A DNA stretch of 36,137 nt from an uncultured Bacteroidales bacterium (GTDB taxonomy: Bacteria > Bacteroidota > Bacteroidia > Bacteroidales > ML635J-15). The stretch spans positions 1-36,137 of the forward strand of contig CAZOHR010000003.1 in NCBI GenBank assembly GCA_964579045.1, written 5' to 3'. The notes beneath the pieces were generated by a model, which was not told the origin of the DNA, did not search any database, and saw only the letters and a list, made by a program, of their open reading frames with translations. How positions within the stretch are numbered: the first letter of the stretch is position 1; every line of letters starts with the position of its first letter. The position numbers were made by a program, and so were the translations under genes. Positions 1 through 36,137 of the stretch are shown piece by piece.

Positions 1-1
1 A

Positions 2-253
2 TTGACTTACATAGGGGCGATACAGACTAAGAGCAGGAGCGAGGGTATGTTCGAGCAAAAGCTTAACTACTTAACCGAACAGATGGAAAAACTGTTAAGG
101 CAGAACGACAGGTTGGTTATCGTAGAGCAGTCCTTGGATACGGCGTGGAAACGCATTGACGAGCATAGTGCATCTCACAAATGTATGACGGATATACTTA
201 ATGACATTGAAAAGCGTTGTGCTACATATCACGGAAAGGAGAGCTTAAAATGA
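2..253 (+). CDS. hypothetical coiled-coil protein, possibly 5'-truncated at window edge
   Basis: The ORF is open to the window start. It is heptad-rich (EQKLNYLTEQMEKLLRQNDRL). Its stop TGA 251-253 overlaps the holin ATG at 250 (ATGA coupling). No TM segment is visible. Confidence 0.5.
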   Translation: MTYIGAIQTKSRSEGMFEQKLNYLTEQMEKLLRQNDRLVIVEQSLDTAWKRIDEHSASHKCMTDILNDIEKRCATYHGKESLK

Positions 254-468
254 TAAAACAAAAATTAGATTCGATATGCACTAAATTTCTGACTCGCATC
301 ACAAGTCCGTTTGTGTTAGTATCAATAATTGGTGGCTATATAGCTATGCTTGAAATTTTGAAAGCTATATCGAACCCCACTCCACTTGAAGTAAATATAG
401 CGGTTGCTACTTGGATTTACGGAATTGTTTCTGCGTTTAACAATCCAAATGACAAAAAGGGGTTTTGA
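250..468 (+). CDS. holin (phiLC3/SPP1-like small holin)
   Basis: RBS AAAGGAGAG lies 8 nt upstream of ATG 250. The 72-aa protein has two hydrophobic helices (FVLVSIIGGYIAMLEIL; IAVATWIYGIVSAF) and a polar C-terminus NNPNDKKGF. It sits immediately upstream of the endolysin. Confidence 0.75.
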   Translation: MIKQKLDSICTKFLTRITSPFVLVSIIGGYIAMLEILKAISNPTPLEVNIAVATWIYGIVSAFNNPNDKKGF

Positions 469-470
469 AA

Positions 471-1175
471 ATGTTTACATATATTCAAGATTTAATTGAT
501 AATAACAATAGGTCTCGAATTCCTTTAAAAAAGATACTTGGAGTAGTGGTGCACGAAACTGCTACTCCGAACGCAACCGATACAAATGAAAAGAAGTATT
601 TTAGCACTCCGAATAGAAAAGCATCAGCACACGCATTTGTGGATTGGGATAGCGTGACACAAATTATTCCTTATAATGAAATTTCGTGGCACGCAGGAAA
701 AACTGCGAATTCTATGTTTTTAGGAATCGAATTATGTCACGCAACAACGCAGGAACAATTTAATTCAGTATGGGAGAACGCTACAATGCTATTTGCAGAC
801 CTATTTGTGGACAATGCGGGCATTTATCAAGTTACACCATATAATCTGATGTCGCACGAAGAAGTGTCCGCAAAGTGGCACGAAACCGACCATAGCGACC
901 CCGTAGGTTATTTTGCTGAATATGGAAAAACTGTTGATGAATTCAGAGCAGATGTGCAAAAGGCTATAAATAAGAAGTGCAACTTCTTAATAGAGAGGAG
1001 TGTTGAAATGGCGAAAATCAAATTTGTTGGAGTTGGAAAAGACATAAAAATCTTTATAGATGAAAATGAAGTGGATTCAAATGGAATCATTGAGAGCAAT
1101 GGTGCTACTATTTGTATAAATACTGCAAAATTATTAAGAGATTTAGGGCATACAGTAGAGTGGGCAGAAAAATAA
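471..1175 (+). CDS. endolysin, N-acetylmuramoyl-L-alanine amidase (Amidase_2/PGRP fold) with C-terminal putative wall-binding domain
   Basis: Motifs VVHETATPN, ASAHAFVD, ISWHAGK and GIELCH, plus SHEEV...HSDP, are typical of zinc amidase_2. RBS AAAAGGGG is 8 nt upstream of ATG 471; the TTG at 465 is too close to the RBS. Confidence 0.9.
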   Translation: MFTYIQDLIDNNNRSRIPLKKILGVVVHETATPNATDTNEKKYFSTPNRKASAHAFVDWDSVTQIIPYNEISWHAGKTANSMFLGIELCHATTQEQFNSVWENATMLFADLFVDNAGIYQVTPYNLMSHEEVSAKWHETDHSDPVGYFAEYGKTVDEFRADVQKAINKKCNFLIERSVEMAKIKFVGVGKDIKIFIDENEVDSNGIIESNGATICINTAKLLRDLGHTVEWAEK

Positions 1176-1184
1176 ATTATAAAA

Positions 1185-1216
1185 AGGACTTATCAATCGA
1201 GATAAGCCCTTTTTTT
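1185..1216 (+). terminator. intrinsic terminator after lysis cassette
   Basis: AGGACTTATC-aatcga-GATAAGCCCT forms a hairpin with 9 of 10 pairs, followed by a T7 run. Confidence 0.8.
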
Positions 1217-1223
1217 ATGCACA

Positions 1224-1272
1224 ATTTATGCAGTATCTCCATATATACTGCATAAATATGCGTAAATAGGCA
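1224..1272. promoter_or_regulatory. TGCATAAAT dyad plus AAATAGG box (shared with 26754-26798)
   Basis: ATTTATGCA (1224-1232) and TGCATAAAT (1249-1257) are perfect 9-nt inverted repeats with a 16-nt spacer. TGCATAAATAT-N4-AAATAGG recurs in the 26.7-kb non-coding island. Confidence 0.45.
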
Positions 1273-1291
1273 TATTATATGTATATAAATA

Positions 1292-1346
1292 AATATTAAA
1301 AAATATTAAAAAAAGTATTGACAAGTAAGAAAATATATGATATTAT
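1292..1346 (+). promoter_or_regulatory. strong sigma-A type early promoter, copy 1 (UP-like A/T tract, TTGACA-17-TGaTATTAT)
   Basis: The -35 TTGACA is at 1318-1323, followed by a 17-nt spacer and an extended -10 TGa TATTAT at 1338-1346. Positions 1292-1324 are identical over 33 nt to 9361-9393. Confidence 0.8.
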
Positions 1347-1399
1347 GTAGACCAAGCATTAAATAATTCAAAAATTCAAATACAAAGGAGACCACAACG

Positions 1400-1570
1400 A
1401 TGGCTATTATTTTAACGAAGGCGTTACTTGAAGAAAAGATTGAGGAATGGTATGTAGAGCAAAAACCCGAAACGTTTTTCTTCCTTGCAGATGCACTTGA
1501 TTTTATTAAGTTGAGAGATATTCAACACCCGTTAATAGATAGAATTTCAAATATTATAGTGAATGGATAG
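1400..1570 (+). CDS. small hypothetical early protein (56 aa, below ORF-track cutoff)
   Basis: RBS AAAGGAG is 9 nt upstream of ATG 1400. My own translation gives MAIILTKALLEEKIEEWYVEQKPETFFFLADALDFIKLRDIQHPLIDRISNIIVNG*. It fills the gap between the promoter and the next ORF. Confidence 0.5.
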   Translation: MAIILTKALLEEKIEEWYVEQKPETFFFLADALDFIKLRDIQHPLIDRISNIIVNG

Positions 1571-1579
1571 GTGATTAAA

Positions 1580-1858
1580 ATGATGAAACAAACTTTCGTA
1601 CTAAATGATAAAACTTCACCCGAATTATTGGTAGTAAAGCAAAAATCCAAAAAGTATGATGCTATGACGATTCAAATTTCAGAGGTAGTTGATTTAGAAA
1701 GCGAATTCGCAACTGTTCAAAATGGAACCGCTACATTTCCGCTTAGATATATATATGAGGAAGTAGACGAAAATGATTTCATTTTCTATGCTCGATATAT
1801 GGACAAAGCGAACGTAGATAAATTTTATATTTGGTTCGACGAAAAGGAGATGAAATAG
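1580..1858 (+). CDS. hypothetical early protein
   Basis: The ORF spans 1571-1858. ATG 1580 has AGGTGA 6 nt upstream. It is tightly packed with its neighbours. Confidence 0.6.
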   Translation: MMKQTFVLNDKTSPELLVVKQKSKKYDAMTIQISEVVDLESEFATVQNGTATFPLRYIYEEVDENDFIFYARYMDKANVDKFYIWFDEKEMK

Positions 1859-1859
1859 T

Positions 1860-2075
1860 ATGGGATTCAAGCCAACGATTCACTTAAATCTTGCGGGTTG
1901 TGACGGTAATGCTTTCGTGATAATGGGGAAAACGATTAGACTTTTAAAGGAACGCAATAGATTTGATGATGTTGCAGAATATCAACGCAGAGCAACAGAG
2001 AGTGATTACGAGCATTTATTAGCAGTAACGAGAGAATATGTGGAAATAGTTGATACAAGTAAAAAGGAGAGTTAA
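1860..2075 (+). CDS. hypothetical early protein (71 aa)
   Basis: ATG lies 2 nt after the upstream stop, with AAGGAG upstream. The motif GNAFVIMGKT...ESDYEHLL resembles a recurrent small phage protein; this is from memory and unverified. Confidence 0.6.
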   Translation: MGFKPTIHLNLAGCDGNAFVIMGKTIRLLKERNRFDDVAEYQRRATESDYEHLLAVTREYVEIVDTSKKES

Positions 2076-2077
2076 AA

Positions 2078-2353
2078 ATGATTCAAGCTATACGAGAGTT
2101 GATAAACGCAGTAGATGATAAACGAGAACGAAGAATAAGCGGAAACCACAGTATGATTCGCAAAGGAAACGAAGTTAGATTTTACTACAAAGACGAATTG
2201 ATTTGCACCGCAAGTTATTGCGATATGAGGTTTAAGGCATATCCAAAATGCGGAATAATAAAAGGAGTCAACAACTACTATCACTACAATAAAGTGAAAC
2301 AAAATTATATTGAGTATTTTGGTAAAAAACGAGGATTCGCACAAAGACATTAA
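2078..2353 (+). CDS. hypothetical early protein (91 aa, Cys/His-containing)
   Basis: RBS AAAAAGGAGAG is 6 nt upstream of the ATG. Confidence 0.6.
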   Translation: MIQAIRELINAVDDKRERRISGNHSMIRKGNEVRFYYKDELICTASYCDMRFKAYPKCGIIKGVNNYYHYNKVKQNYIEYFGKKRGFAQRH

Positions 2354-2443
2354 AATTCGAAACGAGGGAAACCTCGTCTTGCAAGGTGGCTACTTGCAAC
2401 TGATGATTGATAGGCTGAATATATACGAAAGGAGAGTTTACGA

Positions 2444-2641
2444 ATGAAAAAGTGGCAGAAGATTTTACTTTGGGCAACATTTTTAGCACTCACTCCATAC
2501 GCATTTCGCATAGCTAACTTACATAGGGGATATGATGCGATTGGCGGAGAGATTTTCGTTCCTTTATTACCTTTGCTGATTATAGCATTGGTTGATACTG
2601 CAAAAGATTTCAATAAAAAACCAAGAGCTGAAAGGGGGTGA
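2444..2641 (+). CDS. small membrane protein (2 predicted TM helices)
   Basis: RBS AAAGGAGAG is upstream. Hydrophobic stretches are ILLWATFLALTPYAF and IFVPLLPLLIIALV. Confidence 0.6.
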   Translation: MKKWQKILLWATFLALTPYAFRIANLHRGYDAIGGEIFVPLLPLLIIALVDTAKDFNKKPRAERG

Positions 2642-2648
2642 AACCCGA

Positions 2649-2858
2649 ATGACATTAGGTGATTTCGTAAAGACAGAAAGAATCCGTAAAGGGCAAACGC
2701 AAAAAGCATTTGCAGATGAATGTGGAGTAACAATTCCTACGCTTATCTCGATTGAGAACAAAGAGAATTACGCTCCGACAACGCACACGATAGGCAAAAT
2801 CTTAACAGTGTGCGGACTGACTTATTCGCAAGCAAAAGAGTTTATCAACAATATCTAA
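2649..2858 (+). CDS. XRE-family helix-turn-helix DNA-binding protein
   Basis: IRKGQTQKAFADECGVTIPTLISIEN is a classic HTH_3 signature. RBS GGGGGTG lies upstream of ATG 2649, which is internal to track ORF 2592-2858. Confidence 0.75.
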   Translation: MTLGDFVKTERIRKGQTQKAFADECGVTIPTLISIENKENYAPTTHTIGKILTVCGLTYSQAKEFINNI

Positions 2859-2887
2859 AAAAATAAAAATTATGGGGGTATTTACAA

Positions 2888-3307
2888 ATGTCAAAGAAAG
2901 TATTTAGATTTGAGTCAGACGAAAAAAAACACACAATGGAAGTTGCTGGTATGGATTTAACTGATATGGTTATGGCTACTGCTGAAATGATTGGTGTAAT
3001 TTATAATAAAGTGTTAGCGGATTCGCCTAAACTTCAAGAAGATTACAAAAAAGCACTAATGAAAATGGCGGAAGATGAAATTGTTTTCGCAAAAAACGTA
3101 GAAGAACGCAATAAAAGGTTCAAGGAATCCGCCGACAAAATGCTCGAAGAAATGGATTTGAAAACAAAAGACTGTGATTGCAAAAATTGCAAAAGTACAA
3201 GAGAAAAAATCGAAAAAATAAAAAAATGGGGTTTTGATTTACAGGAAGATGCCGACGAATTTTCTAAAAAACTTGAAGGATTTTTCAAGCAGAACGCAAA
3301 GGGGTAG
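2888..3307 (+). CDS. hypothetical protein, charged/coiled-coil
   Basis: RBS GGGGG lies upstream of the ATG. The ORF is 139 aa and there is no competing frame. Confidence 0.6.
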   Translation: MSKKVFRFESDEKKHTMEVAGMDLTDMVMATAEMIGVIYNKVLADSPKLQEDYKKALMKMAEDEIVFAKNVEERNKRFKESADKMLEEMDLKTKDCDCKNCKSTREKIEKIKKWGFDLQEDADEFSKKLEGFFKQNAKG

Positions 3308-3313
3308 AATGAT

Positions 3314-4006
3314 ATGGAGATACTCAAAAGCGAAGATTTGGTTATACCAAAAATAATGGGAATAATATACGGAAACCCTGGGTCGGGAAAAACAACCGCA
3401 CTATCGAAAATTATCGCAGTATCGGAAGTGGAAGATGCACCGCCTAAAAAAACTCTAATTATAGATATTGATAATTCCACAAATGTTCTTCGTGGAATTG
3501 CAGGAATCGAAATAATCAAAATTGGTTTACAGATGAAAACTTGGTTGGAAGTTCTTGATTGGTTGGAACAAGGCGGTTACAAAGACTATGGATTGATTGG
3601 TATTGATAATTTGACGGAGCTTGAACATCAAATGCTCACGGAATATGGTAGAGTGGGAAAGAATGACGGAGCACCCGAAATTGGGCAATATAATAAAACT
3701 CAATTCAAGATAGTAGATTATGTCCGCAGATTGAGAGCTTTACCCGTAGATGTTATTATGACTGCTTGGGAAGATACAAAAGATACAATTTATGCTGACG
3801 GTAGTAAATACACAACCGCTATTCCAAAAACAAGCGGAAAATCAGTTGATGTGGTATGCGGATTGTGTAACTTGGTTGCTAAAATCGAGCAAGGAAAAGA
3901 ACAAAGGTATTTCAGATTAGAGGGCGATAATAGTAGATATGCGAAAGACCAAGTTTTCCGCAGAAAATATTGCACACTTGAAAATCTGATAAACGGTGGA
4001 GTGTAA
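3314..4006 (+). CDS. AAA_24 / Sak4-like RecA-family ATPase (phage recombination/annealing protein)
   Basis: Walker A is IIYGNPGSGKTT and a Walker B-like motif is LIGIDNLTELE. Size is about 230 aa. It has the typical synteny with a DUF669-like gene and a helicase. Confidence 0.8.
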   Translation: MEILKSEDLVIPKIMGIIYGNPGSGKTTALSKIIAVSEVEDAPPKKTLIIDIDNSTNVLRGIAGIEIIKIGLQMKTWLEVLDWLEQGGYKDYGLIGIDNLTELEHQMLTEYGRVGKNDGAPEIGQYNKTQFKIVDYVRRLRALPVDVIMTAWEDTKDTIYADGSKYTTAIPKTSGKSVDVVCGLCNLVAKIEQGKEQRYFRLEGDNSRYAKDQVFRRKYCTLENLINGGV

Positions 4007-4010
4007 AATT

Positions 4011-4322
4011 ATGGCAAAAGAAAAAACTGAATACGAACCGATAGAAGATAGAGAAGAATTTTTGCTCGTATTGAAAGAGCATTTAGATTACAAGCAAACT
4101 GAAAGGTTTATCAAAGACCAACTTGAAATTACTACTGCGAGAATCAAGCAATATGTGGGGAAAGATACTCAAACCACAATCGAGGAAATGGGAGTAGTGG
4201 TGAAATTTGAAACTAAATCACGCAAAGGTATAGATTCAAATAAACTAAAATCTGAATTTCCTGCAATTTACGCAAAAGTAGAATCAATTTCAACTTACGA
4301 ACAATTAAGTATCAAATATTAA
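4011..4322 (+). CDS. hypothetical protein
   Basis: ATG 4011 has GGTGGAGTG 6-7 nt upstream. It lies between the Sak4-like and SSB-like genes. Confidence 0.55.
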   Translation: MAKEKTEYEPIEDREEFLLVLKEHLDYKQTERFIKDQLEITTARIKQYVGKDTQTTIEEMGVVVKFETKSRKGIDSNKLKSEFPAIYAKVESISTYEQLSIKY

Positions 4323-4352
4323 AAAAAATACAAATGAAAAGAGGACGAGTAA

Positions 4353-4826
4353 ATGGCTGTTAGAGATTGGAAGTATAAAAAACCCGAGGACGATGGATTT
4401 GGTGAAATACCAGTTGGAGATTATCGTTGCAGAATTAAAGATGCGGTAATGGGTATTAGCAAAAGTAGTGGCAACGATATGATAACTCTTACATTGGAAT
4501 TGAGCGGTAAAAGTGGTTTCGTTTGGAATTACATTACTTTTCTCGAAGAAACTCCCGAAATAACGAATTCAATGCTTAACAAGTTATTCGATTCGTTTGG
4601 AATTGAAGAAGGTAATTTTGACTTCAAGAGTTGGATAGGCAAAGTTGGAGCTTGCAGAACTAAAAACGATGATTATGGAACGAAAGTTGCTTGGTTTATC
4701 GCAAAAGCAAAACAAGGAACTTTGCCCGCTTGGAAAGAACCAACCGCAAGAGCAGTAGTGGGTGCACCGCAACCCGATGCACAAGGATTCGCTCCTGTTC
4801 CAAAAGATGATGATTGCCCGTTTTAA
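4353..4826 (+). CDS. DUF669-like single-strand DNA-binding protein candidate with SSB-type acidic tail
   Basis: N-terminus is VRDWKYKK...IPVGDYRCRIKDA. The extreme C-terminus, KDDDCPF, mimics the bacterial SSB tail DDDIPF. It is in synteny with an AAA_24 gene. Confidence 0.7.
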   Translation: MAVRDWKYKKPEDDGFGEIPVGDYRCRIKDAVMGISKSSGNDMITLTLELSGKSGFVWNYITFLEETPEITNSMLNKLFDSFGIEEGNFDFKSWIGKVGACRTKNDDYGTKVAWFIAKAKQGTLPAWKEPTARAVVGAPQPDAQGFAPVPKDDDCPF

Positions 4827-4844
4827 TATAACGTAACAAATAGC

Positions 4845-4880
4845 ATAGAGTGGTAGAATTCCTGCCACTCTATAAATTTT
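4845..4880 (+). terminator. hairpin, weak intrinsic terminator or attenuator
   Basis: ATAGAGTGG (4845-4853) pairs perfectly with CCACTCTAT (4865-4873). It is followed by AAATTTT, a short T run. Confidence 0.45.
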
Positions 4881-4902
4881 AAACGAGAGGTAGAGAATTT
4901 AT

Positions 4903-5322
4903 ATGACTAATGTTAAAAGTGGCTCAAAGCTCGAAATTTTAGTTGCAGGACTATTGCAAAAAGAGAATTTTTGGGTACATATAATTGAAAAAGGGAAAGA
5001 CGGAAGTCAACCTGCCGACATAATAGTAGTTGGTGATTGTGATGCAGGACTTATTGACTGCAAAGTTTTAAGCAATAAAACAGGAAAATTTCCACTTTCG
5101 AGAGTAGAAGAAAACCAACACCTTGCATATAAAAAATGGGTTGCTTGTGGAAATTCAGAACGCAGTTTTGGTTTTGCGATTCAATGGAACAATGCAATTT
5201 ATATGGTTCTATATTCACAAATGGATTTTGCACAAAAGACTTTCGATTTAGCTATATTCGATAAACAAAAGAGGTGGATTTTAGATGAAAATAATAGTTG
5301 GAAAAAATATACGGATAAGTGA
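4903..5322 (+). CDS. PD-(D/E)xK nuclease, Hjc-like Holliday-junction resolvase candidate
   Basis: SKLEILVAG...PADIIVV...LIDCKVL fits an E...D...(D/E)xK arrangement. Its position in the recombination module supports the call. Confidence 0.6.
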   Translation: MTNVKSGSKLEILVAGLLQKENFWVHIIEKGKDGSQPADIIVVGDCDAGLIDCKVLSNKTGKFPLSRVEENQHLAYKKWVACGNSERSFGFAIQWNNAIYMVLYSQMDFAQKTFDLAIFDKQKRWILDENNSWKKYTDK

Positions 5323-6658
5323 TGCGAATACAGATATAGTAAATTATATTTCAAAAGAATTAGTTTTGCAGAATCCTAAGTTTGAAGAAAATTTGCGGTT
5401 GGGATATTCCAACTATGGAACGCAAGCAAAGTTATATTATTTCATCAAAAACGGAAACGATTTTATCATACCTTTTGGTTGCTTGCAGGATATTTGGAAA
5501 CTATATCCGTTTAAAGACTCATACGAGATAAACTTTGCAGAGCAGAGGGAAATTTCATACGAAAGTATTATAGATTTATATGATTACCAAAAAGTCGCAC
5601 AGAAGTCAATTTTGGAGCTTAGAAACGGTATAGTAGTTATGCCTTGTGGAAGTGGTAAAACTCAAACTGGGTTAGATACAATCGCAAAGATTGGCGGTAG
5701 AGCTTTGTGGATAACTCACACAATGGATTTGTTGAATCAATCATACGATAGAGCAAAGGCAAATTTTGAAAATATCGGGTTGGGGAAAATAACAGGCGGA
5801 AAGATTGACATAGGCACACACATCACTTTTGCTACGGTGCAAACACTTTACAAAATGAATCTATCGGAGTATCAAAACGAGTGGGATATAATCGTGATAG
5901 ATGAATGTCACAAAGTTGTTGGAACTCCTGCAAGTGCGGGTATGTTTTATAAAACGATAGACTCGTTATCTGCTCGTTATAAGATTGGTTTAACTGCTAC
6001 TCCGTATCGTTCCGCAAAAGGAACTGAAAAAGCTATGTTTTTTTTGATAGGACAAGTTATTTGCGAGATTCCACAAAGCGTAGTTAAAACTATGAAAGCA
6101 CGAATCAAAAAAGTTACTACGAAATTTCAAATAACTGGGGATTGTCAAAAAGGTGATGGCACCTTGGACTATTCGAAAATGACTAATAATTTGGGAGCAG
6201 ATGAAAAAAGAAACGAATTGATAGTTTCATATTTGAATGATAATAAAGACCATTACTGCTTAATTTTGAGCGATAGAGTGGCACATTTGAGAGAATTGTG
6301 CAACAGGGTAGGTGGAGTAATGTTGCTTGATGAAAAATTAAGTCCAAAATTGCAAAAAGAAACAAGACTAAAAGTGCTTGATAAATTAAGAAATAGAGAA
6401 GAACATTTTTTGTTTGCAACATATTCACTTGCGAAAGAGGGTTTGGATATTAAAAATATGGACAGGTTGTTTTTAACAATGCCTCGAAAAGACAAAGCTA
6501 CTATTATTCAAAGTGTAGGAAGAATCGAAAGAGAGTTAGACGGAAAAGATACTCCGATAGTTTATGATTTTGTAGACGATACAGGATTTCATAATAACCA
6601 ATGGAGAACTCGCAGGGCAATTTATAAGAAAAATGGTAACGAAATTATCGAATACTAA
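5285..6658 (+). CDS. SF2 DEAD/DEAH-box DNA helicase
   Basis: Motif I is MPCGSGKTQTG, motif II VIDECHK, motif III LTATPYR and motif VI QSVGRIER. RBS AGAGGTGG is upstream. It overlaps the upstream gene by 38 nt. Confidence 0.9.
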   Translation: MKIIVGKNIRISDANTDIVNYISKELVLQNPKFEENLRLGYSNYGTQAKLYYFIKNGNDFIIPFGCLQDIWKLYPFKDSYEINFAEQREISYESIIDLYDYQKVAQKSILELRNGIVVMPCGSGKTQTGLDTIAKIGGRALWITHTMDLLNQSYDRAKANFENIGLGKITGGKIDIGTHITFATVQTLYKMNLSEYQNEWDIIVIDECHKVVGTPASAGMFYKTIDSLSARYKIGLTATPYRSAKGTEKAMFFLIGQVICEIPQSVVKTMKARIKKVTTKFQITGDCQKGDGTLDYSKMTNNLGADEKRNELIVSYLNDNKDHYCLILSDRVAHLRELCNRVGGVMLLDEKLSPKLQKETRLKVLDKLRNREEHFLFATYSLAKEGLDIKNMDRLFLTMPRKDKATIIQSVGRIERELDGKDTPIVYDFVDDTGFHNNQWRTRRAIYKKNGNEIIEY

Positions 6659-6677
6659 TTTTTTTTATAACTTTATA

Positions 6678-6706
6678 TTGCCATTTATAACCTATTATGA
6701 TAAAAT
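6678..6706 (+). promoter_or_regulatory. sigma-A type promoter upstream of HTH/primase genes
   Basis: TTGCCA (6678-6683), a 17-nt spacer, then TGa TAAAAT (-10 at 6701-6706). Confidence 0.6.
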
Positions 6707-6737
6707 ATGCACTCAAAGGAAGAAAAGAGGTGATAAA

Positions 6738-6917
6738 ATGACAGAAAATTCCAAATTGTATAGAGCTGACGAAGTGGCGGAGATTTTAAACTTCAAGCCG
6801 AAAACAATAAAAAAATGGATAAAAGAGGGATTTGTTCAAGCGGTAAAAATTGGTAGCAGTTGGAGAATCGAACAAAGCGAAGTAGACAGATTAAAGAGAG
6901 GGAGTGTACGCAGATGA
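6738..6917 (+). CDS. HTH_17 / excisionase-MerR-like DNA-binding protein
   Basis: LYRADEVAEILNFKPKTIKKWIKEGFVQAVKIGSSWRI is a typical helix-turn-helix_17 signature. RBS AAGAGGTG lies upstream of ATG 6738. Confidence 0.7.
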   Translation: MTENSKLYRADEVAEILNFKPKTIKKWIKEGFVQAVKIGSSWRIEQSEVDRLKRGSVRR

Positions 6918-9199
6918 ATTTTGACAATATACCGCAGGAACTAAAAGACCTCAAACAATGGGTATGCCATACACCCGATAAGTTACCTATGAACGCAAAA
7001 ACAGGGAAAAATGCACAGAGTAATAACCCCGCTACTTGGAGTGATTATGAAACCGCTATCAAAGGTATGGAAAAGTTCAAATTTGAGGGTATTGGGTTTA
7101 TGTTTGCAAATGGGTATTTTGGAGTGGACTTAGACCATTGCATTAACAATACGGATTTCATCGAGGAATTTGTAGAAACGCTTGATTCGTATGCTGAAAT
7201 TAGCAAGTCGGGCGAGGGAATACATATTATATGCAAAGGAATGTTACCACAAGGGAAAAGGCGAAAAGATAATGTGGAAATGTATGACTCGGGTAGATAT
7301 TTTTGTATGACGGGAAATAATTGGGGAATTGCAGAGATTAAAGATTGTACCGAAACTATAAAAATACTCCACAATAAATATCTTTCGGAACCAAAACCGA
7401 TGATGATGGGTAGGAACGTACAAAAAATTTATATGAGTGATGATGATGTTATTTCAAAAGCTCGACTATCTAAAAACGGAATGTATTTCGAGGCACTTTA
7501 TAGAGGTAATTGGCAAGGAGCATATACCAGTCAATCAGAGGCGGATTTAGCGTTCTGCAATATGCTTGCATTTTGGACACAAAAGGAATCGGAACAGATT
7601 GATAGAATCTTTCGTTCAAGCGGATTGTTTCGTACTAAATGGGATTCATTGAGAAGTGGAGTCACTTATGGGAATTCCACAATATCGAAAGCAGTTCAAG
7701 GTTGCACGGAAGTTTATGGGGTAGAGATGCAAGGAAAAGAACAAGATTTGGTGGTAGGTGTGTTTGGAAAGAAAACCAAGGTGCCGAAGAAAAACTACGA
7801 GCCAACAGATACAGGAAACGCAAATAGATTGTCCGACAAATACAGAGGGCAATTAAAATTCTCGTATCAGAATAAAATGTGGTATTATTGGACAGGCAAG
7901 GTTTGGCAGGAAGATTTAACTGGCGAATCAAAGAAGATGGCTGACGAAGTTATAATTGATATGAAAAAAGATGCTTTTGATATTGAGGACGAAGAAAAAC
8001 GAGAAATGGCACTAAAATGGGTGGCAAGGACAAGCAATAGCAAGAGTAAAGAAAATATGTTAAAAGAATCGCAACATTTGACTGATATTCCTGTTTTGAG
8101 TAGTGAATTCGATACATACCACGATTATTTGAATTGTCAAAACGGAGTTGTGAATTTGCGTAATGGAGAACTTATTCCGCACAATTCAGTATATATGCAA
8201 AGTAAAATTAGCCTTGCTGAATACTCCAAAGATAAAGAACCTACACAATGGTTGAAGTTTCTTGATGATGTAACGGGCGGAGATAAGGAATTGCAACTAT
8301 TCTTACAAAAAGCGGTTGGGTATAGCTTGACTGGTTCCACAAAGGAGCAATGCGTATTCTTCTTATATGGAAGTGGTAATAACGGAAAATCTACTTTCTT
8401 AGATATTATAACCGATTTAGCAGGAAGTTATTCCTGCAACGTACAACCCGAAACTGTAATGGTAAAAAATCCAATGCAAAGTGGTGGAGCAAATACTGAT
8501 ATTGCAAGATTAAGAGGTTCACGATTTGTTACTACGATAGAACCGAACGAGAGCGTAAAGATAAACGAGGGGTTACTGAAACAACTAACGGGCGGAGATA
8601 AAGTTACTGCTCGATTCCTCTATGGCAGAGAATTTGAATTTATGCCTGAGTTTAAGTTGTGGCTTGGAACGAATCACAAACCAATTATTCGTGGAACTGA
8701 TATAGGAATTTGGCGGAGGATTCGTATGATTCCGTTTACAGTAAATATTCCAAAGGATAAAGTGGACAAAAATTTGAAATTCAAGTTACGAAAAGAATTA
8801 CCATACATATTAGATTGGGCGGTGCAAGGTTGTTTATTATGGCAAAAAGAGGGTTTGGAATTGCCCGCAAGCGTACAAAAAGCCACAGAGGAATATAAGA
8901 GTGAAATGGATTTACTCGGTAGATTTTGCGACGATTGTGTGGAATTGAATTATTTAAGTAGAGAAAAAGCATCGGATTTGTACGAAGTATATATTGGGTG
9001 GGCAAAAGAAAATAACGAATATGAAATGAGTTCCACAAAGTTTTCAAAAGAACTTGCTAAAAAATACCCCGAAAAAGTTAGAATGGCTGATGGAGTATTT
9101 TTCAAGAATACTAAAATAAGTACACTTGGAATGAGATTTAAGACAAAAGACCACTATCACGAGTATAAACAGTATAAAGCTCGACATAATGGAGATTGA
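6914..9199 (+). CDS. bifunctional primase-polymerase / D5-type (SF3) primase-helicase
   Basis: The N-terminal prim-pol shows FGVDLDHC, GEGIHIICKG and YFCMTGN. A PriCT-like segment is SQSEADLAFCNMLAFWT. The C-terminal P-loop is FFLYGSGNNGKSTF. ATG 6914 overlaps the upstream stop (ATGA). Confidence 0.9.
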   Translation: MNFDNIPQELKDLKQWVCHTPDKLPMNAKTGKNAQSNNPATWSDYETAIKGMEKFKFEGIGFMFANGYFGVDLDHCINNTDFIEEFVETLDSYAEISKSGEGIHIICKGMLPQGKRRKDNVEMYDSGRYFCMTGNNWGIAEIKDCTETIKILHNKYLSEPKPMMMGRNVQKIYMSDDDVISKARLSKNGMYFEALYRGNWQGAYTSQSEADLAFCNMLAFWTQKESEQIDRIFRSSGLFRTKWDSLRSGVTYGNSTISKAVQGCTEVYGVEMQGKEQDLVVGVFGKKTKVPKKNYEPTDTGNANRLSDKYRGQLKFSYQNKMWYYWTGKVWQEDLTGESKKMADEVIIDMKKDAFDIEDEEKREMALKWVARTSNSKSKENMLKESQHLTDIPVLSSEFDTYHDYLNCQNGVVNLRNGELIPHNSVYMQSKISLAEYSKDKEPTQWLKFLDDVTGGDKELQLFLQKAVGYSLTGSTKEQCVFFLYGSGNNGKSTFLDIITDLAGSYSCNVQPETVMVKNPMQSGGANTDIARLRGSRFVTTIEPNESVKINEGLLKQLTGGDKVTARFLYGREFEFMPEFKLWLGTNHKPIIRGTDIGIWRRIRMIPFTVNIPKDKVDKNLKFKLRKELPYILDWAVQGCLLWQKEGLELPASVQKATEEYKSEMDLLGRFCDDCVELNYLSREKASDLYEVYIGWAKENNEYEMSSTKFSKELAKKYPEKVRMADGVFFKNTKISTLGMRFKTKDHYHEYKQYKARHNGD

Positions 9200-9207
9200 T
9201 ATAATAG

Positions 9208-9358
9208 TAAAGAAAAATAAAAAAATATAAAAGATAGTGTAGGGTGTAGGGTTAGTGTATAGAAAATCGTAAACTTTTCTATAAAAAATATTTTTTATTC
9301 TTTGCAGACTTTTCTATATTTTATTACACTAACTATACACTATTACACTAAATATAAA
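9208..9358. repeat. TACAC/GTGTA iteron-bearing AT-rich element, copy B (inverted relative to 26601-26740)
   Basis: Positions 9325-9358 are the exact reverse complement of 26601-26634 (34 nt). Positions 9208-9221 are the reverse complement of 26727-26740 (14 nt). Internal arms are 9235-9262 (GTGTA x3) and 9324-9350 (TACAC x3), with a hairpin TATAGAAAA/TTTTCTATA at 9258-9283. Confidence 0.85.
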
Positions 9359-9360
9359 AT

Positions 9361-9415
9361 AATATTAAAAAATATTAAAAAAAGTATTGACAAAGGGTTT
9401 TTAATTTGATACAAT
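9361..9415 (+). promoter_or_regulatory. strong sigma-A type promoter, copy 2 (same UP tract and -35 as 1292-1346)
   Basis: TTGACA 9387-9392, a 17-nt spacer, then TGa TACAAT (-10 at 9410-9415). The 33-nt identity with copy 1 holds here too. The leader shares AAAAATTCAAA with copy 1. Confidence 0.8.
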
Positions 9416-9470
9416 AAAGACTGCAAGACAAATTAAATAAAAAATTCAAACGAAAAAGGAGAACACTAAG

Positions 9471-10739
9471 ATGTCAAAAGAAATGTTGCAACAAAGCGAA
9501 GTAAATATGTTAATATCATTATTCAATGCAAAAAAAGGAACTTGCTACAAATTTTCCGCACAAAAGAACTTAGACGGAATCAAAAGAGCTTGTGAAGTTT
9601 TGAACTATGACTTTCCAACTTTGAAAAAAGCGATTAACGATTTTGCTGGTAATGATTTTGATGTATTCATTAAACAATTACCAATACTAAGTGAATTCGG
9701 AACTCCTACTCCTGCTCCTGCTCCTGCTACTCCAACACCTATTACTCCAATACAACCAACTAATTTATCCGATGCCCAACAAACCGCACAAAATTCACTT
9801 AGCCTGCTTGAACAAGCGATGGCACAAATTTTTATTCAGCAAAAAGGTGACGAACTTGCAAAGGGAGTTCTCGAAAATGTAGAAAAACAAGTAACTGAAT
9901 TTATTTATAAAACTTATGGACCTATACAAAGAAAGATTGAAATACAATTTGGCGAAAAGAAAGCTCAACTTGAAGGAGTATTGCACGATAAATTCGACGA
10001 GGTACTTGCTTTCGTATCTGCAAATGAACCAGTATTCTTATGTGGACCTGCTGGTTCGGGTAAAAATGTATTATGTCAACAAATAGCACAAACACTCGAA
10101 CTTGATTTCTACTTCTCTAACGCAGTAACGCAGGAATACAAAATCACGGGATTCACAGATGCGATGGGTATTTTTCACGAATCGCAATTCTACAAAGCGT
10201 TTAAAAATGGCGGTGTATTTATGCTTGACGAAATGGACGCATCAATACCCGAAGTTCTAATAATACTTAATGCGGCAATAGCTAACCGTTACTTTGACTT
10301 TCCTGCTCCGATAGGATATGTCGAGGCACATAAAGACTTCCGTGTAATATCCGCAGGAAATACATTTGGACACGGAGCCTCATACCAATACGTTGGCAGA
10401 AATCAACTTGATATGGCAAGCCTTGACAGATTTGCGGTAGTTGAAATTTCATATAGTGAAGAAATCGAGAAAAGTTGTGCACAGGGAGATGAAGAACTCA
10501 CACAATTCATTAGACAATTTAGACAAGCAAGTGAAAAAAGCGGAATCAATACTATTACATCATACAGAGCTATTACAAGAATTTCAAAAATGGTTCCTGC
10601 TTTGGGTATTCAAAAAACACTTAAAACTTGTTTAACAAAATCTCTCGAACGAGATGATTTGAAAATGATTATTTCTAACATCAACTGCAACAATAAATAT
10701 GGACAGGCACTTAGAAAATTAAGTGAGGTGCATAACTAA
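9471..10739 (+). CDS. AAA_5 (MoxR/CobS/dynein-related) ATPase with N-terminal unknown domain and Pro/Thr/Ala linker
   Basis: Walker A is FLCGPAGSGKN and Walker B is VFMLDEMD. VISAGN and SLDRF (sensor/arginine region) are also present. The linker is TPTPAPAPATPTPITPIQPT. RBS AAAAAGGAG is upstream. Confidence 0.85.
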   Translation: MSKEMLQQSEVNMLISLFNAKKGTCYKFSAQKNLDGIKRACEVLNYDFPTLKKAINDFAGNDFDVFIKQLPILSEFGTPTPAPAPATPTPITPIQPTNLSDAQQTAQNSLSLLEQAMAQIFIQQKGDELAKGVLENVEKQVTEFIYKTYGPIQRKIEIQFGEKKAQLEGVLHDKFDEVLAFVSANEPVFLCGPAGSGKNVLCQQIAQTLELDFYFSNAVTQEYKITGFTDAMGIFHESQFYKAFKNGGVFMLDEMDASIPEVLIILNAAIANRYFDFPAPIGYVEAHKDFRVISAGNTFGHGASYQYVGRNQLDMASLDRFAVVEISYSEEIEKSCAQGDEELTQFIRQFRQASEKSGINTITSYRAITRISKMVPALGIQKTLKTCLTKSLERDDLKMIISNINCNNKYGQALRKLSEVHN

Positions 10740-11596
10740 TGGAAACTCGAAAAGTTAAAATGAAATGTCAAAGTCACACCGCAAATGTAGAACTTTATAA
10801 TTCAGCGAATGAATTAGTTGATACTTGCTTGAAGCGTACTTACAAAGGTGGTAGCTTTCACGGAGATACATTTAGCGGAAGTAGAGATAAAGGCGGCAGA
10901 AAATGGAATGGCGGACTTACTGCAAAACAATCACTTGAAACTCTTGCAAATGGTTGGAGCGAGAATGTGGAAAAGCTTACCAAGAAAATGAATTCAGTAA
11001 AACAACTTGCAGATGGAAAACGAAATACTTTTAGAAACGATGTTGTTGGATATTCTCCGATAGTACCGCTTGCAATAATGGGAGTTCCTACATCGATGAT
11101 AAGCTCAACTCAAAAGAAAATCAAGTCGAAAATAATTGACATTTACTACGACACAACAGTTTCTTGTGGAAATTCCGCAAAACAAATACTTGACAACGGA
11201 ATGAAACTTATGGAAACGGTAGTGAATCTTGAAAATAGTGGATATAGAGTTAGACTATCCGCTATGCAGAGCTACTCAGTTAGTGATAGTTCAGACATAT
11301 TGATAGTTAGAGTAAAAAATGAAAACCAACCACTTGATATAAAACGAGTAATGTTTCCAATTATGCACCCCGCTATGTTTAGAGTAATTGGATTTGGGTG
11401 GTACGAAAGATGTCCGACCGCTGAATATAGAAATGGATATGGCAGAGGACTTAGTTACAATATGAGCGAAAAAGAATTCGACATATTTGTAAAAGAACTT
11501 TTTGGAAAATCCGCCTGTGCATTAAGCGGAAAATTTATACAAGACAAGTCACAAGAATATATTGAAAAAACATTAAAAGGAGAGTACATCAAATGA
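10739..11596 (+). CDS. hypothetical protein, translationally coupled partner of the AAA_5 ATPase
   Basis: ATG 10739 overlaps the stop TAA (TAATG). The ORF is 285 aa. I recognise no motif. Confidence 0.65.
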   Translation: METRKVKMKCQSHTANVELYNSANELVDTCLKRTYKGGSFHGDTFSGSRDKGGRKWNGGLTAKQSLETLANGWSENVEKLTKKMNSVKQLADGKRNTFRNDVVGYSPIVPLAIMGVPTSMISSTQKKIKSKIIDIYYDTTVSCGNSAKQILDNGMKLMETVVNLENSGYRVRLSAMQSYSVSDSSDILIVRVKNENQPLDIKRVMFPIMHPAMFRVIGFGWYERCPTAEYRNGYGRGLSYNMSEKEFDIFVKELFGKSACALSGKFIQDKSQEYIEKTLKGEYIK

Positions 11597-12003
11597 TAAA
11601 AGCTAAAAACGAAATGGGGTGGGTGGTTTGCGGAAATTCGAACCACCGACTTGCAAAAATCAACGGAGATTTACCTAATGGAACTAATGTGGAAATAAAA
11701 TGCCACGGGTGTAGAGAAATAAATTCACTTGCAGAACTCAAAGGATTCCAACTCGGAGATATAGTGGCAACTATTGGTGCCTCGAATTTGAACCGAGACG
11801 AGGTAAAAATTGCACTTAACAAACACGCAAATTGCGATTGGGGAGATACGAATCCTGCTGATGCAAAACTTAATGATGAAGTTATCGCAACTTCTGACGG
11901 AAGAATATTCTCGGTATATCATACTTCTAACGGAATAAAGTTTTGGATAATTACAGAATGGGATAGAAGTTACACCACAGTATTACTGCCAAACGAATAT
12001 TAA
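11593..12003 (+). CDS. Com-like zinc-ribbon protein fused to a plasmid/ICE-type small domain
   Basis: The N-terminus VVCGNSNHRLAKINGD...VEIKCHGCREIN resembles the Mu Com zinc ribbon. The C-terminus is CDWGD...KFWIITEWDRSYTTVLLPNEY. Its start overlaps the upstream stop (ATGA). Confidence 0.65.
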   Translation: MIKAKNEMGWVVCGNSNHRLAKINGDLPNGTNVEIKCHGCREINSLAELKGFQLGDIVATIGASNLNRDEVKIALNKHANCDWGDTNPADAKLNDEVIATSDGRIFSVYHTSNGIKFWIITEWDRSYTTVLLPNEY

Positions 12004-12013
12004 GCACCCATAG

Positions 12014-12061
12014 AACTTTCGGGTATATCAACTCATATATTCATAGATGCACCCGAAAGTT
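12014..12061 (+). promoter_or_regulatory. perfect 11-bp stem hairpin without T-tract
   Basis: AACTTTCGGGT (12014-12024) pairs with ACCCGAAAGTT (12051-12061) around a 26-nt loop. It lies in the 101-nt gap before ORF 12105. Confidence 0.4.
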
Positions 12062-12104
12062 GCTTAGAAGTCAATTTTGAGGTTATGAAAACGAGGGAAA
12101 AACA

Positions 12105-12755
12105 ATGAAATTTTATATGGGTATGGGAGATTCTCGTGAGGAACTCGAAAAATTAGAAACAATAACGTTACAACAAATTTTAAAACAAGGGGGAACTAAA
12201 ATGGGGCAATATTTTGATTGCGTAATGGGAAGTGCAACAACAAAGTTTAGAAAATATCCTGCTCACGATTTCGGGCAGGGTGCAAAAATTACTGAACATT
12301 CTTGGGTAGGAAATGATTTTGTTAACAAGATGGCACATATTTTAAGGTTTACTCCAAGACAAGTAGCGTGGATTGGTGACTATGCGGAAGATGTAGAACC
12401 TAAATTCGACAATGTTGCAGAATTCAAATATAACGGAGTAAAAAAATTACCAGTTGATTATATGGAGAATGGTATTTTAGCGAATTACAGGAAAAAAGAA
12501 TACTTGGATATGTCGCTTTATTACGAGCTTAACAAGTATGACGATGCAAGAGATACTTGGTGTTTGAATCCTTTACCTTTATTGACTGCGGTAGGGAACG
12601 GACAGGGTGGTGGAGATTATCACGGAATAAACGAAGATGATGTTGGAATTTGGGCATACGATACATTGAGGTTTGCGAAACCGAGCGACTATGAAAATTG
12701 GAATTTAATTACCAGCTCGTTTACACCCGTAATGTATGAATTTAGAGAGGAGTGA
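12105..12755 (+). CDS. hypothetical protein (alternative start ATG 12201)
   Basis: RBS GAGGGA lies before ATG 12105. An internal ATG 12201 has a stronger RBS (AAGGGGGA 7 nt upstream). A GNGQGGGDYHG glycine-rich loop is present. Confidence 0.6.
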   Translation: MKFYMGMGDSREELEKLETITLQQILKQGGTKMGQYFDCVMGSATTKFRKYPAHDFGQGAKITEHSWVGNDFVNKMAHILRFTPRQVAWIGDYAEDVEPKFDNVAEFKYNGVKKLPVDYMENGILANYRKKEYLDMSLYYELNKYDDARDTWCLNPLPLLTAVGNGQGGGDYHGINEDDVGIWAYDTLRFAKPSDYENWNLITSSFTPVMYEFREE

Positions 12756-12761
12756 TAAAAA

Positions 12762-13046
12762 ATGTATGATGCACAAAAAGATTTTGACAGGCAATCAGAA
12801 AAAGTAGAAAAAAACAACGAAGAATTTTTATCGGCAATACGAGAATTTAAAACTCGCATAAATTCACTCGAAGAAAATGATTCTTCAAATGAAAGAGTTA
12901 TTGAACTCACGAGGGAATTAAGAGTGCGACTTTCTGATATTGGAATCGTATGTAAGGTTTGCGGAAAACTAATTGATGATTTTGGAGCAGACGGAGAGCC
13001 GAGGTTATGCGGAGAGTGTATTGATTGGGGGTTTAACTTAGATTGA
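12762..13046 (+). CDS. hypothetical protein with C-terminal CxxC...CxxC zinc ribbon
   Basis: RBS GAGAGGAGTG is upstream. The zinc ribbon is CKVCGKLIDD...LCGEC. Confidence 0.6.
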   Translation: MYDAQKDFDRQSEKVEKNNEEFLSAIREFKTRINSLEENDSSNERVIELTRELRVRLSDIGIVCKVCGKLIDDFGADGEPRLCGECIDWGFNLD

Positions 13047-13231
13047 GCAAAAAACTTGATTTTAGATATAGACCAATCACATCATCGTTTAATATAAATT
13101 ACGCAGTAGAAGATTGCAGGACAAAGCAGAATCAAGACCATAGGCAAACGGAAAAACGCAAGAAAAAGTTAGCCGAGATAGATGTGGAAAAAGAGGCTGA
13201 CGAAATATTTTTAAAAATAGGATTGGAGTGA
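13043..13231 (+). CDS. hypothetical basic protein (TTG start, weakly supported)
   Basis: The ORF fills the gap between neighbours. It has a TTG start with a distant GGGGG, which gives poor start evidence. Confidence 0.35.
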   Translation: MSKKLDFRYRPITSSFNINYAVEDCRTKQNQDHRQTEKRKKKLAEIDVEKEADEIFLKIGLE

Positions 13232-13235
13232 TTTA

Positions 13236-13757
13236 ATGCGACAGAAAAATTTAGGTTTGATGTTTTATTCTCTATTAGTGACATTCGTATTCGTGACTTA
13301 CATATTATTTAATTGCAATGAACCGCAGGAAGTATTCGAGCGACAAGATTCTCCTATGCAGGCGGATTTGGTAATACCCGACTCGCAGATTTATCAAAAA
13401 GTAGAAAAAACGCTTGTAGCTCCAAAATTCACTTCATATAGCAACCCCGACAAACAAATGATGGCGAAAGTTTTATTTAAGGAATCACGAGGAGAACCCG
13501 ATGCAGGGCAGAGAGCAATAGTGAAACTCATATTGAATCGGAGAGATAGTAAGATTTTTGGTGACTCGATTCAAGATATACTTAATGCAAGAGGTCAATT
13601 TGAAATGTCGAACACATATACCGCAAAAGAAATGTCAAATGTCGAATATGTAATAAGCAACGGATTTGATTTGCCACAGGAATTTTGTTACTTTGGAACT
13701 TGGAGATTCAGGACAGGAGAATATAAGAAGATAGGCAACCATTATTTTATGAGATAG
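13236..13757 (+). CDS. SleB-like cell-wall hydrolase (Hydrolase_2) with N-terminal membrane anchor/signal
   Basis: MMAKVLFKESRGEPDAGQRAIVKLILNR...ILNARGQFE matches the SleB/CwlJ catalytic-domain pattern. The N-terminal hydrophobic helix is LGLMFYSLLVTFVFVTYILF. Confidence 0.75.
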   Translation: MRQKNLGLMFYSLLVTFVFVTYILFNCNEPQEVFERQDSPMQADLVIPDSQIYQKVEKTLVAPKFTSYSNPDKQMMAKVLFKESRGEPDAGQRAIVKLILNRRDSKIFGDSIQDILNARGQFEMSNTYTAKEMSNVEYVISNGFDLPQEFCYFGTWRFRTGEYKKIGNHYFMR

Positions 13758-13771
13758 GAGTGCATAACGAA

Positions 13772-14050
13772 ATGCGAAAATCAGAAGACATAAAAAGATT
13801 GATAACGCTACCTTGCGATATAGGTGGAGATATATTTTGGGTAGATGCAGATACTAAAACTGTAAGATGTGAAGAAAAGGGAATCAGAGGAATATTAGTG
13901 AGAAAAGATAAGTTTTTGATTGAGGACAAGACGGGCACTGTTGATGAAATCGGAACAACGTATTGCCATTTGACAAGAGAGAGTGCGGAAAAAGAATTAG
14001 TTGGATTCCTGCAAAAACAACAAGAAGAATTCGAGGGGAGTGGTATATAG
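13772..14050 (+). CDS. hypothetical protein
   Basis: The ORF spans 13760-14050. The GTG at 13760 abuts AGGAG, so ATG 13772 is more plausible. Confidence 0.5.
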   Translation: MRKSEDIKRLITLPCDIGGDIFWVDADTKTVRCEEKGIRGILVRKDKFLIEDKTGTVDEIGTTYCHLTRESAEKELVGFLQKQQEEFEGSGI

Positions 14051-14364
14051 TGAGAGTGGCAAAAGGAGAATTACAAAATAAAGATAAAATATGTGAGATT
14101 GATGGTTGCGAAAATGTGGTATGCTCGAAAAACTTATGCAACAAACACTATAAACGAAAACGACGGGCAGAGGGAAAAATCAAATCAAGAGCAAAGAGAT
14201 TCAATAAAGATTTAGCAAGAGTTGTGAGATGCCGATATTGTGTATGGAGAAATACAGAAATGTGTTTTCGTTCATATCCTGCTGACAATTTAATTGCAGG
14301 TTACGAAATTGGAATGACCCTTGATGATGATTATTGCAGTGAGGGGGCGACTGAAATTGATTAA
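14050..14364 (+). CDS. Cys-rich zinc-finger protein (CxxxxC...CxxH motif as seen in phage HNH-associated modules)
   Basis: GTG 14050 has GAGGGGAG upstream. ICEIDGCENVVCSKNLCNKHYKRKRR is followed by a second Cys cluster, RCRYCVWRNTEMC. Confidence 0.5.
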   Translation: MRVAKGELQNKDKICEIDGCENVVCSKNLCNKHYKRKRRAEGKIKSRAKRFNKDLARVVRCRYCVWRNTEMCFRSYPADNLIAGYEIGMTLDDDYCSEGATEID

Positions 14365-14440
14365 CGAAAAAGTGTTTCCGATTATACTAATGGTATTAAA
14401 TTTATGTGCAAGTTAAGTTAAAAAACATAAATAATTATAA

Positions 14441-14475
14441 AGTCAAGCGTTTAAAATACGCTTGACTTTTTGATT
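14441..14475 (+). terminator. intrinsic terminator
   Basis: The perfect 10-bp stem AGTCAAGCGT / ACGCTTGACT has a 7-nt loop and is followed by TTTTTGATTTTT. Confidence 0.85.
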
Positions 14476-14490
14476 TTTCAAGACTATAAT
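14462..14490 (+). promoter_or_regulatory. consensus sigma-A promoter embedded in terminator 3' arm
   Basis: TTGACT (14462-14467), exactly 17 nt, then TATAAT (14485-14490). Confidence 0.7.
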
Positions 14491-14532
14491 TGTTCTTGAA
14501 TGAATATATTTTATTAAAAAGGTGGTGAATTT

Positions 14533-14856
14533 ATGCGAAAACTAAAAGAATTCGCAGAGAAATATCCGTGGACATTTTCTAAAACTTATGCAAGAACTGC
14601 TCCGCACGAATATGTAGTTAGGGAGAATGTGGCAGATGATGAATCGTTTGATGAAATTGTAATGCTTATTCGTGAAAAGGGATTCAAGTGTAATTTTTGG
14701 AAAGCGGAACATATCTACTTAGAGTTAGATGGAAAATACTATTGGACTATGGGAAGTCCACTTGAAGAAACAATAATTATCAACAGGTGCGAATCAAAAG
14801 ACTATGTTATTTTCAACATAAAAGACGGAAAGGTAGGAATGAAATATGCGAGGTAA
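14533..14856 (+). CDS. hypothetical conserved phage protein, first gene of candidate modification operon
   Basis: RBS AAAAGGTGGTG is upstream. The motif WTFSKTYARTAPHEYVV...YYWTMG resembles a recurrent phage family; this is from memory and unverified. Confidence 0.65.
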   Translation: MRKLKEFAEKYPWTFSKTYARTAPHEYVVRENVADDESFDEIVMLIREKGFKCNFWKAEHIYLELDGKYYWTMGSPLEETIIINRCESKDYVIFNIKDGKVGMKYAR

Positions 14857-15058
14857 GAGAGTGCGAGAATTTCACAAAATGGAAAGACAAATTGCTGAAT
14901 TGAAAGGAGATTTACAGAAAATCGATAGCACTAATATTGTTATCCACAACAACGTATTCGGACTTTGCGAGCAACTCAATGAAATTAAGAGAAAGCGGGT
15001 GAGTTATAGACTATGGCAATTAATTACAAAGAGAATACCGTTTTTGACGAAGCATTAG
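14846..15058 (+). CDS. small coiled-coil hypothetical protein (uncertain)
   Basis: The ORF overlaps both neighbours (11 nt upstream, 46 nt downstream). An alternative start is ATG 14879. Confidence 0.35.
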   Translation: MRGKRVREFHKMERQIAELKGDLQKIDSTNIVIHNNVFGLCEQLNEIKRKRVSYRLWQLITKRIPFLTKH

Positions 15059-16152
15059 AACGCATTGAGTTCGTTTTTCAGAATCACGATGATGTAATTG
15101 TTTCAATGAGTGGTGGCAAGGATTCTACTGTATTATTCGAACTTGCTTATAGAGTCGCAAAGAAGTTGGACAGGTTGCCCTTAAAGGTATTTTGGTTAGA
15201 CCAAGAGGCAGAGTGGCAAGCAACTGTTGACTATATGCAAGGGATATTTGGTAGGGAATTTGTAACTCCACTTTGGTTTCAGATTCCTTTTGATTTTACG
15301 AATAGTTTATCGCACGAGAATAACTATTTGAAAATTTGGGATATTGAGAAAAAAGATAACTGGATTCATAGTCAAAGTGAAATTTCTATCAAGGAAAATA
15401 TCACTAAATATAATCGGTTCCACGATTTAGTTAATTATTTACCGAGTGCTTATGCAGAGGGAAAAGAAACTGCATTACTTGTGGGTATGAGAATATCAGA
15501 GAGCTTTAATAGGCGGACAACCATTATGAATTCGAGTTCAAGTTACAAAGGAATCACTTGGAGTAAAATGCCACGAGGAGCTTGTAGAACTTTTTGGCCT
15601 ATATATGATTTTACCGACGATGATATTTGGACTGCTATTGCTAAGAACGATTGGGAGTATAATAAAATCTATGACTTTCAGTATAACTGGGGAGTGGCTA
15701 AAAAAGGTATGCGTGTATCCGCATTGATTCACGAAACATCGTGGCACGCAATAGAAATGTTGCAGGAATTCGAATACAAAACATATAATAAATTCATTAA
15801 ACGAATAGGTGGAGTTAGTTGTTTTAATCATTTTGGAAAAGACATTATCGTTAGAGAATTACCGTTTGCTTTTAAGGATTGGAAAGAATATCGTGACTAT
15901 TTATTGGTGAATTTGGTAAAACCCGAATATTGGGATTTATTCAAACGAAGATGGAGCAAGCAAGAGGGCGAAAAATGGCACAGAATCCACACAAAAGAAG
16001 TTTTGATAAATGACATCGATGGAACTCTAAATGCCAACCACTCGTCAACGGTAAGGCTGAAAAACAAGAAAGAAGTGGGAAACAATAAATATTTCAAGCA
16101 CGATAGAGAACAATTTGATGAATATATGAAAGGCGGAGCAGAAAATGATTAA
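15013..16152 (+). CDS. PAPS-reductase-family PP-loop ATP pyrophosphatase, IbrA-like
   Basis: The PP-loop SGGKDS lies at nt 15109-15126 within VIVSMSGGKDSTVLFELAY. VGMRISES is also present. A long C-terminal extension follows, as in DUF3440-type IbrA proteins. Confidence 0.85.
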   Translation: MAINYKENTVFDEALERIEFVFQNHDDVIVSMSGGKDSTVLFELAYRVAKKLDRLPLKVFWLDQEAEWQATVDYMQGIFGREFVTPLWFQIPFDFTNSLSHENNYLKIWDIEKKDNWIHSQSEISIKENITKYNRFHDLVNYLPSAYAEGKETALLVGMRISESFNRRTTIMNSSSSYKGITWSKMPRGACRTFWPIYDFTDDDIWTAIAKNDWEYNKIYDFQYNWGVAKKGMRVSALIHETSWHAIEMLQEFEYKTYNKFIKRIGGVSCFNHFGKDIIVRELPFAFKDWKEYRDYLLVNLVKPEYWDLFKRRWSKQEGEKWHRIHTKEVLINDIDGTLNANHSSTVRLKNKKEVGNNKYFKHDREQFDEYMKGGAEND

Positions 16153-16720
16153 AGACCAACCGATTGATGAAGTAGTGTGGGTGCCAATAGAAAAGATTTT
16201 TGCTAACGATTATAACCCGAATTCTGTTGCTACAATGGAGATGAAACTCCTTTATGTGTCAGTAAAAAATGATGGGTACACTCAACCAGTAGTAACTATT
16301 TATGATTTCAAGCGAGATAGGTACACTATTGTAGATGGGTTCCACAGATATTCTATTATGAAAAGATACAAAGATATTTATGATTCTTGCGAGGGGAAAT
16401 TGCCTTGCGTAGTATTGAAGAATAAAACTGAAAATGATAGAATGGCGGCAACGGTTAGACATAACAGAGCGAGAGGAAAGCACTCCGTAAACGGAATGTC
16501 GAATATTGTAATGGAAATGCTTTTGAATGGTGCAAGTGACTTGCAAGTGTGCAACGAATTAGGGTTAGAGGCAGAGGAACTTATTCGTTTAAAACATATA
16601 ACAGGATATGCCAAGCTTTATATGAATAACACCTACACCAAAGCAAAAATGAGTGAAAAACAAGTAGAAGAAAAGAGGAAATACGAAGATGCGTTACATA
16701 ATGAGGGCGATAAAAAGTAG
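16145..16720 (+). CDS. ParB/Srx-fold protein, IbrB-like
   Basis: VPIEKIFANDYNPNS...GYTQPVV...IVDGFHRY is a ParB N-terminal domain signature. It overlaps the IbrA-like gene by 8 nt. Confidence 0.8.
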   Translation: MIKDQPIDEVVWVPIEKIFANDYNPNSVATMEMKLLYVSVKNDGYTQPVVTIYDFKRDRYTIVDGFHRYSIMKRYKDIYDSCEGKLPCVVLKNKTENDRMAATVRHNRARGKHSVNGMSNIVMEMLLNGASDLQVCNELGLEAEELIRLKHITGYAKLYMNNTYTKAKMSEKQVEEKRKYEDALHNEGDKK

Positions 16721-17231
16721 GGAGCATTTTGTGGACGAGGTAAAAGCAGAAATTCCCGAATTAGAAGTACATTATGACGATACAGGAAGTGCGATGGAAT
16801 CATTGAAATATACCTTAGAACATATTATTGGTGACGATGCTTGCGTGTTATTCGAAGATGATATTGAGTTATGCGATGATTTTAAAAACAAGATAGAAAG
16901 TGTTATAAATGAATTGCCCGATACTTTAATCAGTTTCTTTTCGTTATCAAAGAAAAACGTAGTTCCATATTGGAAACGAGGGAAAGAATTTTGTATGATG
17001 CAATGCGTATATTTGCCAAAAGGATTCGCAAGCAAATTATTATCTACTTATGACGATTGGAGAGCTACACAGGGAGTTAGTAATTTGCAAGCAACAGATT
17101 TTTGGATTGGGTATGCGTGGAAAATTGAATATTTCGTATATTGCCCAAGTTTGGTGCAACATAGAGTGTGTGTTTCTGCTATTGATAAGCGGAGAAGTAG
17201 TAAAAGACAATCGATAACATTTAAGAAGTAA
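16689..17231 (+). CDS. GT-A-like glycosyltransferase candidate (family-25-like), function uncertain
   Basis: ACVLFEDDIELCDDF resembles the acidic EDD/DxD loop of GT25-type enzymes, and the size is about 180 aa. Alternative start is ATG 16701. It overlaps the upstream gene. Confidence 0.5.
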   Translation: MRYIMRAIKSREHFVDEVKAEIPELEVHYDDTGSAMESLKYTLEHIIGDDACVLFEDDIELCDDFKNKIESVINELPDTLISFFSLSKKNVVPYWKRGKEFCMMQCVYLPKGFASKLLSTYDDWRATQGVSNLQATDFWIGYAWKIEYFVYCPSLVQHRVCVSAIDKRRSSKRQSITFKK

Positions 17232-17270
17232 AATTCAATAAAAATCAAACAAAAGGGAGAATGTAAAATA

Positions 17271-17939
17271 ATGGAAAATATACAGATAGTTTACAAACAG
17301 ATTAGCGAGATAAAACCATACATTAGGAATCCGAGGCAGAACAAGAAAACGATTGAGATGCTCGTAAAATTGATTCCGCAAGTAGGATTCAATGTTCCGT
17401 TGGTAATTGATAAAAACGGAGTTATCGTCAAAGGACATTCAAGATTTGTGGCAGGAATTCAATTAGGTATGACTGAATTACCTTGCATTGTTTCTGATGC
17501 TGACGAAGAAAGTATTAAGCTCGATAGAATCGCTGATAATAGAGTGAGTGAATTTTCAGAGTGGGTGAATGAACCATTGATGCACGAGCTTGATATGTTG
17601 ACTATGGACTTCTCTTTCTTGGAATTCCCTATGCCGAAAGTGGAATTACCGCAATTTAAAGAAGAATTCGCTGAATTCGACGAAGATTTAGGTGGAGATG
17701 ATGAAAAACCCGAAGATTTAGAAGAACGCAAAAAGCGTTTTCTTGAAATGCAGGAGCAACAAAGGAAAGCAGGAAACGGAGTTCAAATTGCTACTGAACA
17801 AGGATTGCAAAAAGCATTAGAGAAACAAGGAGCAGAGGCAGTAGAACCGCCTAAATATTATAAAATAGTATGCGAAGATTGTGGACACGTTCAATTTGTA
17901 AAAGCCGAAGATGTTTGGGAATCAGAGGAACGAGTTTAA
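17271..17939 (+). CDS. ParB-like nuclease-domain protein with acidic C-terminal region and CxxC element
   Basis: ISEIKPYIRNPRQN...VPLVIDKNGVIVKGHSRFVAGIQLG is the ParBc type usually fused to N6_N4 methylases. An acidic tract is EFAEFDEDLGGDDEKPEDLEE. VCEDCGH is also present. Confidence 0.8.
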   Translation: MENIQIVYKQISEIKPYIRNPRQNKKTIEMLVKLIPQVGFNVPLVIDKNGVIVKGHSRFVAGIQLGMTELPCIVSDADEESIKLDRIADNRVSEFSEWVNEPLMHELDMLTMDFSFLEFPMPKVELPQFKEEFAEFDEDLGGDDEKPEDLEERKKRFLEMQEQQRKAGNGVQIATEQGLQKALEKQGAEAVEPPKYYKIVCEDCGHVQFVKAEDVWESEERV

Positions 17940-17961
17940 TGGCTCGATAGGAGTGATTATT

Positions 17962-18507
17962 TTGTATAATTCCGCACTTGATACACACAATAAGAGAGAT
18001 GGTTCCGTTAACAATTATCATAACGGAACCGCTTTCGTACATAACATTTTAAACGGAACAGATGAACGTTTTTTGTACGCAGATGCCATTTATTCAGAGA
18101 TTTCGTGGCAAAAAGGGTTCGAAAAGTTTATGAAAAGAGCAAATGTAGAGGATTTCCGCACTTATAAAGAGTATATTGATTCAATTATTGCAGTTGTAAA
18201 ATGGCTTGGAGTTCCTACAATTCTGATATGTGGAAAGACAGGAATCACAGGTTATGATTGGAAACACGAAACATATTTTAGTGCCGTGAAATGCAAGGCA
18301 GTTGCTTATGGATTCAACTGTAAAAAAGTGAAATTTGATACTACTGATTTGTATATGGACTATCTTGCGGAAACGAAAGAAACTCTACTTGATTTTTGTT
18401 GCGGATATGGGAATATATTGAGGTTTTGCGATTTACACGACACTAAATTCATTTGTTCGGATATAAACGAGGATTGCATAAATTATATAAAAGGAGTTGA
18501 GGCTTAA
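17962..18507 (+). CDS. methyltransferase-like protein with permuted (beta-class) order and degenerate motifs
   Basis: TTG 17962 has AGGAG 8 nt upstream. A motif IV-like DAIY is at nt 18082-18093 (FLYADAIYSE). A motif I-like DFCCGYG is at nt 18391-18411, near the C-terminus. Confidence 0.5.
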   Translation: MYNSALDTHNKRDGSVNNYHNGTAFVHNILNGTDERFLYADAIYSEISWQKGFEKFMKRANVEDFRTYKEYIDSIIAVVKWLGVPTILICGKTGITGYDWKHETYFSAVKCKAVAYGFNCKKVKFDTTDLYMDYLAETKETLLDFCCGYGNILRFCDLHDTKFICSDINEDCINYIKGVEA

Positions 18508-18860
18508 TGGCAAGACCAAAGATAATTATTGACGAAAATCAATTTGAGAATTTATGCAACATTCATTGTACGTTAGACGAGATTGCAGGGTTCTTTAATT
18601 GTTCCGCCGATACGATTGAAAACTGGTGTAAAAGGGAATACGGAGAGCGTTTTTCGGACGTCTATAAAAAGAAGTCCGCCAAAGGTAAAATATCATTGAG
18701 AAGAACACAATTTAAAATGGCTGAAAAGAATGTAGCTATGGCAATATGGTTAGGCAAACAATGGCTCGGACAAAAGGAGAATGACGAGAATAACGGAAAC
18801 AATTTCGGAATGTTGCCCGAATTATTACAATACTTCAAAGATAATGCGAGGAAGAAATAA
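18507..18860 (+). CDS. terS: terminase small subunit
   Basis: HTH-like N-terminus is CTLDEIAGFFNCSADTIENWCKR, followed by LRRTQFKMAEKNVAMAIWLGKQWLGQKE. It lies directly upstream of TerL with an ATGA/TAATG overlap. Confidence 0.8.
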   Translation: MARPKIIIDENQFENLCNIHCTLDEIAGFFNCSADTIENWCKREYGERFSDVYKKKSAKGKISLRRTQFKMAEKNVAMAIWLGKQWLGQKENDENNGNNFGMLPELLQYFKDNARKK

Positions 18861-20128
18861 TGCGTAAAGGTATTGCTAAGGTGGAAAAGAAAGAAGAAAT
18901 TGGTTTTACCTCAAAACAAATGGAGTTCTTGCAAGCAGATAGTAACCGAATCAATTTCCTAAGTGGAAGTGTTAGAAGTGGAAAGACCTATGTTAGTTTA
19001 GTGAAATGGGCGTTATGGGTTGCAAGTCAACCCGAGGATATGGAGTTTATAATGGTTGGTAAGACTATTACATCTCTAAAAAGAAATTGCCTTAGTTTAT
19101 TAGAAAAATTTGTTGGAACGGATAATTTCCATTATTCAAGTTCTAACAAATTTGGAACATTATTTGGTAGGAGAGTATATTTAGAGGGAGCGAATGACGA
19201 GCGAAGTGAGAATAAAATTCGAGGTATGACATTATTTGGAGCTTATTGTGATGAAGTTACTTTATACCCCGAATCGTTTTTTAGTATGCTACTCACTCGT
19301 TTATCATTTGACGATGCTCGACTATGGGCAACTTGCAACCCCGACAATCCAAGTCACTATATCAAAATGAAATACATAGACAATGAAGAACTTGATATGA
19401 AAGTGTGGAACTTTATTCTGACTGATAATACATATCTTGGGGCAAAGTTTATTGAGAACATTTCAAAGGAATTTACAGGAGTATTTTATAACAGATTCAT
19501 ATTAGGACAATGGGTTAGAGCAGAGGGTATTATATATCGAGAATTCGCCGACCAAGTTGATTCATATTTGATAGATGAAATACCTAAGGATTTAATTCAA
19601 GTCACGATAGGAGTCGATTTTGGGGGCAACGCAAGCGCTACGACATTTGTTTGCTCGGGTATTACACAGAATTACAGAGATGTTGTTATTTTAGAGAACA
19701 AATATATCAAAGAGGAACTAACACCGATTAAGTTGGAGAATCTTTTTGTTGAATTTGTAAAGATATGTATTTCAAAGTATGGCAGGGTAAACTATATCTA
19801 TGTTGATAGTGCGGAGCAGATATTGAAACACGGAATGGTTCGCAGAGTTCAACAAGAGAGATTACCAGTTCAAGTTAAAAATGCTTATAAGATGCAGATA
19901 ACAGATAGAATCAAATTAGTTATTAGACTGCAAGCAAGCGGAAGATTCAAAGTGATGCGACATTGTAAGCAAGTGATAAAAGCACTATGCGACGCAGTTT
20001 GGGATTCCACAAAGCAAACTGACGAGAGGCTTGATGATATGACAAGCGACATTGATACACTTGATGCACTTGAATACTCTATTGAGCGAAGTTATAAAAA
20101 TCTAACAGATTATATTGTGAGGAATTAA
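18860..20128 (+). CDS. terL: terminase large subunit (PBSX/Terminase_3-like)
   Basis: Walker A is LSGSVRSGKTY and Walker B-like is GAYCDEV. ATCNPD and the C-terminal nuclease acidic residues (VDFG, YVDSAE, DDMTSDIDTLDALEY) are present. Confidence 0.9.
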   Translation: MRKGIAKVEKKEEIGFTSKQMEFLQADSNRINFLSGSVRSGKTYVSLVKWALWVASQPEDMEFIMVGKTITSLKRNCLSLLEKFVGTDNFHYSSSNKFGTLFGRRVYLEGANDERSENKIRGMTLFGAYCDEVTLYPESFFSMLLTRLSFDDARLWATCNPDNPSHYIKMKYIDNEELDMKVWNFILTDNTYLGAKFIENISKEFTGVFYNRFILGQWVRAEGIIYREFADQVDSYLIDEIPKDLIQVTIGVDFGGNASATTFVCSGITQNYRDVVILENKYIKEELTPIKLENLFVEFVKICISKYGRVNYIYVDSAEQILKHGMVRRVQQERLPVQVKNAYKMQITDRIKLVIRLQASGRFKVMRHCKQVIKALCDAVWDSTKQTDERLDDMTSDIDTLDALEYSIERSYKNLTDYIVRN

Positions 20129-20240
20129 ATTATGGGTAAATTTTCAGAGCTTGATATAGAGAGCAGAGAAATTGAAATGAAAGTGATAGTTGGGGAATTT
20201 GAGCAAGAAGAACCAAAATATAAAAAAGAGGGTGAACAGT

Positions 20241-21635
20241 ATGGATTTGAAAACATTTATCAAGGGTAAAGGGTATGATATGACACAACAAGTTCTTATG
20301 CAGGAGCATATAACAAATTGGGAAAGTTGGTACAAAGGAATTGTAGGGAGTTTTCACAATTACTTTATCTACAATGGAACTAATAAAGTGCACCAAAAGA
20401 AATTGTCTTTACAAATGGGCAAGAAAATATGCGAGGATTGGGCAAACTTGCTGATGAACGAGCGAGTGGAATTCATATCAGAGGGTAACGAGAAATTGTT
20501 GGAGATACTTGATGATAATGATTTTTGGGTATTAGCGAATCAAGGCGTAGAAATGACTTTCGCACAAGGAACAGGAGCTTTTGTAGTAGGAATCAATGAT
20601 GTGTTATATGACGAAGAAACAGATGTATTCGATATGGCAGAGGGTAAAATCGAAATACAATTTGTTACTGCTGATAAAATATATCCATTGAGTTTTTCAA
20701 ACGGAAATATAACCGAATGTGCATTTGTTACACACAAGACTATTAATGGAGAACAATTCGCTTTCGTATCAATGCACATCAAAGAAAATGAGTTATATGT
20801 TATCAAAAATTATATGCTCAAAATAAAAAATGGTAACTACAAAGATGTTACTGATAAATTAGCAGATTCGATGCAGGAATTCAAAACAGGAATGACAATT
20901 CCGTGGTTTGGTATTTTAAAGCCGAATATCATCAATAATGTGGTAAAGGATAGTCCATACGGAATGAGTATATTTGGTAACTCTATTGACATACTGAAAG
21001 CATTGGACAACGTTTATGATTCTATGAATAACGATGTTCAAAATGGCAGGAGTAGGATATTTGTATCCGCTGAAATGCTTAAAATTGATACAGAGGGCAA
21101 CCAAAAACTGACATTCGATGCGAATGATACTACATTTTATCAGTTACCTACAACGATGGACGATGAAAATATGATAAAGAACATCACTACTGATTTGAGA
21201 ATTACCGACCACAAGGAATGTATTGAAACTAATTTGAACATTTTATCAAGCAAAGTAGGATTTGGTGAAAGACACTATAAATTCGATAGTTCGAATATTG
21301 CTACTGCTACTCAAATAATTTCAGAGAATAGTACATTATTTAGGACTTTGAAAAAGCACGAGGTATTGCTTGAAAATTGTTTATATGAATTATTCGAGGC
21401 AATAATGGAAATTTCTAACAAATTTTTAGGTGGAACATTCGACTTGAATTCTGAAATTACTATTGATTTTGACGATTCCATTATTGAGGACAAGAACACA
21501 GAGATGGCAAGAGATTTGATTCTTGTAAATAGTGGAATTATGGAGAAATGGGAGTACAGAATGAAACATCTCGGTGAAGATGAAGAAACCGCAAAGAAAA
21601 GTGTTCCTGCAACGATTGATAATACTGGATTTTAA
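20241..21635 (+). CDS. portal protein (SPP1 gp6-like)
   Basis: Its position after TerL, its size of about 465 aa and an N-terminus of ITNWESWYKG are typical of SPP1-family portals. RBS AGAGGGTGA lies before ATG 20241. Confidence 0.85.
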   Translation: MDLKTFIKGKGYDMTQQVLMQEHITNWESWYKGIVGSFHNYFIYNGTNKVHQKKLSLQMGKKICEDWANLLMNERVEFISEGNEKLLEILDDNDFWVLANQGVEMTFAQGTGAFVVGINDVLYDEETDVFDMAEGKIEIQFVTADKIYPLSFSNGNITECAFVTHKTINGEQFAFVSMHIKENELYVIKNYMLKIKNGNYKDVTDKLADSMQEFKTGMTIPWFGILKPNIINNVVKDSPYGMSIFGNSIDILKALDNVYDSMNNDVQNGRSRIFVSAEMLKIDTEGNQKLTFDANDTTFYQLPTTMDDENMIKNITTDLRITDHKECIETNLNILSSKVGFGERHYKFDSSNIATATQIISENSTLFRTLKKHEVLLENCLYELFEAIMEISNKFLGGTFDLNSEITIDFDDSIIEDKNTEMARDLILVNSGIMEKWEYRMKHLGEDEETAKKSVPATIDNTGF

Positions 21636-21648
21636 GGGGTTGAGATAA

Positions 21649-23856
21649 TTGTTGACACCAAATTATTTAGCTGATTGTTCTGACGATATAGTAGCTCTTT
21701 ACAGAAATGTAGAGAGCGAAGTTGTCAACGATATGGCTAAAAGAATCGCAAAAGTTGGGAAAATCACTTCTACTACTGAATTTCAGATAATGCAGATGCA
21801 GGAATCGGGTTTGGTTTACAATGATATAGTGAAAAGGATAGCAAAAGCAAACGGAGTAACTCAAAAATCTATTAAAACTCTATTCAATGATGCAGGAATA
21901 AAGAGCTTGAAGTTCGATGATGATATTTACACACAAGCAGGACTAAATCCTCTACCTATCAAGCAGTCGGAATCATTGTTGCAGATATTATCGGCAGGAG
22001 TACAAAAGAATTCCGCAAGTATTAAGAATATCACAATGACTACTGCATTAGCGGGGCAAAACGCATTTATTCAAGCAAGTGATATAGCGTACCAAGGAAT
22101 ATCAAGCGGAGCATTTACTTATCAACAAGCTATTTCGAATGCGGTTAGTAAAATGTCGAAAGAGGGTTTACAAACTATTGATTATAAGAACAATCGCAAA
22201 ATGAATGTGGAATCCGCAGTAAGAAGAACTGTATTGACGGGAATCAATCAAACTGCAAGCCAACTTCAAATGGCAAGAGCAGAGGAAATGGGTGCTACTG
22301 ATTTTGAAGTAACCGCACACGGAGGAGCGAGGAAAGAACACGCAAGTTGGCAAGGGAAAGTATGGAGCAAGAGAGATTTATATGGTATTTGCGGGTTAGG
22401 AACTGCGGGTGGCTTATGCGGAGTGAATTGTAGACATAGTTATTATCCATATTACAAAGGAGTTAGTGAGAGAGCATATTCTGATTCAGAGTTAAAAAGT
22501 TTAAACGAAGATTATGTGGAATATAATGGCAAGAAAATGACCTATTACGATGGCACTCAAAAATTGCGAGGAATCGAACGGAATATCCGCACTTATAAGA
22601 GAGAGGCGAATGCACTTGAAATGGCAGGAGTGGACAATTCGTTGGCAAGGAGCAAGATTAGAGAATGGCAGTCGATTGGTAGAGAGTTTACAAAGCAAAC
22701 AGGAATCAAAAGAGATTATTTCAGAGAGAAAGTTATAAAACTGGAAAAACCAAAAACTCCCATTACTGCGATTGAAAAGCCAAAACCAAAACCAATTATT
22801 CCGCCAACAAGAGAAGAACAAGCAAAAGCTATATCGGAAAATATCAAGAGCAAAGGTTTTTGGAATAGAGGTTCGCACGAAGAAAATATCCAATTAGGCG
22901 AATTGTATTTAAAAGACTATAAAGAGTTTATGAAAAACGAAGAATTCGAGAATTTGTATATCACGAAATCAAAATTTGATAAAGCGAAGAAAGACCTTGA
23001 ATTATCGGAGCAAAAAATTAGAGAATTAAATAGTAAAGGTTCACAAGTCAGACGAAATCTCTCCACATTAGAGGAAGTAGGTGGGCAAGAGGCTCTCGAT
23101 AAAGCAGAGCGAGAAATCCAAGCTATTTATAGGCATCAAGCGGAAGTTTTGAATCCTGCAATTTATGACACGAGAGTTGCTTATGAAAATGCAAAGCGAG
23201 AAGTATCGTATAAACATTCCAATGGAGAGGGTGGCTATAAATACGATAATATGTATAAATTCAGAACATTTATGCGTAAGAACAACGTAGAAATGCTTTC
23301 TCCAAGTGAAATAGATTTGTCGAAATTTTTTAAGAACTCAAATGTTTTCAATGAATCAACAGTAGAATGTATTCAAGAATGTTTGGCGGTTTATCCTAAA
23401 AAGATGCTCGATGAATTAAGCAAGTGGGAACCTATTGAGTTGGAATTAAATGTAAAACGAGGATATTTTAGCAATTCCAAACAGAAAATTGCAGTTTCGG
23501 GCGACTTAGAAAAATATTCAGTAAAAGAATTTTTAGCTGATGGGCAAGAAACACTTATACACGAGGTAGGACATTGGATTGATTCAAGAGATTATGGTAG
23601 ACCTGCAAAAGAGTTTTTAGAATATAGAACCAAAGGTGAAGATGCTACTTGGTTGGGTGGAAATTATGAACAACACGAAATAGGGAAAAGAGATAAGTTT
23701 TCAGATGTTTATATGGGAAAAGTTTACAATTCTATGTATGATACTGAAATCAATTCAATGGGATTCACAAGTTTAATATTGAATCCATCAACACTTGAAT
23801 TAGACGAGGAGTATAAAAGTTTCATATTGGGAATATTATTTAATATGGGGGTGTAG
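21649..23856 (+). CDS. MuF/SPP1 gp7-like minor head protein fused to a C-terminal HExxH metallopeptidase-like domain (polyvalent protein)
   Basis: The MuF core shows VTAHGGARKEHASWQGKVWS and CRHSYYPY. The linker is KPKTPITAIEKPKPKPIIPP, followed by a coiled-coil region. HEVGH is at nt 23560-23574. The start is TTG with AAGGGG upstream. Confidence 0.8.
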   Translation: MLTPNYLADCSDDIVALYRNVESEVVNDMAKRIAKVGKITSTTEFQIMQMQESGLVYNDIVKRIAKANGVTQKSIKTLFNDAGIKSLKFDDDIYTQAGLNPLPIKQSESLLQILSAGVQKNSASIKNITMTTALAGQNAFIQASDIAYQGISSGAFTYQQAISNAVSKMSKEGLQTIDYKNNRKMNVESAVRRTVLTGINQTASQLQMARAEEMGATDFEVTAHGGARKEHASWQGKVWSKRDLYGICGLGTAGGLCGVNCRHSYYPYYKGVSERAYSDSELKSLNEDYVEYNGKKMTYYDGTQKLRGIERNIRTYKREANALEMAGVDNSLARSKIREWQSIGREFTKQTGIKRDYFREKVIKLEKPKTPITAIEKPKPKPIIPPTREEQAKAISENIKSKGFWNRGSHEENIQLGELYLKDYKEFMKNEEFENLYITKSKFDKAKKDLELSEQKIRELNSKGSQVRRNLSTLEEVGGQEALDKAEREIQAIYRHQAEVLNPAIYDTRVAYENAKREVSYKHSNGEGGYKYDNMYKFRTFMRKNNVEMLSPSEIDLSKFFKNSNVFNESTVECIQECLAVYPKKMLDELSKWEPIELELNVKRGYFSNSKQKIAVSGDLEKYSVKEFLADGQETLIHEVGHWIDSRDYGRPAKEFLEYRTKGEDATWLGGNYEQHEIGKRDKFSDVYMGKVYNSMYDTEINSMGFTSLILNPSTLELDEEYKSFILGILFNMGV

Positions 23857-23859
23857 AAA

Positions 23860-24132
23860 ATGGAATTTGTGGCAAGAGGAAAATATTTAGGCGAAAAAGT
23901 AAAAGTGAGATTCAGAAATGGAACCTTTATATGTGATGATAAAGAACTTAAAGAAAATCTAATAAGCGACTATGAATTTCCTGTACCTAACCACATAGGC
24001 AACATCTACTTCAAAGGTGAAACTGATAAGTCGGCAGTAATGTCTTGCTATACCAATTTAATTGACTGTAAAATAGATGGAGCAGGAGAAATTTTAGGTT
24101 TAAGCGATTCGATTAGTGGAGAAATATATTGA
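23860..24132 (+). CDS. hypothetical protein
   Basis: RBS GGGGGTG lies upstream of the ATG, 3 nt after the MuF stop. Confidence 0.6.
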   Translation: MEFVARGKYLGEKVKVRFRNGTFICDDKELKENLISDYEFPVPNHIGNIYFKGETDKSAVMSCYTNLIDCKIDGAGEILGLSDSISGEIY

Positions 24133-24142
24133 CAAAAAAGAC

Positions 24143-24171
24143 TTGACAAGATATAATTATTGGTTTATACT
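24143..24171 (+). promoter_or_regulatory. sigma-A type promoter for scaffold/capsid genes
   Basis: TTGACA (24143-24148), 17 nt, then TATACT (24166-24171). A second TTGACA is at 24129-24134. Confidence 0.65.
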
Positions 24172-24182
24172 AATGTCAAATG

Positions 24183-24218
24183 AAGTCGGACAAGCATAAG
24201 TCGGACAAGCATAAGTCC
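24183..24218. repeat. tandem 15-bp repeat AAGTCGGACAAGCAT x2 plus partial third unit
   Basis: Units are at 24183-24197 and 24198-24212, with a partial AAGTCC at 24213-24218. The repeat is a GC-richer island in the predicted capsid-operon leader. Confidence 0.85.
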
Positions 24219-24283
24219 TTTAAAATAGTGTTACTCAAAATCGTGGAGAAAACCACATTTAAAATAACGGGGGGTATGGATAA

Positions 24284-24850
24284 ATGGAATTTTTAAAAGA
24301 AGCGTTTGGAGATGCAAAAATAGGTTACGATGATTTCGTAAAAGTTGCAACCGAAAAGGGATTCAATATAGCTGACCTAAGTAAAGGCGGTTATGTTGGA
24401 GTAGAAAAACATAACACGGAAGTAGGAAAATTCAAAACACAATTCGAAACTATCAAAAAGCAGTATGACGAGCAAGTGAAAGCACTTGATGGCGACGATG
24501 GTTTGAAAAAGCAGATTGAAAAACTGACGGGTGAGAAATCCGACTTCGAGGGTAAATTCAATCAAACTACAAGCGAGTTATCAAAGCTGAAAAACACGCA
24601 ATCAGTAATGAAAGCAGGAGTTGTGTCAGATATGGCTGACTTTGTCACTTACGAGGTTGGCAAAATGACAAATGATACTCTTGATTTCGACACAGCACTA
24701 AAAGGTTATCTGTCTAAAAATCCACAATTCAAATCCGAAAATAAGGTGAAAGTGAAAACTACTCCAAATTTAGAGGGCAAGAATGAAGATGAAAAAGGAC
24801 TAAACCAAAAAATGAATCAAGCCTTTTTAAAGGCCGCAGGACGGGAATAA
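24284..24850 (+). CDS. scaffolding protein (GP20-like)
   Basis: Its position is immediately before the capsid gene. It is alpha-helical and charged, with N-terminus YDDFVKVATEKGFNIADLSKGGYV. RBS is GGGGGG. Confidence 0.7.
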   Translation: MEFLKEAFGDAKIGYDDFVKVATEKGFNIADLSKGGYVGVEKHNTEVGKFKTQFETIKKQYDEQVKALDGDDGLKKQIEKLTGEKSDFEGKFNQTTSELSKLKNTQSVMKAGVVSDMADFVTYEVGKMTNDTLDFDTALKGYLSKNPQFKSENKVKVKTTPNLEGKNEDEKGLNQKMNQAFLKAAGRE

Positions 24851-24877
24851 AAAAATAATATTTAGGGGGAAAATCGA

Positions 24878-26092
24878 ATGTCAGTAAACATTATAAACAG
24901 AGCAGGAGCAGAGGCACTTATACCCGAGGAAGTGACAAATAACATTATTCAAGGAGTGGTAAAAGAATCGGCTACACTTAGCTTATTTAGAAAATTACCA
25001 AATATGGCATCAAATGTTCAGTCAATGCCAATCCTTGATATGTTACCAATGGCTTATTGGGTAAATGGAGATACAGGCAAAAAAGCTACAACAAAAATGG
25101 CGTGGGATAAAAAGAAAATCTATGCAGAAGAAATTGCTGTTATCGTTCCAATACCCGAATCAGTATTGAACGATGCAGGAGATAGCGGTTATGATATTTG
25201 GGGTGAAGTGCAACCAAGAATCATAGAGGCATTTGGTAGAGTAATTGATGATGCGGTTTTATTTGATGTTAACAAACCTGCAAGTTGGAGAGATGGTATT
25301 GTAACTACTGCTATGAAAGCTGATAGCTATGTAGATGCTACCGCTGACTTCTATCAAGATGTTTTTGATGAACACGGGGTAATCGGCAAGGTTGAGGAAA
25401 GCGGATTTTTACCAAATGGTGTAATTTCTGCGGTTACTATGCGTGGCAAAATCCGTGGTATGGTTGATGGAAACAAAAGACCATTGTTCACAGATAATAA
25501 ATCACTTGATGGTATGCCAATATTTTTCCTTGAAAATGGTTCGTGGGTTGATTCACAAGCAAGCCTTATCGTTGGCGATATGGCACAAGCAGTTTACTCA
25601 ATCCGTCAAGACATCACTTATAAATTGCTAACAGAGGGTGTTATTCAAGATGCAGATGGCACAATTATCTACAATCTTGCACAACAGGATATGGTAGCGT
25701 TGAGAGTGGTAATGCGTTTAGGTTGGGAAATTCCAAATCCTATAAATGCGTTAAAACCAAATCACGGAGAAAGATGCCCATTTGCAGTTTATGTTCCATC
25801 GACAGGCGAACAACCTCTTGCAAATGAAATCACAATTACATCAGTAGCAGGAGCTACAAGTGGTAAGACAAAAATTACTGTTGTTGGTGCAACAGAGGGA
25901 TTGACATATAAATATAAGACTGACACCACAGTTGCACTTCCACTTCTTAATGCTCCAACAGATACTTATACTGCTTGGAATGGTATAGCGGATATTACTG
26001 CAACAACAGGTAACGAAATCGTTATTATTCAAATTGATGCTTATGGCAAGGTTGAAAATGCAGGTAAAACAACTGTAACTTCAAAAGCTTAG
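24878..26092 (+). CDS. major capsid protein (HK97-fold) with C-terminal Ig-like decoration domain
   Basis: EALIPEEVTNNIIQGV...LPMAYWVNGDTG is typical of Phage_capsid family proteins. The C-terminal ITITSVAGATSGKTKITVVGA...YKYKT looks like a Big_2-type Ig domain. Confidence 0.85.
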   Translation: MSVNIINRAGAEALIPEEVTNNIIQGVVKESATLSLFRKLPNMASNVQSMPILDMLPMAYWVNGDTGKKATTKMAWDKKKIYAEEIAVIVPIPESVLNDAGDSGYDIWGEVQPRIIEAFGRVIDDAVLFDVNKPASWRDGIVTTAMKADSYVDATADFYQDVFDEHGVIGKVEESGFLPNGVISAVTMRGKIRGMVDGNKRPLFTDNKSLDGMPIFFLENGSWVDSQASLIVGDMAQAVYSIRQDITYKLLTEGVIQDADGTIIYNLAQQDMVALRVVMRLGWEIPNPINALKPNHGERCPFAVYVPSTGEQPLANEITITSVAGATSGKTKITVVGATEGLTYKYKTDTTVALPLLNAPTDTYTAWNGIADITATTGNEIVIIQIDAYGKVENAGKTTVTSKA

Positions 26093-26122
26093 TTGATTGA
26101 TGAATAAAAGGGGGTAAGACAA

Positions 26123-26473
26123 ATGTTTGTAGATTCAATTTATTATAAAACGAATTACAAAGGTACGCTTATCCCCGATGATTCGTTTGCAGAATTCGAA
26201 GAACGAGCAAGCGAATTCATTGTGGGATATGTAATGCAACAGATTGATGTTGACAATCCACACGAAGAAGTTAAAAAATGCACTTGCAGGTTGGCTGAAA
26301 TTCTTTATAATGACGTTAACCCAAAAATTGCATCAGAAACAGTAGGACCACACTCAACACAATATGCACAAAATATGCAAAATGAAAAACTAAAATCGCT
26401 CGAATCTCGAATGGTTTTTCAAATTAGATTGTATTTAGGAAAAACGGGATTGTTGAGCTTGGTAGTAAATTGA
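26123..26473 (+). CDS. head-tail connector/adaptor (gp6/gp15-like)
   Basis: Position and size fit. The N-terminus YKGTLIPDDSFAEFEERASEFI is typical of Phage_connect_1-type proteins. Confidence 0.65.
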   Translation: MFVDSIYYKTNYKGTLIPDDSFAEFEERASEFIVGYVMQQIDVDNPHEEVKKCTCRLAEILYNDVNPKIASETVGPHSTQYAQNMQNEKLKSLESRMVFQIRLYLGKTGLLSLVVN

Positions 26474-26476
26474 GAA

Positions 26477-26527
26477 GATTATGGTAAACCAATTTTAAAA
26501 ATAAGGCGATTATGGTAAACCAATTTT
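26477..26527. repeat. 20-bp direct repeat GATTATGGTAAACCAATTTT x2, 31-bp phase
   Basis: Exact copies are at 26477-26496 and 26508-26527. Each contains a TGGT-AA-ACCA dyad. Confidence 0.85.
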
Positions 26528-26600
26528 TCTGAAACGGAGTAAAAAACAGTTTTTCGATTTTCAAAATTCCTTTACTTTTTTTTACTCTATTATATATTTA

Positions 26601-26740
26601 TTTATATTTAGTGTAATAGTGTATAGTTAGTGTATATAATATAGTAAAGTCCCTATAAGAAAAAAAATAATTTTATAGAGAAAGTTATGGAAATCGCTAC
26701 ACTAACTATACACTCCTACACTACTCTTTATTTTTCTTTA
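26601..26740. repeat. TACAC/GTGTA iteron-bearing AT-rich element, copy C (inverted relative to 9208-9358)
   Basis: See copy B. The match is 34 nt and 14 nt perfect at the two ends. The interior is roughly three-quarters identical by hand alignment, with one ~10-nt indel. Confidence 0.85.
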
Positions 26741-26753
26741 TATTTTTTAATAT

Positions 26754-26798
26754 TGCATAAATATACAGAAAATAGGTCAATTTGTGCATAAATATACA
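26754..26798 (+). promoter_or_regulatory. TGCATAAATATACA x2 (31-bp phase), candidate late promoter/operator for tail genes
   Basis: Exact 14-mers are at 26754-26767 and 26785-26798. The second reads as an extended -10-like TGcATAAAT about 25 nt before the GTG 26821 start. An AAATAGG box is at 26770-26776, as at 1264-1270. Confidence 0.5.
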
Positions 26799-26820
26799 TA
26801 ATGGTAAAGGGGTGGCGAAT

Positions 26821-27162
26821 GTGGTAACGATTTATAATGGATATAAAGATTCAGAAACAGGAGAGTTGAAATTTAGAAGAATTGTTCTCGACGAAATGCT
26901 GTTCACGAAAAGCAAAGAATATATTACTAAAAAATTTGGTAATAACGCAATTGAAAAAGCGTTGTTATATATCAAGTATTCAGAGGACCTCGAAATAAAG
27001 GTTGATGTGGACAGGTTCGTGTATGGAGAATGTAGTTTTGAATTGACTGCTGAAAACATAAATGAGTTTATTGCTAATTACGAGCAGTTCAAAGTTTCTA
27101 TGGTTGATGAACATTGTTATGGGAGCAAGAAGTTGTGGAATGTAACCATTGGTGGGAAGTGA
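26821..27162 (+). CDS. head-tail joining protein candidate (hypothetical)
   Basis: GTG 26821 has AAAGGGGTGG 6-8 nt upstream. The call is based on position only. Confidence 0.55.
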   Translation: MVTIYNGYKDSETGELKFRRIVLDEMLFTKSKEYITKKFGNNAIEKALLYIKYSEDLEIKVDVDRFVYGECSFELTAENINEFIANYEQFKVSMVDEHCYGSKKLWNVTIGGK

Positions 27163-27166
27163 TAAA

Positions 27167-27490
27167 ATGGATACGAAAGTAGAAGTTAAAATTTTTCCGC
27201 AAACTTATGAAATTGTGGCTATGGCACAAAAACAATGGGATATGGAATGTATGAAACAACTTGAACCATATATGCAGTTAGACACACACACTATGATTGG
27301 TTCAATGATACTGCATAGTAAAATGGGAAGTGGCGAAATCAAAGTGGTTACACCTTATGCTAAAAGAAGATTGTTAGAGCCATCAAAAATTGGTAGCAGG
27401 ACTGGAACTAAGCGGGGTTATAATTATATCAATCGAATGAAAGCTGATAAAATTGAATACCTAAAATCTTTTTTGAAAGGAATTTTGTGA
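27167..27490 (+). CDS. minor capsid / head-tail joining protein candidate
   Basis: ATG 27167 has GGTGGGAAG upstream. The position is that of the 'minor capsid protein' families in Firmicute siphoviruses. Confidence 0.6.
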   Translation: MDTKVEVKIFPQTYEIVAMAQKQWDMECMKQLEPYMQLDTHTMIGSMILHSKMGSGEIKVVTPYAKRRLLEPSKIGSRTGTKRGYNYINRMKADKIEYLKSFLKGIL

Positions 27491-27930
27491 TGTCAATAGT
27501 AGATGCAATTAAAAACATATTAGCGAATTGTCCGTATGACTTTGAGTTGGCTACATTTGATGATATTCATATAGACATCACTTCTGACGAGCAGAAAGAT
27601 ATTACAAGTTGTGCTATTAGCAAAGTGGCTACGCAAGTAACCAAAAAATATATTGATGGCTCGAAAATCACACAATTTAGTTACAATATGTTACTAAAAG
27701 CTCCATACTCACAAGATACAGATAGAGCGAAAGCGATTGAAGAACTTGATAGTATGGAAAACTGGATAACAGATTATTCTATGATTGGGAGTTTCCCAAA
27801 GTTAGATGATTCGCAAAACATCGAAAGTATATCCTCGTCAAATGGAACTCTATATGAAATTTCAGATGATGGCGACAAAGCAATATATCAATTACAAATA
27901 CAGTTAAAAATATTTAGGGGGGTTAGTTAA
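27490..27930 (+). CDS. minor capsid / tail-completion protein candidate
   Basis: GTGATG is at 27487-27492, overlapping the upstream stop. The call is based on position. Confidence 0.6.
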   Translation: MSIVDAIKNILANCPYDFELATFDDIHIDITSDEQKDITSCAISKVATQVTKKYIDGSKITQFSYNMLLKAPYSQDTDRAKAIEELDSMENWITDYSMIGSFPKLDDSQNIESISSSNGTLYEISDDGDKAIYQLQIQLKIFRGVS

Positions 27931-27931
27931 A

Positions 27932-28435
27932 ATGAAAGTTATTAGAAATCTTATTGCAGATTATTTAGACACAGGCACAGAGGCAGTTCCTGTTTTCAGT
28001 TTAATGGGGGCAGGGTTTAATTCACTTGATGAAAGTCCATCTCCAAAAGTGGAGAAAAAGGCATACATCAATGACAAGTCAACAAGCGGAAATGTTGTTG
28101 GCTACGAGAATAGCTTTGCGTATGATACGGATTTTATATCCGATGATGCGGTTGTTCAAAAGCTATATGGAACTGCAAGGAATCAAGAGGTAGGCACAGA
28201 TGCAGAAATGAGTTATGTGCGTGTTGACCTTTATGACCCTGTGATGGTTGGAGAGGTTGTTACTGCAAACACATTCCACGCTCGTAAGTTCAAAGTTGCG
28301 AATGAAGTAAGCGGAATCACAGGAGCAGGAACGGAAACAATCCAAATTAAAGGAACTCTACATCAAGTTGGAGATTTCGTAGAGGGAACTTTCAACACTT
28401 CTACAAAAGCGTTCGCAGTTGCAGTTGAGGTGTAA
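27932..28435 (+). CDS. major tail (tube) protein
   Basis: Size is 167 aa. It lies upstream of the chaperone/tape-measure genes and has beta-rich composition. RBS is AGGGGGG. Confidence 0.7.
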   Translation: MKVIRNLIADYLDTGTEAVPVFSLMGAGFNSLDESPSPKVEKKAYINDKSTSGNVVGYENSFAYDTDFISDDAVVQKLYGTARNQEVGTDAEMSYVRVDLYDPVMVGEVVTANTFHARKFKVANEVSGITGAGTETIQIKGTLHQVGDFVEGTFNTSTKAFAVAVEV

Positions 28436-28438
28436 TTT

Positions 28439-28768
28439 ATGAAAAAGTTAACGATTGAAGTGGAGCAAAAACAGATTGAAATTAACGGAATTGTTTTCGA
28501 TATTCTAAAATCAGACATTGACATCTTGAACGATGCACTTGGTATGGAAAAAGCATATAAAGACTTGAATCCTGCTGATATTGGAGAAATCACAAAAGCG
28601 GTTCTTGAAATCAAGGACTACATTGATACGATTTTAGGTGTTGGTGCATTGAAGAATATCGTTAACAATAAGCCAGTTTCTCTCCATAAAGCTATTGAGA
28701 TAATGCAGATTATAACAAAAGCAGTTGCAGAGGAATACAAAGAAAAAGTTGCGGAGAATTATGAGTAA
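28439..28768 (+). CDS. tail assembly chaperone candidate
   Basis: It lies between the tube protein and the Gp15-like/TMP genes. It is acidic and helical. Confidence 0.55.
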   Translation: MKKLTIEVEQKQIEINGIVFDILKSDIDILNDALGMEKAYKDLNPADIGEITKAVLEIKDYIDTILGVGALKNIVNNKPVSLHKAIEIMQIITKAVAEEYKEKVAENYE

Positions 28769-29366
28769 CTTCTCACTTTCAAAAAACATATTAAAAGTGC
28801 TACCAAATGCCATTACGGTTGATGGTAGCACTTTTTCCGTTAACACAGATTTTAGAATTATCTTGAAAGTCCTACGAATGTTAGACGATAATGAGATTCT
28901 GCAAACTCACAAGATAAATCTATTAAGCAAATGGTTTTATGTAGACGAATTGCCTGTCAATCCATTTATGGGATTTGTAGACTTCGTTAACCCGAAAGCT
29001 GAATGTGGAAATGGAGCAACGAGAAGTAAGCGAGAGGCACAAAGATTCTGTTTTGAGTTCGATGCAGGAGAAATCTATTCAAGTTTTATGTCAGAATATG
29101 GAATTGATTTGTTAGAAATTCCCTTTTTGCATTGGGAGAAATTTTTAATATTATTCAAAAATCTTCCAAGTGATTCTGTATTAAACAAAAAGGTTGAGTT
29201 GAGATTTTTGGACACTTCTGATTTTAAAGGAGAAACAAGAATTAAAGCGGAAGAACAAAAGCAATTGGTACAGATTCCAATAAAAGGGAATCGTGATGAA
29301 ATCGAGTTTACTAAAAATTTAGAACAGATATTAGCAAATGGTGGAGATTTGACAGGTTTAATATAA
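28761..29366 (+). CDS. Gp15-like tail assembly protein
   Basis: ATG 28761 overlaps the upstream stop. ITVDGSTFSVNTDFRIILKVLRMLDD...KINLLSKWFY resembles the Phage_Gp15 family. Confidence 0.65.
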   Translation: MSNFSLSKNILKVLPNAITVDGSTFSVNTDFRIILKVLRMLDDNEILQTHKINLLSKWFYVDELPVNPFMGFVDFVNPKAECGNGATRSKREAQRFCFEFDAGEIYSSFMSEYGIDLLEIPFLHWEKFLILFKNLPSDSVLNKKVELRFLDTSDFKGETRIKAEEQKQLVQIPIKGNRDEIEFTKNLEQILANGGDLTGLI

Positions 29367-29382
29367 AGGTGGTGAAAGACAA

Positions 29383-32300
29383 ATGGCAGATGGTGAAATC
29401 AAAATAGATACAAAGCTCGACGATACCAAATTTAAAAAAGGCCTTAGCGATATGGGAGAATTTGCAAAGACTGCATTTTTAGGAATTACCGCTACGATAG
29501 GAATTGCGACGGGTATGGCGGCGAAATTTGGTATGGAGTTCGAAAGTAGTTTAGCAAAAACCAAAACAATGTTCGGTAGTGTGGCAGTAGATATGAAAAA
29601 TTTAGAAAAGAAAACACTTGAATTATCTACTGCAACAGGAGTGGCGGCGAGCGAAATCGCAGAATCAATGTATGATGCACTTTCGTCGGGTATTCCAGTA
29701 ACAGAGGATATGGGAGATGCAATTTCATATATGGACAAATCGGCAAGACTTGCGAAAGCAGGATTTACTGATATAAATACTGCGGTTATGTCTACTGCAA
29801 AAGTGCTTAATGCTTATAAAATGGACGTATCAGAAACAGATAGAGTTCATCGAATAATGATGGCAACTCAAAATAAAGGTATTACCACAGTTGATGAATT
29901 AGGAAAAACGCTTGCAGGAGTAACTCCAACTGCGTCGGCTATGAATGTATCGTTCGAGCAAGTAGGTGCGAGTTTAGCAACTATGACATCGCAAGGTACC
30001 CCTACATCGCAAGCGATAACTCAACTTAATGGTTTATTCGCTGATTTAGGTAAAAAAGGCACTATATCACAGAAAGCTCTTGCAGAAGCAGTAAAAGGAA
30101 CTAAATACGCAGGGAAATCATTTCAAGATATGGCAAAAGACGGAGTTCCACTTAACACTATGCTTGATTTATTAAATACTTATGCGAAGAAAAACAAATT
30201 ATCTTTAATTGATATGTTTGGAAGTATTGAATCGGGTAAGGCGGCACTTGCATTGAGTGGACAAAACTCCGCCTCATTTACTGCAAACTTAAAGGAAATG
30301 TCCACACAAGCGGATTTGGTAGGAGATGCAGTTAAAATAATCGACGATACTGTTGGAGAAAAATTCAAAAAAGCTATGAATGAGGGTAAAAACGAGATGA
30401 TAAAGCTCTACAATGATGGGTTCAAGCCTATTCTTGCAGAGGCGATTCCTTTATTGGTAACAGGAATCAAGTTTTTATTCAATAATTTTCAGATGATTGT
30501 TGCAATAACCGCAGGGTTCGGAATAGTTTTAGGTGGTTTATGGTTAGTAATGGAGGGTGGAGCAATAATCACAATGGTAACAGAGGCTATGGTTGCCCTT
30601 AATATTGCGATGGCCGCCAATCCCGTAGGAATAATAATAATTGGAATTACCGCCTTAATTGCAGTTATGGCAATTTTATCAATAGGGAAAAACAAAGAGG
30701 CAGAAGAATCAGCAAAATTAGTAAAGCAGGTAGATGCCGAAAATAAAGCTTGGAATGATTTGAAAGCAACAAAAGAACAGCAGATGGGCGCTGCTTTGGC
30801 AGAGCTTAATTATAGTGAAAAATTGTGGGCAGAGTTACAACGTTTGACAGATGCAAAAGGTATGATAAATGATAGCGATAAAGCGAGAGTTCAATTCATT
30901 TTGAATGAACTCAACTCCGCTATGGGTACACAAATGCAACTCGTGGACAACGAGGTAAAAGGGTACGAAAAAGTAGGGAAATCCATAGACGCCTTAATCG
31001 AGCAAAAAAGAGCAAAAATCATAATGGATAGCCAAGAGGTATTATACAAAGAGGCACTTATAAAGTATGAGGAGAAACAAATAGAGCAGGCCAAACTTAA
31101 AATTGCCCTTGCACAAAAAGAGAAAGAGTATAACGAAGTGGCAAAATGGGATATTGTTGGTGCAAATAGAATAGCCAAAGAATTCGACGACCTTGCGAAA
31201 AAGTATTCTGAAAACGAGGTAGTGTTAAAACAATATTACAAGCATATAGGCACATACGAGGAAAATTCAAAAGCAATGACCGAAAAGCGGTATGGTGACA
31301 TAAAGAAAATTATCGACAATAACGCAAACGCATTTATTACCGCAGAAGATGTAAGGAAACAAGCGTTAGGTAAACAAAAAGAAACTCTGCTGGAACAAGT
31401 TGTGGTTATGAAAACTACGGCTGAATTAGTAAAAAAGGCTTGGACTGATGGAACCGCTGGTGTAACAGAGCAGATGGTAAAAGACGCAGAGGCAAAAGCA
31501 AAAGAAGCTGAGGCGGAATATGCAAAAGTAGGGGCTCACATAATTAGTGGTATGGTTATGGGTATCGAAAACGGAAAAGGTAAAGTAACAGGGGCGACTG
31601 GAAATGTTGTGTACGATGCACTTATTGCGGCGAAAAATGCGGGTGTAATAAAATCACCATCACGAAAAATGCGTGACGAGGTTGGTTTGATGCTATCGAG
31701 AGGTATTGCGGTAGGTGTTACGCAAGGAAGTGGAGAAGTATCAAAAGCATTTACTAAAATGCTCACAGATTTGGACTTGCAGAGAGATACGGGGGTTATA
31801 AATGAGCAGGAATATTATGATAAACTAACTGTGCTTAGAAACAAATATTTAAAGCAAGGAACATCGGAGTGGTGGGAATATACAAAACAAGTTTTAAACT
31901 ACGAGGATAAATTGGCGGAAGATGAAACGAAACTTTTAAAAGAAAAATTGGATAAACAAAAAGAAACTATCACTTCGAGTTTTAGGGAAATCATAAGTGA
32001 AATTGATACTATGATGAACGATGTGGAACAAAAGCAAAATGAATTCGCTGATAAACTTAAAAATTTCGTAGAACCATTTTCCGAAAAGACTATCACACTA
32101 AAAAATGTAGGAAAGAATTTCAATCTTGATAGAGGTTCTAAACAGGGCGAAGATTGGGTAATAAATGAAATCGACTTAACCGATTTGAAAAGGAAAAATA
32201 AAGAGTTGGAAAGTTATTCCAATTTACTCGACAAAGTAAAAGCAAGAGGAAATGTTCCACAAAAATTCTTGAATGATTTGCAACAAATGTCGATTGTTGA

Positions 32301-32763
32301 TGGTTCTAAATTCGCAAATGCGTTACTTGGTGTTTCTGATACTGAATTTGAGAGCTATATGAATGATTGGAGTAAATTACAAGAGAATATATTAAAGATG
32401 TCGAAAGACCAATACAGCGAAGAATTTTCGCTTGTAGGACAACAAGCAAAAGCTAAACTTATGGCACAATTTGATTTAGTACCCGATGAATTCAAAGAAA
32501 ATGGAAAACTGTCGGCTACAAAATTCGAAGAAGGATTTATGACAGAATTTAATAATGTGTGGAACAGAGTAAAAACAAGTATTCAAGTTAAAACGAACTC
32601 TATTGGAAGTGGTGAAATCAAAAATCCTATTGGAAAACTTGCGCCGAATAGTAATACTGAAACGAGCATTTATAATGTTACTGCAAAAACCGAAACTTTA
32701 TCTTCACAAATTTCACAAATTGAGGCTGATAAAATATTTAAAAAAATGATTGGGGTGAATTGA
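29383..32763 (+). CDS. tail tape measure protein (TP901-type core, central TM-rich segment)
   Basis: Length is 1126 aa. The N-terminal TMP core is ELSTATGVAASEIAESMYDALSSGI, followed by a hydrophobic block IVAITAGFGIVLGGLWLV...IIIIGITALIAVMAIL and a long coiled coil. Confidence 0.92.
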   Translation: MADGEIKIDTKLDDTKFKKGLSDMGEFAKTAFLGITATIGIATGMAAKFGMEFESSLAKTKTMFGSVAVDMKNLEKKTLELSTATGVAASEIAESMYDALSSGIPVTEDMGDAISYMDKSARLAKAGFTDINTAVMSTAKVLNAYKMDVSETDRVHRIMMATQNKGITTVDELGKTLAGVTPTASAMNVSFEQVGASLATMTSQGTPTSQAITQLNGLFADLGKKGTISQKALAEAVKGTKYAGKSFQDMAKDGVPLNTMLDLLNTYAKKNKLSLIDMFGSIESGKAALALSGQNSASFTANLKEMSTQADLVGDAVKIIDDTVGEKFKKAMNEGKNEMIKLYNDGFKPILAEAIPLLVTGIKFLFNNFQMIVAITAGFGIVLGGLWLVMEGGAIITMVTEAMVALNIAMAANPVGIIIIGITALIAVMAILSIGKNKEAEESAKLVKQVDAENKAWNDLKATKEQQMGAALAELNYSEKLWAELQRLTDAKGMINDSDKARVQFILNELNSAMGTQMQLVDNEVKGYEKVGKSIDALIEQKRAKIIMDSQEVLYKEALIKYEEKQIEQAKLKIALAQKEKEYNEVAKWDIVGANRIAKEFDDLAKKYSENEVVLKQYYKHIGTYEENSKAMTEKRYGDIKKIIDNNANAFITAEDVRKQALGKQKETLLEQVVVMKTTAELVKKAWTDGTAGVTEQMVKDAEAKAKEAEAEYAKVGAHIISGMVMGIENGKGKVTGATGNVVYDALIAAKNAGVIKSPSRKMRDEVGLMLSRGIAVGVTQGSGEVSKAFTKMLTDLDLQRDTGVINEQEYYDKLTVLRNKYLKQGTSEWWEYTKQVLNYEDKLAEDETKLLKEKLDKQKETITSSFREIISEIDTMMNDVEQKQNEFADKLKNFVEPFSEKTITLKNVGKNFNLDRGSKQGEDWVINEIDLTDLKRKNKELESYSNLLDKVKARGNVPQKFLNDLQQMSIVDGSKFANALLGVSDTEFESYMNDWSKLQENILKMSKDQYSEEFSLVGQQAKAKLMAQFDLVPDEFKENGKLSATKFEEGFMTEFNNVWNRVKTSIQVKTNSIGSGEIKNPIGKLAPNSNTETSIYNVTAKTETLSSQISQIEADKIFKKMIGVN

Positions 32764-32764
32764 T

Positions 32765-33634
32765 TTGAGTACACGAATTGAATTTGAAGATATAGTGTTG
32801 GGTGACGATAAAATCAAAATCACCGCAATCACTGGTTTAAGCGGAGTTGAGGAAAATTCAAAAGTTGTAACATTTGTAGGAAAAGACGGGCAGAAATCAA
32901 GTAACTTTCAGAAGATGCCACGCATAATAAATGTGGCTTGTACCATAAAAGGCGATGATGCAATTAGAGAGTATCAAAAAATCGTAAAATGTATGTATAA
33001 GTCAATCGAATTAGTGATACGAAATTCAATTTCGAGCAAGAAAATCACTTGTAGAATCACTAAAACTTCTGATTATGTGATGCTATGCGACACAATCGTT
33101 GATTTTGCGATACAATTTATGGCGGATAGTCCGTTTTTCAACGATTTAAGTAAAATCAAGCAGGATTTGTTCTATATTCGAGCAACTCCGCTATTGACGG
33201 GAGGAAAGTTTGTGTTACCGTGGGTATTTTCCACTCGTGTAAATGAATCCACAGTAATAAATTTAGGAGATTCGAAAACATATCCCGTTATTGTGATTTA
33301 TTGCAGTAAGTCGGGTGCTACTCCCGTTGCACCAAAGGGAATTTTTGTAAAAAATAACACCACTAACCAAACTTTTTACTTGAATTACAAGACTTCCACA
33401 AGTGAAACGATAACTATTGATATGCAAAAATCGAAAGTAATGAGTTCTATCAATGGAAATTTGGCGGAATACATTTCAACACTTGTGTTAGATGGAACAA
33501 CCTATAAAACTTATTTAGGAAAATTTTGGCTCGATACAGGAGCGAACGACATTGTGGTTACTAATTTGAATGTAAACGATATAATAAGTTGTTATTGCAG
33601 TTATGATAATAATTATATTGAGGCGGTGAACTGA
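32765..33634 (+). CDS. distal tail protein (Dit-like)
   Basis: It lies immediately after the TMP gene and is 289 aa. The start is TTG with GGGGTGA upstream. Confidence 0.7.
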   Translation: MSTRIEFEDIVLGDDKIKITAITGLSGVEENSKVVTFVGKDGQKSSNFQKMPRIINVACTIKGDDAIREYQKIVKCMYKSIELVIRNSISSKKITCRITKTSDYVMLCDTIVDFAIQFMADSPFFNDLSKIKQDLFYIRATPLLTGGKFVLPWVFSTRVNESTVINLGDSKTYPVIVIYCSKSGATPVAPKGIFVKNNTTNQTFYLNYKTSTSETITIDMQKSKVMSSINGNLAEYISTLVLDGTTYKTYLGKFWLDTGANDIVVTNLNVNDIISCYCSYDNNYIEAVN

Positions 33635-34602
33635 TGGAGCTTTACGATTTAGATTTGAAATTGCTTGCGTATCAAGATGAATTTATTTCATCAGTTTTCG
33701 AAAACCGCTACAACGAAATTACAAGTTTTGCAGTAGAGTTAGAGGAATCCAACAATTTTTCGCAATATGTAATTGATGCAGTTACCAATAAAGAATACTT
33801 AGTATTGGTAGATGATAACAAGCAAGGAGTAGTTACGGGATATGATATTAGTGACAAGAAAATGAGAATTTTTGGTAGGAGCTTGAATTTCTTGTTAACA
33901 TTCAGAATTTTACCGCCATTTAGCATTACTGATTCTGATGAAGTGAGCGACATTTGTAATTTATTGGTAAAATCAAGTATGACTTATAATGCGGTTGTTT
34001 TTCCTGCATTTTCAGATGTCGCAAAATTGACATTTCAAAGTATATATAGTTTTACCAATAAATTTACAATGACTACAACCACTTTGTCGAAAGTTAGCGA
34101 TACTATAATTGATGTTCTTAACAAAGATTTAGCGGGGCATAAAATATTCGCTGATTTGGATTCCAAAGAATTCAAGTTGATAGTAAACAAAGGAGTAAAA
34201 ACGATTCTTGTGTTAGCGGAAGAAATTAGCAATGTAACTGAAATTCAGCTTAATTCAAATGGTAGTGATTATGCGAATTGTGGATATTACAAAAGAGCAA
34301 AATTAACGGGAGAAACAACCGACACTTTTGTAGCGGTTTCAACTACTGCAACAGGATTGAAGAAGAAAGAAATAGTATTGAGTGGGGAAATTATAGCAGA
34401 TGCTACAAACGACCTACTTAAAAAGACTTGGAAAACAACTATAAAATCCAAAACTATTGATTTATTAGAATCCATAGACTATAATGTAGGTGATATAGTA
34501 GTTATCCAAACAAATTACGGGATATTCGAAAAGCGAATCATAGGAATAAAATATGTTAGTGAATATACAAGCGAATATCAAGAACCAATTTTAGAAGATT
34601 AA
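33634..34602 (+). CDS. tail-tip/baseplate structural protein (Gp37-like/Tal-position)
   Basis: ATGA overlap with the Dit gene. The call is based on position. Confidence 0.55.
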   Translation: MELYDLDLKLLAYQDEFISSVFENRYNEITSFAVELEESNNFSQYVIDAVTNKEYLVLVDDNKQGVVTGYDISDKKMRIFGRSLNFLLTFRILPPFSITDSDEVSDICNLLVKSSMTYNAVVFPAFSDVAKLTFQSIYSFTNKFTMTTTTLSKVSDTIIDVLNKDLAGHKIFADLDSKEFKLIVNKGVKTILVLAEEISNVTEIQLNSNGSDYANCGYYKRAKLTGETTDTFVAVSTTATGLKKKEIVLSGEIIADATNDLLKKTWKTTIKSKTIDLLESIDYNVGDIVVIQTNYGIFEKRIIGIKYVSEYTSEYQEPILED

Positions 34603-34615
34603 AGGAGTTGAGGGA

Positions 34616-35422
34616 ATGAGTTACACAGGTTCATTTTTAGATAATGAAAGCGTAAGCGCCGCAAAGTTGAACGGAGTAATAAACAAGCTCGTGTCGGGCG
34701 GAGTGTCGGAGGTATTTTATGATGGTCAGAGTTATAACACGAGCGACCTAAACAGAATCGCTGCGTTCGTGGCAGAATGGGGGGTTACTCCGCAGAACAA
34801 CACCACTTTGAAAGTTATCAAAGAGGGAGCGAGTTCGGTAAAAATATTAAGTGGTACTGCTTTTTTCGAGAGTGGTTCGTGGATTGTAATTTCCGACTAT
34901 GAGATTTTACCATACACCGCAGGAGTAAAAAACTACGTGTATGTCAAGTCCGACATCTCCGCAGGAACTATTAAACCCTACTGTTCTACTATTGCTCCGA
35001 TTGGAGATTTCGTTCCGCTGGCAGAGGTTGAGGTTGCAGGAACAGTAACAGATAAGAGAGTGTACTGTAAAGGCAAATTGGCAGGGTATCAAAGCGACTT
35101 TGCTATTTACGACACAGTGACACTGACTACTCTCGGAACGGTAGGGGGCGTTCACGTAAATGACACTTGGTACAAAACAGACAGTATTGCGGTGCAAAAA
35201 TCCAATTATAAGTATGCCGCTATTTCTGGTGGAACTAATAATGCTTACATTTATTTTCTTGATGCTGGAGGCACATTTGAATACTATCGATATTATAGCT
35301 GGTATATGGAGTGCAAACTTGTGAAAAATGGTAATTTTATAGATACCTATGTTCGTGCTAATATTGATAGTAGTATGAGTCATTGGACAACAAATATTAA
35401 TTGCACTATTTATTTCTCATAG
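34616..35422 (+). CDS. hypothetical tail/baseplate protein
   Basis: RBS AAAGGAG...GAGGGA is upstream. The ORF is 268 aa. GC is locally elevated. Confidence 0.6.
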   Translation: MSYTGSFLDNESVSAAKLNGVINKLVSGGVSEVFYDGQSYNTSDLNRIAAFVAEWGVTPQNNTTLKVIKEGASSVKILSGTAFFESGSWIVISDYEILPYTAGVKNYVYVKSDISAGTIKPYCSTIAPIGDFVPLAEVEVAGTVTDKRVYCKGKLAGYQSDFAIYDTVTLTTLGTVGGVHVNDTWYKTDSIAVQKSNYKYAAISGGTNNAYIYFLDAGGTFEYYRYYSWYMECKLVKNGNFIDTYVRANIDSSMSHWTTNINCTIYFS

Positions 35423-35437
35423 AAAGGAGATTAAAAG

Positions 35438-36137
35438 ATGAAAAAGCAAATTGCAACAAGTAACGCAGAATTCAAGGAGTACATAAAATTTCCTTTTGTG
35501 GCGGACGATGTTTCGGCATACGAGATTGTTTTTAACACTCCGTACGATTTGACAGGGGCAACCTTTTTAGTAACCGCCTTTTTGTCAGATGGAAATTCAG
35601 TCCAAGACTCGGGGAGTGTTTCGGGTAACGTGGCAAAATACACAATCAAGAACAGTATGTACTCGGTCGAGGGGTCAATAACTTTAAGACTTACGATTGT
35701 GCAAGAGGGAAGCGTTCTAACATCAAAAGAGTTGATTGGTAAGTGTGTGGGTGGAAATGGGGAATATAACGTTTCCGCAGACGACAGAGTTCCGGTGCTG
35801 ACGAGCCTTATTATTCAAGCAACGGAGCAAGGAGCGTATGCCTTAGCCCAGGCAAATTTGGCAGAGGCAAAAAGATTGCAAAGTGCGGAGTTAGTAGGCT
35901 ACGAGTTGATTTTAAAAACCATAGACGAAACCGAGTTCAATGTGGGGAACGTTAGAGGGGAACAGGGTTTGACAGGTAAAACACCATCAAACTTTGTAAT
36001 TGCACCAAGCAACGCAATCAACAAAGAACGTGCTGATTTAGTATTAGCAGGAACAAGTGGTGTACTCGACACTGCTGCAATCAATGACGCACTTGATGCA
36101 CTGCACCTTGCAAGACCAGACTTACCAGACAATGGTG
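35438..36137 (+). CDS. receptor-binding/tail fibre protein, 3'-truncated (BppU-like N-terminus, short collagen-like GxxGxxGxx, start of pectate-lyase-like domain). Not in the supplied ORF track
   Basis: My own translation from ATG 35438 (RBS AAAGGAGA 7 nt upstream) stays open to the window end: MKKQIATSNAEFKEYIKFPFVADDVSAYEIVF...RGEQGLTGKTPSNF...LDTAAINDALDAL. Confidence 0.7.
   Translation, partial: MKKQIATSNAEFKEYIKFPFVADDVSAYEIVFNTPYDLTGATFLVTAFLSDGNSVQDSGSVSGNVAKYTIKNSMYSVEGSITLRLTIVQEGSVLTSKELIGKCVGGNGEYNVSADDRVPVLTSLIIQATEQGAYALAQANLAEAKRLQSAELVGYELILKTIDETEFNVGNVRGEQGLTGKTPSNFVIAPSNAINKERADLVLAGTSGVLDTAAINDALDALHLARPDLPDNG

Follow-up and report, generated by a model that had tools for sequence, protein, structure and literature searches.

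Two inverted elements, copy B and copy C, located 17.2 kb apart in the window (the whole stretch of DNA analysed here, 36,137 nucleotides from an uncultured Bacteroidales bacterium), are probably both copies of a phage replication-origin module of the SaPI type. Copy B, which lies directly 3′ of the gene of the putative initiator, would represent the canonical origin, and copy C, oppositely oriented and located in the late region, would represent a second, selectively maintained module for binding of the initiator. In our best reading, the initiator of the phage would bind to B and C as two modules, with a function similar to that of oriL and oriR of SPP1 or of ori and crr of P4. Such a phage layout would be a variant of a known origin type, with a second, inverted copy placed among the structural genes. 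Of the three interpretations offered by the original prediction, we infer that duplicated iteron origins are to be favoured, on the basis of the SaPI ori features, the adjacent homolog of PriRep5, and the plan of the annotated origin of phage A2, whereas centromere sites for ParB-family proteins and terminators or insulators are not.

Anatomy and genomic setting of the two elements

Both copies consist of a core of 63–64 nt, with ~80% A+T, placed between three GTGTA and three TACAC units (Table 1). The units that had been predicted for copy B were located at 9237, 9244, and 9255 (GTGTA) and at 9325, 9336, and 9344 (TACAC), and those of copy C at 26611, 26619, and 26630 (GTGTA) and at 26698, 26709, and 26717 (TACAC). 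The core of copy B, which is the predicted unwinding region, includes the hairpin noted originally, formed by TATAGAAAA (9258–9266) and TTTTCTATA (9275–9283), with a second TTTTCTATA box at 9310–9318. Folding predicts long imperfect DNA hairpins for both copies (z = -5.0 for B and -4.0 for C), in agreement with their earlier description as long imperfect palindromes. The two arms of copy C, 92% complementary over 26 nt, are more symmetric than those of copy B. Conservation is highest in the L arm, and alignment reveals a core box, TTATAGRAAA (reverse complement TTTYCTATAA), that is conserved among elements with differing iterons.

Table 1. Positions in the window of the two elements, their parts, and the genes that mark their surroundings.
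Feature	Positions	Strand	Description
HTH_17 gene	6633–6917	+	Small excisionase/MerR-like DNA-binding protein; Pfam HTH_17 3.6e-12; PHROG HTH DNA-binding protein
Primase-helicase gene	6860–9199	+	Likely true start ATG 6911; Pfam, PDB, and tblastn matches
Copy B, A-rich left flank	9208–9234	+	Holds the 14-nt TAAAGAAAAATAAA, also present at copy C
Copy B, whole element	9235–9350		Three GTGTA, AT-rich core, three TACAC
Copy B, L arm TAGTGTAGGGTGTAGGGTTAGTGTA	9235–9259	+	Three GTGTA iterons, spacing 7 and 11 nt
Copy B, core	9260–9323	+	64 nt, 83% A+T; holds hairpin 9258–9283 and two TTTTCTATA boxes
Copy B, R arm	9324–9350	+	Three TACAC iterons, spacing 11 and 8 nt, opposite to the L arm in orientation
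A-rich UP-like tract and sigma-A-type promoter of the middle operon	9351–9415	+	TTGACA 9387–9392, 17-nt spacer, TACAAT 9410–9415
Head-tail adaptor gene	26123–26473	+	phrog_541, 7e-18; marks the late-copy position
Copy C, whole element	26609–26723		Three GTGTA, AT-rich core, three TACAC
Copy C, arm equivalent to the R arm of B	26609–26634	-	GTGTA x3 as read on the + strand
Copy C, core	26635–26697	-	63 nt, 78% A+T
Copy C, arm equivalent to the L arm of B	26698–26723	-	TACAC x3 as read on the + strand

All coordinates of the original prediction proved exact. Residues 9325–9358 are the reverse complement of 26601–26634 (34 nt, with not one base further on either side), and 9208–9221 that of 26727–26740 (14 nt). 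The interior aligns in the inverted orientation, as had been claimed, although the estimate of three-quarters identity was too low: the mean column identity is 86% over ~210 aligned nt, with the core 67% and the flanks 57–66% identical. In a repeat search, the inverted match reaches 62 nt at 85%. The local alignment score is 125 for the inverted and 50 for the direct orientation, with 18.5±2.6 for shuffled controls; the orientation is thus real and not an ambiguity caused by the palindromes. Compared to 3.3 expected, the window has 11 occurrences of TAGTGTA, all but one of these inside the two copies, and all four occurrences of GTGTA-N6-GTGTA (0.02 expected) are found there. The similarity of B and C is far above chance, and the search for further copies that had been proposed yielded no third one within the window. 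Nothing but the A-rich block and the -35 box to the right of copy B recurs, at the early promoter (1283–1324, 95% over 42 nt).

The original description of both locations was also accurate. Copy B starts 36 nt past the stop codon of the primase-helicase gene, with a TTGACA-17-TACAAT promoter behind it, and copy C is located in a gap of ~347 nt between the head-tail adaptor gene and the next gene. The segment between the copies holds the terminase, portal, and capsid genes, which, like all other genes, lie on the one coding strand. The GC skew has no inflection at B or C, a comparison confounded by the one-strand gene layout. The replication module of the window includes a DEAD-type helicase, a Sak4-like AAA_24 protein, and a DUF669 SSB-like protein.

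The primase-helicase, the predicted origin-binding initiator, comprises N-terminal PrimPol and helix-bundle domains, D5_N with the SF3 helicase, and a Pox_D5-type C-terminal domain (Pfam NrS1-1_pol-like_HBD 3e-29, D5_N 2e-26, DUF5906 1e-7, and Pox_D5 7e-9, the latter for residues 682–769). Its residues 23–738 match PriRep5 of SaPI5 (7OLA, E 3e-40), and in tblastn it is 43.7% identical to the primase of phage A2 and 49.7% to that of Listeria phage PSA. The C-terminal domain alone has no significant sequence match in the PDB, its AF2 model (pLDDT 49) does not confirm a winged-helix fold, and its identity, compared at a coarse level, does not track the iteron type. The HTH_17 protein, encoded just upstream in a position that is conserved in relatives (as a 59-aa gene before the primase gene in L253, L254, and L255), is a candidate for an alternative binder or an accessory factor.

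Conservation in a second phage and in other relatives

The two-copy inverted layout is kept in a second, diverged phage, with the primase 67% and the capsid protein 64% identical to those of the window. This phage was rebuilt from contigs 3300000525_000039, 3300023301_000271, and 3300000405_000114, with overlaps 99.5–99.8% identical over 7.8–12.1 kb, so that its two copies are linked via overlapping contigs of different samples and not within one contig. The primase-adjacent element (L034, 9093–9203) is followed by a promoter in the same order as at copy B, and the late element (L042, 9070–9292) lies in a 380-nt gap after the adaptor ortholog (8577–8942). The two elements are ~16.5 kb apart and inverted relative to each other. 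The L arm is 85–96% identical over all four copies in the two phages, compared to 34–67% for the cores and 26–78% for the flanks. Between the two copies of the second phage, the corresponding values are 92% for the L arm, 46% for the R arm, 36% for the core, and 31–33% for the flanks. The iteron arm is therefore conserved more strongly than its surroundings. The presence of the same layout in a diverged phage suggests that copy C is probably functional rather than a stray duplicate.

In four other relatives (L253–L256), an origin-like core is found in the late region only, with the primase flank of L256 lying outside the fetched part; no element follows the primase gene in L253–L255. Their late element separates the minor capsid protein gene from the scaffold gene, roughly the position of oriR on the SPP1 map. 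The elements of L253 and L256 have cores homologous to that of copy C and the same orientation (core score 41 vs 19 for L253 and 43 vs 16 for L256, null about 16±2.5, z about 9–11), and similar elements occupy this place in L254 and L255. The + strand reading of the copy C core can be aligned to its late-region counterparts in L253, L256, and L042. In L254 and L256, the repeats around the core are CTACAT/ATGTAG and not GTGTA, and the block of ParB-like and PAPS-reductase genes is kept.

This type of element is syntenic with primase-helicase genes well beyond these phages. About 20 metagenomic relatives of the primase from IMG/VR have the same plan immediately downstream, with an iteron sequence of their own in each, and searches for GTGTA/TACAC palindromes by DNA pattern only hit spots beside primase-helicase homologs on unrelated contigs, some with 57–63% GC. 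Several copies are found in other genomes as well (L200/L202 and L203/L223). In turn, the cultured relatives A2 and PSA have an iteron cluster at one site only, and a second copy is thus no general requirement.

Alternative explanations

It is unlikely that the iterons serve instead in transcriptional control, as operator or enhancer sites of a phage regulator, such as the HTH_17 protein or an HTH_3 protein (2592–2858), with the promoter that follows the element under its control and copy C as a decoy or a regulated late-region site. In its favour, strong promoters (near-consensus TTGACA, preceded by an A-rich tract) lie 30–45 nt downstream of copy B, of the L034 element, and of the late elements in L253, L254, and L256, and relatives keep an HTH_17 gene just ahead of that of the primase. 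However, no convincing coding-strand promoter was found downstream of copy C or its L042 ortholog, and the early promoter (1318), as well as the primase-proximal promoters of L253–L255, have the A-rich tract and the -35 box without iterons. Moreover, elements of this type follow primase-helicase genes in very different genomes, including the annotated origin in A2. Because many origins adjoin promoters, one role does not rule out the other. Rather improbable is a copy C that is tolerated and unused, whether as a recent product of inverted duplication or gene conversion of B, or as a by-product of shuffling of an L034-like replication module with an L042-like structural module. The likeness of B and C throughout their length would suggest recent homogenisation, mosaicism is visible, with terL and capsid relatives carrying other replication modules, and A2 and PSA manage with one site. 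On the other hand, both positions and the relative orientation are retained at only 64–67% protein identity, the two copies of the second phage have mainly their iteron arms in common, the arms of C exceed those of B in symmetry, and C has a core that matches those found late in L253 and L256.

The remaining readings, as ParB sites, terminators, or ends of a mobile element, are not supported. Sites of the parS or centromere type are improbable, although two ParB_N-domain proteins (16145–16720 and 17271–17939), named in PHROGs as ParB-like partition proteins, are encoded between the copies: they match the N-terminal ParB domain only, below the Pfam cut-off (22.4 and 20.6 bits vs 26.3), their PHROG matches include nucleases and N termini of methyltransferases, and no ParA-type match was seen among the window proteins scanned. 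They form a conserved block with the PAPS-reductase gene, which is kept in L254 and L256 despite the different repeats there, and A2, PSA, and SaPIs share the plan of the element with no ParB-like gene in their records or descriptions (for SaPI, PMC9371898). Intrinsic terminators or insulators, delimiting a middle transcription unit by long RNA hairpins, are equally improbable. Such hairpins could form at both copies, both located at operon boundaries, and a T-rich run follows the hairpin at C on the + strand; yet the terminator scan lists none at B or C while finding clear ones at 1181–1214 and 14439–14469, the stems are AT-rich with a loop of about 63 nt, and no Rfam family is matched. At B, A-runs and not T-runs follow the stem on the transcribed strand, and the L042 ortholog leads straight into a ribosome-binding site without a T-run, so that a terminator role shared by both sites, as proposed originally, is not supported. 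The 34-nt perfect inverted identity and the high identity over 210 nt might also point to a substrate for inversion of the 17.2-kb segment, or to the ends of an inserted mobile element, which we consider the least probable of all: no gene of a recombinase or transposase was identified within the segment or beside it, its structural genes share the strand of the rest of the genome, the gene orientation is identical in the second phage, and there are relatives with a single copy at either site.

Comparison with known replication origins

The reading of B and C as two copies of an origin module is in line with the definition of SaPI ori, which comprises 6–12 iterons of five or six nucleotides that directly follow the rep ORF, with an AT-rich centre and two or more iterons on either side, oppositely directed, as binding sites of the C-terminal winged helix of Rep (PMC9371898). 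As in SaPIs (SaPI5 with PriRep5, SaPI1 with Rep1), the initiator, here a homolog of PriRep5, is encoded immediately 5′ of an element with six pentanucleotide iterons in two opposed sets around an AT-rich centre (PMC9371898). A single ori downstream of rep is described for SaPIs, whereas the window phage has a second, inverted copy, and its putative origin belongs to a complete siphophage. In the record of Lactobacillus phage A2 (AJ251789), a rep_origin is annotated at 32208–32717, right after the homologous primase, with ACGGGAGGAT x3, an AT core, and inverted iterons. This plan of direct iterons, AT-rich core, and inverted iterons is the same as in the window, as is the content of the replication module; however, the iterons of A2 are ACGGGAGGAT and not GTGTA, present at a single site, and A2 has a temperate lifestyle, while the window yielded no integrase.

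The original prediction had correctly pointed to two sites in SPP1, where oriL lies within gene 38 and oriR in a segment of the late region, interrupting the order of structural genes, both bound by gp38, which is proposed to stall the fork at oriR, leading to a theta-to-sigma switch and concatemer synthesis (PMC6316719). As in the window, one of two similar elements with repeats and AT-rich unwinding regions is found in the replication region and the other in the late region (PMC6316719). SPP1 differs in using gp38, the gp39 loader, and the gp40 DnaB-type helicase in place of an unrelated, self-loading SF3 primase-helicase, and its repeats are described as direct, with oriL within gene 38, whereas the window has opposed iteron sets in an intergenic element.

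We can envisage that the GTGTA iterons, three per side in opposite directions, would be bound by the C-terminal DNA-binding domain of the primase-helicase, with subsequent melting of the core, after which the SF3 helicase ring would self-load and the PrimPol domain would prime synthesis. The most likely role of copy C would then be that of a further origin, or that of a partner site, bound by the initiator, that would pair with B or arrest forks coming from B, resembling the proposal for gp38 at oriR.

The alpha protein of satellite phage P4 is a single polypeptide with primase and SF3-type helicase parts and an origin-binding domain at its C terminus, and alpha reportedly binds both ori and the cis replication region crr. 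The same short iterons occur there at two separate cis sites about 4.5 kb apart, with crr being a tandem repeat. The window phage is similar in its one-polypeptide initiator and its two distant sites, and differs in the 17.2-kb distance and in the class of the primase domain. The Pfam family Pox_D5, matched by the window protein, also covers the C-terminal region of alpha. In the relatives L030 and L031, the iterons are GGTTCACAA, similar to the type I iteron of P4.

Organisation of the two elements and of the window

The window (36.1 kb, 35.7% G+C), in which all convincing genes lie on the + strand, is most of a siphophage genome. In a circular-closure check its ends showed no terminal overlap and genes were found to run off both of them, so the circle is not closed. 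Searches with both element regions (blastn) gave no DNA match among GenBank phages, thus pointing to the lack of a close cultured relative. Exact-protein look-up found no copy of the head–tail adaptor protein on record, and exact matches to the window's own ParB protein solely on short contigs of 1–5 kb. The GC skew is positive across the window with no inflection, a profile confounded by the one-strand coding bias.

The two elements, copy B next to the replication genes and copy C among the structural genes, are built on the same plan, with three GTGTA units, an A+T-rich core (64 nt, 83% A+T in copy B; 63 nt, 78% A+T in copy C), and three TACAC units. Each copy thus carries six iterons, three per side, in opposed directions. 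The coordinates put forward in the original prediction were all borne out, including exact inverted matches of 34 nt and 14 nt between the copies, and the hairpin TATAGAAAA/TTTTCTATA is indeed present in copy B. When aligned in the inverted orientation, the copies are 86% identical over ~210 nt. Local alignment of the two scores 125 in the inverted and 50 in the direct orientation, compared to 18.5±2.6 for shuffled controls, and the gap between the first two values indicates that the element is asymmetric enough to have a defined orientation. Ten of the 11 TAGTGTA sites of the window are located inside the two copies (3.3 sites are expected for the whole window), and GTGTA-N6-GTGTA is found in the window four times vs 0.02 expected; these motif statistics exclude a chance origin of the clustering. 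Folding indicates that long imperfect hairpins or cruciforms are possible for both copies (z = -5 for B and -4 for C). A check for further copies, run within the window, revealed no third copy of the element, and the sole part that recurs is the A-rich block with its -35 box to the right of copy B, found again at the early promoter. No relevant Rfam match, which would have indicated a known RNA family, was present at either site.

Features of the window, in order of position
Feature	Position	Description
Amidase gene	ends 1175	terminator then follows
Relative of GCATAAATATACA	1250-1262	2 mismatches; beside early promoter
A-rich UP-like blocks with TTGACA -35 box	1283-1324, 9352-9393	42 nt, 95% identical; at early promoter and after copy B
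Early promoter	1318
Replication module	1400-9199	AAA_24/Sak4-like, DUF669, DEAD/ResIII helicase, small HTH_17, and 779-aa primase-helicase genes
Copy B	9235-9350	L arm starts at 9235, 36 nt past the primase-helicase stop at 9199
Middle block	9471-18507	AAA_5 ATPase, DUF7192 protein, PAPS-reductase, two ParB_N-only proteins
Bidirectional terminator	14439-14469	perfect 12-bp stem; overlaps -35 box of the following promoter
Strong promoter	14462-14490	TTGACT-17-TATAAT
PAPS-reductase and ParB-like block	15013-17939	PAPS-reductase-domain gene, then two ParB_N-only genes with a 180-aa gene between
Structural genes	after middle block	in order: small and large terminase subunits, portal, minor capsid protein, scaffold, major capsid protein, head-tail adaptor, tail genes
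Overlapping sigma-70-type promoters	24129-24171	two, near-consensus (12/12, 11/12); directly upstream of scaffold and capsid genes
Major capsid protein	24878-26092	C-terminal S-layer SbsC_C (Ig-like) domain, Pfam 3.8e-10
Head-tail adaptor gene	26123-26473	phrog_541
GATTATGGTAAACCAATTTT direct repeats	26467-26527	two of 20 nt, 31 nt apart; span adaptor-gene end and start of gap upstream of copy C; nowhere else in window
Promoter-like ATTACA-17-TATAAT	26617-26589 (- strand)	10/12; begins within copy C arm, points outward, antisense to adaptor gene
Copy C	26609-26723	plan as copy B
GCATAAATATACA 13-mers	26755-26767, 26786-26798	two, exact, 31 nt apart; downstream of copy C, upstream of next gene

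Copy B and its candidate initiator

The origins of SaPIs consist of 6–12 penta- or hexanucleotide iterons immediately downstream of rep, arranged around an AT-rich centre with half of them on each side, at least two per side in opposite directions (PMC9371898). Copy B matches every architectural point (position after the initiator ORF, six iterons, AT-rich centre, opposed sets), whereas copy C matches in iteron number, AT-rich centre, and opposed sets, but differs in its position after the head–tail adaptor gene. The SaPI iterons are bound in an ATP-independent manner by the C-terminal winged helix of Rep, which then self-loads (PMC9371898). Rep and PriRep are hexameric SF3 helicases, and the window primase-helicase is related to them, with Pfam matches to NrS-1-type PrimPol/HBD, D5_N, SF3 (DUF5906), and Pox_D5, and with residues 23–738 aligned to SaPI5 PriRep5 (PDB 7OLA) at E 3e-40. 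This alignment extends to residue 747 of the 7OLA chain, in which the C-terminal domain begins at ~676, and the Pox_D5 match covers residues 682–769 of the window protein. Taken alone, the C-terminal domain has no significant PDB sequence match (the best is a PC4-like protein, E 0.04), and a search for its homologs gave only two matches, the AF2 model built from them having a pLDDT of 49. At coarse resolution, no clear trend relates the identity of this domain to iteron type.

The closest cultured relatives of the primase-helicase (tblastn) are found in Listeria phages PSA and B025 (~50%) and in Lactobacillus phage A2 (43.7%). In the A2 record a rep_origin (32208–32717) is annotated directly after the primase ORF, and its identity as an origin is taken from this GenBank annotation; its sequence comprises three ACGGGAGGAT units, an AT-rich core, and inverted iterons. 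The 287-nt gap that follows the primase gene of PSA holds iteron clusters in both orientations. Both A2 and PSA have a single iteron site each.

The same association extends to metagenomic relatives. A protein-first survey that started from the primase-helicase yielded 33 IMG/VR loci, and in about 20 of them the primase gene is immediately followed by direct iterons, an AT-rich core, and inverted iterons. The iterons of these relatives are lineage-specific (GTGACGG, TGACGGGTT, CTGACGACC, GTGTGGTGA, GGTTCACAA, and others), and the core box TTATAGRAAA (reverse complement TTTYCTATAA) is common to the cores whatever the iterons. In searches by DNA pattern only (GTGTA/TACAC palindromes), the matches adjoin genes homologous to that for the window primase-helicase, in contigs that have no other relationship to the window (L038/L039, L124/L126, L134/L135, L149, L181, and L200), some with 57–63% G+C. 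A gapless palindrome scan missed most elements because of indels and was replaced by an iteron-pair detector. In two loci with CTGACGACC-type origins (L029, 33–120, and L032, 13–101), a second, unrelated palindrome of 88 nt, with arms ~CTTCTGATACCATTATACCACA, is found 6 kb upstream of the primase gene. The recognition site of the NrS-1 PrimPol is GTG(A/G) (PMC8718748). GTGTA contains GTG, but the iterons of several relatives lack it, and a reading of GTGTA as such a primase site was set aside.

Late-region elements in related phages

The replication module has its closest relative in contig 3300000525_000039 (loci L034 and L260), with a primase that is 67% identical to that of the window. In L034 a GTGTA element after the primase gene is followed by an A-rich tract, a promoter, and an AAA_5 gene, as in the window. 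For the head module, contig 3300023301_000271 (locus L042; capsid protein 64% identical) comes closest. Its adaptor gene is immediately followed by a gap of 380 nt, in which GTGTAGGGT iterons and a homolog of copy C are located. A probe of 49 nt, taken from the end of 3300000525_000039, matched 3300023301_000271 and a third contig, 3300000405_000114. Since the overlaps of these contigs are nearly identical (blastn, 99.82% over 7,821 nt and 99.65% over 12,126 nt), the three represent one phage sampled three times, and this second phage, a composite of overlapping contigs, thus has both copies, separated by ~16.5 kb vs 17.3 kb in the window.

When the four copies are aligned together, the GG-type arm TAGTGTAGG(N)GTGTAGGGTWAGTGTA coincides in copy B (+), copy C (reverse complement), L034 (+), and L042 (reverse complement), hence the late copy is inverted in both phages. 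The L arm is 85–96% identical in all six pairings of the four copies, with 34–67% for the cores and 26–78% for the flanks. In the second phage, similarity between the two copies is largely confined to the arms (L arm 92%, R arm 46%, core 36%, flanks 31–33%). Such a pattern of segments is that expected of two sites selectively kept for one binding protein, not of a decaying duplicate. Copies B and C of the window are similar throughout, which suggests that they were homogenised more recently. Judging from these alignments, copy C is conserved and not accidental. Only L042 has both the gap and the element after the adaptor gene, neither being present in the other capsid-protein relatives (55–63% identity). 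Relatives of the large terminase subunit have unrelated replication modules and no gap, and show mosaicism only.

A different arrangement is seen in four relatives found via the ParB-like protein (L253–L256). In L253–L255, with a primase ~60% identical to that of the window, a promoter but no element is found after the primase gene, and in L253 a terminator comes before this promoter; the stretch of L256 that was retrieved begins past its primase gene. In all four, the gap that precedes the scaffold gene contains an origin-like core flanked by repeats, and in L253, L254, and L256 this late core is followed by an A-rich tract and a TTGACA promoter. The gap matches the window region of the two overlapping promoters upstream of the scaffold gene. 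The core of copy C (+ strand) aligns with L253 (+) at 41 vs 19 and with L256 (+) at 43 vs 16 (null ~16±2.5), and the primase-adjacent core of another relative, L015, aligns with copy B (+), but with copy C only when inverted. These core alignments indicate that orientation goes with position, primase-adjacent elements lying one way relative to the genes and late-region elements the other.

Multiple copies are found elsewhere as well. One 49-kb contig (51% GC) carries two 225-nt GTGTAGGGT elements that are 97.8% identical (L200, 8672–8896, and L202, 10169–10393), apparently direct and not inverted, one of them right after a primase-helicase homolog; a 24.8-kb contig has two GTGTAGGGT origin-like palindromes (L203, 10462–10600, and L223, 3626–3760). 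Several GTGTAGGGT iteron palindromes of like plan, with TATAGGAA-type cores, are also present in L232 (2611–3280 and 7100–7300) and L213 (2200–2420 and 13600–13951), both of which encode Sputnik-type virophage capsid proteins, and in the small contigs L182 and L239. In L232 the first palindrome follows a gene for an 837-aa DUF5906 helicase, whose only pairwise similarity to the primase-helicase of the window is in the P-loop, and in L213 two palindromes are located near the contig ends and are inverted.

Proposed roles of the two sites

Among the three roles offered in the original prediction, that of duplicated iteron-type origins appears best supported, by architecture, initiator homology, synteny, and conservation, and the best-supported reading is that both elements would serve as binding modules for the phage initiator. 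The C-terminal domain of the primase-helicase would bind the opposed iterons, the AT-rich core would melt, the SF3 ring would load itself, and the PrimPol domain would prime. Copy B would be the canonical origin, whereas copy C could fire as a second origin, act as a looping or handcuffing partner similar to crr of P4, or form an initiator-bound barrier, as proposed for oriR of SPP1. In SPP1, oriL and oriR are likewise two similar elements made of repeats and AT-rich DNA, one of them in the replication region and the other breaking the order of the late structural genes, and it is proposed that a fork coming from oriL is arrested by oriR-bound gp38, leading to a switch to concatemer synthesis (PMC6316719). 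The likeness lies in the conserved inverted orientation and in the position interrupting the structural gene order, whereas the machinery is different. SPP1 employs gp38 as the origin-binding protein, gp39 as the loader, and gp40 as a DnaB-family helicase; the replication genes found in the window encode a PriRep-like SF3 primase-helicase, a DEAD/ResIII helicase, AAA_24, and DUF669, and no protein scanned there matches a DnaB-type helicase or a loader family. P4 provides another known two-origin layout, in which one primase-helicase with an origin-binding domain reads like iterons at two cis sites, ori and crr, both of them needed. In the window, two sites with common iterons are present, and the primase-helicase has a match to a Pox_D5-type C terminus. 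Its Sak4-like AAA_24 protein, DUF669 SSB-like protein, and accessory helicase are what recombination-dependent restart would need.

The strongest rival explanation is a transcriptional operator or enhancer, as strong promoters lie just downstream of several copies; however, copy C and its ortholog in L042 have no convincing one, and the same promoter blocks are found without iterons. A terminator or insulator, also proposed originally, is not supported. Neither site was reported by the terminator scan, a T-run follows copy C only, and the AT-rich stems with loops of ~63 nt differ from the compact GC-rich hairpin with an immediate U-tract that would be expected.

Nor is there support for the remaining original proposal, that the elements are ParB centromeres (ParABS partition sites) for the two ParB-family proteins encoded between them. 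These proteins match the N-terminal domain only (ParB_N), below Pfam's cut-off, whereas a full-length ParB would have HTH and dimerisation domains, and no ParA-type match was found among the window proteins scanned. Moreover, the ParB-like proteins belong to the PAPS-reductase block, and A2, PSA, and SaPIs, which list no ParB-like gene, have elements of this type as well. The inverted copies might, in turn, be an inversion substrate or the ends of a mobile element, but no recombinase gene was found in or beside the segment between them, this segment contains essential genes, and gene orientation is the same as in the second phage.

Returning to the copies as initiator-binding modules, the element type is already known from SaPI origins (PMC9371898) and, by GenBank annotation, from phage A2, and the two-origin layout is known from SPP1 (PMC6316719). 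What is new, as far as we found, is that phages with a self-loading SF3 primase-helicase have such copies as a conserved inverted pair, that some relatives have the late-region copy only, and that the elements have a core box in common. Origins of the SaPI Rep/PriRep type have hitherto been studied as single sites beside the initiator gene, and the A2 record annotates one such site. Conservation of an inverted second copy would mean that a two-site design is also available to phages whose SF3 initiators load themselves; since SPP1 and P4 have it with other machinery, this design would have arisen more than once. We can tentatively speculate, while considering it rather doubtful, that a siphophage clade with self-loading primase-helicases keeps a two-site origin system, with a canonical origin beside the initiator gene and an inverted late site with its own job. 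The latter might be a polar, initiator-bound fork trap that switches theta to concatemer synthesis, or even, given that the late copy is the only one in some relatives, the primary origin. All elements would then share TTATAGRAAA as a common unwinding or priming signal whatever their iteron specificity, and virophages may even use the module, in several copies.

With two defined sites of 115 nt, a single candidate protein, and natural variants that have either site or both, these phages offer a test system that could address the effect of a second initiator-binding site on initiation, fork arrest, and the switch to concatemers. Cloned origin elements confer phage resistance, as reported for the origins of dairy phages. 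Such elements are also useful for finding origins in the genomes of uncultured phages, for which the core box, together with iteron-plus-primase synteny, offers a simple annotation rule.

Several minor features were observed in the window. At copy C part of the A-rich tract is kept, with the -35 box lost. The GATTATGGTAAACCAATTTT repeats may be a candidate binding site for another factor, and the GCATAAATATACA 13-mers, with a whole-window count that alone is not significant, may be operator-like sites. The promoter-like site on the minus strand at copy C might reflect origin-proximal transcription or a chance match. The overlapping terminator and promoter in the middle segment mark a further operon boundary. 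The block of PAPS-reductase and ParB-like genes, which is kept in L170 and in L253–L256, resembles a module for DNA modification or a nuclease module more than it does a partition system. The equivalent of the SbsC_C domain of the major capsid protein is a separate small ORF in L253.

Follow-up and report, generated by a model that had tools for sequence, protein, structure and literature searches.

An IbrAB-type gene module ahead of phage terminase genes as a candidate packaging-linked DNA-modification system

Closest described systems

The IbrA/IbrB pairs of Escherichia coli prophage islands, in which a PP-loop enzyme bearing a PAPS_reduct domain and a DUF3440-like tail has a ParB/Srx-fold protein of ~190 aa as its coupled partner, are the nearest described counterparts of a gene module that we analyzed in a 36,137-nt stretch of DNA (the window). 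The same coupled architecture is found here, and the window IbrA and IbrB are, respectively, 27 to 32% and 43 to 52% identical to those of annotated pairs (Streptococcus, Flavobacterium, Microbacterium, and E. coli phages). The sole phenotype reported for IbrA/IbrB is eib gene activation, and the literature that we searched reports neither a biochemical activity for the pair nor a modified base or backbone in any IbrAB phage. The window pair is set apart by its fixed place in front of the terminase genes and by its companions, namely another ParB, a cassette of transferases, and a new domain. The literature searched gave no description of this context.

DndB/DndC (and SspD and BrxP) likewise pair a ParB fold with a PAPS-reductase-family PP-loop enzyme on DNA; from DndB/DndC phosphorothioation the window module differs in lacking conserved cysteines, a desulfurase, and DndD/E. 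In vibriophages, a fusion of a PAPS-reductase domain with Dam, together with a neighboring gene, allows escape from host Dnd (Piel et al.; bioRxiv 10.1101/2021.05.05.442762). This case, too, joins a phage domain of the PAPS-reductase family to a DNA methyltransferase, and its anti-Dnd effect is experimental, but the two form one fused protein with no ParB partner and no terminase linkage. Phage ParB-DNA methyltransferase fusions (phrog_498; N6_N4_Mtase fusions surveyed in PMC12704722) have an N-terminal domain matched by the second ParB-fold protein of the window (ParB2), and the succession of ParB2 and a beta-class methyltransferase-family gene is in effect a split version of them, in which relatives keep the DPPY motif; the window's methyltransferase-like half has E-I-S-W in its place and is embedded in an IbrAB module. 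Finally, in DpdA/DpdB 7-deazaguanine modification a ParB-like ATPase is required by a base-modifying enzyme on DNA (PMC12839542), a precedent for IbrB aiding IbrA, although the catalytic enzyme there is an unrelated TGT transglycosylase rather than a PP-loop enzyme.

Layout and core proteins of the module

The module is one tight unit extending from a consensus promoter to terS/terL, with all of its genes on the + strand and either overlapping or separated by gaps of at most 39 nt. The sigma-70-type promoter (14462..14490, +; TTGACT-17-TATAAT, 11/12) is the top match within 13.5 to 19.5 kb, and its -35 hexamer sits in the 3' arm of an intrinsic-terminator-like hairpin (14439..14469, +; 12-bp stem and 7-nt loop, then a T-run) that ends the upstream early/HNH block. 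A strong SD (AGGTGGTGA) precedes the ATG at 14533. At the downstream end lie terS (18507..18860, +; phrog_309, 1e-8; 56 to 68% identity in relatives) and terL (18860..20128, +; Terminase_6N, Terminase_3C, and phrog_2, 4e-44). The carrier is a gut or rumen phage. An earlier note on this DNA had proposed a single operon running into terS, and this layout agrees with it: every gene that it listed is present on the + strand at the coordinates given here, and each of its family assignments is upheld by profile or fold evidence.

The IbrA-like PP-loop ATP pyrophosphatase (15013..16152, +) combines a PAPS_reduct domain (Pfam, 2.7e-15, above the cut-off) with a DUF3440-like C terminus (0.0049, below the cut-off) and matches phrog_2302 at 3e-79 and, weakly, phrog_424 (7e-13). 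An SGGKDS PP-loop and a G.R..ES..R motif are invariant in the family, as befits the PAPS-reductase-family call made earlier, and no cysteine is conserved in it. PAPS reduction and Dnd-type sulfur chemistry are therefore disfavored, any chemistry would be sulfur-free, and the analogy with Dnd drawn in the earlier note breaks down on this mismatch. A reading of the module as auxiliary sulfur metabolism (a true PAPS reductase) or Dnd-like phosphorothioation could draw on the Pfam name, on the frequency of AMG annotations in the literature, and on partial PADLOC/NCBIfam matches to DndC, BrxP, and SspD; we nevertheless consider it highly improbable. The family has neither the CysH catalytic Cys nor DndC-type Cys/Fe-S ligands, IbrA scores far under the curated cut-offs (cysH, 19 versus 165 bits; DndC, 25 versus 290 bits), the DndC match spans only IbrA residues 145 to 217, and the window contains no dndA/D/E, cysteine desulfurase, or sulfite-pathway genes. 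TilS (lysidine) is a PP-loop enzyme that adenylates a base carbonyl, whereupon an amine displaces AMP. As an analogy only, this would suit a cysteine-free PP-loop enzyme that adjoins an arginine decarboxylase in relatives (see below); TilS, however, acts on tRNA and shares just the PP-loop with IbrA, to which the likeness is confined (TilS_N, 0.0028).

Translationally coupled to ibrA, which its start overlaps by 8 nt, ibrB (16145..16720, +) encodes a ParB/Srx-fold protein (ParB_N in Pfam, 1.2e-4; phrog_2159, 1e-72) that is the most conserved of the module (74 to 84% identity to relatives). The earlier identification of the pair as IbrA/IbrB is upheld. ParB2, a second ParB-fold protein (17271..17939, +; phrog_620, 3e-38), also matches the N-terminal part of the ParB-methyltransferase family phrog_498 (7e-28). 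DGFHR of IbrB aligns with GERR of Noc box II and GHSR of ParB2 with GERR of Spo0J, the box-II arginine being kept in both. ParB/Srx folds bind ATP, CTP, or GTP and have been proposed as limiters of nucleotide pools, and PAPS-reductase genes occur in Aca-regulated candidate anti-defense operons. Both facts would fit an anti-defense function in which an NTP or second messenger on which host immunity relies is depleted or altered by the ParB/Srx NTPases and by IbrA, the latter working as an adenylyltransferase or pyrophosphatase. Such a function seems to us distinctly improbable: it leaves the glycosyl/methyltransferase cassette, the terminase linkage, and the helicase partners described below unexplained, and cotranscription with late genes would be poor timing against early immunity.

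Survey of IbrA loci and the variable cassette

In a survey of 78 nonredundant IbrA loci, an IbrB-like ORF adjoins IbrA in 77. A class defined by ParB2 comprises 33 of the 78, with IbrA, IbrB, and ParB2 as its co-conserved core, and in 25 of these 33 loci terL lies at most 5 kb downstream. Four or more unrelated families are represented among the terminases behind this core (Terminase_6/3, phrog_38, GpA with phrog_57 terS, and GP3_package), and the same order is found in mycobacteriophage Akoma (gp1 ParB, gp4 PAPS-reductase-like, gp5 ParB, and gp6 terminase). The placement before the terminase remarked on earlier is thus shared by many unrelated phages, and the gene combination is not unique but a recurrent, previously undescribed class. 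A second IbrAB class has an SNF2 helicase as partner, with neither cassette nor terminase link; SNF2 and ParB2 never co-occur in the 78 loci.

Around the core, the GT-A glycosyltransferase, the beta-class methyltransferase-like protein, and a 107-aa protein form a variable cassette that is present or absent by phage. In relatives, the same slots are taken by other glycosyltransferases (of several GT families), true DPPY methylases, class-I SAM methylases, GNAT, SET, radical SAM, or a pyruvoyl arginine decarboxylase (PvlArgDC), and further cassette genes include UDP-glucose-dehydrogenase-like and FkbH/ACP-like ones, so that the cassette of the relatives looks like a hypermodification toolbox. 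Closely related Oscillospiraceae prophages carry the IbrA/IbrB/ParB2 trio without accessory genes. Hence, the suggestion that five enzymes constitute one co-conserved pathway is not borne out: gene neighborhoods support co-conservation of the trio and show the other three genes to vary.

The constant position of the module just ahead of terS/terL, even where the terminases are unrelated, and the high conservation of IbrB would also be expected of a role in packaging or late-gene control without covalent chemistry. The ParB folds, bound near pac/cos or spreading, would organize the terminase substrate or activate late transcription, IbrA would be an NTP-dependent accessory, and the glycosyltransferase and methyltransferase would be unrelated morons at a permissive site, the zone ahead of terS being a known accessory-gene hotspot. 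We regard this role as rather doubtful. The invariant PP-loop catalytic site favors enzymatic chemistry, the SNF2 class and Streptococcus phage examples are distant from the terminase, and no parS-like repeat array was found within 13.9 to 19.2 kb. Moreover, accessory transferases lie no more than 5 kb away in 25/33 loci of the ParB2 class, as against 1/22 and 1/23 (2/45 together) for the remaining classes, and all three glycosyltransferase homologs examined lie in IbrAB/terminase loci, a distribution not expected of random morons.

The glycosyltransferase itself (16689..17231, +) is GT25-like. Its profile match is slight (Glyco_transf_25, 0.0028), but its AF2 model (pLDDT, 94) matches GT-A enzymes (Foldseek, 1.5e-6; TMq, 0.66), and DD and D137 are invariant and H158 is near-invariant, so the GT-A-like call stands. 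The methyltransferase-like protein (17962..18507, +) belongs to the beta (permuted) class of DNA amino-methyltransferases, its family profile matching DpnA, MboIIA, RsrI, and CcrM (2e-7 to 9e-5). The TTG at 17962, as proposed earlier, is a better start than the ATG at 17911 because it is preceded by GGAG and agrees with homolog N termini. Motif I is intact; motif IV, the degenerate one, reads E-I-S-W versus DPPY/W in relatives, where DPPY versions adjoin ParB2. Because the catalytic DPPY is lost, the window's protein may be inactive.

The 107-aa protein (14533..14856, +; invariant PH.Y, YW, and NR) is a new IbrAB-associated domain, having no match in Pfam, PHROG, or NCBIfam. It is represented by 4,001 clusters at 50% identity, and its AF2 model (pLDDT, 95) has no fold match in the PDB and no detectable nucleic-acid-binding fold. 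Such a gene lies directly upstream of IbrA in 12 to 13 of the 33 ParB2-class loci, and elsewhere the domain is fused to class-I methyltransferase, GNAT, SET, PD-(D/E)XK, SMC-like, and HTH modules. The small ORF between this gene and ibrA (14846..15058, +; 70 aa) is present, as described earlier, and may not be a real gene: it overlaps both neighbors, its sole match is phrog_5553 at 0.0014, and relatives lack it, their 14533-type gene lying directly against IbrA.

Several of these features would suit a substrate other than DNA, whether a small amine, a glycan, or a protein belonging to the virion, the terminase, or the host nucleoid, with IbrA adenylating a carboxylate or phosphate and the glycosyltransferase, methyltransferase, GNAT, and SET enzymes decorating lysine-type amines or sugars. 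The nearest structures to the GT-A model act on proteins or glycans, among them the GT25 collagen hydroxylysine galactosyltransferase; a saccharopine-dehydrogenase-like gene lies close to the SET and GNAT fusions of the 107-aa domain, itself devoid of a recognizable nucleic-acid-binding fold; and PvlArgDC, which on this account would merely supply a polyamine for DNA condensation, recurs in relatives. We think a non-DNA substrate unlikely. SET, GNAT, and methyltransferase domains could equally target an amine already on DNA. The two ParB folds, the beta-class DNA methyltransferase family, the SNF2 helicases of the sister class, and the PD-(D/E)XK, SMC-like, and HTH fusions all speak for DNA, in keeping with the setting envisaged from the start.

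A tentative role in packaging-linked DNA modification

Our preferred reading, drawn from context and assigned a probability of about 45%, is of a packaging-proximal module for postreplicative DNA modification that is built on the widespread IbrA/IbrB pair, works by adenylation, and has decorating enzymes plugged into it. In its favor we count the 77/78 IbrA-IbrB pairing, the terminase linkage, the specificity of the cassette to the ParB2 class, the DNA-directed partners, and the invariant IbrA motifs without a conserved Cys; DndB with DndC and DpdB with DpdA are precedents for a ParB-fold partner of a DNA-modifying enzyme, and the vibriophage Dam fusion is a further one. Against it we count the absence from the window of any enzyme of a prereplicative route (e.g., a hydroxymethylase or TET), the protein- and glycan-directed neighbors of the GT-A model, the SET/GNAT fusions, which could mean a protein or amine substrate, the loss of DPPY, the prophages with the trio alone, and the SNF2 class, which is not near the terminase. 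The ybdNM genes of E. coli K-12 (by name PAPS-reductase/DUF3440 and ParB-like), which are chromosomal and regulated with citrate genes, also weigh against it.

Under the DNA-modification reading, the ParB-fold proteins would clamp or bind phage DNA and recruit IbrA there, which would use ATP to adenylate an oxygen on the DNA, that of a base carbonyl or of a phosphate in the backbone or at a terminus, much as PP-loop enzymes act on tRNA bases, sulfate, or FMN. A nonsulfur nucleophile would then displace AMP, and the adduct would be supplied or decorated by the cassette enzymes. In this phage, the GT-A enzyme would contribute a sugar and the divergent beta-class methyltransferase-like protein might add a methyl or other group, with the 107-aa domain serving as an adaptor. 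The modification would be made while the DNA is readied for packaging and would shield it against restriction-type defenses of the host.

Organization of the island and of the surrounding phage genome

The genes that the earlier note had predicted were recovered at their coordinates as a run on the plus strand so tightly packed that all gaps from 14533 through terL are ≤39 nt. In order, they code for a 107-aa protein with a new domain (14533 to 14856), a 70-aa ORF whose counterpart is not conserved in relatives (14846 to 15058), an IbrA-like protein (379 aa; 15013 to 16152), an IbrB-like protein (191 aa; 16145 to 16720), a predicted glycosyltransferase (GT; 180 aa; 16689 to 17231), a second ParB-fold protein (ParB2; 222 aa; 17271 to 17939), a methyltransferase (MTase)-like protein (17962 to 18507), TerS (18507 to 18860), and TerL (18860 to 20128). 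The run is headed by a promoter of the form TTGACT-17-TATAAT (14462 to 14490; an 11/12 match, the best within 6 kb), and a terminator-like hairpin with a 12-bp stem and a T-run precedes it (14439 to 14469). The -35 hexamer lies within the 3' arm of this hairpin (14439 to 14490), so that the signals for termination and for initiation physically share sequence.

The window resembles a phage genome of 36 kb. Ahead of the island are genes for an amidase, an AAA_24 protein, an SF2 helicase, a primase-polymerase, an AAA_5 protein with a DUF7192 protein, a cell-wall hydrolase, and an HNH-like ORF; after it, the terminase genes are followed by those for the portal, head, and tail. The G+C content of the island (0.34 to 0.37) matches that of the remainder of the window, and we therefore rejected a compositionally distinct, horizontally acquired island. 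The cell-wall hydrolase (Hydrolase_2, SleB-like; 13236 to 13757), which has a hydrophobic N terminus, lies among early/middle genes, distant from the amidase at 465 to 1175.

The HNH-like ORF (13963 to 14364; TTG start; phrog_5351, 8e-6) ends just ahead of the terminator and shares an 88-nt overlap with the preceding 96-aa ORF (13760 to 14364 for the two). HNH genes beside terminase genes are typical of cos-type packaging, and the genome ends might therefore fall between 14364 and 14533. Ends at this location would clash with the headful packaging that the earlier note had assumed.

The PP-loop protein and its ParB-fold partners

Single-sequence searches proved insufficient for the IbrA-like protein (no match in PDB) and the MTase-like protein (one homologue matched), and family alignments were used for both. 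The IbrA-like protein matched PAPS_reduct (PF01507; 2.7e-15; 57 bits versus a 22.5-bit cutoff) and phrog_2302 (3e-79; residues 5 to 327). It thus combines the PAPS_reduct domain and SGGKDS-type motif by which the IbrA member of IbrA/IbrB pairs was recognized with a DUF3440-type C-terminal region that scored below threshold (0.0049; 17 bits versus a cutoff of 25). Across nine aligned diverse IbrA proteins, the SGGKDS PP-loop is invariant, as are D63, E65, G158, R160, E163, S164, R167, and several Asp/Tyr positions; the same alignment holds no conserved cysteine. Scores at the family level fell far below the cutoffs both for CysH (TIGR00434, 18.9 versus 165 bits; PRK02090, 22 versus 154 bits) and for DndC (TIGR03183, 25 versus 290 bits). 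On the strength of the missing cysteine and the subthreshold scores, we rejected a PAPS/APS reductase (CysH) acting as a sulfur auxiliary metabolic gene (AMG). The Dnd-like chemistry, which the earlier note had mentioned for the same two folds, was likewise discarded: in addition to the same two points, the PADLOC DndC matches were partial, covering only residues 145 to 217, and no Dnd partners (dndA/D/E) were found among the window ORFs. Hence, as judged from sequence conservation and scores, PAPS reduction and Dnd-type sulfur insertion by IbrA are very unlikely.

The ibrB gene adjoins ibrA in the same orientation with an 8-nt overlap, as befits a ParB/Srx-fold partner, and its product matched phrog_2159 strongly (1e-72). 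For ParB2, the matches were to phrog_620 (3e-38) and, at 7e-28, to phrog_498, a ParB-methyltransferase family of which the N-terminal part was matched. Pfam ParB_N gave 1e-4 and 5e-4 for the two genes, the IbrB match being weak. Both retain the box-II arginine, with DGFHR and GHSR aligning to the GERR of Noc and Spo0J; accordingly, both are assigned to the ParB/Srx fold with a box-II (GxxR) arginine and are putative NTP-binding proteins. The level of canonical partition ParBs was not reached (TIGR00180, 22 versus 58 bits). There was no parA among the window ORFs scanned, and neither a parS-like repeat array nor pac-like repeats stood out near the module. As parA, parS, and an HTH were not found, canonical plasmid-type partition was rejected. 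Activation of eib prophage genes by IbrA/IbrB is reportedly a phenotype known only from Escherichia coli ECOR-9. A module that serves regulation or packaging, a reading with which the position ahead of the terminase genes agrees, is in our estimate less likely than DNA modification when set beside the predicted catalytic PP-loop and the accessory transferases described below.

Core and accessory genes among IbrA loci

When the island was compared by megablast with 50,697 phage records, no match was returned, and with no close cultured relative, all comparisons were made at the protein level. At this level, IbrA matched 223 and IbrB 230 phage records, including Flavobacterium, Mycobacterium, Streptococcus, Arthrobacter, Bacillus, and Microbacterium phages. 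We then assembled loci from IMG/VR and from genomes (prophages in Oscillospiraceae/Ruminococcaceae metagenome-assembled genomes of gut and rumen), which after removal of redundancy gave 78 IbrA loci. An IbrB-like ORF lies beside IbrA in 77 of these (tblastn check), the sole exception being a truncated contig. Two contexts never occurred together among the 78: a ParB2 class of 33 loci, to which the window belongs, with terL ≤5 kb downstream in 25, and an SNF2 class (22 loci), with an SNF2-related helicase directly upstream (Pfam, 9e-13) and terL ≤5 kb downstream in just 1. The remaining 23 loci have neither, some of them with another SF2 helicase. In several of these (L049, L060, L063, L090, and L091), a conserved protein of ~140 aa (family f13, with no Pfam or PHROG match) and a ResIII/DEAD helicase come after IbrA-IbrB, which may constitute a third context class.

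The terminases downstream of the module belong to at least four families, and mycobacteriophage Akoma has the same gene order (ParB, PAPS-reductase-like, ParB, terminase). For the Microbacterium phages Hendrix and Leaf, the linear record begins with IbrB as gene 1 and closes with the IbrA-like gene, and the pair thereby spans the genome ends. The AAA_5 (MoxR/CobS-like) ATPase and DUF7192 protein paired upstream of the island (9471 to 11596) may travel with the IbrAB module: the DUF7192 family is also upstream of IbrA in loci L001, L003 (there together with the AAA_5 partner), and L005, and L107 has the full pair.

Close relatives share IbrA (52 to 64% identity), IbrB (74 to 84%), ParB2 (37 to 53%), and terS. 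Their variable content comprises homologues of the window GT, GT-like proteins of three other families, MTase-like family members both with and without DPPY, a radical SAM enzyme, PvlArgDC (6.8e-37), a UDP-glucose-dehydrogenase-like protein, an FkbH-like protein accompanied by an ACP-like protein, and GNAT-like proteins, the FkbH-like and GNAT-like calls being tentative and without Pfam support. Of the ParB2-class loci, 25/33 have such accessory genes within 5 kb, versus 1/22 of the SNF2 class and 1/23 of neither class. Of the co-occurrence proposed in the earlier note, the part concerning IbrA, IbrB, and ParB2 was borne out, while the GT, the MTase-like protein, and the 107-aa protein proved variable. 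Instead of a fixed five-enzyme pathway, the module consists of three core genes and a cassette that varies, and seven Oscillospiraceae prophages have the core trio alone.

Three GT homologues drawn from the protein database were examined, and each lies in an IbrA/IbrB/ParB/terminase locus; PvlArgDC adjoins IbrA in two of these, and a second PAPS_reduct gene is found between terS and terL in one. At L113, where IbrA/IbrB are also present, the additional PAPS_reduct gene between terS and terL (6724 to 7815) is the shorter one (363 aa), and L033 and L078 also have extra IbrA-like ORFs. Another adenylating enzyme is encoded in the neighborhood of L110, where a ThiF/E1-like adenylyltransferase gene (1421 to 2221) lies ~3 kb upstream of a GT-IbrA-PvlArgDC-IbrB run.

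The profile assignments anticipated in the earlier note held for PF01507, above its cutoff, and for both ParBs, through strong PHROG matches; the signals were subthreshold for DUF3440 and weak for the GT (GT25, 0.0028; phrog_854, 9e-7). As the GT profile was also weak against PDB sequences (best, E = 0.077), its fold was addressed with an AF2 model built on 42 homologues (pLDDT 94), for which Foldseek recovered Mimivirus R655 (1.5e-6), POMGnT1, GnT-I, STIV A197, and COLGALT1. D57, D58, and D137 show no variation in the homologue alignment, and H158 shows almost none. Model and alignment together indicate a GT-A glycosyltransferase fold that has both the DxD-type acidic motif and the C-terminal His. 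The MTase-like family profile matched the beta-class DNA methylases DpnA, MboIIA, RsrI, and CcrM (2e-7 to 9e-5), and the TTG start at 17962, with a GGAG site, agrees with the homologue N termini. Beta-class N6A/N4C DNA methyltransferases have a permuted order in which motif IV, (D/N/S)PP(Y/F/W), comes ahead of motif I (D/E.xGxG), and the window protein is a candidate member. Motif I is invariant in the family alignment; motif IV is DPPY/W in 6 of 12 aligned members and forms a series from DPPY/DPPW through EPPW and ELPY to the E-I-S-W of the window protein.

The 107-aa protein had no match in Pfam, PHROG, or NCBIfam, and its family comprises 4,001 clusters at 50% identity, with P24, H25, Y27, Y70, W71, and N84 invariant. 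Its AF2 model (pLDDT 95) matched no PDB fold (best E, 0.11) and a single BFVD entry, an unnamed homologue, so that no function could be transferred. The domain lies directly upstream of IbrA in 12 to 13 ParB2-class loci. It is fused to class I SAM methyltransferases in 15 of 49 long members and in others to PD-(D/E)XK, HTH, and SMC-like modules or to GNAT and SET domains; ParB/IbrA/IbrB/terL loci are once more the setting of the last two. We infer that it acts as an adaptor bringing transferases to the IbrAB substrate. Some proteins contain the domain in two or three tandem copies, and it is present in 470- to 540-aa proteins as well (family members P0222 to P0366), and one MTase fusion (P0066; locus L101) is encoded in a 2.8-Mb bacterial chromosome without IbrAB nearby.

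A putative DNA modification module

DndB and DpdB (for DpdB, PMC12839542) are documented examples of ParB-fold proteins that partner DNA-modifying enzymes, fusions to DNA methylases are frequent among phage ParB folds (PMC12704722), and a vibriophage fusion of a PAPS-reductase domain with Dam confers escape from Dnd (bioRxiv 10.1101/2021.05.05.442762). The literature searched reports no biochemical activity for IbrAB, YbdNM, or DUF3440, only annotations. The reading that we favor is that the island encodes an ATP-dependent module which modifies DNA and is expressed together with the packaging genes. More specifically, IbrA would be a DNA-directed PP-loop adenylating enzyme that is loaded by ParB-fold clamps and starts a sulfur-free, post-replicative hypermodification, of a previously unknown kind, of canonical bases or the backbone. 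The adduct would be diversified between phages by plug-in cassettes, with agmatine supplied via PvlArgDC and sugars via the GT-A enzymes; the 107-aa new domain would recruit MTase, SET, or GNAT domains as the source of methyl or acetyl groups, and the modification would be coupled to genome packaging. We place the probability of this full scheme at about one in four. That the module acts on a substrate other than DNA appears less likely to us alongside the DNA methylase matches and the two ParB folds.

IbrA/IbrB-type pairs are present in hundreds of cultured phages (223 to 230 records in the phage collection) and many prophages, and the phage copies are mostly named sulfur AMGs or partition proteins in the literature. 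These usual labels ("PAPS reductase, sulfur auxiliary metabolic gene" or "ParB partition protein") are misleading, the sulfur reading being disfavored because IbrA has no conserved cysteine. In their place stands a testable pattern: an obligatory ParB partner, the alternatives of a second ParB with terminase versus an SNF2 helicase, a transferase cassette confined to the terminase-linked class, and the new domain, with about 4,000 clusters in its family. If DNA is the substrate, the module would represent a new, easily diversified route of phage DNA modification acting on canonical DNA, with a bearing on restriction evasion, host range in phage therapy, and sequencing artifacts in gut and rumen viromes, and would for the first time open a biochemical approach to the IbrAB/YbdNM proteins, which have long gone unexplained.

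Follow-up and report, generated by a model that had tools for sequence, protein, structure and literature searches.

A non-coding island at the head-tail junction of a PriRep-type phage is probably built around a second copy of its replication origin

The structural operon of the phage described here is interrupted by a non-coding island whose core is probably a duplicate of the replication origin of that phage. From comparisons across the window (the whole 36,137-nt stretch of DNA that was analysed) and with related phages, we read this island most readily as a replication element that relatives share, and not as a gene switch or a small RNA. The element at its core, termed copy B, is homologous to an origin-like element, termed copy A, that follows the gene of a PriRep-type initiator.

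Results

Gene borders of the island

The island spans positions 26474-26820 (347 nt) between the head-tail adaptor gene (26123-26473, forward strand; phrog_541, E=7e-18) and the next structural gene (26821-27162, forward strand; phrog_3366), which has a GTG start at 26821 with the ribosome-binding site AAAGGGG upstream. Only open reading frames of 22-46 aa were found between the adaptor stop at 26473 and this start, confirming the original prediction of a 347-nt non-coding island. Small frames of 34 aa on the forward strand and 46 aa on the reverse strand were rejected as genes, because they overlapped the repeats and because no gene was called in the gap of either relative described below.

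Head-to-tail genes are usually contiguous, as the original prediction had assumed, and of the 121 loci examined that carry a related capsid gene, just 18 had a gap of at least 130 nt within 2.4 kb 3' of it. Representatives inspected from each group of gaps contained small ORFs, a reverse-strand ORF or an unrelated GC-rich repeat. Among the inspected loci, a true non-coding gap after the adaptor gene was found in one other phage lineage only, and this lineage belongs to the same clade as the present phage. Homology searches returned no DNA match of the island among 50,697 GenBank phages, no relatives of the adaptor protein in IMG/VR by word patterns, only the self match for the phrog_3366 protein in a set of 5.8 billion proteins, and no match among GenBank phages for the phrog_3366 protein of a relative.

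The PriRep initiator and origin copy A

The window encodes a PriRep-type primase-helicase initiator (6860-9199, forward strand; 779 aa, or 761 aa in the public gene call that begins 18 codons downstream) with PrimPol/HBD, D5_N, SF3 helicase and Pox_D5 C-terminal domains, as indicated by Pfam matches to NrS1-1_pol HBD, D5_N, DUF5906 and Pox_D5. Residues 23-738 matched PDB 7OLA (E=3e-40), which is SaPI5 PriRep5 (PMC9371898), and the Pfam domains together with this match characterize the protein as a self-loading SF3 (primase-)helicase initiator with a C-terminal DNA-binding domain.

Origins of SaPIs possess 6-12 iterons directly 3' of rep, arranged around an AT-rich centre with at least two opposed iterons per side, and these iterons are bound by the C-terminal winged helix of the initiator (PMC9371898; bioRxiv 10.64898/2026.10.17.759575). 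Copy A (9235-9350) begins 36 nt past the PriRep stop codon and consists of a left arm TAGTGTAGGGTGTAGGGTTAGTGTA (9235-9259), an AT-rich spacer of 65 nt (9260-9324) and a right arm TACACTAACTATACACTATTACACTA (9325-9350). Judged by its layout and position, copy A is the predicted canonical origin of the phage's PriRep initiator. Directly 3' of it lies a strong sigma-70-type promoter, TTGACA-17-TACAAT (9387-9415, forward strand), which heads the AAA_5/DUF7192 block and is kept in both syntenic relatives.

Copy B forms the core of the island

Copy B (26609-26723) is composed of a left iteron arm, TAGTGTAATAGTGTATAGTTAGTGTA, with three GTGTA cores (26609-26634, forward strand), an AT-rich spacer of 63 nt that is presumed to be a DNA-unwinding element (26635-26697), and a right iteron arm, TACACTAACTATACACTCCTACACTA, with three inverted cores (26698-26723, reverse strand). 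The two arms form a 26-nt inverted repeat in which TAGTGTA occurs three times per arm, and the spacer carries TATAG.AAAG / TATGGAAAT motifs, which are also found repeatedly in the origin spacers of PriRep-type relatives. A segment comprising copy B (26577-26762) is homologous to 9195-9383 on the opposite strand, with 79% identity over 186 nt and an exact block of 34 nt at 26601-26634, and no further copies of this element were found in the 4.1-Mb assembly.

In both copies each side of the element carries three GTGTA cores, with the two sides inverted relative to one another, and the centre is AT-rich, with an A+T content of 77% in B (74 nt) and 83% in A (65 nt) when measured between the iteron words delimited by a repeat detector, spans that are slightly longer than the 63-nt core spacer of B. 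Copy B does not adjoin the 3' end of the initiator gene and is located 17.4 kb away among structural genes, which makes it a displaced duplicate and not a canonical member of the PriRep/SaPI-type origins. Alignment of A with B showed that all GTGTA-core columns were identical (30/30), compared with 41 of 156 other columns that differed (Fisher p = 2.7e-4). Complementarity between the arms falls (24/26, 21/26, and 21/26 with gaps) while the iteron cores remain intact, a pattern that favours protein-binding repeats over a hairpin. We consider it likely that copy B is a PriRep-binding origin-like element. The original prediction had mentioned it in passing as an iteron copy; the repeat is real, yet it was given too little weight, as it appears to represent a conserved and full second origin copy.

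Conservation and co-variation in related phages

Both elements were found at the two orthologous loci in two syntenic relatives, ERZ27252104 k141_35116 (PriRep 67% identical) and JGI 3300077325/6 (PriRep 68% and capsid protein 64% identical). The flanking genes of these relatives have strongly diverged, with 39% identity for the adaptor and phrog_3366 proteins that could not be aligned by BLASTP, the gene 3' of the relative's island being likewise assigned to phrog_3366. Beyond the origin core the island layout differs in each of the three phages, leaving the origin core as the sole common denominator. Comparison with relatives had been put forward in the original prediction as a way of judging the island, and its outcome was divided, as the island is conserved in two relatives by virtue of its origin core and the 20-mer repeats are absent there.

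The iterons co-vary between the two loci of each phage. The JGI phage contains exactly four copies of ATGTATACAT, two in A and two in B, with each pair exactly 63 nt apart; neither of the other two phages contains ATGTATACAT, and both have TAGTGTA at each of their loci. Extra iterons were also present, with four phased at 11 bp in one relative and two in another. For two members of this trio, copies A and B of a given phage are more alike than either is to its orthologue, and the spacers are 70% alike in inverted orientation in the present phage and 73% alike in direct orientation in the JGI phage. This within-phage likeness together with the differing orientation indicates that part of the co-variation stems, irrespective of function, from gene conversion or from repeated rounds of duplication.

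Outside these three phages, the layout of copy A, with phage-specific iterons 3' of a homologous primase-helicase gene, was identified in about 13 IMG/VR phages, as well as in Lactobacillus phage A2 (in which a GenBank rep_origin is annotated there), Listeria phage PSA and one Clostridia MAG. No second iteron cluster was found in A2, in PSA or in the eight IMG/VR genomes whose origin could be identified, and as these 10 relatives are viable with a single origin, a second copy is not generally required. An iteron element 3' of the PriRep gene was not found in six complete genomes that encode the nearest PriReps in IMG/VR (56-59% identical), nor in P0006 and P0008 (PriRep 62-63%); having no identifiable element at all, these are uninformative on origin copy number. 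A scan of IMG/VR with the iteron pattern gave 20 matches, in which the true relatives were two records of one phage only, and applying this pattern to 185,579 species genomes gave 30 matches that were all due to chance except the Clostridia MAG, where a D5-like helicase gene is followed by GTGTAGTT iterons. Searching for the element in 57 genomes of the source MAG's family yielded AT-rich noise only, and the bin assignment is doubtful.

Repeats flanking the origin core

The repeat positions claimed by the original prediction were all recovered. The 20-mer GATTATGGTAAACCAATTTT occurs exactly at 26477-26496 and 26508-26527, 31 bp apart, and no other copy with up to three mismatches was found in the window (0.01 expected by chance). 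Both 20-mers are held by a lineage-specific 31-bp tandem repeat (26467-26528, forward strand), whose units (26467-26496 and 26498-26527) are 87% identical, the 20-mer being the conserved part while the remaining bases vary. An 18-nt core of the 20-mer had four single matches in IMG/VR, which is about the chance estimate for an exact 18-mer. As such, the 20-mer pair is absent from the islands of the two relatives, where just a short core is common; TATGGAAAT is present in all three islands (P about 0.02, with post-hoc choice allowed for), and the 20-mers themselves bear the variant TATGGTAAA. The phased 20-mer operator had been presented as the headline feature of the island and, missing from both relatives, it does not constitute the island core.

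Following the 20-mers is an AT-rich inverted repeat (26537-26587; RNA fold -12.9 kcal/mol, z = -2.6), which had been described with 10-nt arms and is longer, having arms of 14 nt (26537-26550 and 26574-26587) that are 93% complementary and a loop of 23 nt. Its 3' arm lies at the margin of the stretch that matches origin A, and the repeat does not have the form of a standard terminator. On the other side of copy B, the TGCATAAATATACA pair (26754-26798, forward strand) consists of exact copies at 26754-26767 and 26785-26798, again 31 bp apart, and this region includes a 14-bp near-palindrome, ATTTGTGCATAAAT, at 26781-26794. The TGCATAAATATACA pair is not conserved in the islands of the two relatives, and with ATTTGTGCATAAAT it is a possible regulator site. 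The motif TGCATAAAT has six copies in the window compared with 1.06 expected, and these sites form three pairs, one 5' of the early promoter, one flanking the small terminase start and one in the island, so that one regulatory element, the TGCATAAAT pair, may still reside in the island. The 20-mer and TGCATAAATATACA pairs are lineage-specific flanks that are not explained by an origin role.

Discussion

Alternative explanations for the island

The original prediction favoured a regulatory hub, with a small RNA as the other possibility. In the former case, dimeric regulators bound to the 20-mers and/or the TGCATAAAT sites would divide head from tail expression, either by termination and re-initiation or by a roadblock. 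The 31-bp spacing of both direct-repeat pairs, the paired and enriched TGCATAAAT sites with the near-palindrome, the exactness of the 20-mer inside a repeat that otherwise varies, and the related 9-mer TATGGAAAT common to three islands are consistent with such a hub. We nevertheless consider it unlikely, as neither repeat pair is kept in the two relatives and the island possesses neither a terminator nor a strong promoter. No Rho-independent terminator (GC-containing stem, 3-8-nt loop, T-run) was detected in 26000-27300, and no promoter in the island was comparable to the three 11/12-consensus promoters of the phage, with the AT-rich hairpin at 26537-26587 and weak promoter-like hexamer pairs (9-10/12, at chance level) as the only candidate transcription signals. 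In the relatives an origin arm or extra iterons abut the ribosome-binding site of the gene that follows, so a promoter would not fit there, and a hub would also leave the conserved, co-varying origin core unexplained. A structured RNA, whether an sRNA, a processing site or an attenuator, in which the long hairpin functions in the transcript, would suit the location within a transcribed operon and the folding far above that of shuffled sequences (z = -4.65 for the whole island and -6.15 for the core), but strong folding is a trivial outcome of inverted iteron arms. An Rfam scan at a permissive E-value gave best values of 0.8-10, far below gathering scores and none in the island core. In copy A and in the relatives, the stretches between the cores have lost complementarity and acquired indels, with the cores themselves kept, and both orientations with respect to transcription occur (A against B in the present phage, and its B against that of the JGI phage). 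The small RNA suggestion thus found no support, and we regard a structured RNA as very unlikely.

Copy B could also represent a non-functional relic, in which a palindromic origin was copied to a module junction by illegitimate recombination and has since been neutral or selfish, kept A-like by gene conversion. The greater likeness of A and B within one phage than between orthologues and their differing orientation among lineages agree with this interpretation, as do the 34-nt exact block, which suggests recent conversion, and the viability of single-origin relatives. It appears quite unlikely, however, given that the same intergenic position is held in three lineages despite flanking proteins that are 39% identical or beyond BLASTP detection, and that phage genomes are compact, with non-coding post-adaptor gaps confined to this clade among the inspected loci of the 121. 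Iteron cores have moreover been strictly conserved amid diverged surroundings, and the relatives have acquired additional iterons. Extremely improbable is a role as a recombination substrate, whereby the inverted copies mediate inversion of the intervening 17-kb segment. The inverted orientation and the 34-nt exact identity in the present phage would permit this, but in the JGI relative, whose copies are in direct orientation, recombination would lead to loss of the segment and not to its inversion. The sites have no linked recombinase, and an inversion would leave the middle and late genes pointing opposite to the remaining genome.

Comparison with known replication systems

The alpha primase-helicase of satellite phage P4 recognises, through a C-terminal iteron-binding domain, identical iterons at ori and at crr, which is needed in cis. 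The P4 loci differ from those of the present phage in being 4.5 kb apart and flanking the alpha gene region, and crr is an incomplete origin copy that is not part of a structural operon. Phages A2 and PSA resemble the present phage in having a primase-helicase that is 44-50% identical and an element of iterons, AT-rich sequence and inverted iterons that extends from the 3' end of its gene, although they have a single iteron cluster compared with two in the present phage and its two relatives. The A2 rep_origin corresponds to 32208-32717 in AJ251789, and this origin was reportedly defined experimentally by Moscoso and Suarez (2000). Likeness to SaPI5 lies in the homologous initiator, matched over nearly its full length, in opposed iterons around an AT-rich centre, and in the position of copy A directly 3' of the initiator gene. 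The present element differs in that it belongs to a phage and not a satellite, has iterons of the GTGTA type, and has a second full copy 17 kb away in the structural operon; no report of a second origin copy for SaPIs was found in the SaPI literature examined.

A functional parallel is Bacillus phage SPP1, in which oriR breaks the late morphogenesis gene order, contains repeats and an unwinding element like those of oriL, and binds the initiator gp38 (PMC6316719); oriR has been proposed to stall forks and trigger a theta-to-sigma switch (PMC6316719; PMC3485210). Both phages have two similarly built elements, the second in a long intergenic region amid morphogenesis genes, and copy B likewise provides a distant second copy of the initiator repeats and unwinding element within an island that interrupts late gene order. 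The initiator here is an SF3 PriRep and not a gp38 homologue acting with a DnaB-type helicase and loader, so the resemblance to SPP1 is functional and does not imply membership. Additionally, oriL lies within gene 38 and has direct repeats, and oriR is located beside moron genes between the portal/gp7 and scaffold genes, not at an adaptor/head-closure junction. By analogy, copy B is best read as a second PriRep-bound origin comparable to oriR.

Possible function and significance of a second origin

If copy B is a PriRep-binding origin-like element, PriRep hexamers would also assemble there, and we give about even chances to its firing as an origin. Such firing could be late, as late-operon transcription must cross B. 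A role as a barrier or switch is less probable but conceivable by analogy with SPP1, and some other role is less probable still. As a barrier, B would be a tightly bound initiator complex hit by forks coming from A, and the collision may cause a switch from theta replication to concatemer synthesis, as proposed for SPP1 oriR. A and B are separated by about 17.4 kb, and as the genome measures at least 36 kb, B would lie roughly opposite A on the circular form. A bolder scenario, which we consider possible but not likely, is that this PriRep phage clade retains its complete second origin at the head-tail junction, about halfway round the circle from the first, in order to control replication in a programmed manner. 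Copy B would then serve either as an origin that fires late, once transcription of the late operon passes through it, or as an initiator-bound fork trap for the theta-to-concatemer transition. Concerted evolution with the DNA-binding domain of the initiator would keep both copies matched, and the flanking repeats (20-mers, extra phased iterons and TATGGAAAT motifs) would tune their function.

For annotation, the island illustrates that a marked non-coding interruption of a structural operon can represent a replication element and not a regulatory region or RNA gene, and PriRep-phage origins can be recognised by inverted iterons and an AT-rich spacer, about 50-80 nt long but exceeding this in a few relatives, directly 3' of the primase-helicase gene. 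SPP1 is essentially the only phage for which a second origin in the late region has been described, and the function of its oriR is still a model. The present clade would offer an independent and simpler system, with one self-loading initiator, whose structure is known in SaPI5, and two origin copies at fixed loci. Its three natural variants with co-varying iterons make second-origin firing, fork stalling, and coupling to late expression or packaging testable.

A non-coding island with a large inverted repeat

The adaptor gene (phrog_541; 26123-26473) and the next structural gene (phrog_3366; 26821-27162, GTG start) are separated by 347 nt in which the sole ORFs encode 22-46 aa, and this island has a G+C content of 23-26% compared to 36% window-wide. 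The repeats named in the original prediction were also recovered: both copies of the 20-mer GATTATGGTAAACCAATTTT (26477 and 26508) are exact, an AT-rich inverted repeat has 14-nt arms at 26537-26550 and 26574-26587, and the TGCATAAATATACA pair lies at 26754 and 26785, so that the observation as a whole is confirmed. GATTATGGTAAACCAATTTT is the conserved portion of a 31-bp tandem repeat and has no further copy in the window at up to 3 mismatches (0.01 copies expected). The most striking feature of the island had been given too little weight and is a 26-nt inverted repeat (26609-26634 and 26698-26723) with three TAGTGTA units per arm.

Comparison of the island with the entire 4.1-Mb assembly identified one match besides itself, where 26577-26762 aligned to 9195-9383 on the opposite strand with 79% identity, including a 34-nt exact block. 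The core elements of this match are referred to as copy A (9235-9350), which sits between a 779-aa ORF (6860-9199) and, at 9387, a strong promoter (TTGACA-17-TACAAT), and copy B (26609-26723) in the island. The six GTGTA cores are identical in A and B (30/30 columns) while the other columns differ at 41/156 (Fisher p = 2.7e-4).

The origin adjoining the initiator gene

The 779-aa protein contains NrS-1-type primase-polymerase, D5_N, DUF5906 (SF3 helicase) and Pox_D5 domains and matches PDB 7OLA (E=3e-40, residues 23-738), which is PriRep5 of SaPI5 (PMC9371898). Origins of self-loading helicase-initiators of this kind comprise 6-12 penta- or hexanucleotide iterons immediately 3' of the initiator gene; two or more of these, oppositely oriented, stand on either side of an AT-rich centre, and the initiator binds them through its C-terminal winged helix (PMC9371898; bioRxiv 10.64898/2026.10.17.759575). 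Copy A fits this published definition exactly: its iterons are 3+3 and inverted, its AT-rich spacer measures 65 nt, and it starts 36 nt past the stop codon of the PriRep gene. The same layout, built from other iteron sequences, was found 3' of the homologous gene in approximately 13 IMG/VR phages (iterons GACGGGTTT, GGGCACAAG, GTGCACAAG, GTGTGGTGA, CGACCCTGA and others), in Listeria phage PSA, and in Lactobacillus phage A2, where the GenBank rep_origin (32208-32717) is annotated precisely there. Given this definition and the shared layout, copy A is by every sequence criterion the predicted origin of the phage. In an uncultured Clostridia MAG (L224 1720-1930, CANQJY010000046.1; L-numbers denote sequences retrieved from relatives), the gene for a D5-like helicase with 26% identity to PriRep residues 466-732 is followed by three AACTACAC and three GTGTAGTT iterons around an AT-rich spacer of 52 nt, and further iterons lie outside these on either side. 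This element is an independent case of such an origin, and its iterons are similar.

Copy B possesses the full origin architecture in its arms, spacer length and AT-rich centre, and its spacer carries TATAG.AAAG and TATGGAAAT motifs that both recur in spacers of the origin family. Across this family (window 9260-9324 and 26635-26697; L100, L104, L109, L115 and others), the AT-rich spacers contain TTTCC(C)TATA / TATAGG(G)AAA-like motifs whatever the iteron sequence; in many cases two inverted motifs enclose TATATATA, and the motifs may mark a site of priming or melting.

Two copies are not the norm. In the eight IMG/VR genomes where a PriRep-adjacent origin was identifiable, and likewise in phages A2 and PSA, phage-specific iterons cluster at that origin alone. 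A generic detector of AT-rich spacers flanked by inverted iteron pairs found two sites, no more, in the window and a maximum of one in each of 14 other genomes. PriRep relatives at 56-63% identity are uninformative on copy number; no iteron element was found 3' of the gene for the closest IMG/VR PriReps (56-59% identical) or two others (62-63%), and this group must have its origins at another place or of another design. In these relatives (L089-L097, L285 3508-3670, L286 3490-3595) only a terminator and promoter follow the gene. The iteron element 3' of PriRep is present in more distant (41-50%) and in the closest (67-68%) relatives.

Syntenic relatives carry both elements

A survey of 121 loci with a related capsid protein identified 18 with a gap of 130 nt or more 3' of the capsid gene, and representatives of each gap group held small ORFs, an ORF on the reverse strand or an unrelated repeat of high G+C. 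Among the loci inspected, the sole other lineage with a true non-coding gap 3' of the adaptor was first seen as IMG/VR fragments of 13.7 kb and 17.2 kb, in which this gap is packed with GTGTAGGG iterons. In two distant capsid relatives (L050 5505-5659, L061 5428-5582), the adaptor region is followed by a structured, GC-rich insert of 155 nt, which includes inverted repeats (for example CCCGTTTTCACGGG) and is not related to the iteron island.

Exact-protein look-ups retrieved two longer syntenic phages, whose sequences provide the decisive evidence for what copy B is likely to be. The ENA phage (ERZ27252104 k141_35116; 30.4 kb) belongs to the same lineage as the IMG/VR fragments and the other derives from JGI samples 3300077324-6 (37 kb). 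Both keep the gene order DEAD helicase, HTH_17, PriRep, gap, AAA_5, DUF7192, terminase, portal, capsid, adaptor, gap and next gene, with PriRep identities to the window of 67% (ENA) and 68% (JGI), 64% for the capsid protein and 39% for the adaptor; the phrog_3366 proteins give no BLASTP alignment between phages yet have a common profile match. In both relatives an origin lies 3' of PriRep, followed by a TTGAC(A/T)-17-TACAAT promoter, and a second origin-like element occupies the gap 3' of the adaptor. The A-B distance is 17.4 kb in the window (9292 vs 26666), a 36.1-kb contig that is nearly the whole genome, spanning holin/lysin to a cut tail-fibre gene with ends that lack overlap, and 15.5 kb in the 37-kb JGI phage (L282 2097 vs 17624). 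These distances, relative to at least 36.1 kb and to 37 kb, would place the two copies roughly opposite one another on the circular form.

Iterons at the two loci also change together. The ENA phage has TAGTGTAGGG-type iterons at both loci, like the window, while in the JGI phage the spacer-proximal iteron is changed to the palindrome ATGTATACAT, a 10-mer with exactly four copies in the 31 kb read, two in A and two in B, each pair exactly 63 nt apart, and is not present in the window or ENA phage. The iteron sequence at one locus thus follows that at the other from lineage to lineage, the pattern that a single DNA-binding domain reading both would be expected to produce. Gene conversion between the copies, or repeated re-duplication, is also at work and contributes to this pattern, as the A and B spacers are 70% (window) and 73% (JGI) identical within one phage compared to only ~45-57% for orthologous copies between phages, and the relative orientation of A and B is inverted in the window and direct in the JGI phage. 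Such a process leaves unexplained why a ~115-nt non-coding element has stayed at this junction even as the proteins encoded on either side became nearly unrecognizable. The surroundings of this element vary: the ENA island has four extra iterons at 11-bp phasing 5' of a core that adjoins the ribosome-binding site, the JGI core lies 17 nt past the adaptor stop and is separated from the ribosome-binding site by an AT-rich stretch of 110 nt and a further two iterons, and the window island has the 20-mer pair and AT hairpin 5' of the core and the TGCATAAATATACA pair 3'. The origin core is the sole common denominator of the three islands.

Regulatory and RNA-based readings of the island

The island had been proposed to act as a hub separating head and tail expression or to encode a small RNA. 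It contains no terminator and no promoter comparable to those at 1318, 9387 and 14462 (14462-14490), the three near-consensus sigma-70 promoters of the window (11/12 matches), and read-through across B is the simplest account of tail gene transcription. An upstream AT-rich cassette is identical at the first two promoters (1292-1346, 9361-9415); copy B keeps part of this cassette, without the -35 or -10 hexamers. Shuffled sequences fold much less well than the island (z = -4.65; core z = -6.15), a trivial result of the island's inverted arms, and an Rfam scan returned nothing. The two arms are complementary at 24/26 positions in B, at 21/26 in A, where there is a gap, and at 21/26 in the ENA island, where there are four gap positions; all arm differences fall between GTGTA cores, and the element occurs in both orientations relative to transcription. 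Intact cores, decayed complementarity and use of both orientations fit repeated, putative protein-binding sites rather than a selected RNA or cruciform structure.

Conservation of the 20-mer pair did not hold, as it is missing from the ENA and JGI islands. The 9-mer TATGGAAAT, of which the 20-mer holds the variant TATGGTAAA, is common to all three islands, where the chance of composition-matched random islands sharing at least two 8-mers (equal to one shared 9-mer) is 0.02; TATGG[AT]AA, a motif picked after the fact, occurs six times in the three islands vs 0.29 expected. TGCATAAAT is enriched in the window (six exact copies vs 1.06 expected; 0/100 shuffles reach six), pairing at 1224/1249 (span 1224-1257) 5' of the early promoter, at 18475/18550 (span 18475-18558) around the small terminase gene start and at 26754/26785 (span 26754-26793) in the island, ahead of phrog_3366. 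The motif lacks conservation in the two relatives' islands and looks like a site of a regulator or packaging protein. These repeats may be regulator sites and leave room for a regulatory layer in the island, one that is lineage-specific and secondary to the origin core.

Host and possible function of the second element

The phage has strong Shine-Dalgarno sites, TTGACA/TATAAT promoters and a SleB-like hydrolase, which fit a Firmicute host, and PriRep relatives occur in Listeria and Lactobacillus phages. A Firmicute is the likely host and binning of the contig with a Bacteroidales MAG is probably wrong.

The SaPI/PriRep origin adjoins its initiator gene, a defining feature that copy B lacks, and on sequence grounds copy B is therefore best described as a displaced duplicate of an origin of this type. 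The closest functional precedent is oriR of phage SPP1, which is built like oriL, has nanomolar affinity for the initiator gp38 and breaks the conserved morphogenesis gene order; in the proposed model, oriR stalls the fork and so triggers the switch to concatemer synthesis (PMC6316719; PMC3485210). As the initiator families of SPP1 and this phage are unrelated, the likeness is one of analogy and not of membership. In the best-supported reading, PriRep would assemble at B as it would at A, and the complex at B would either fire as an origin or act as a bound obstacle.
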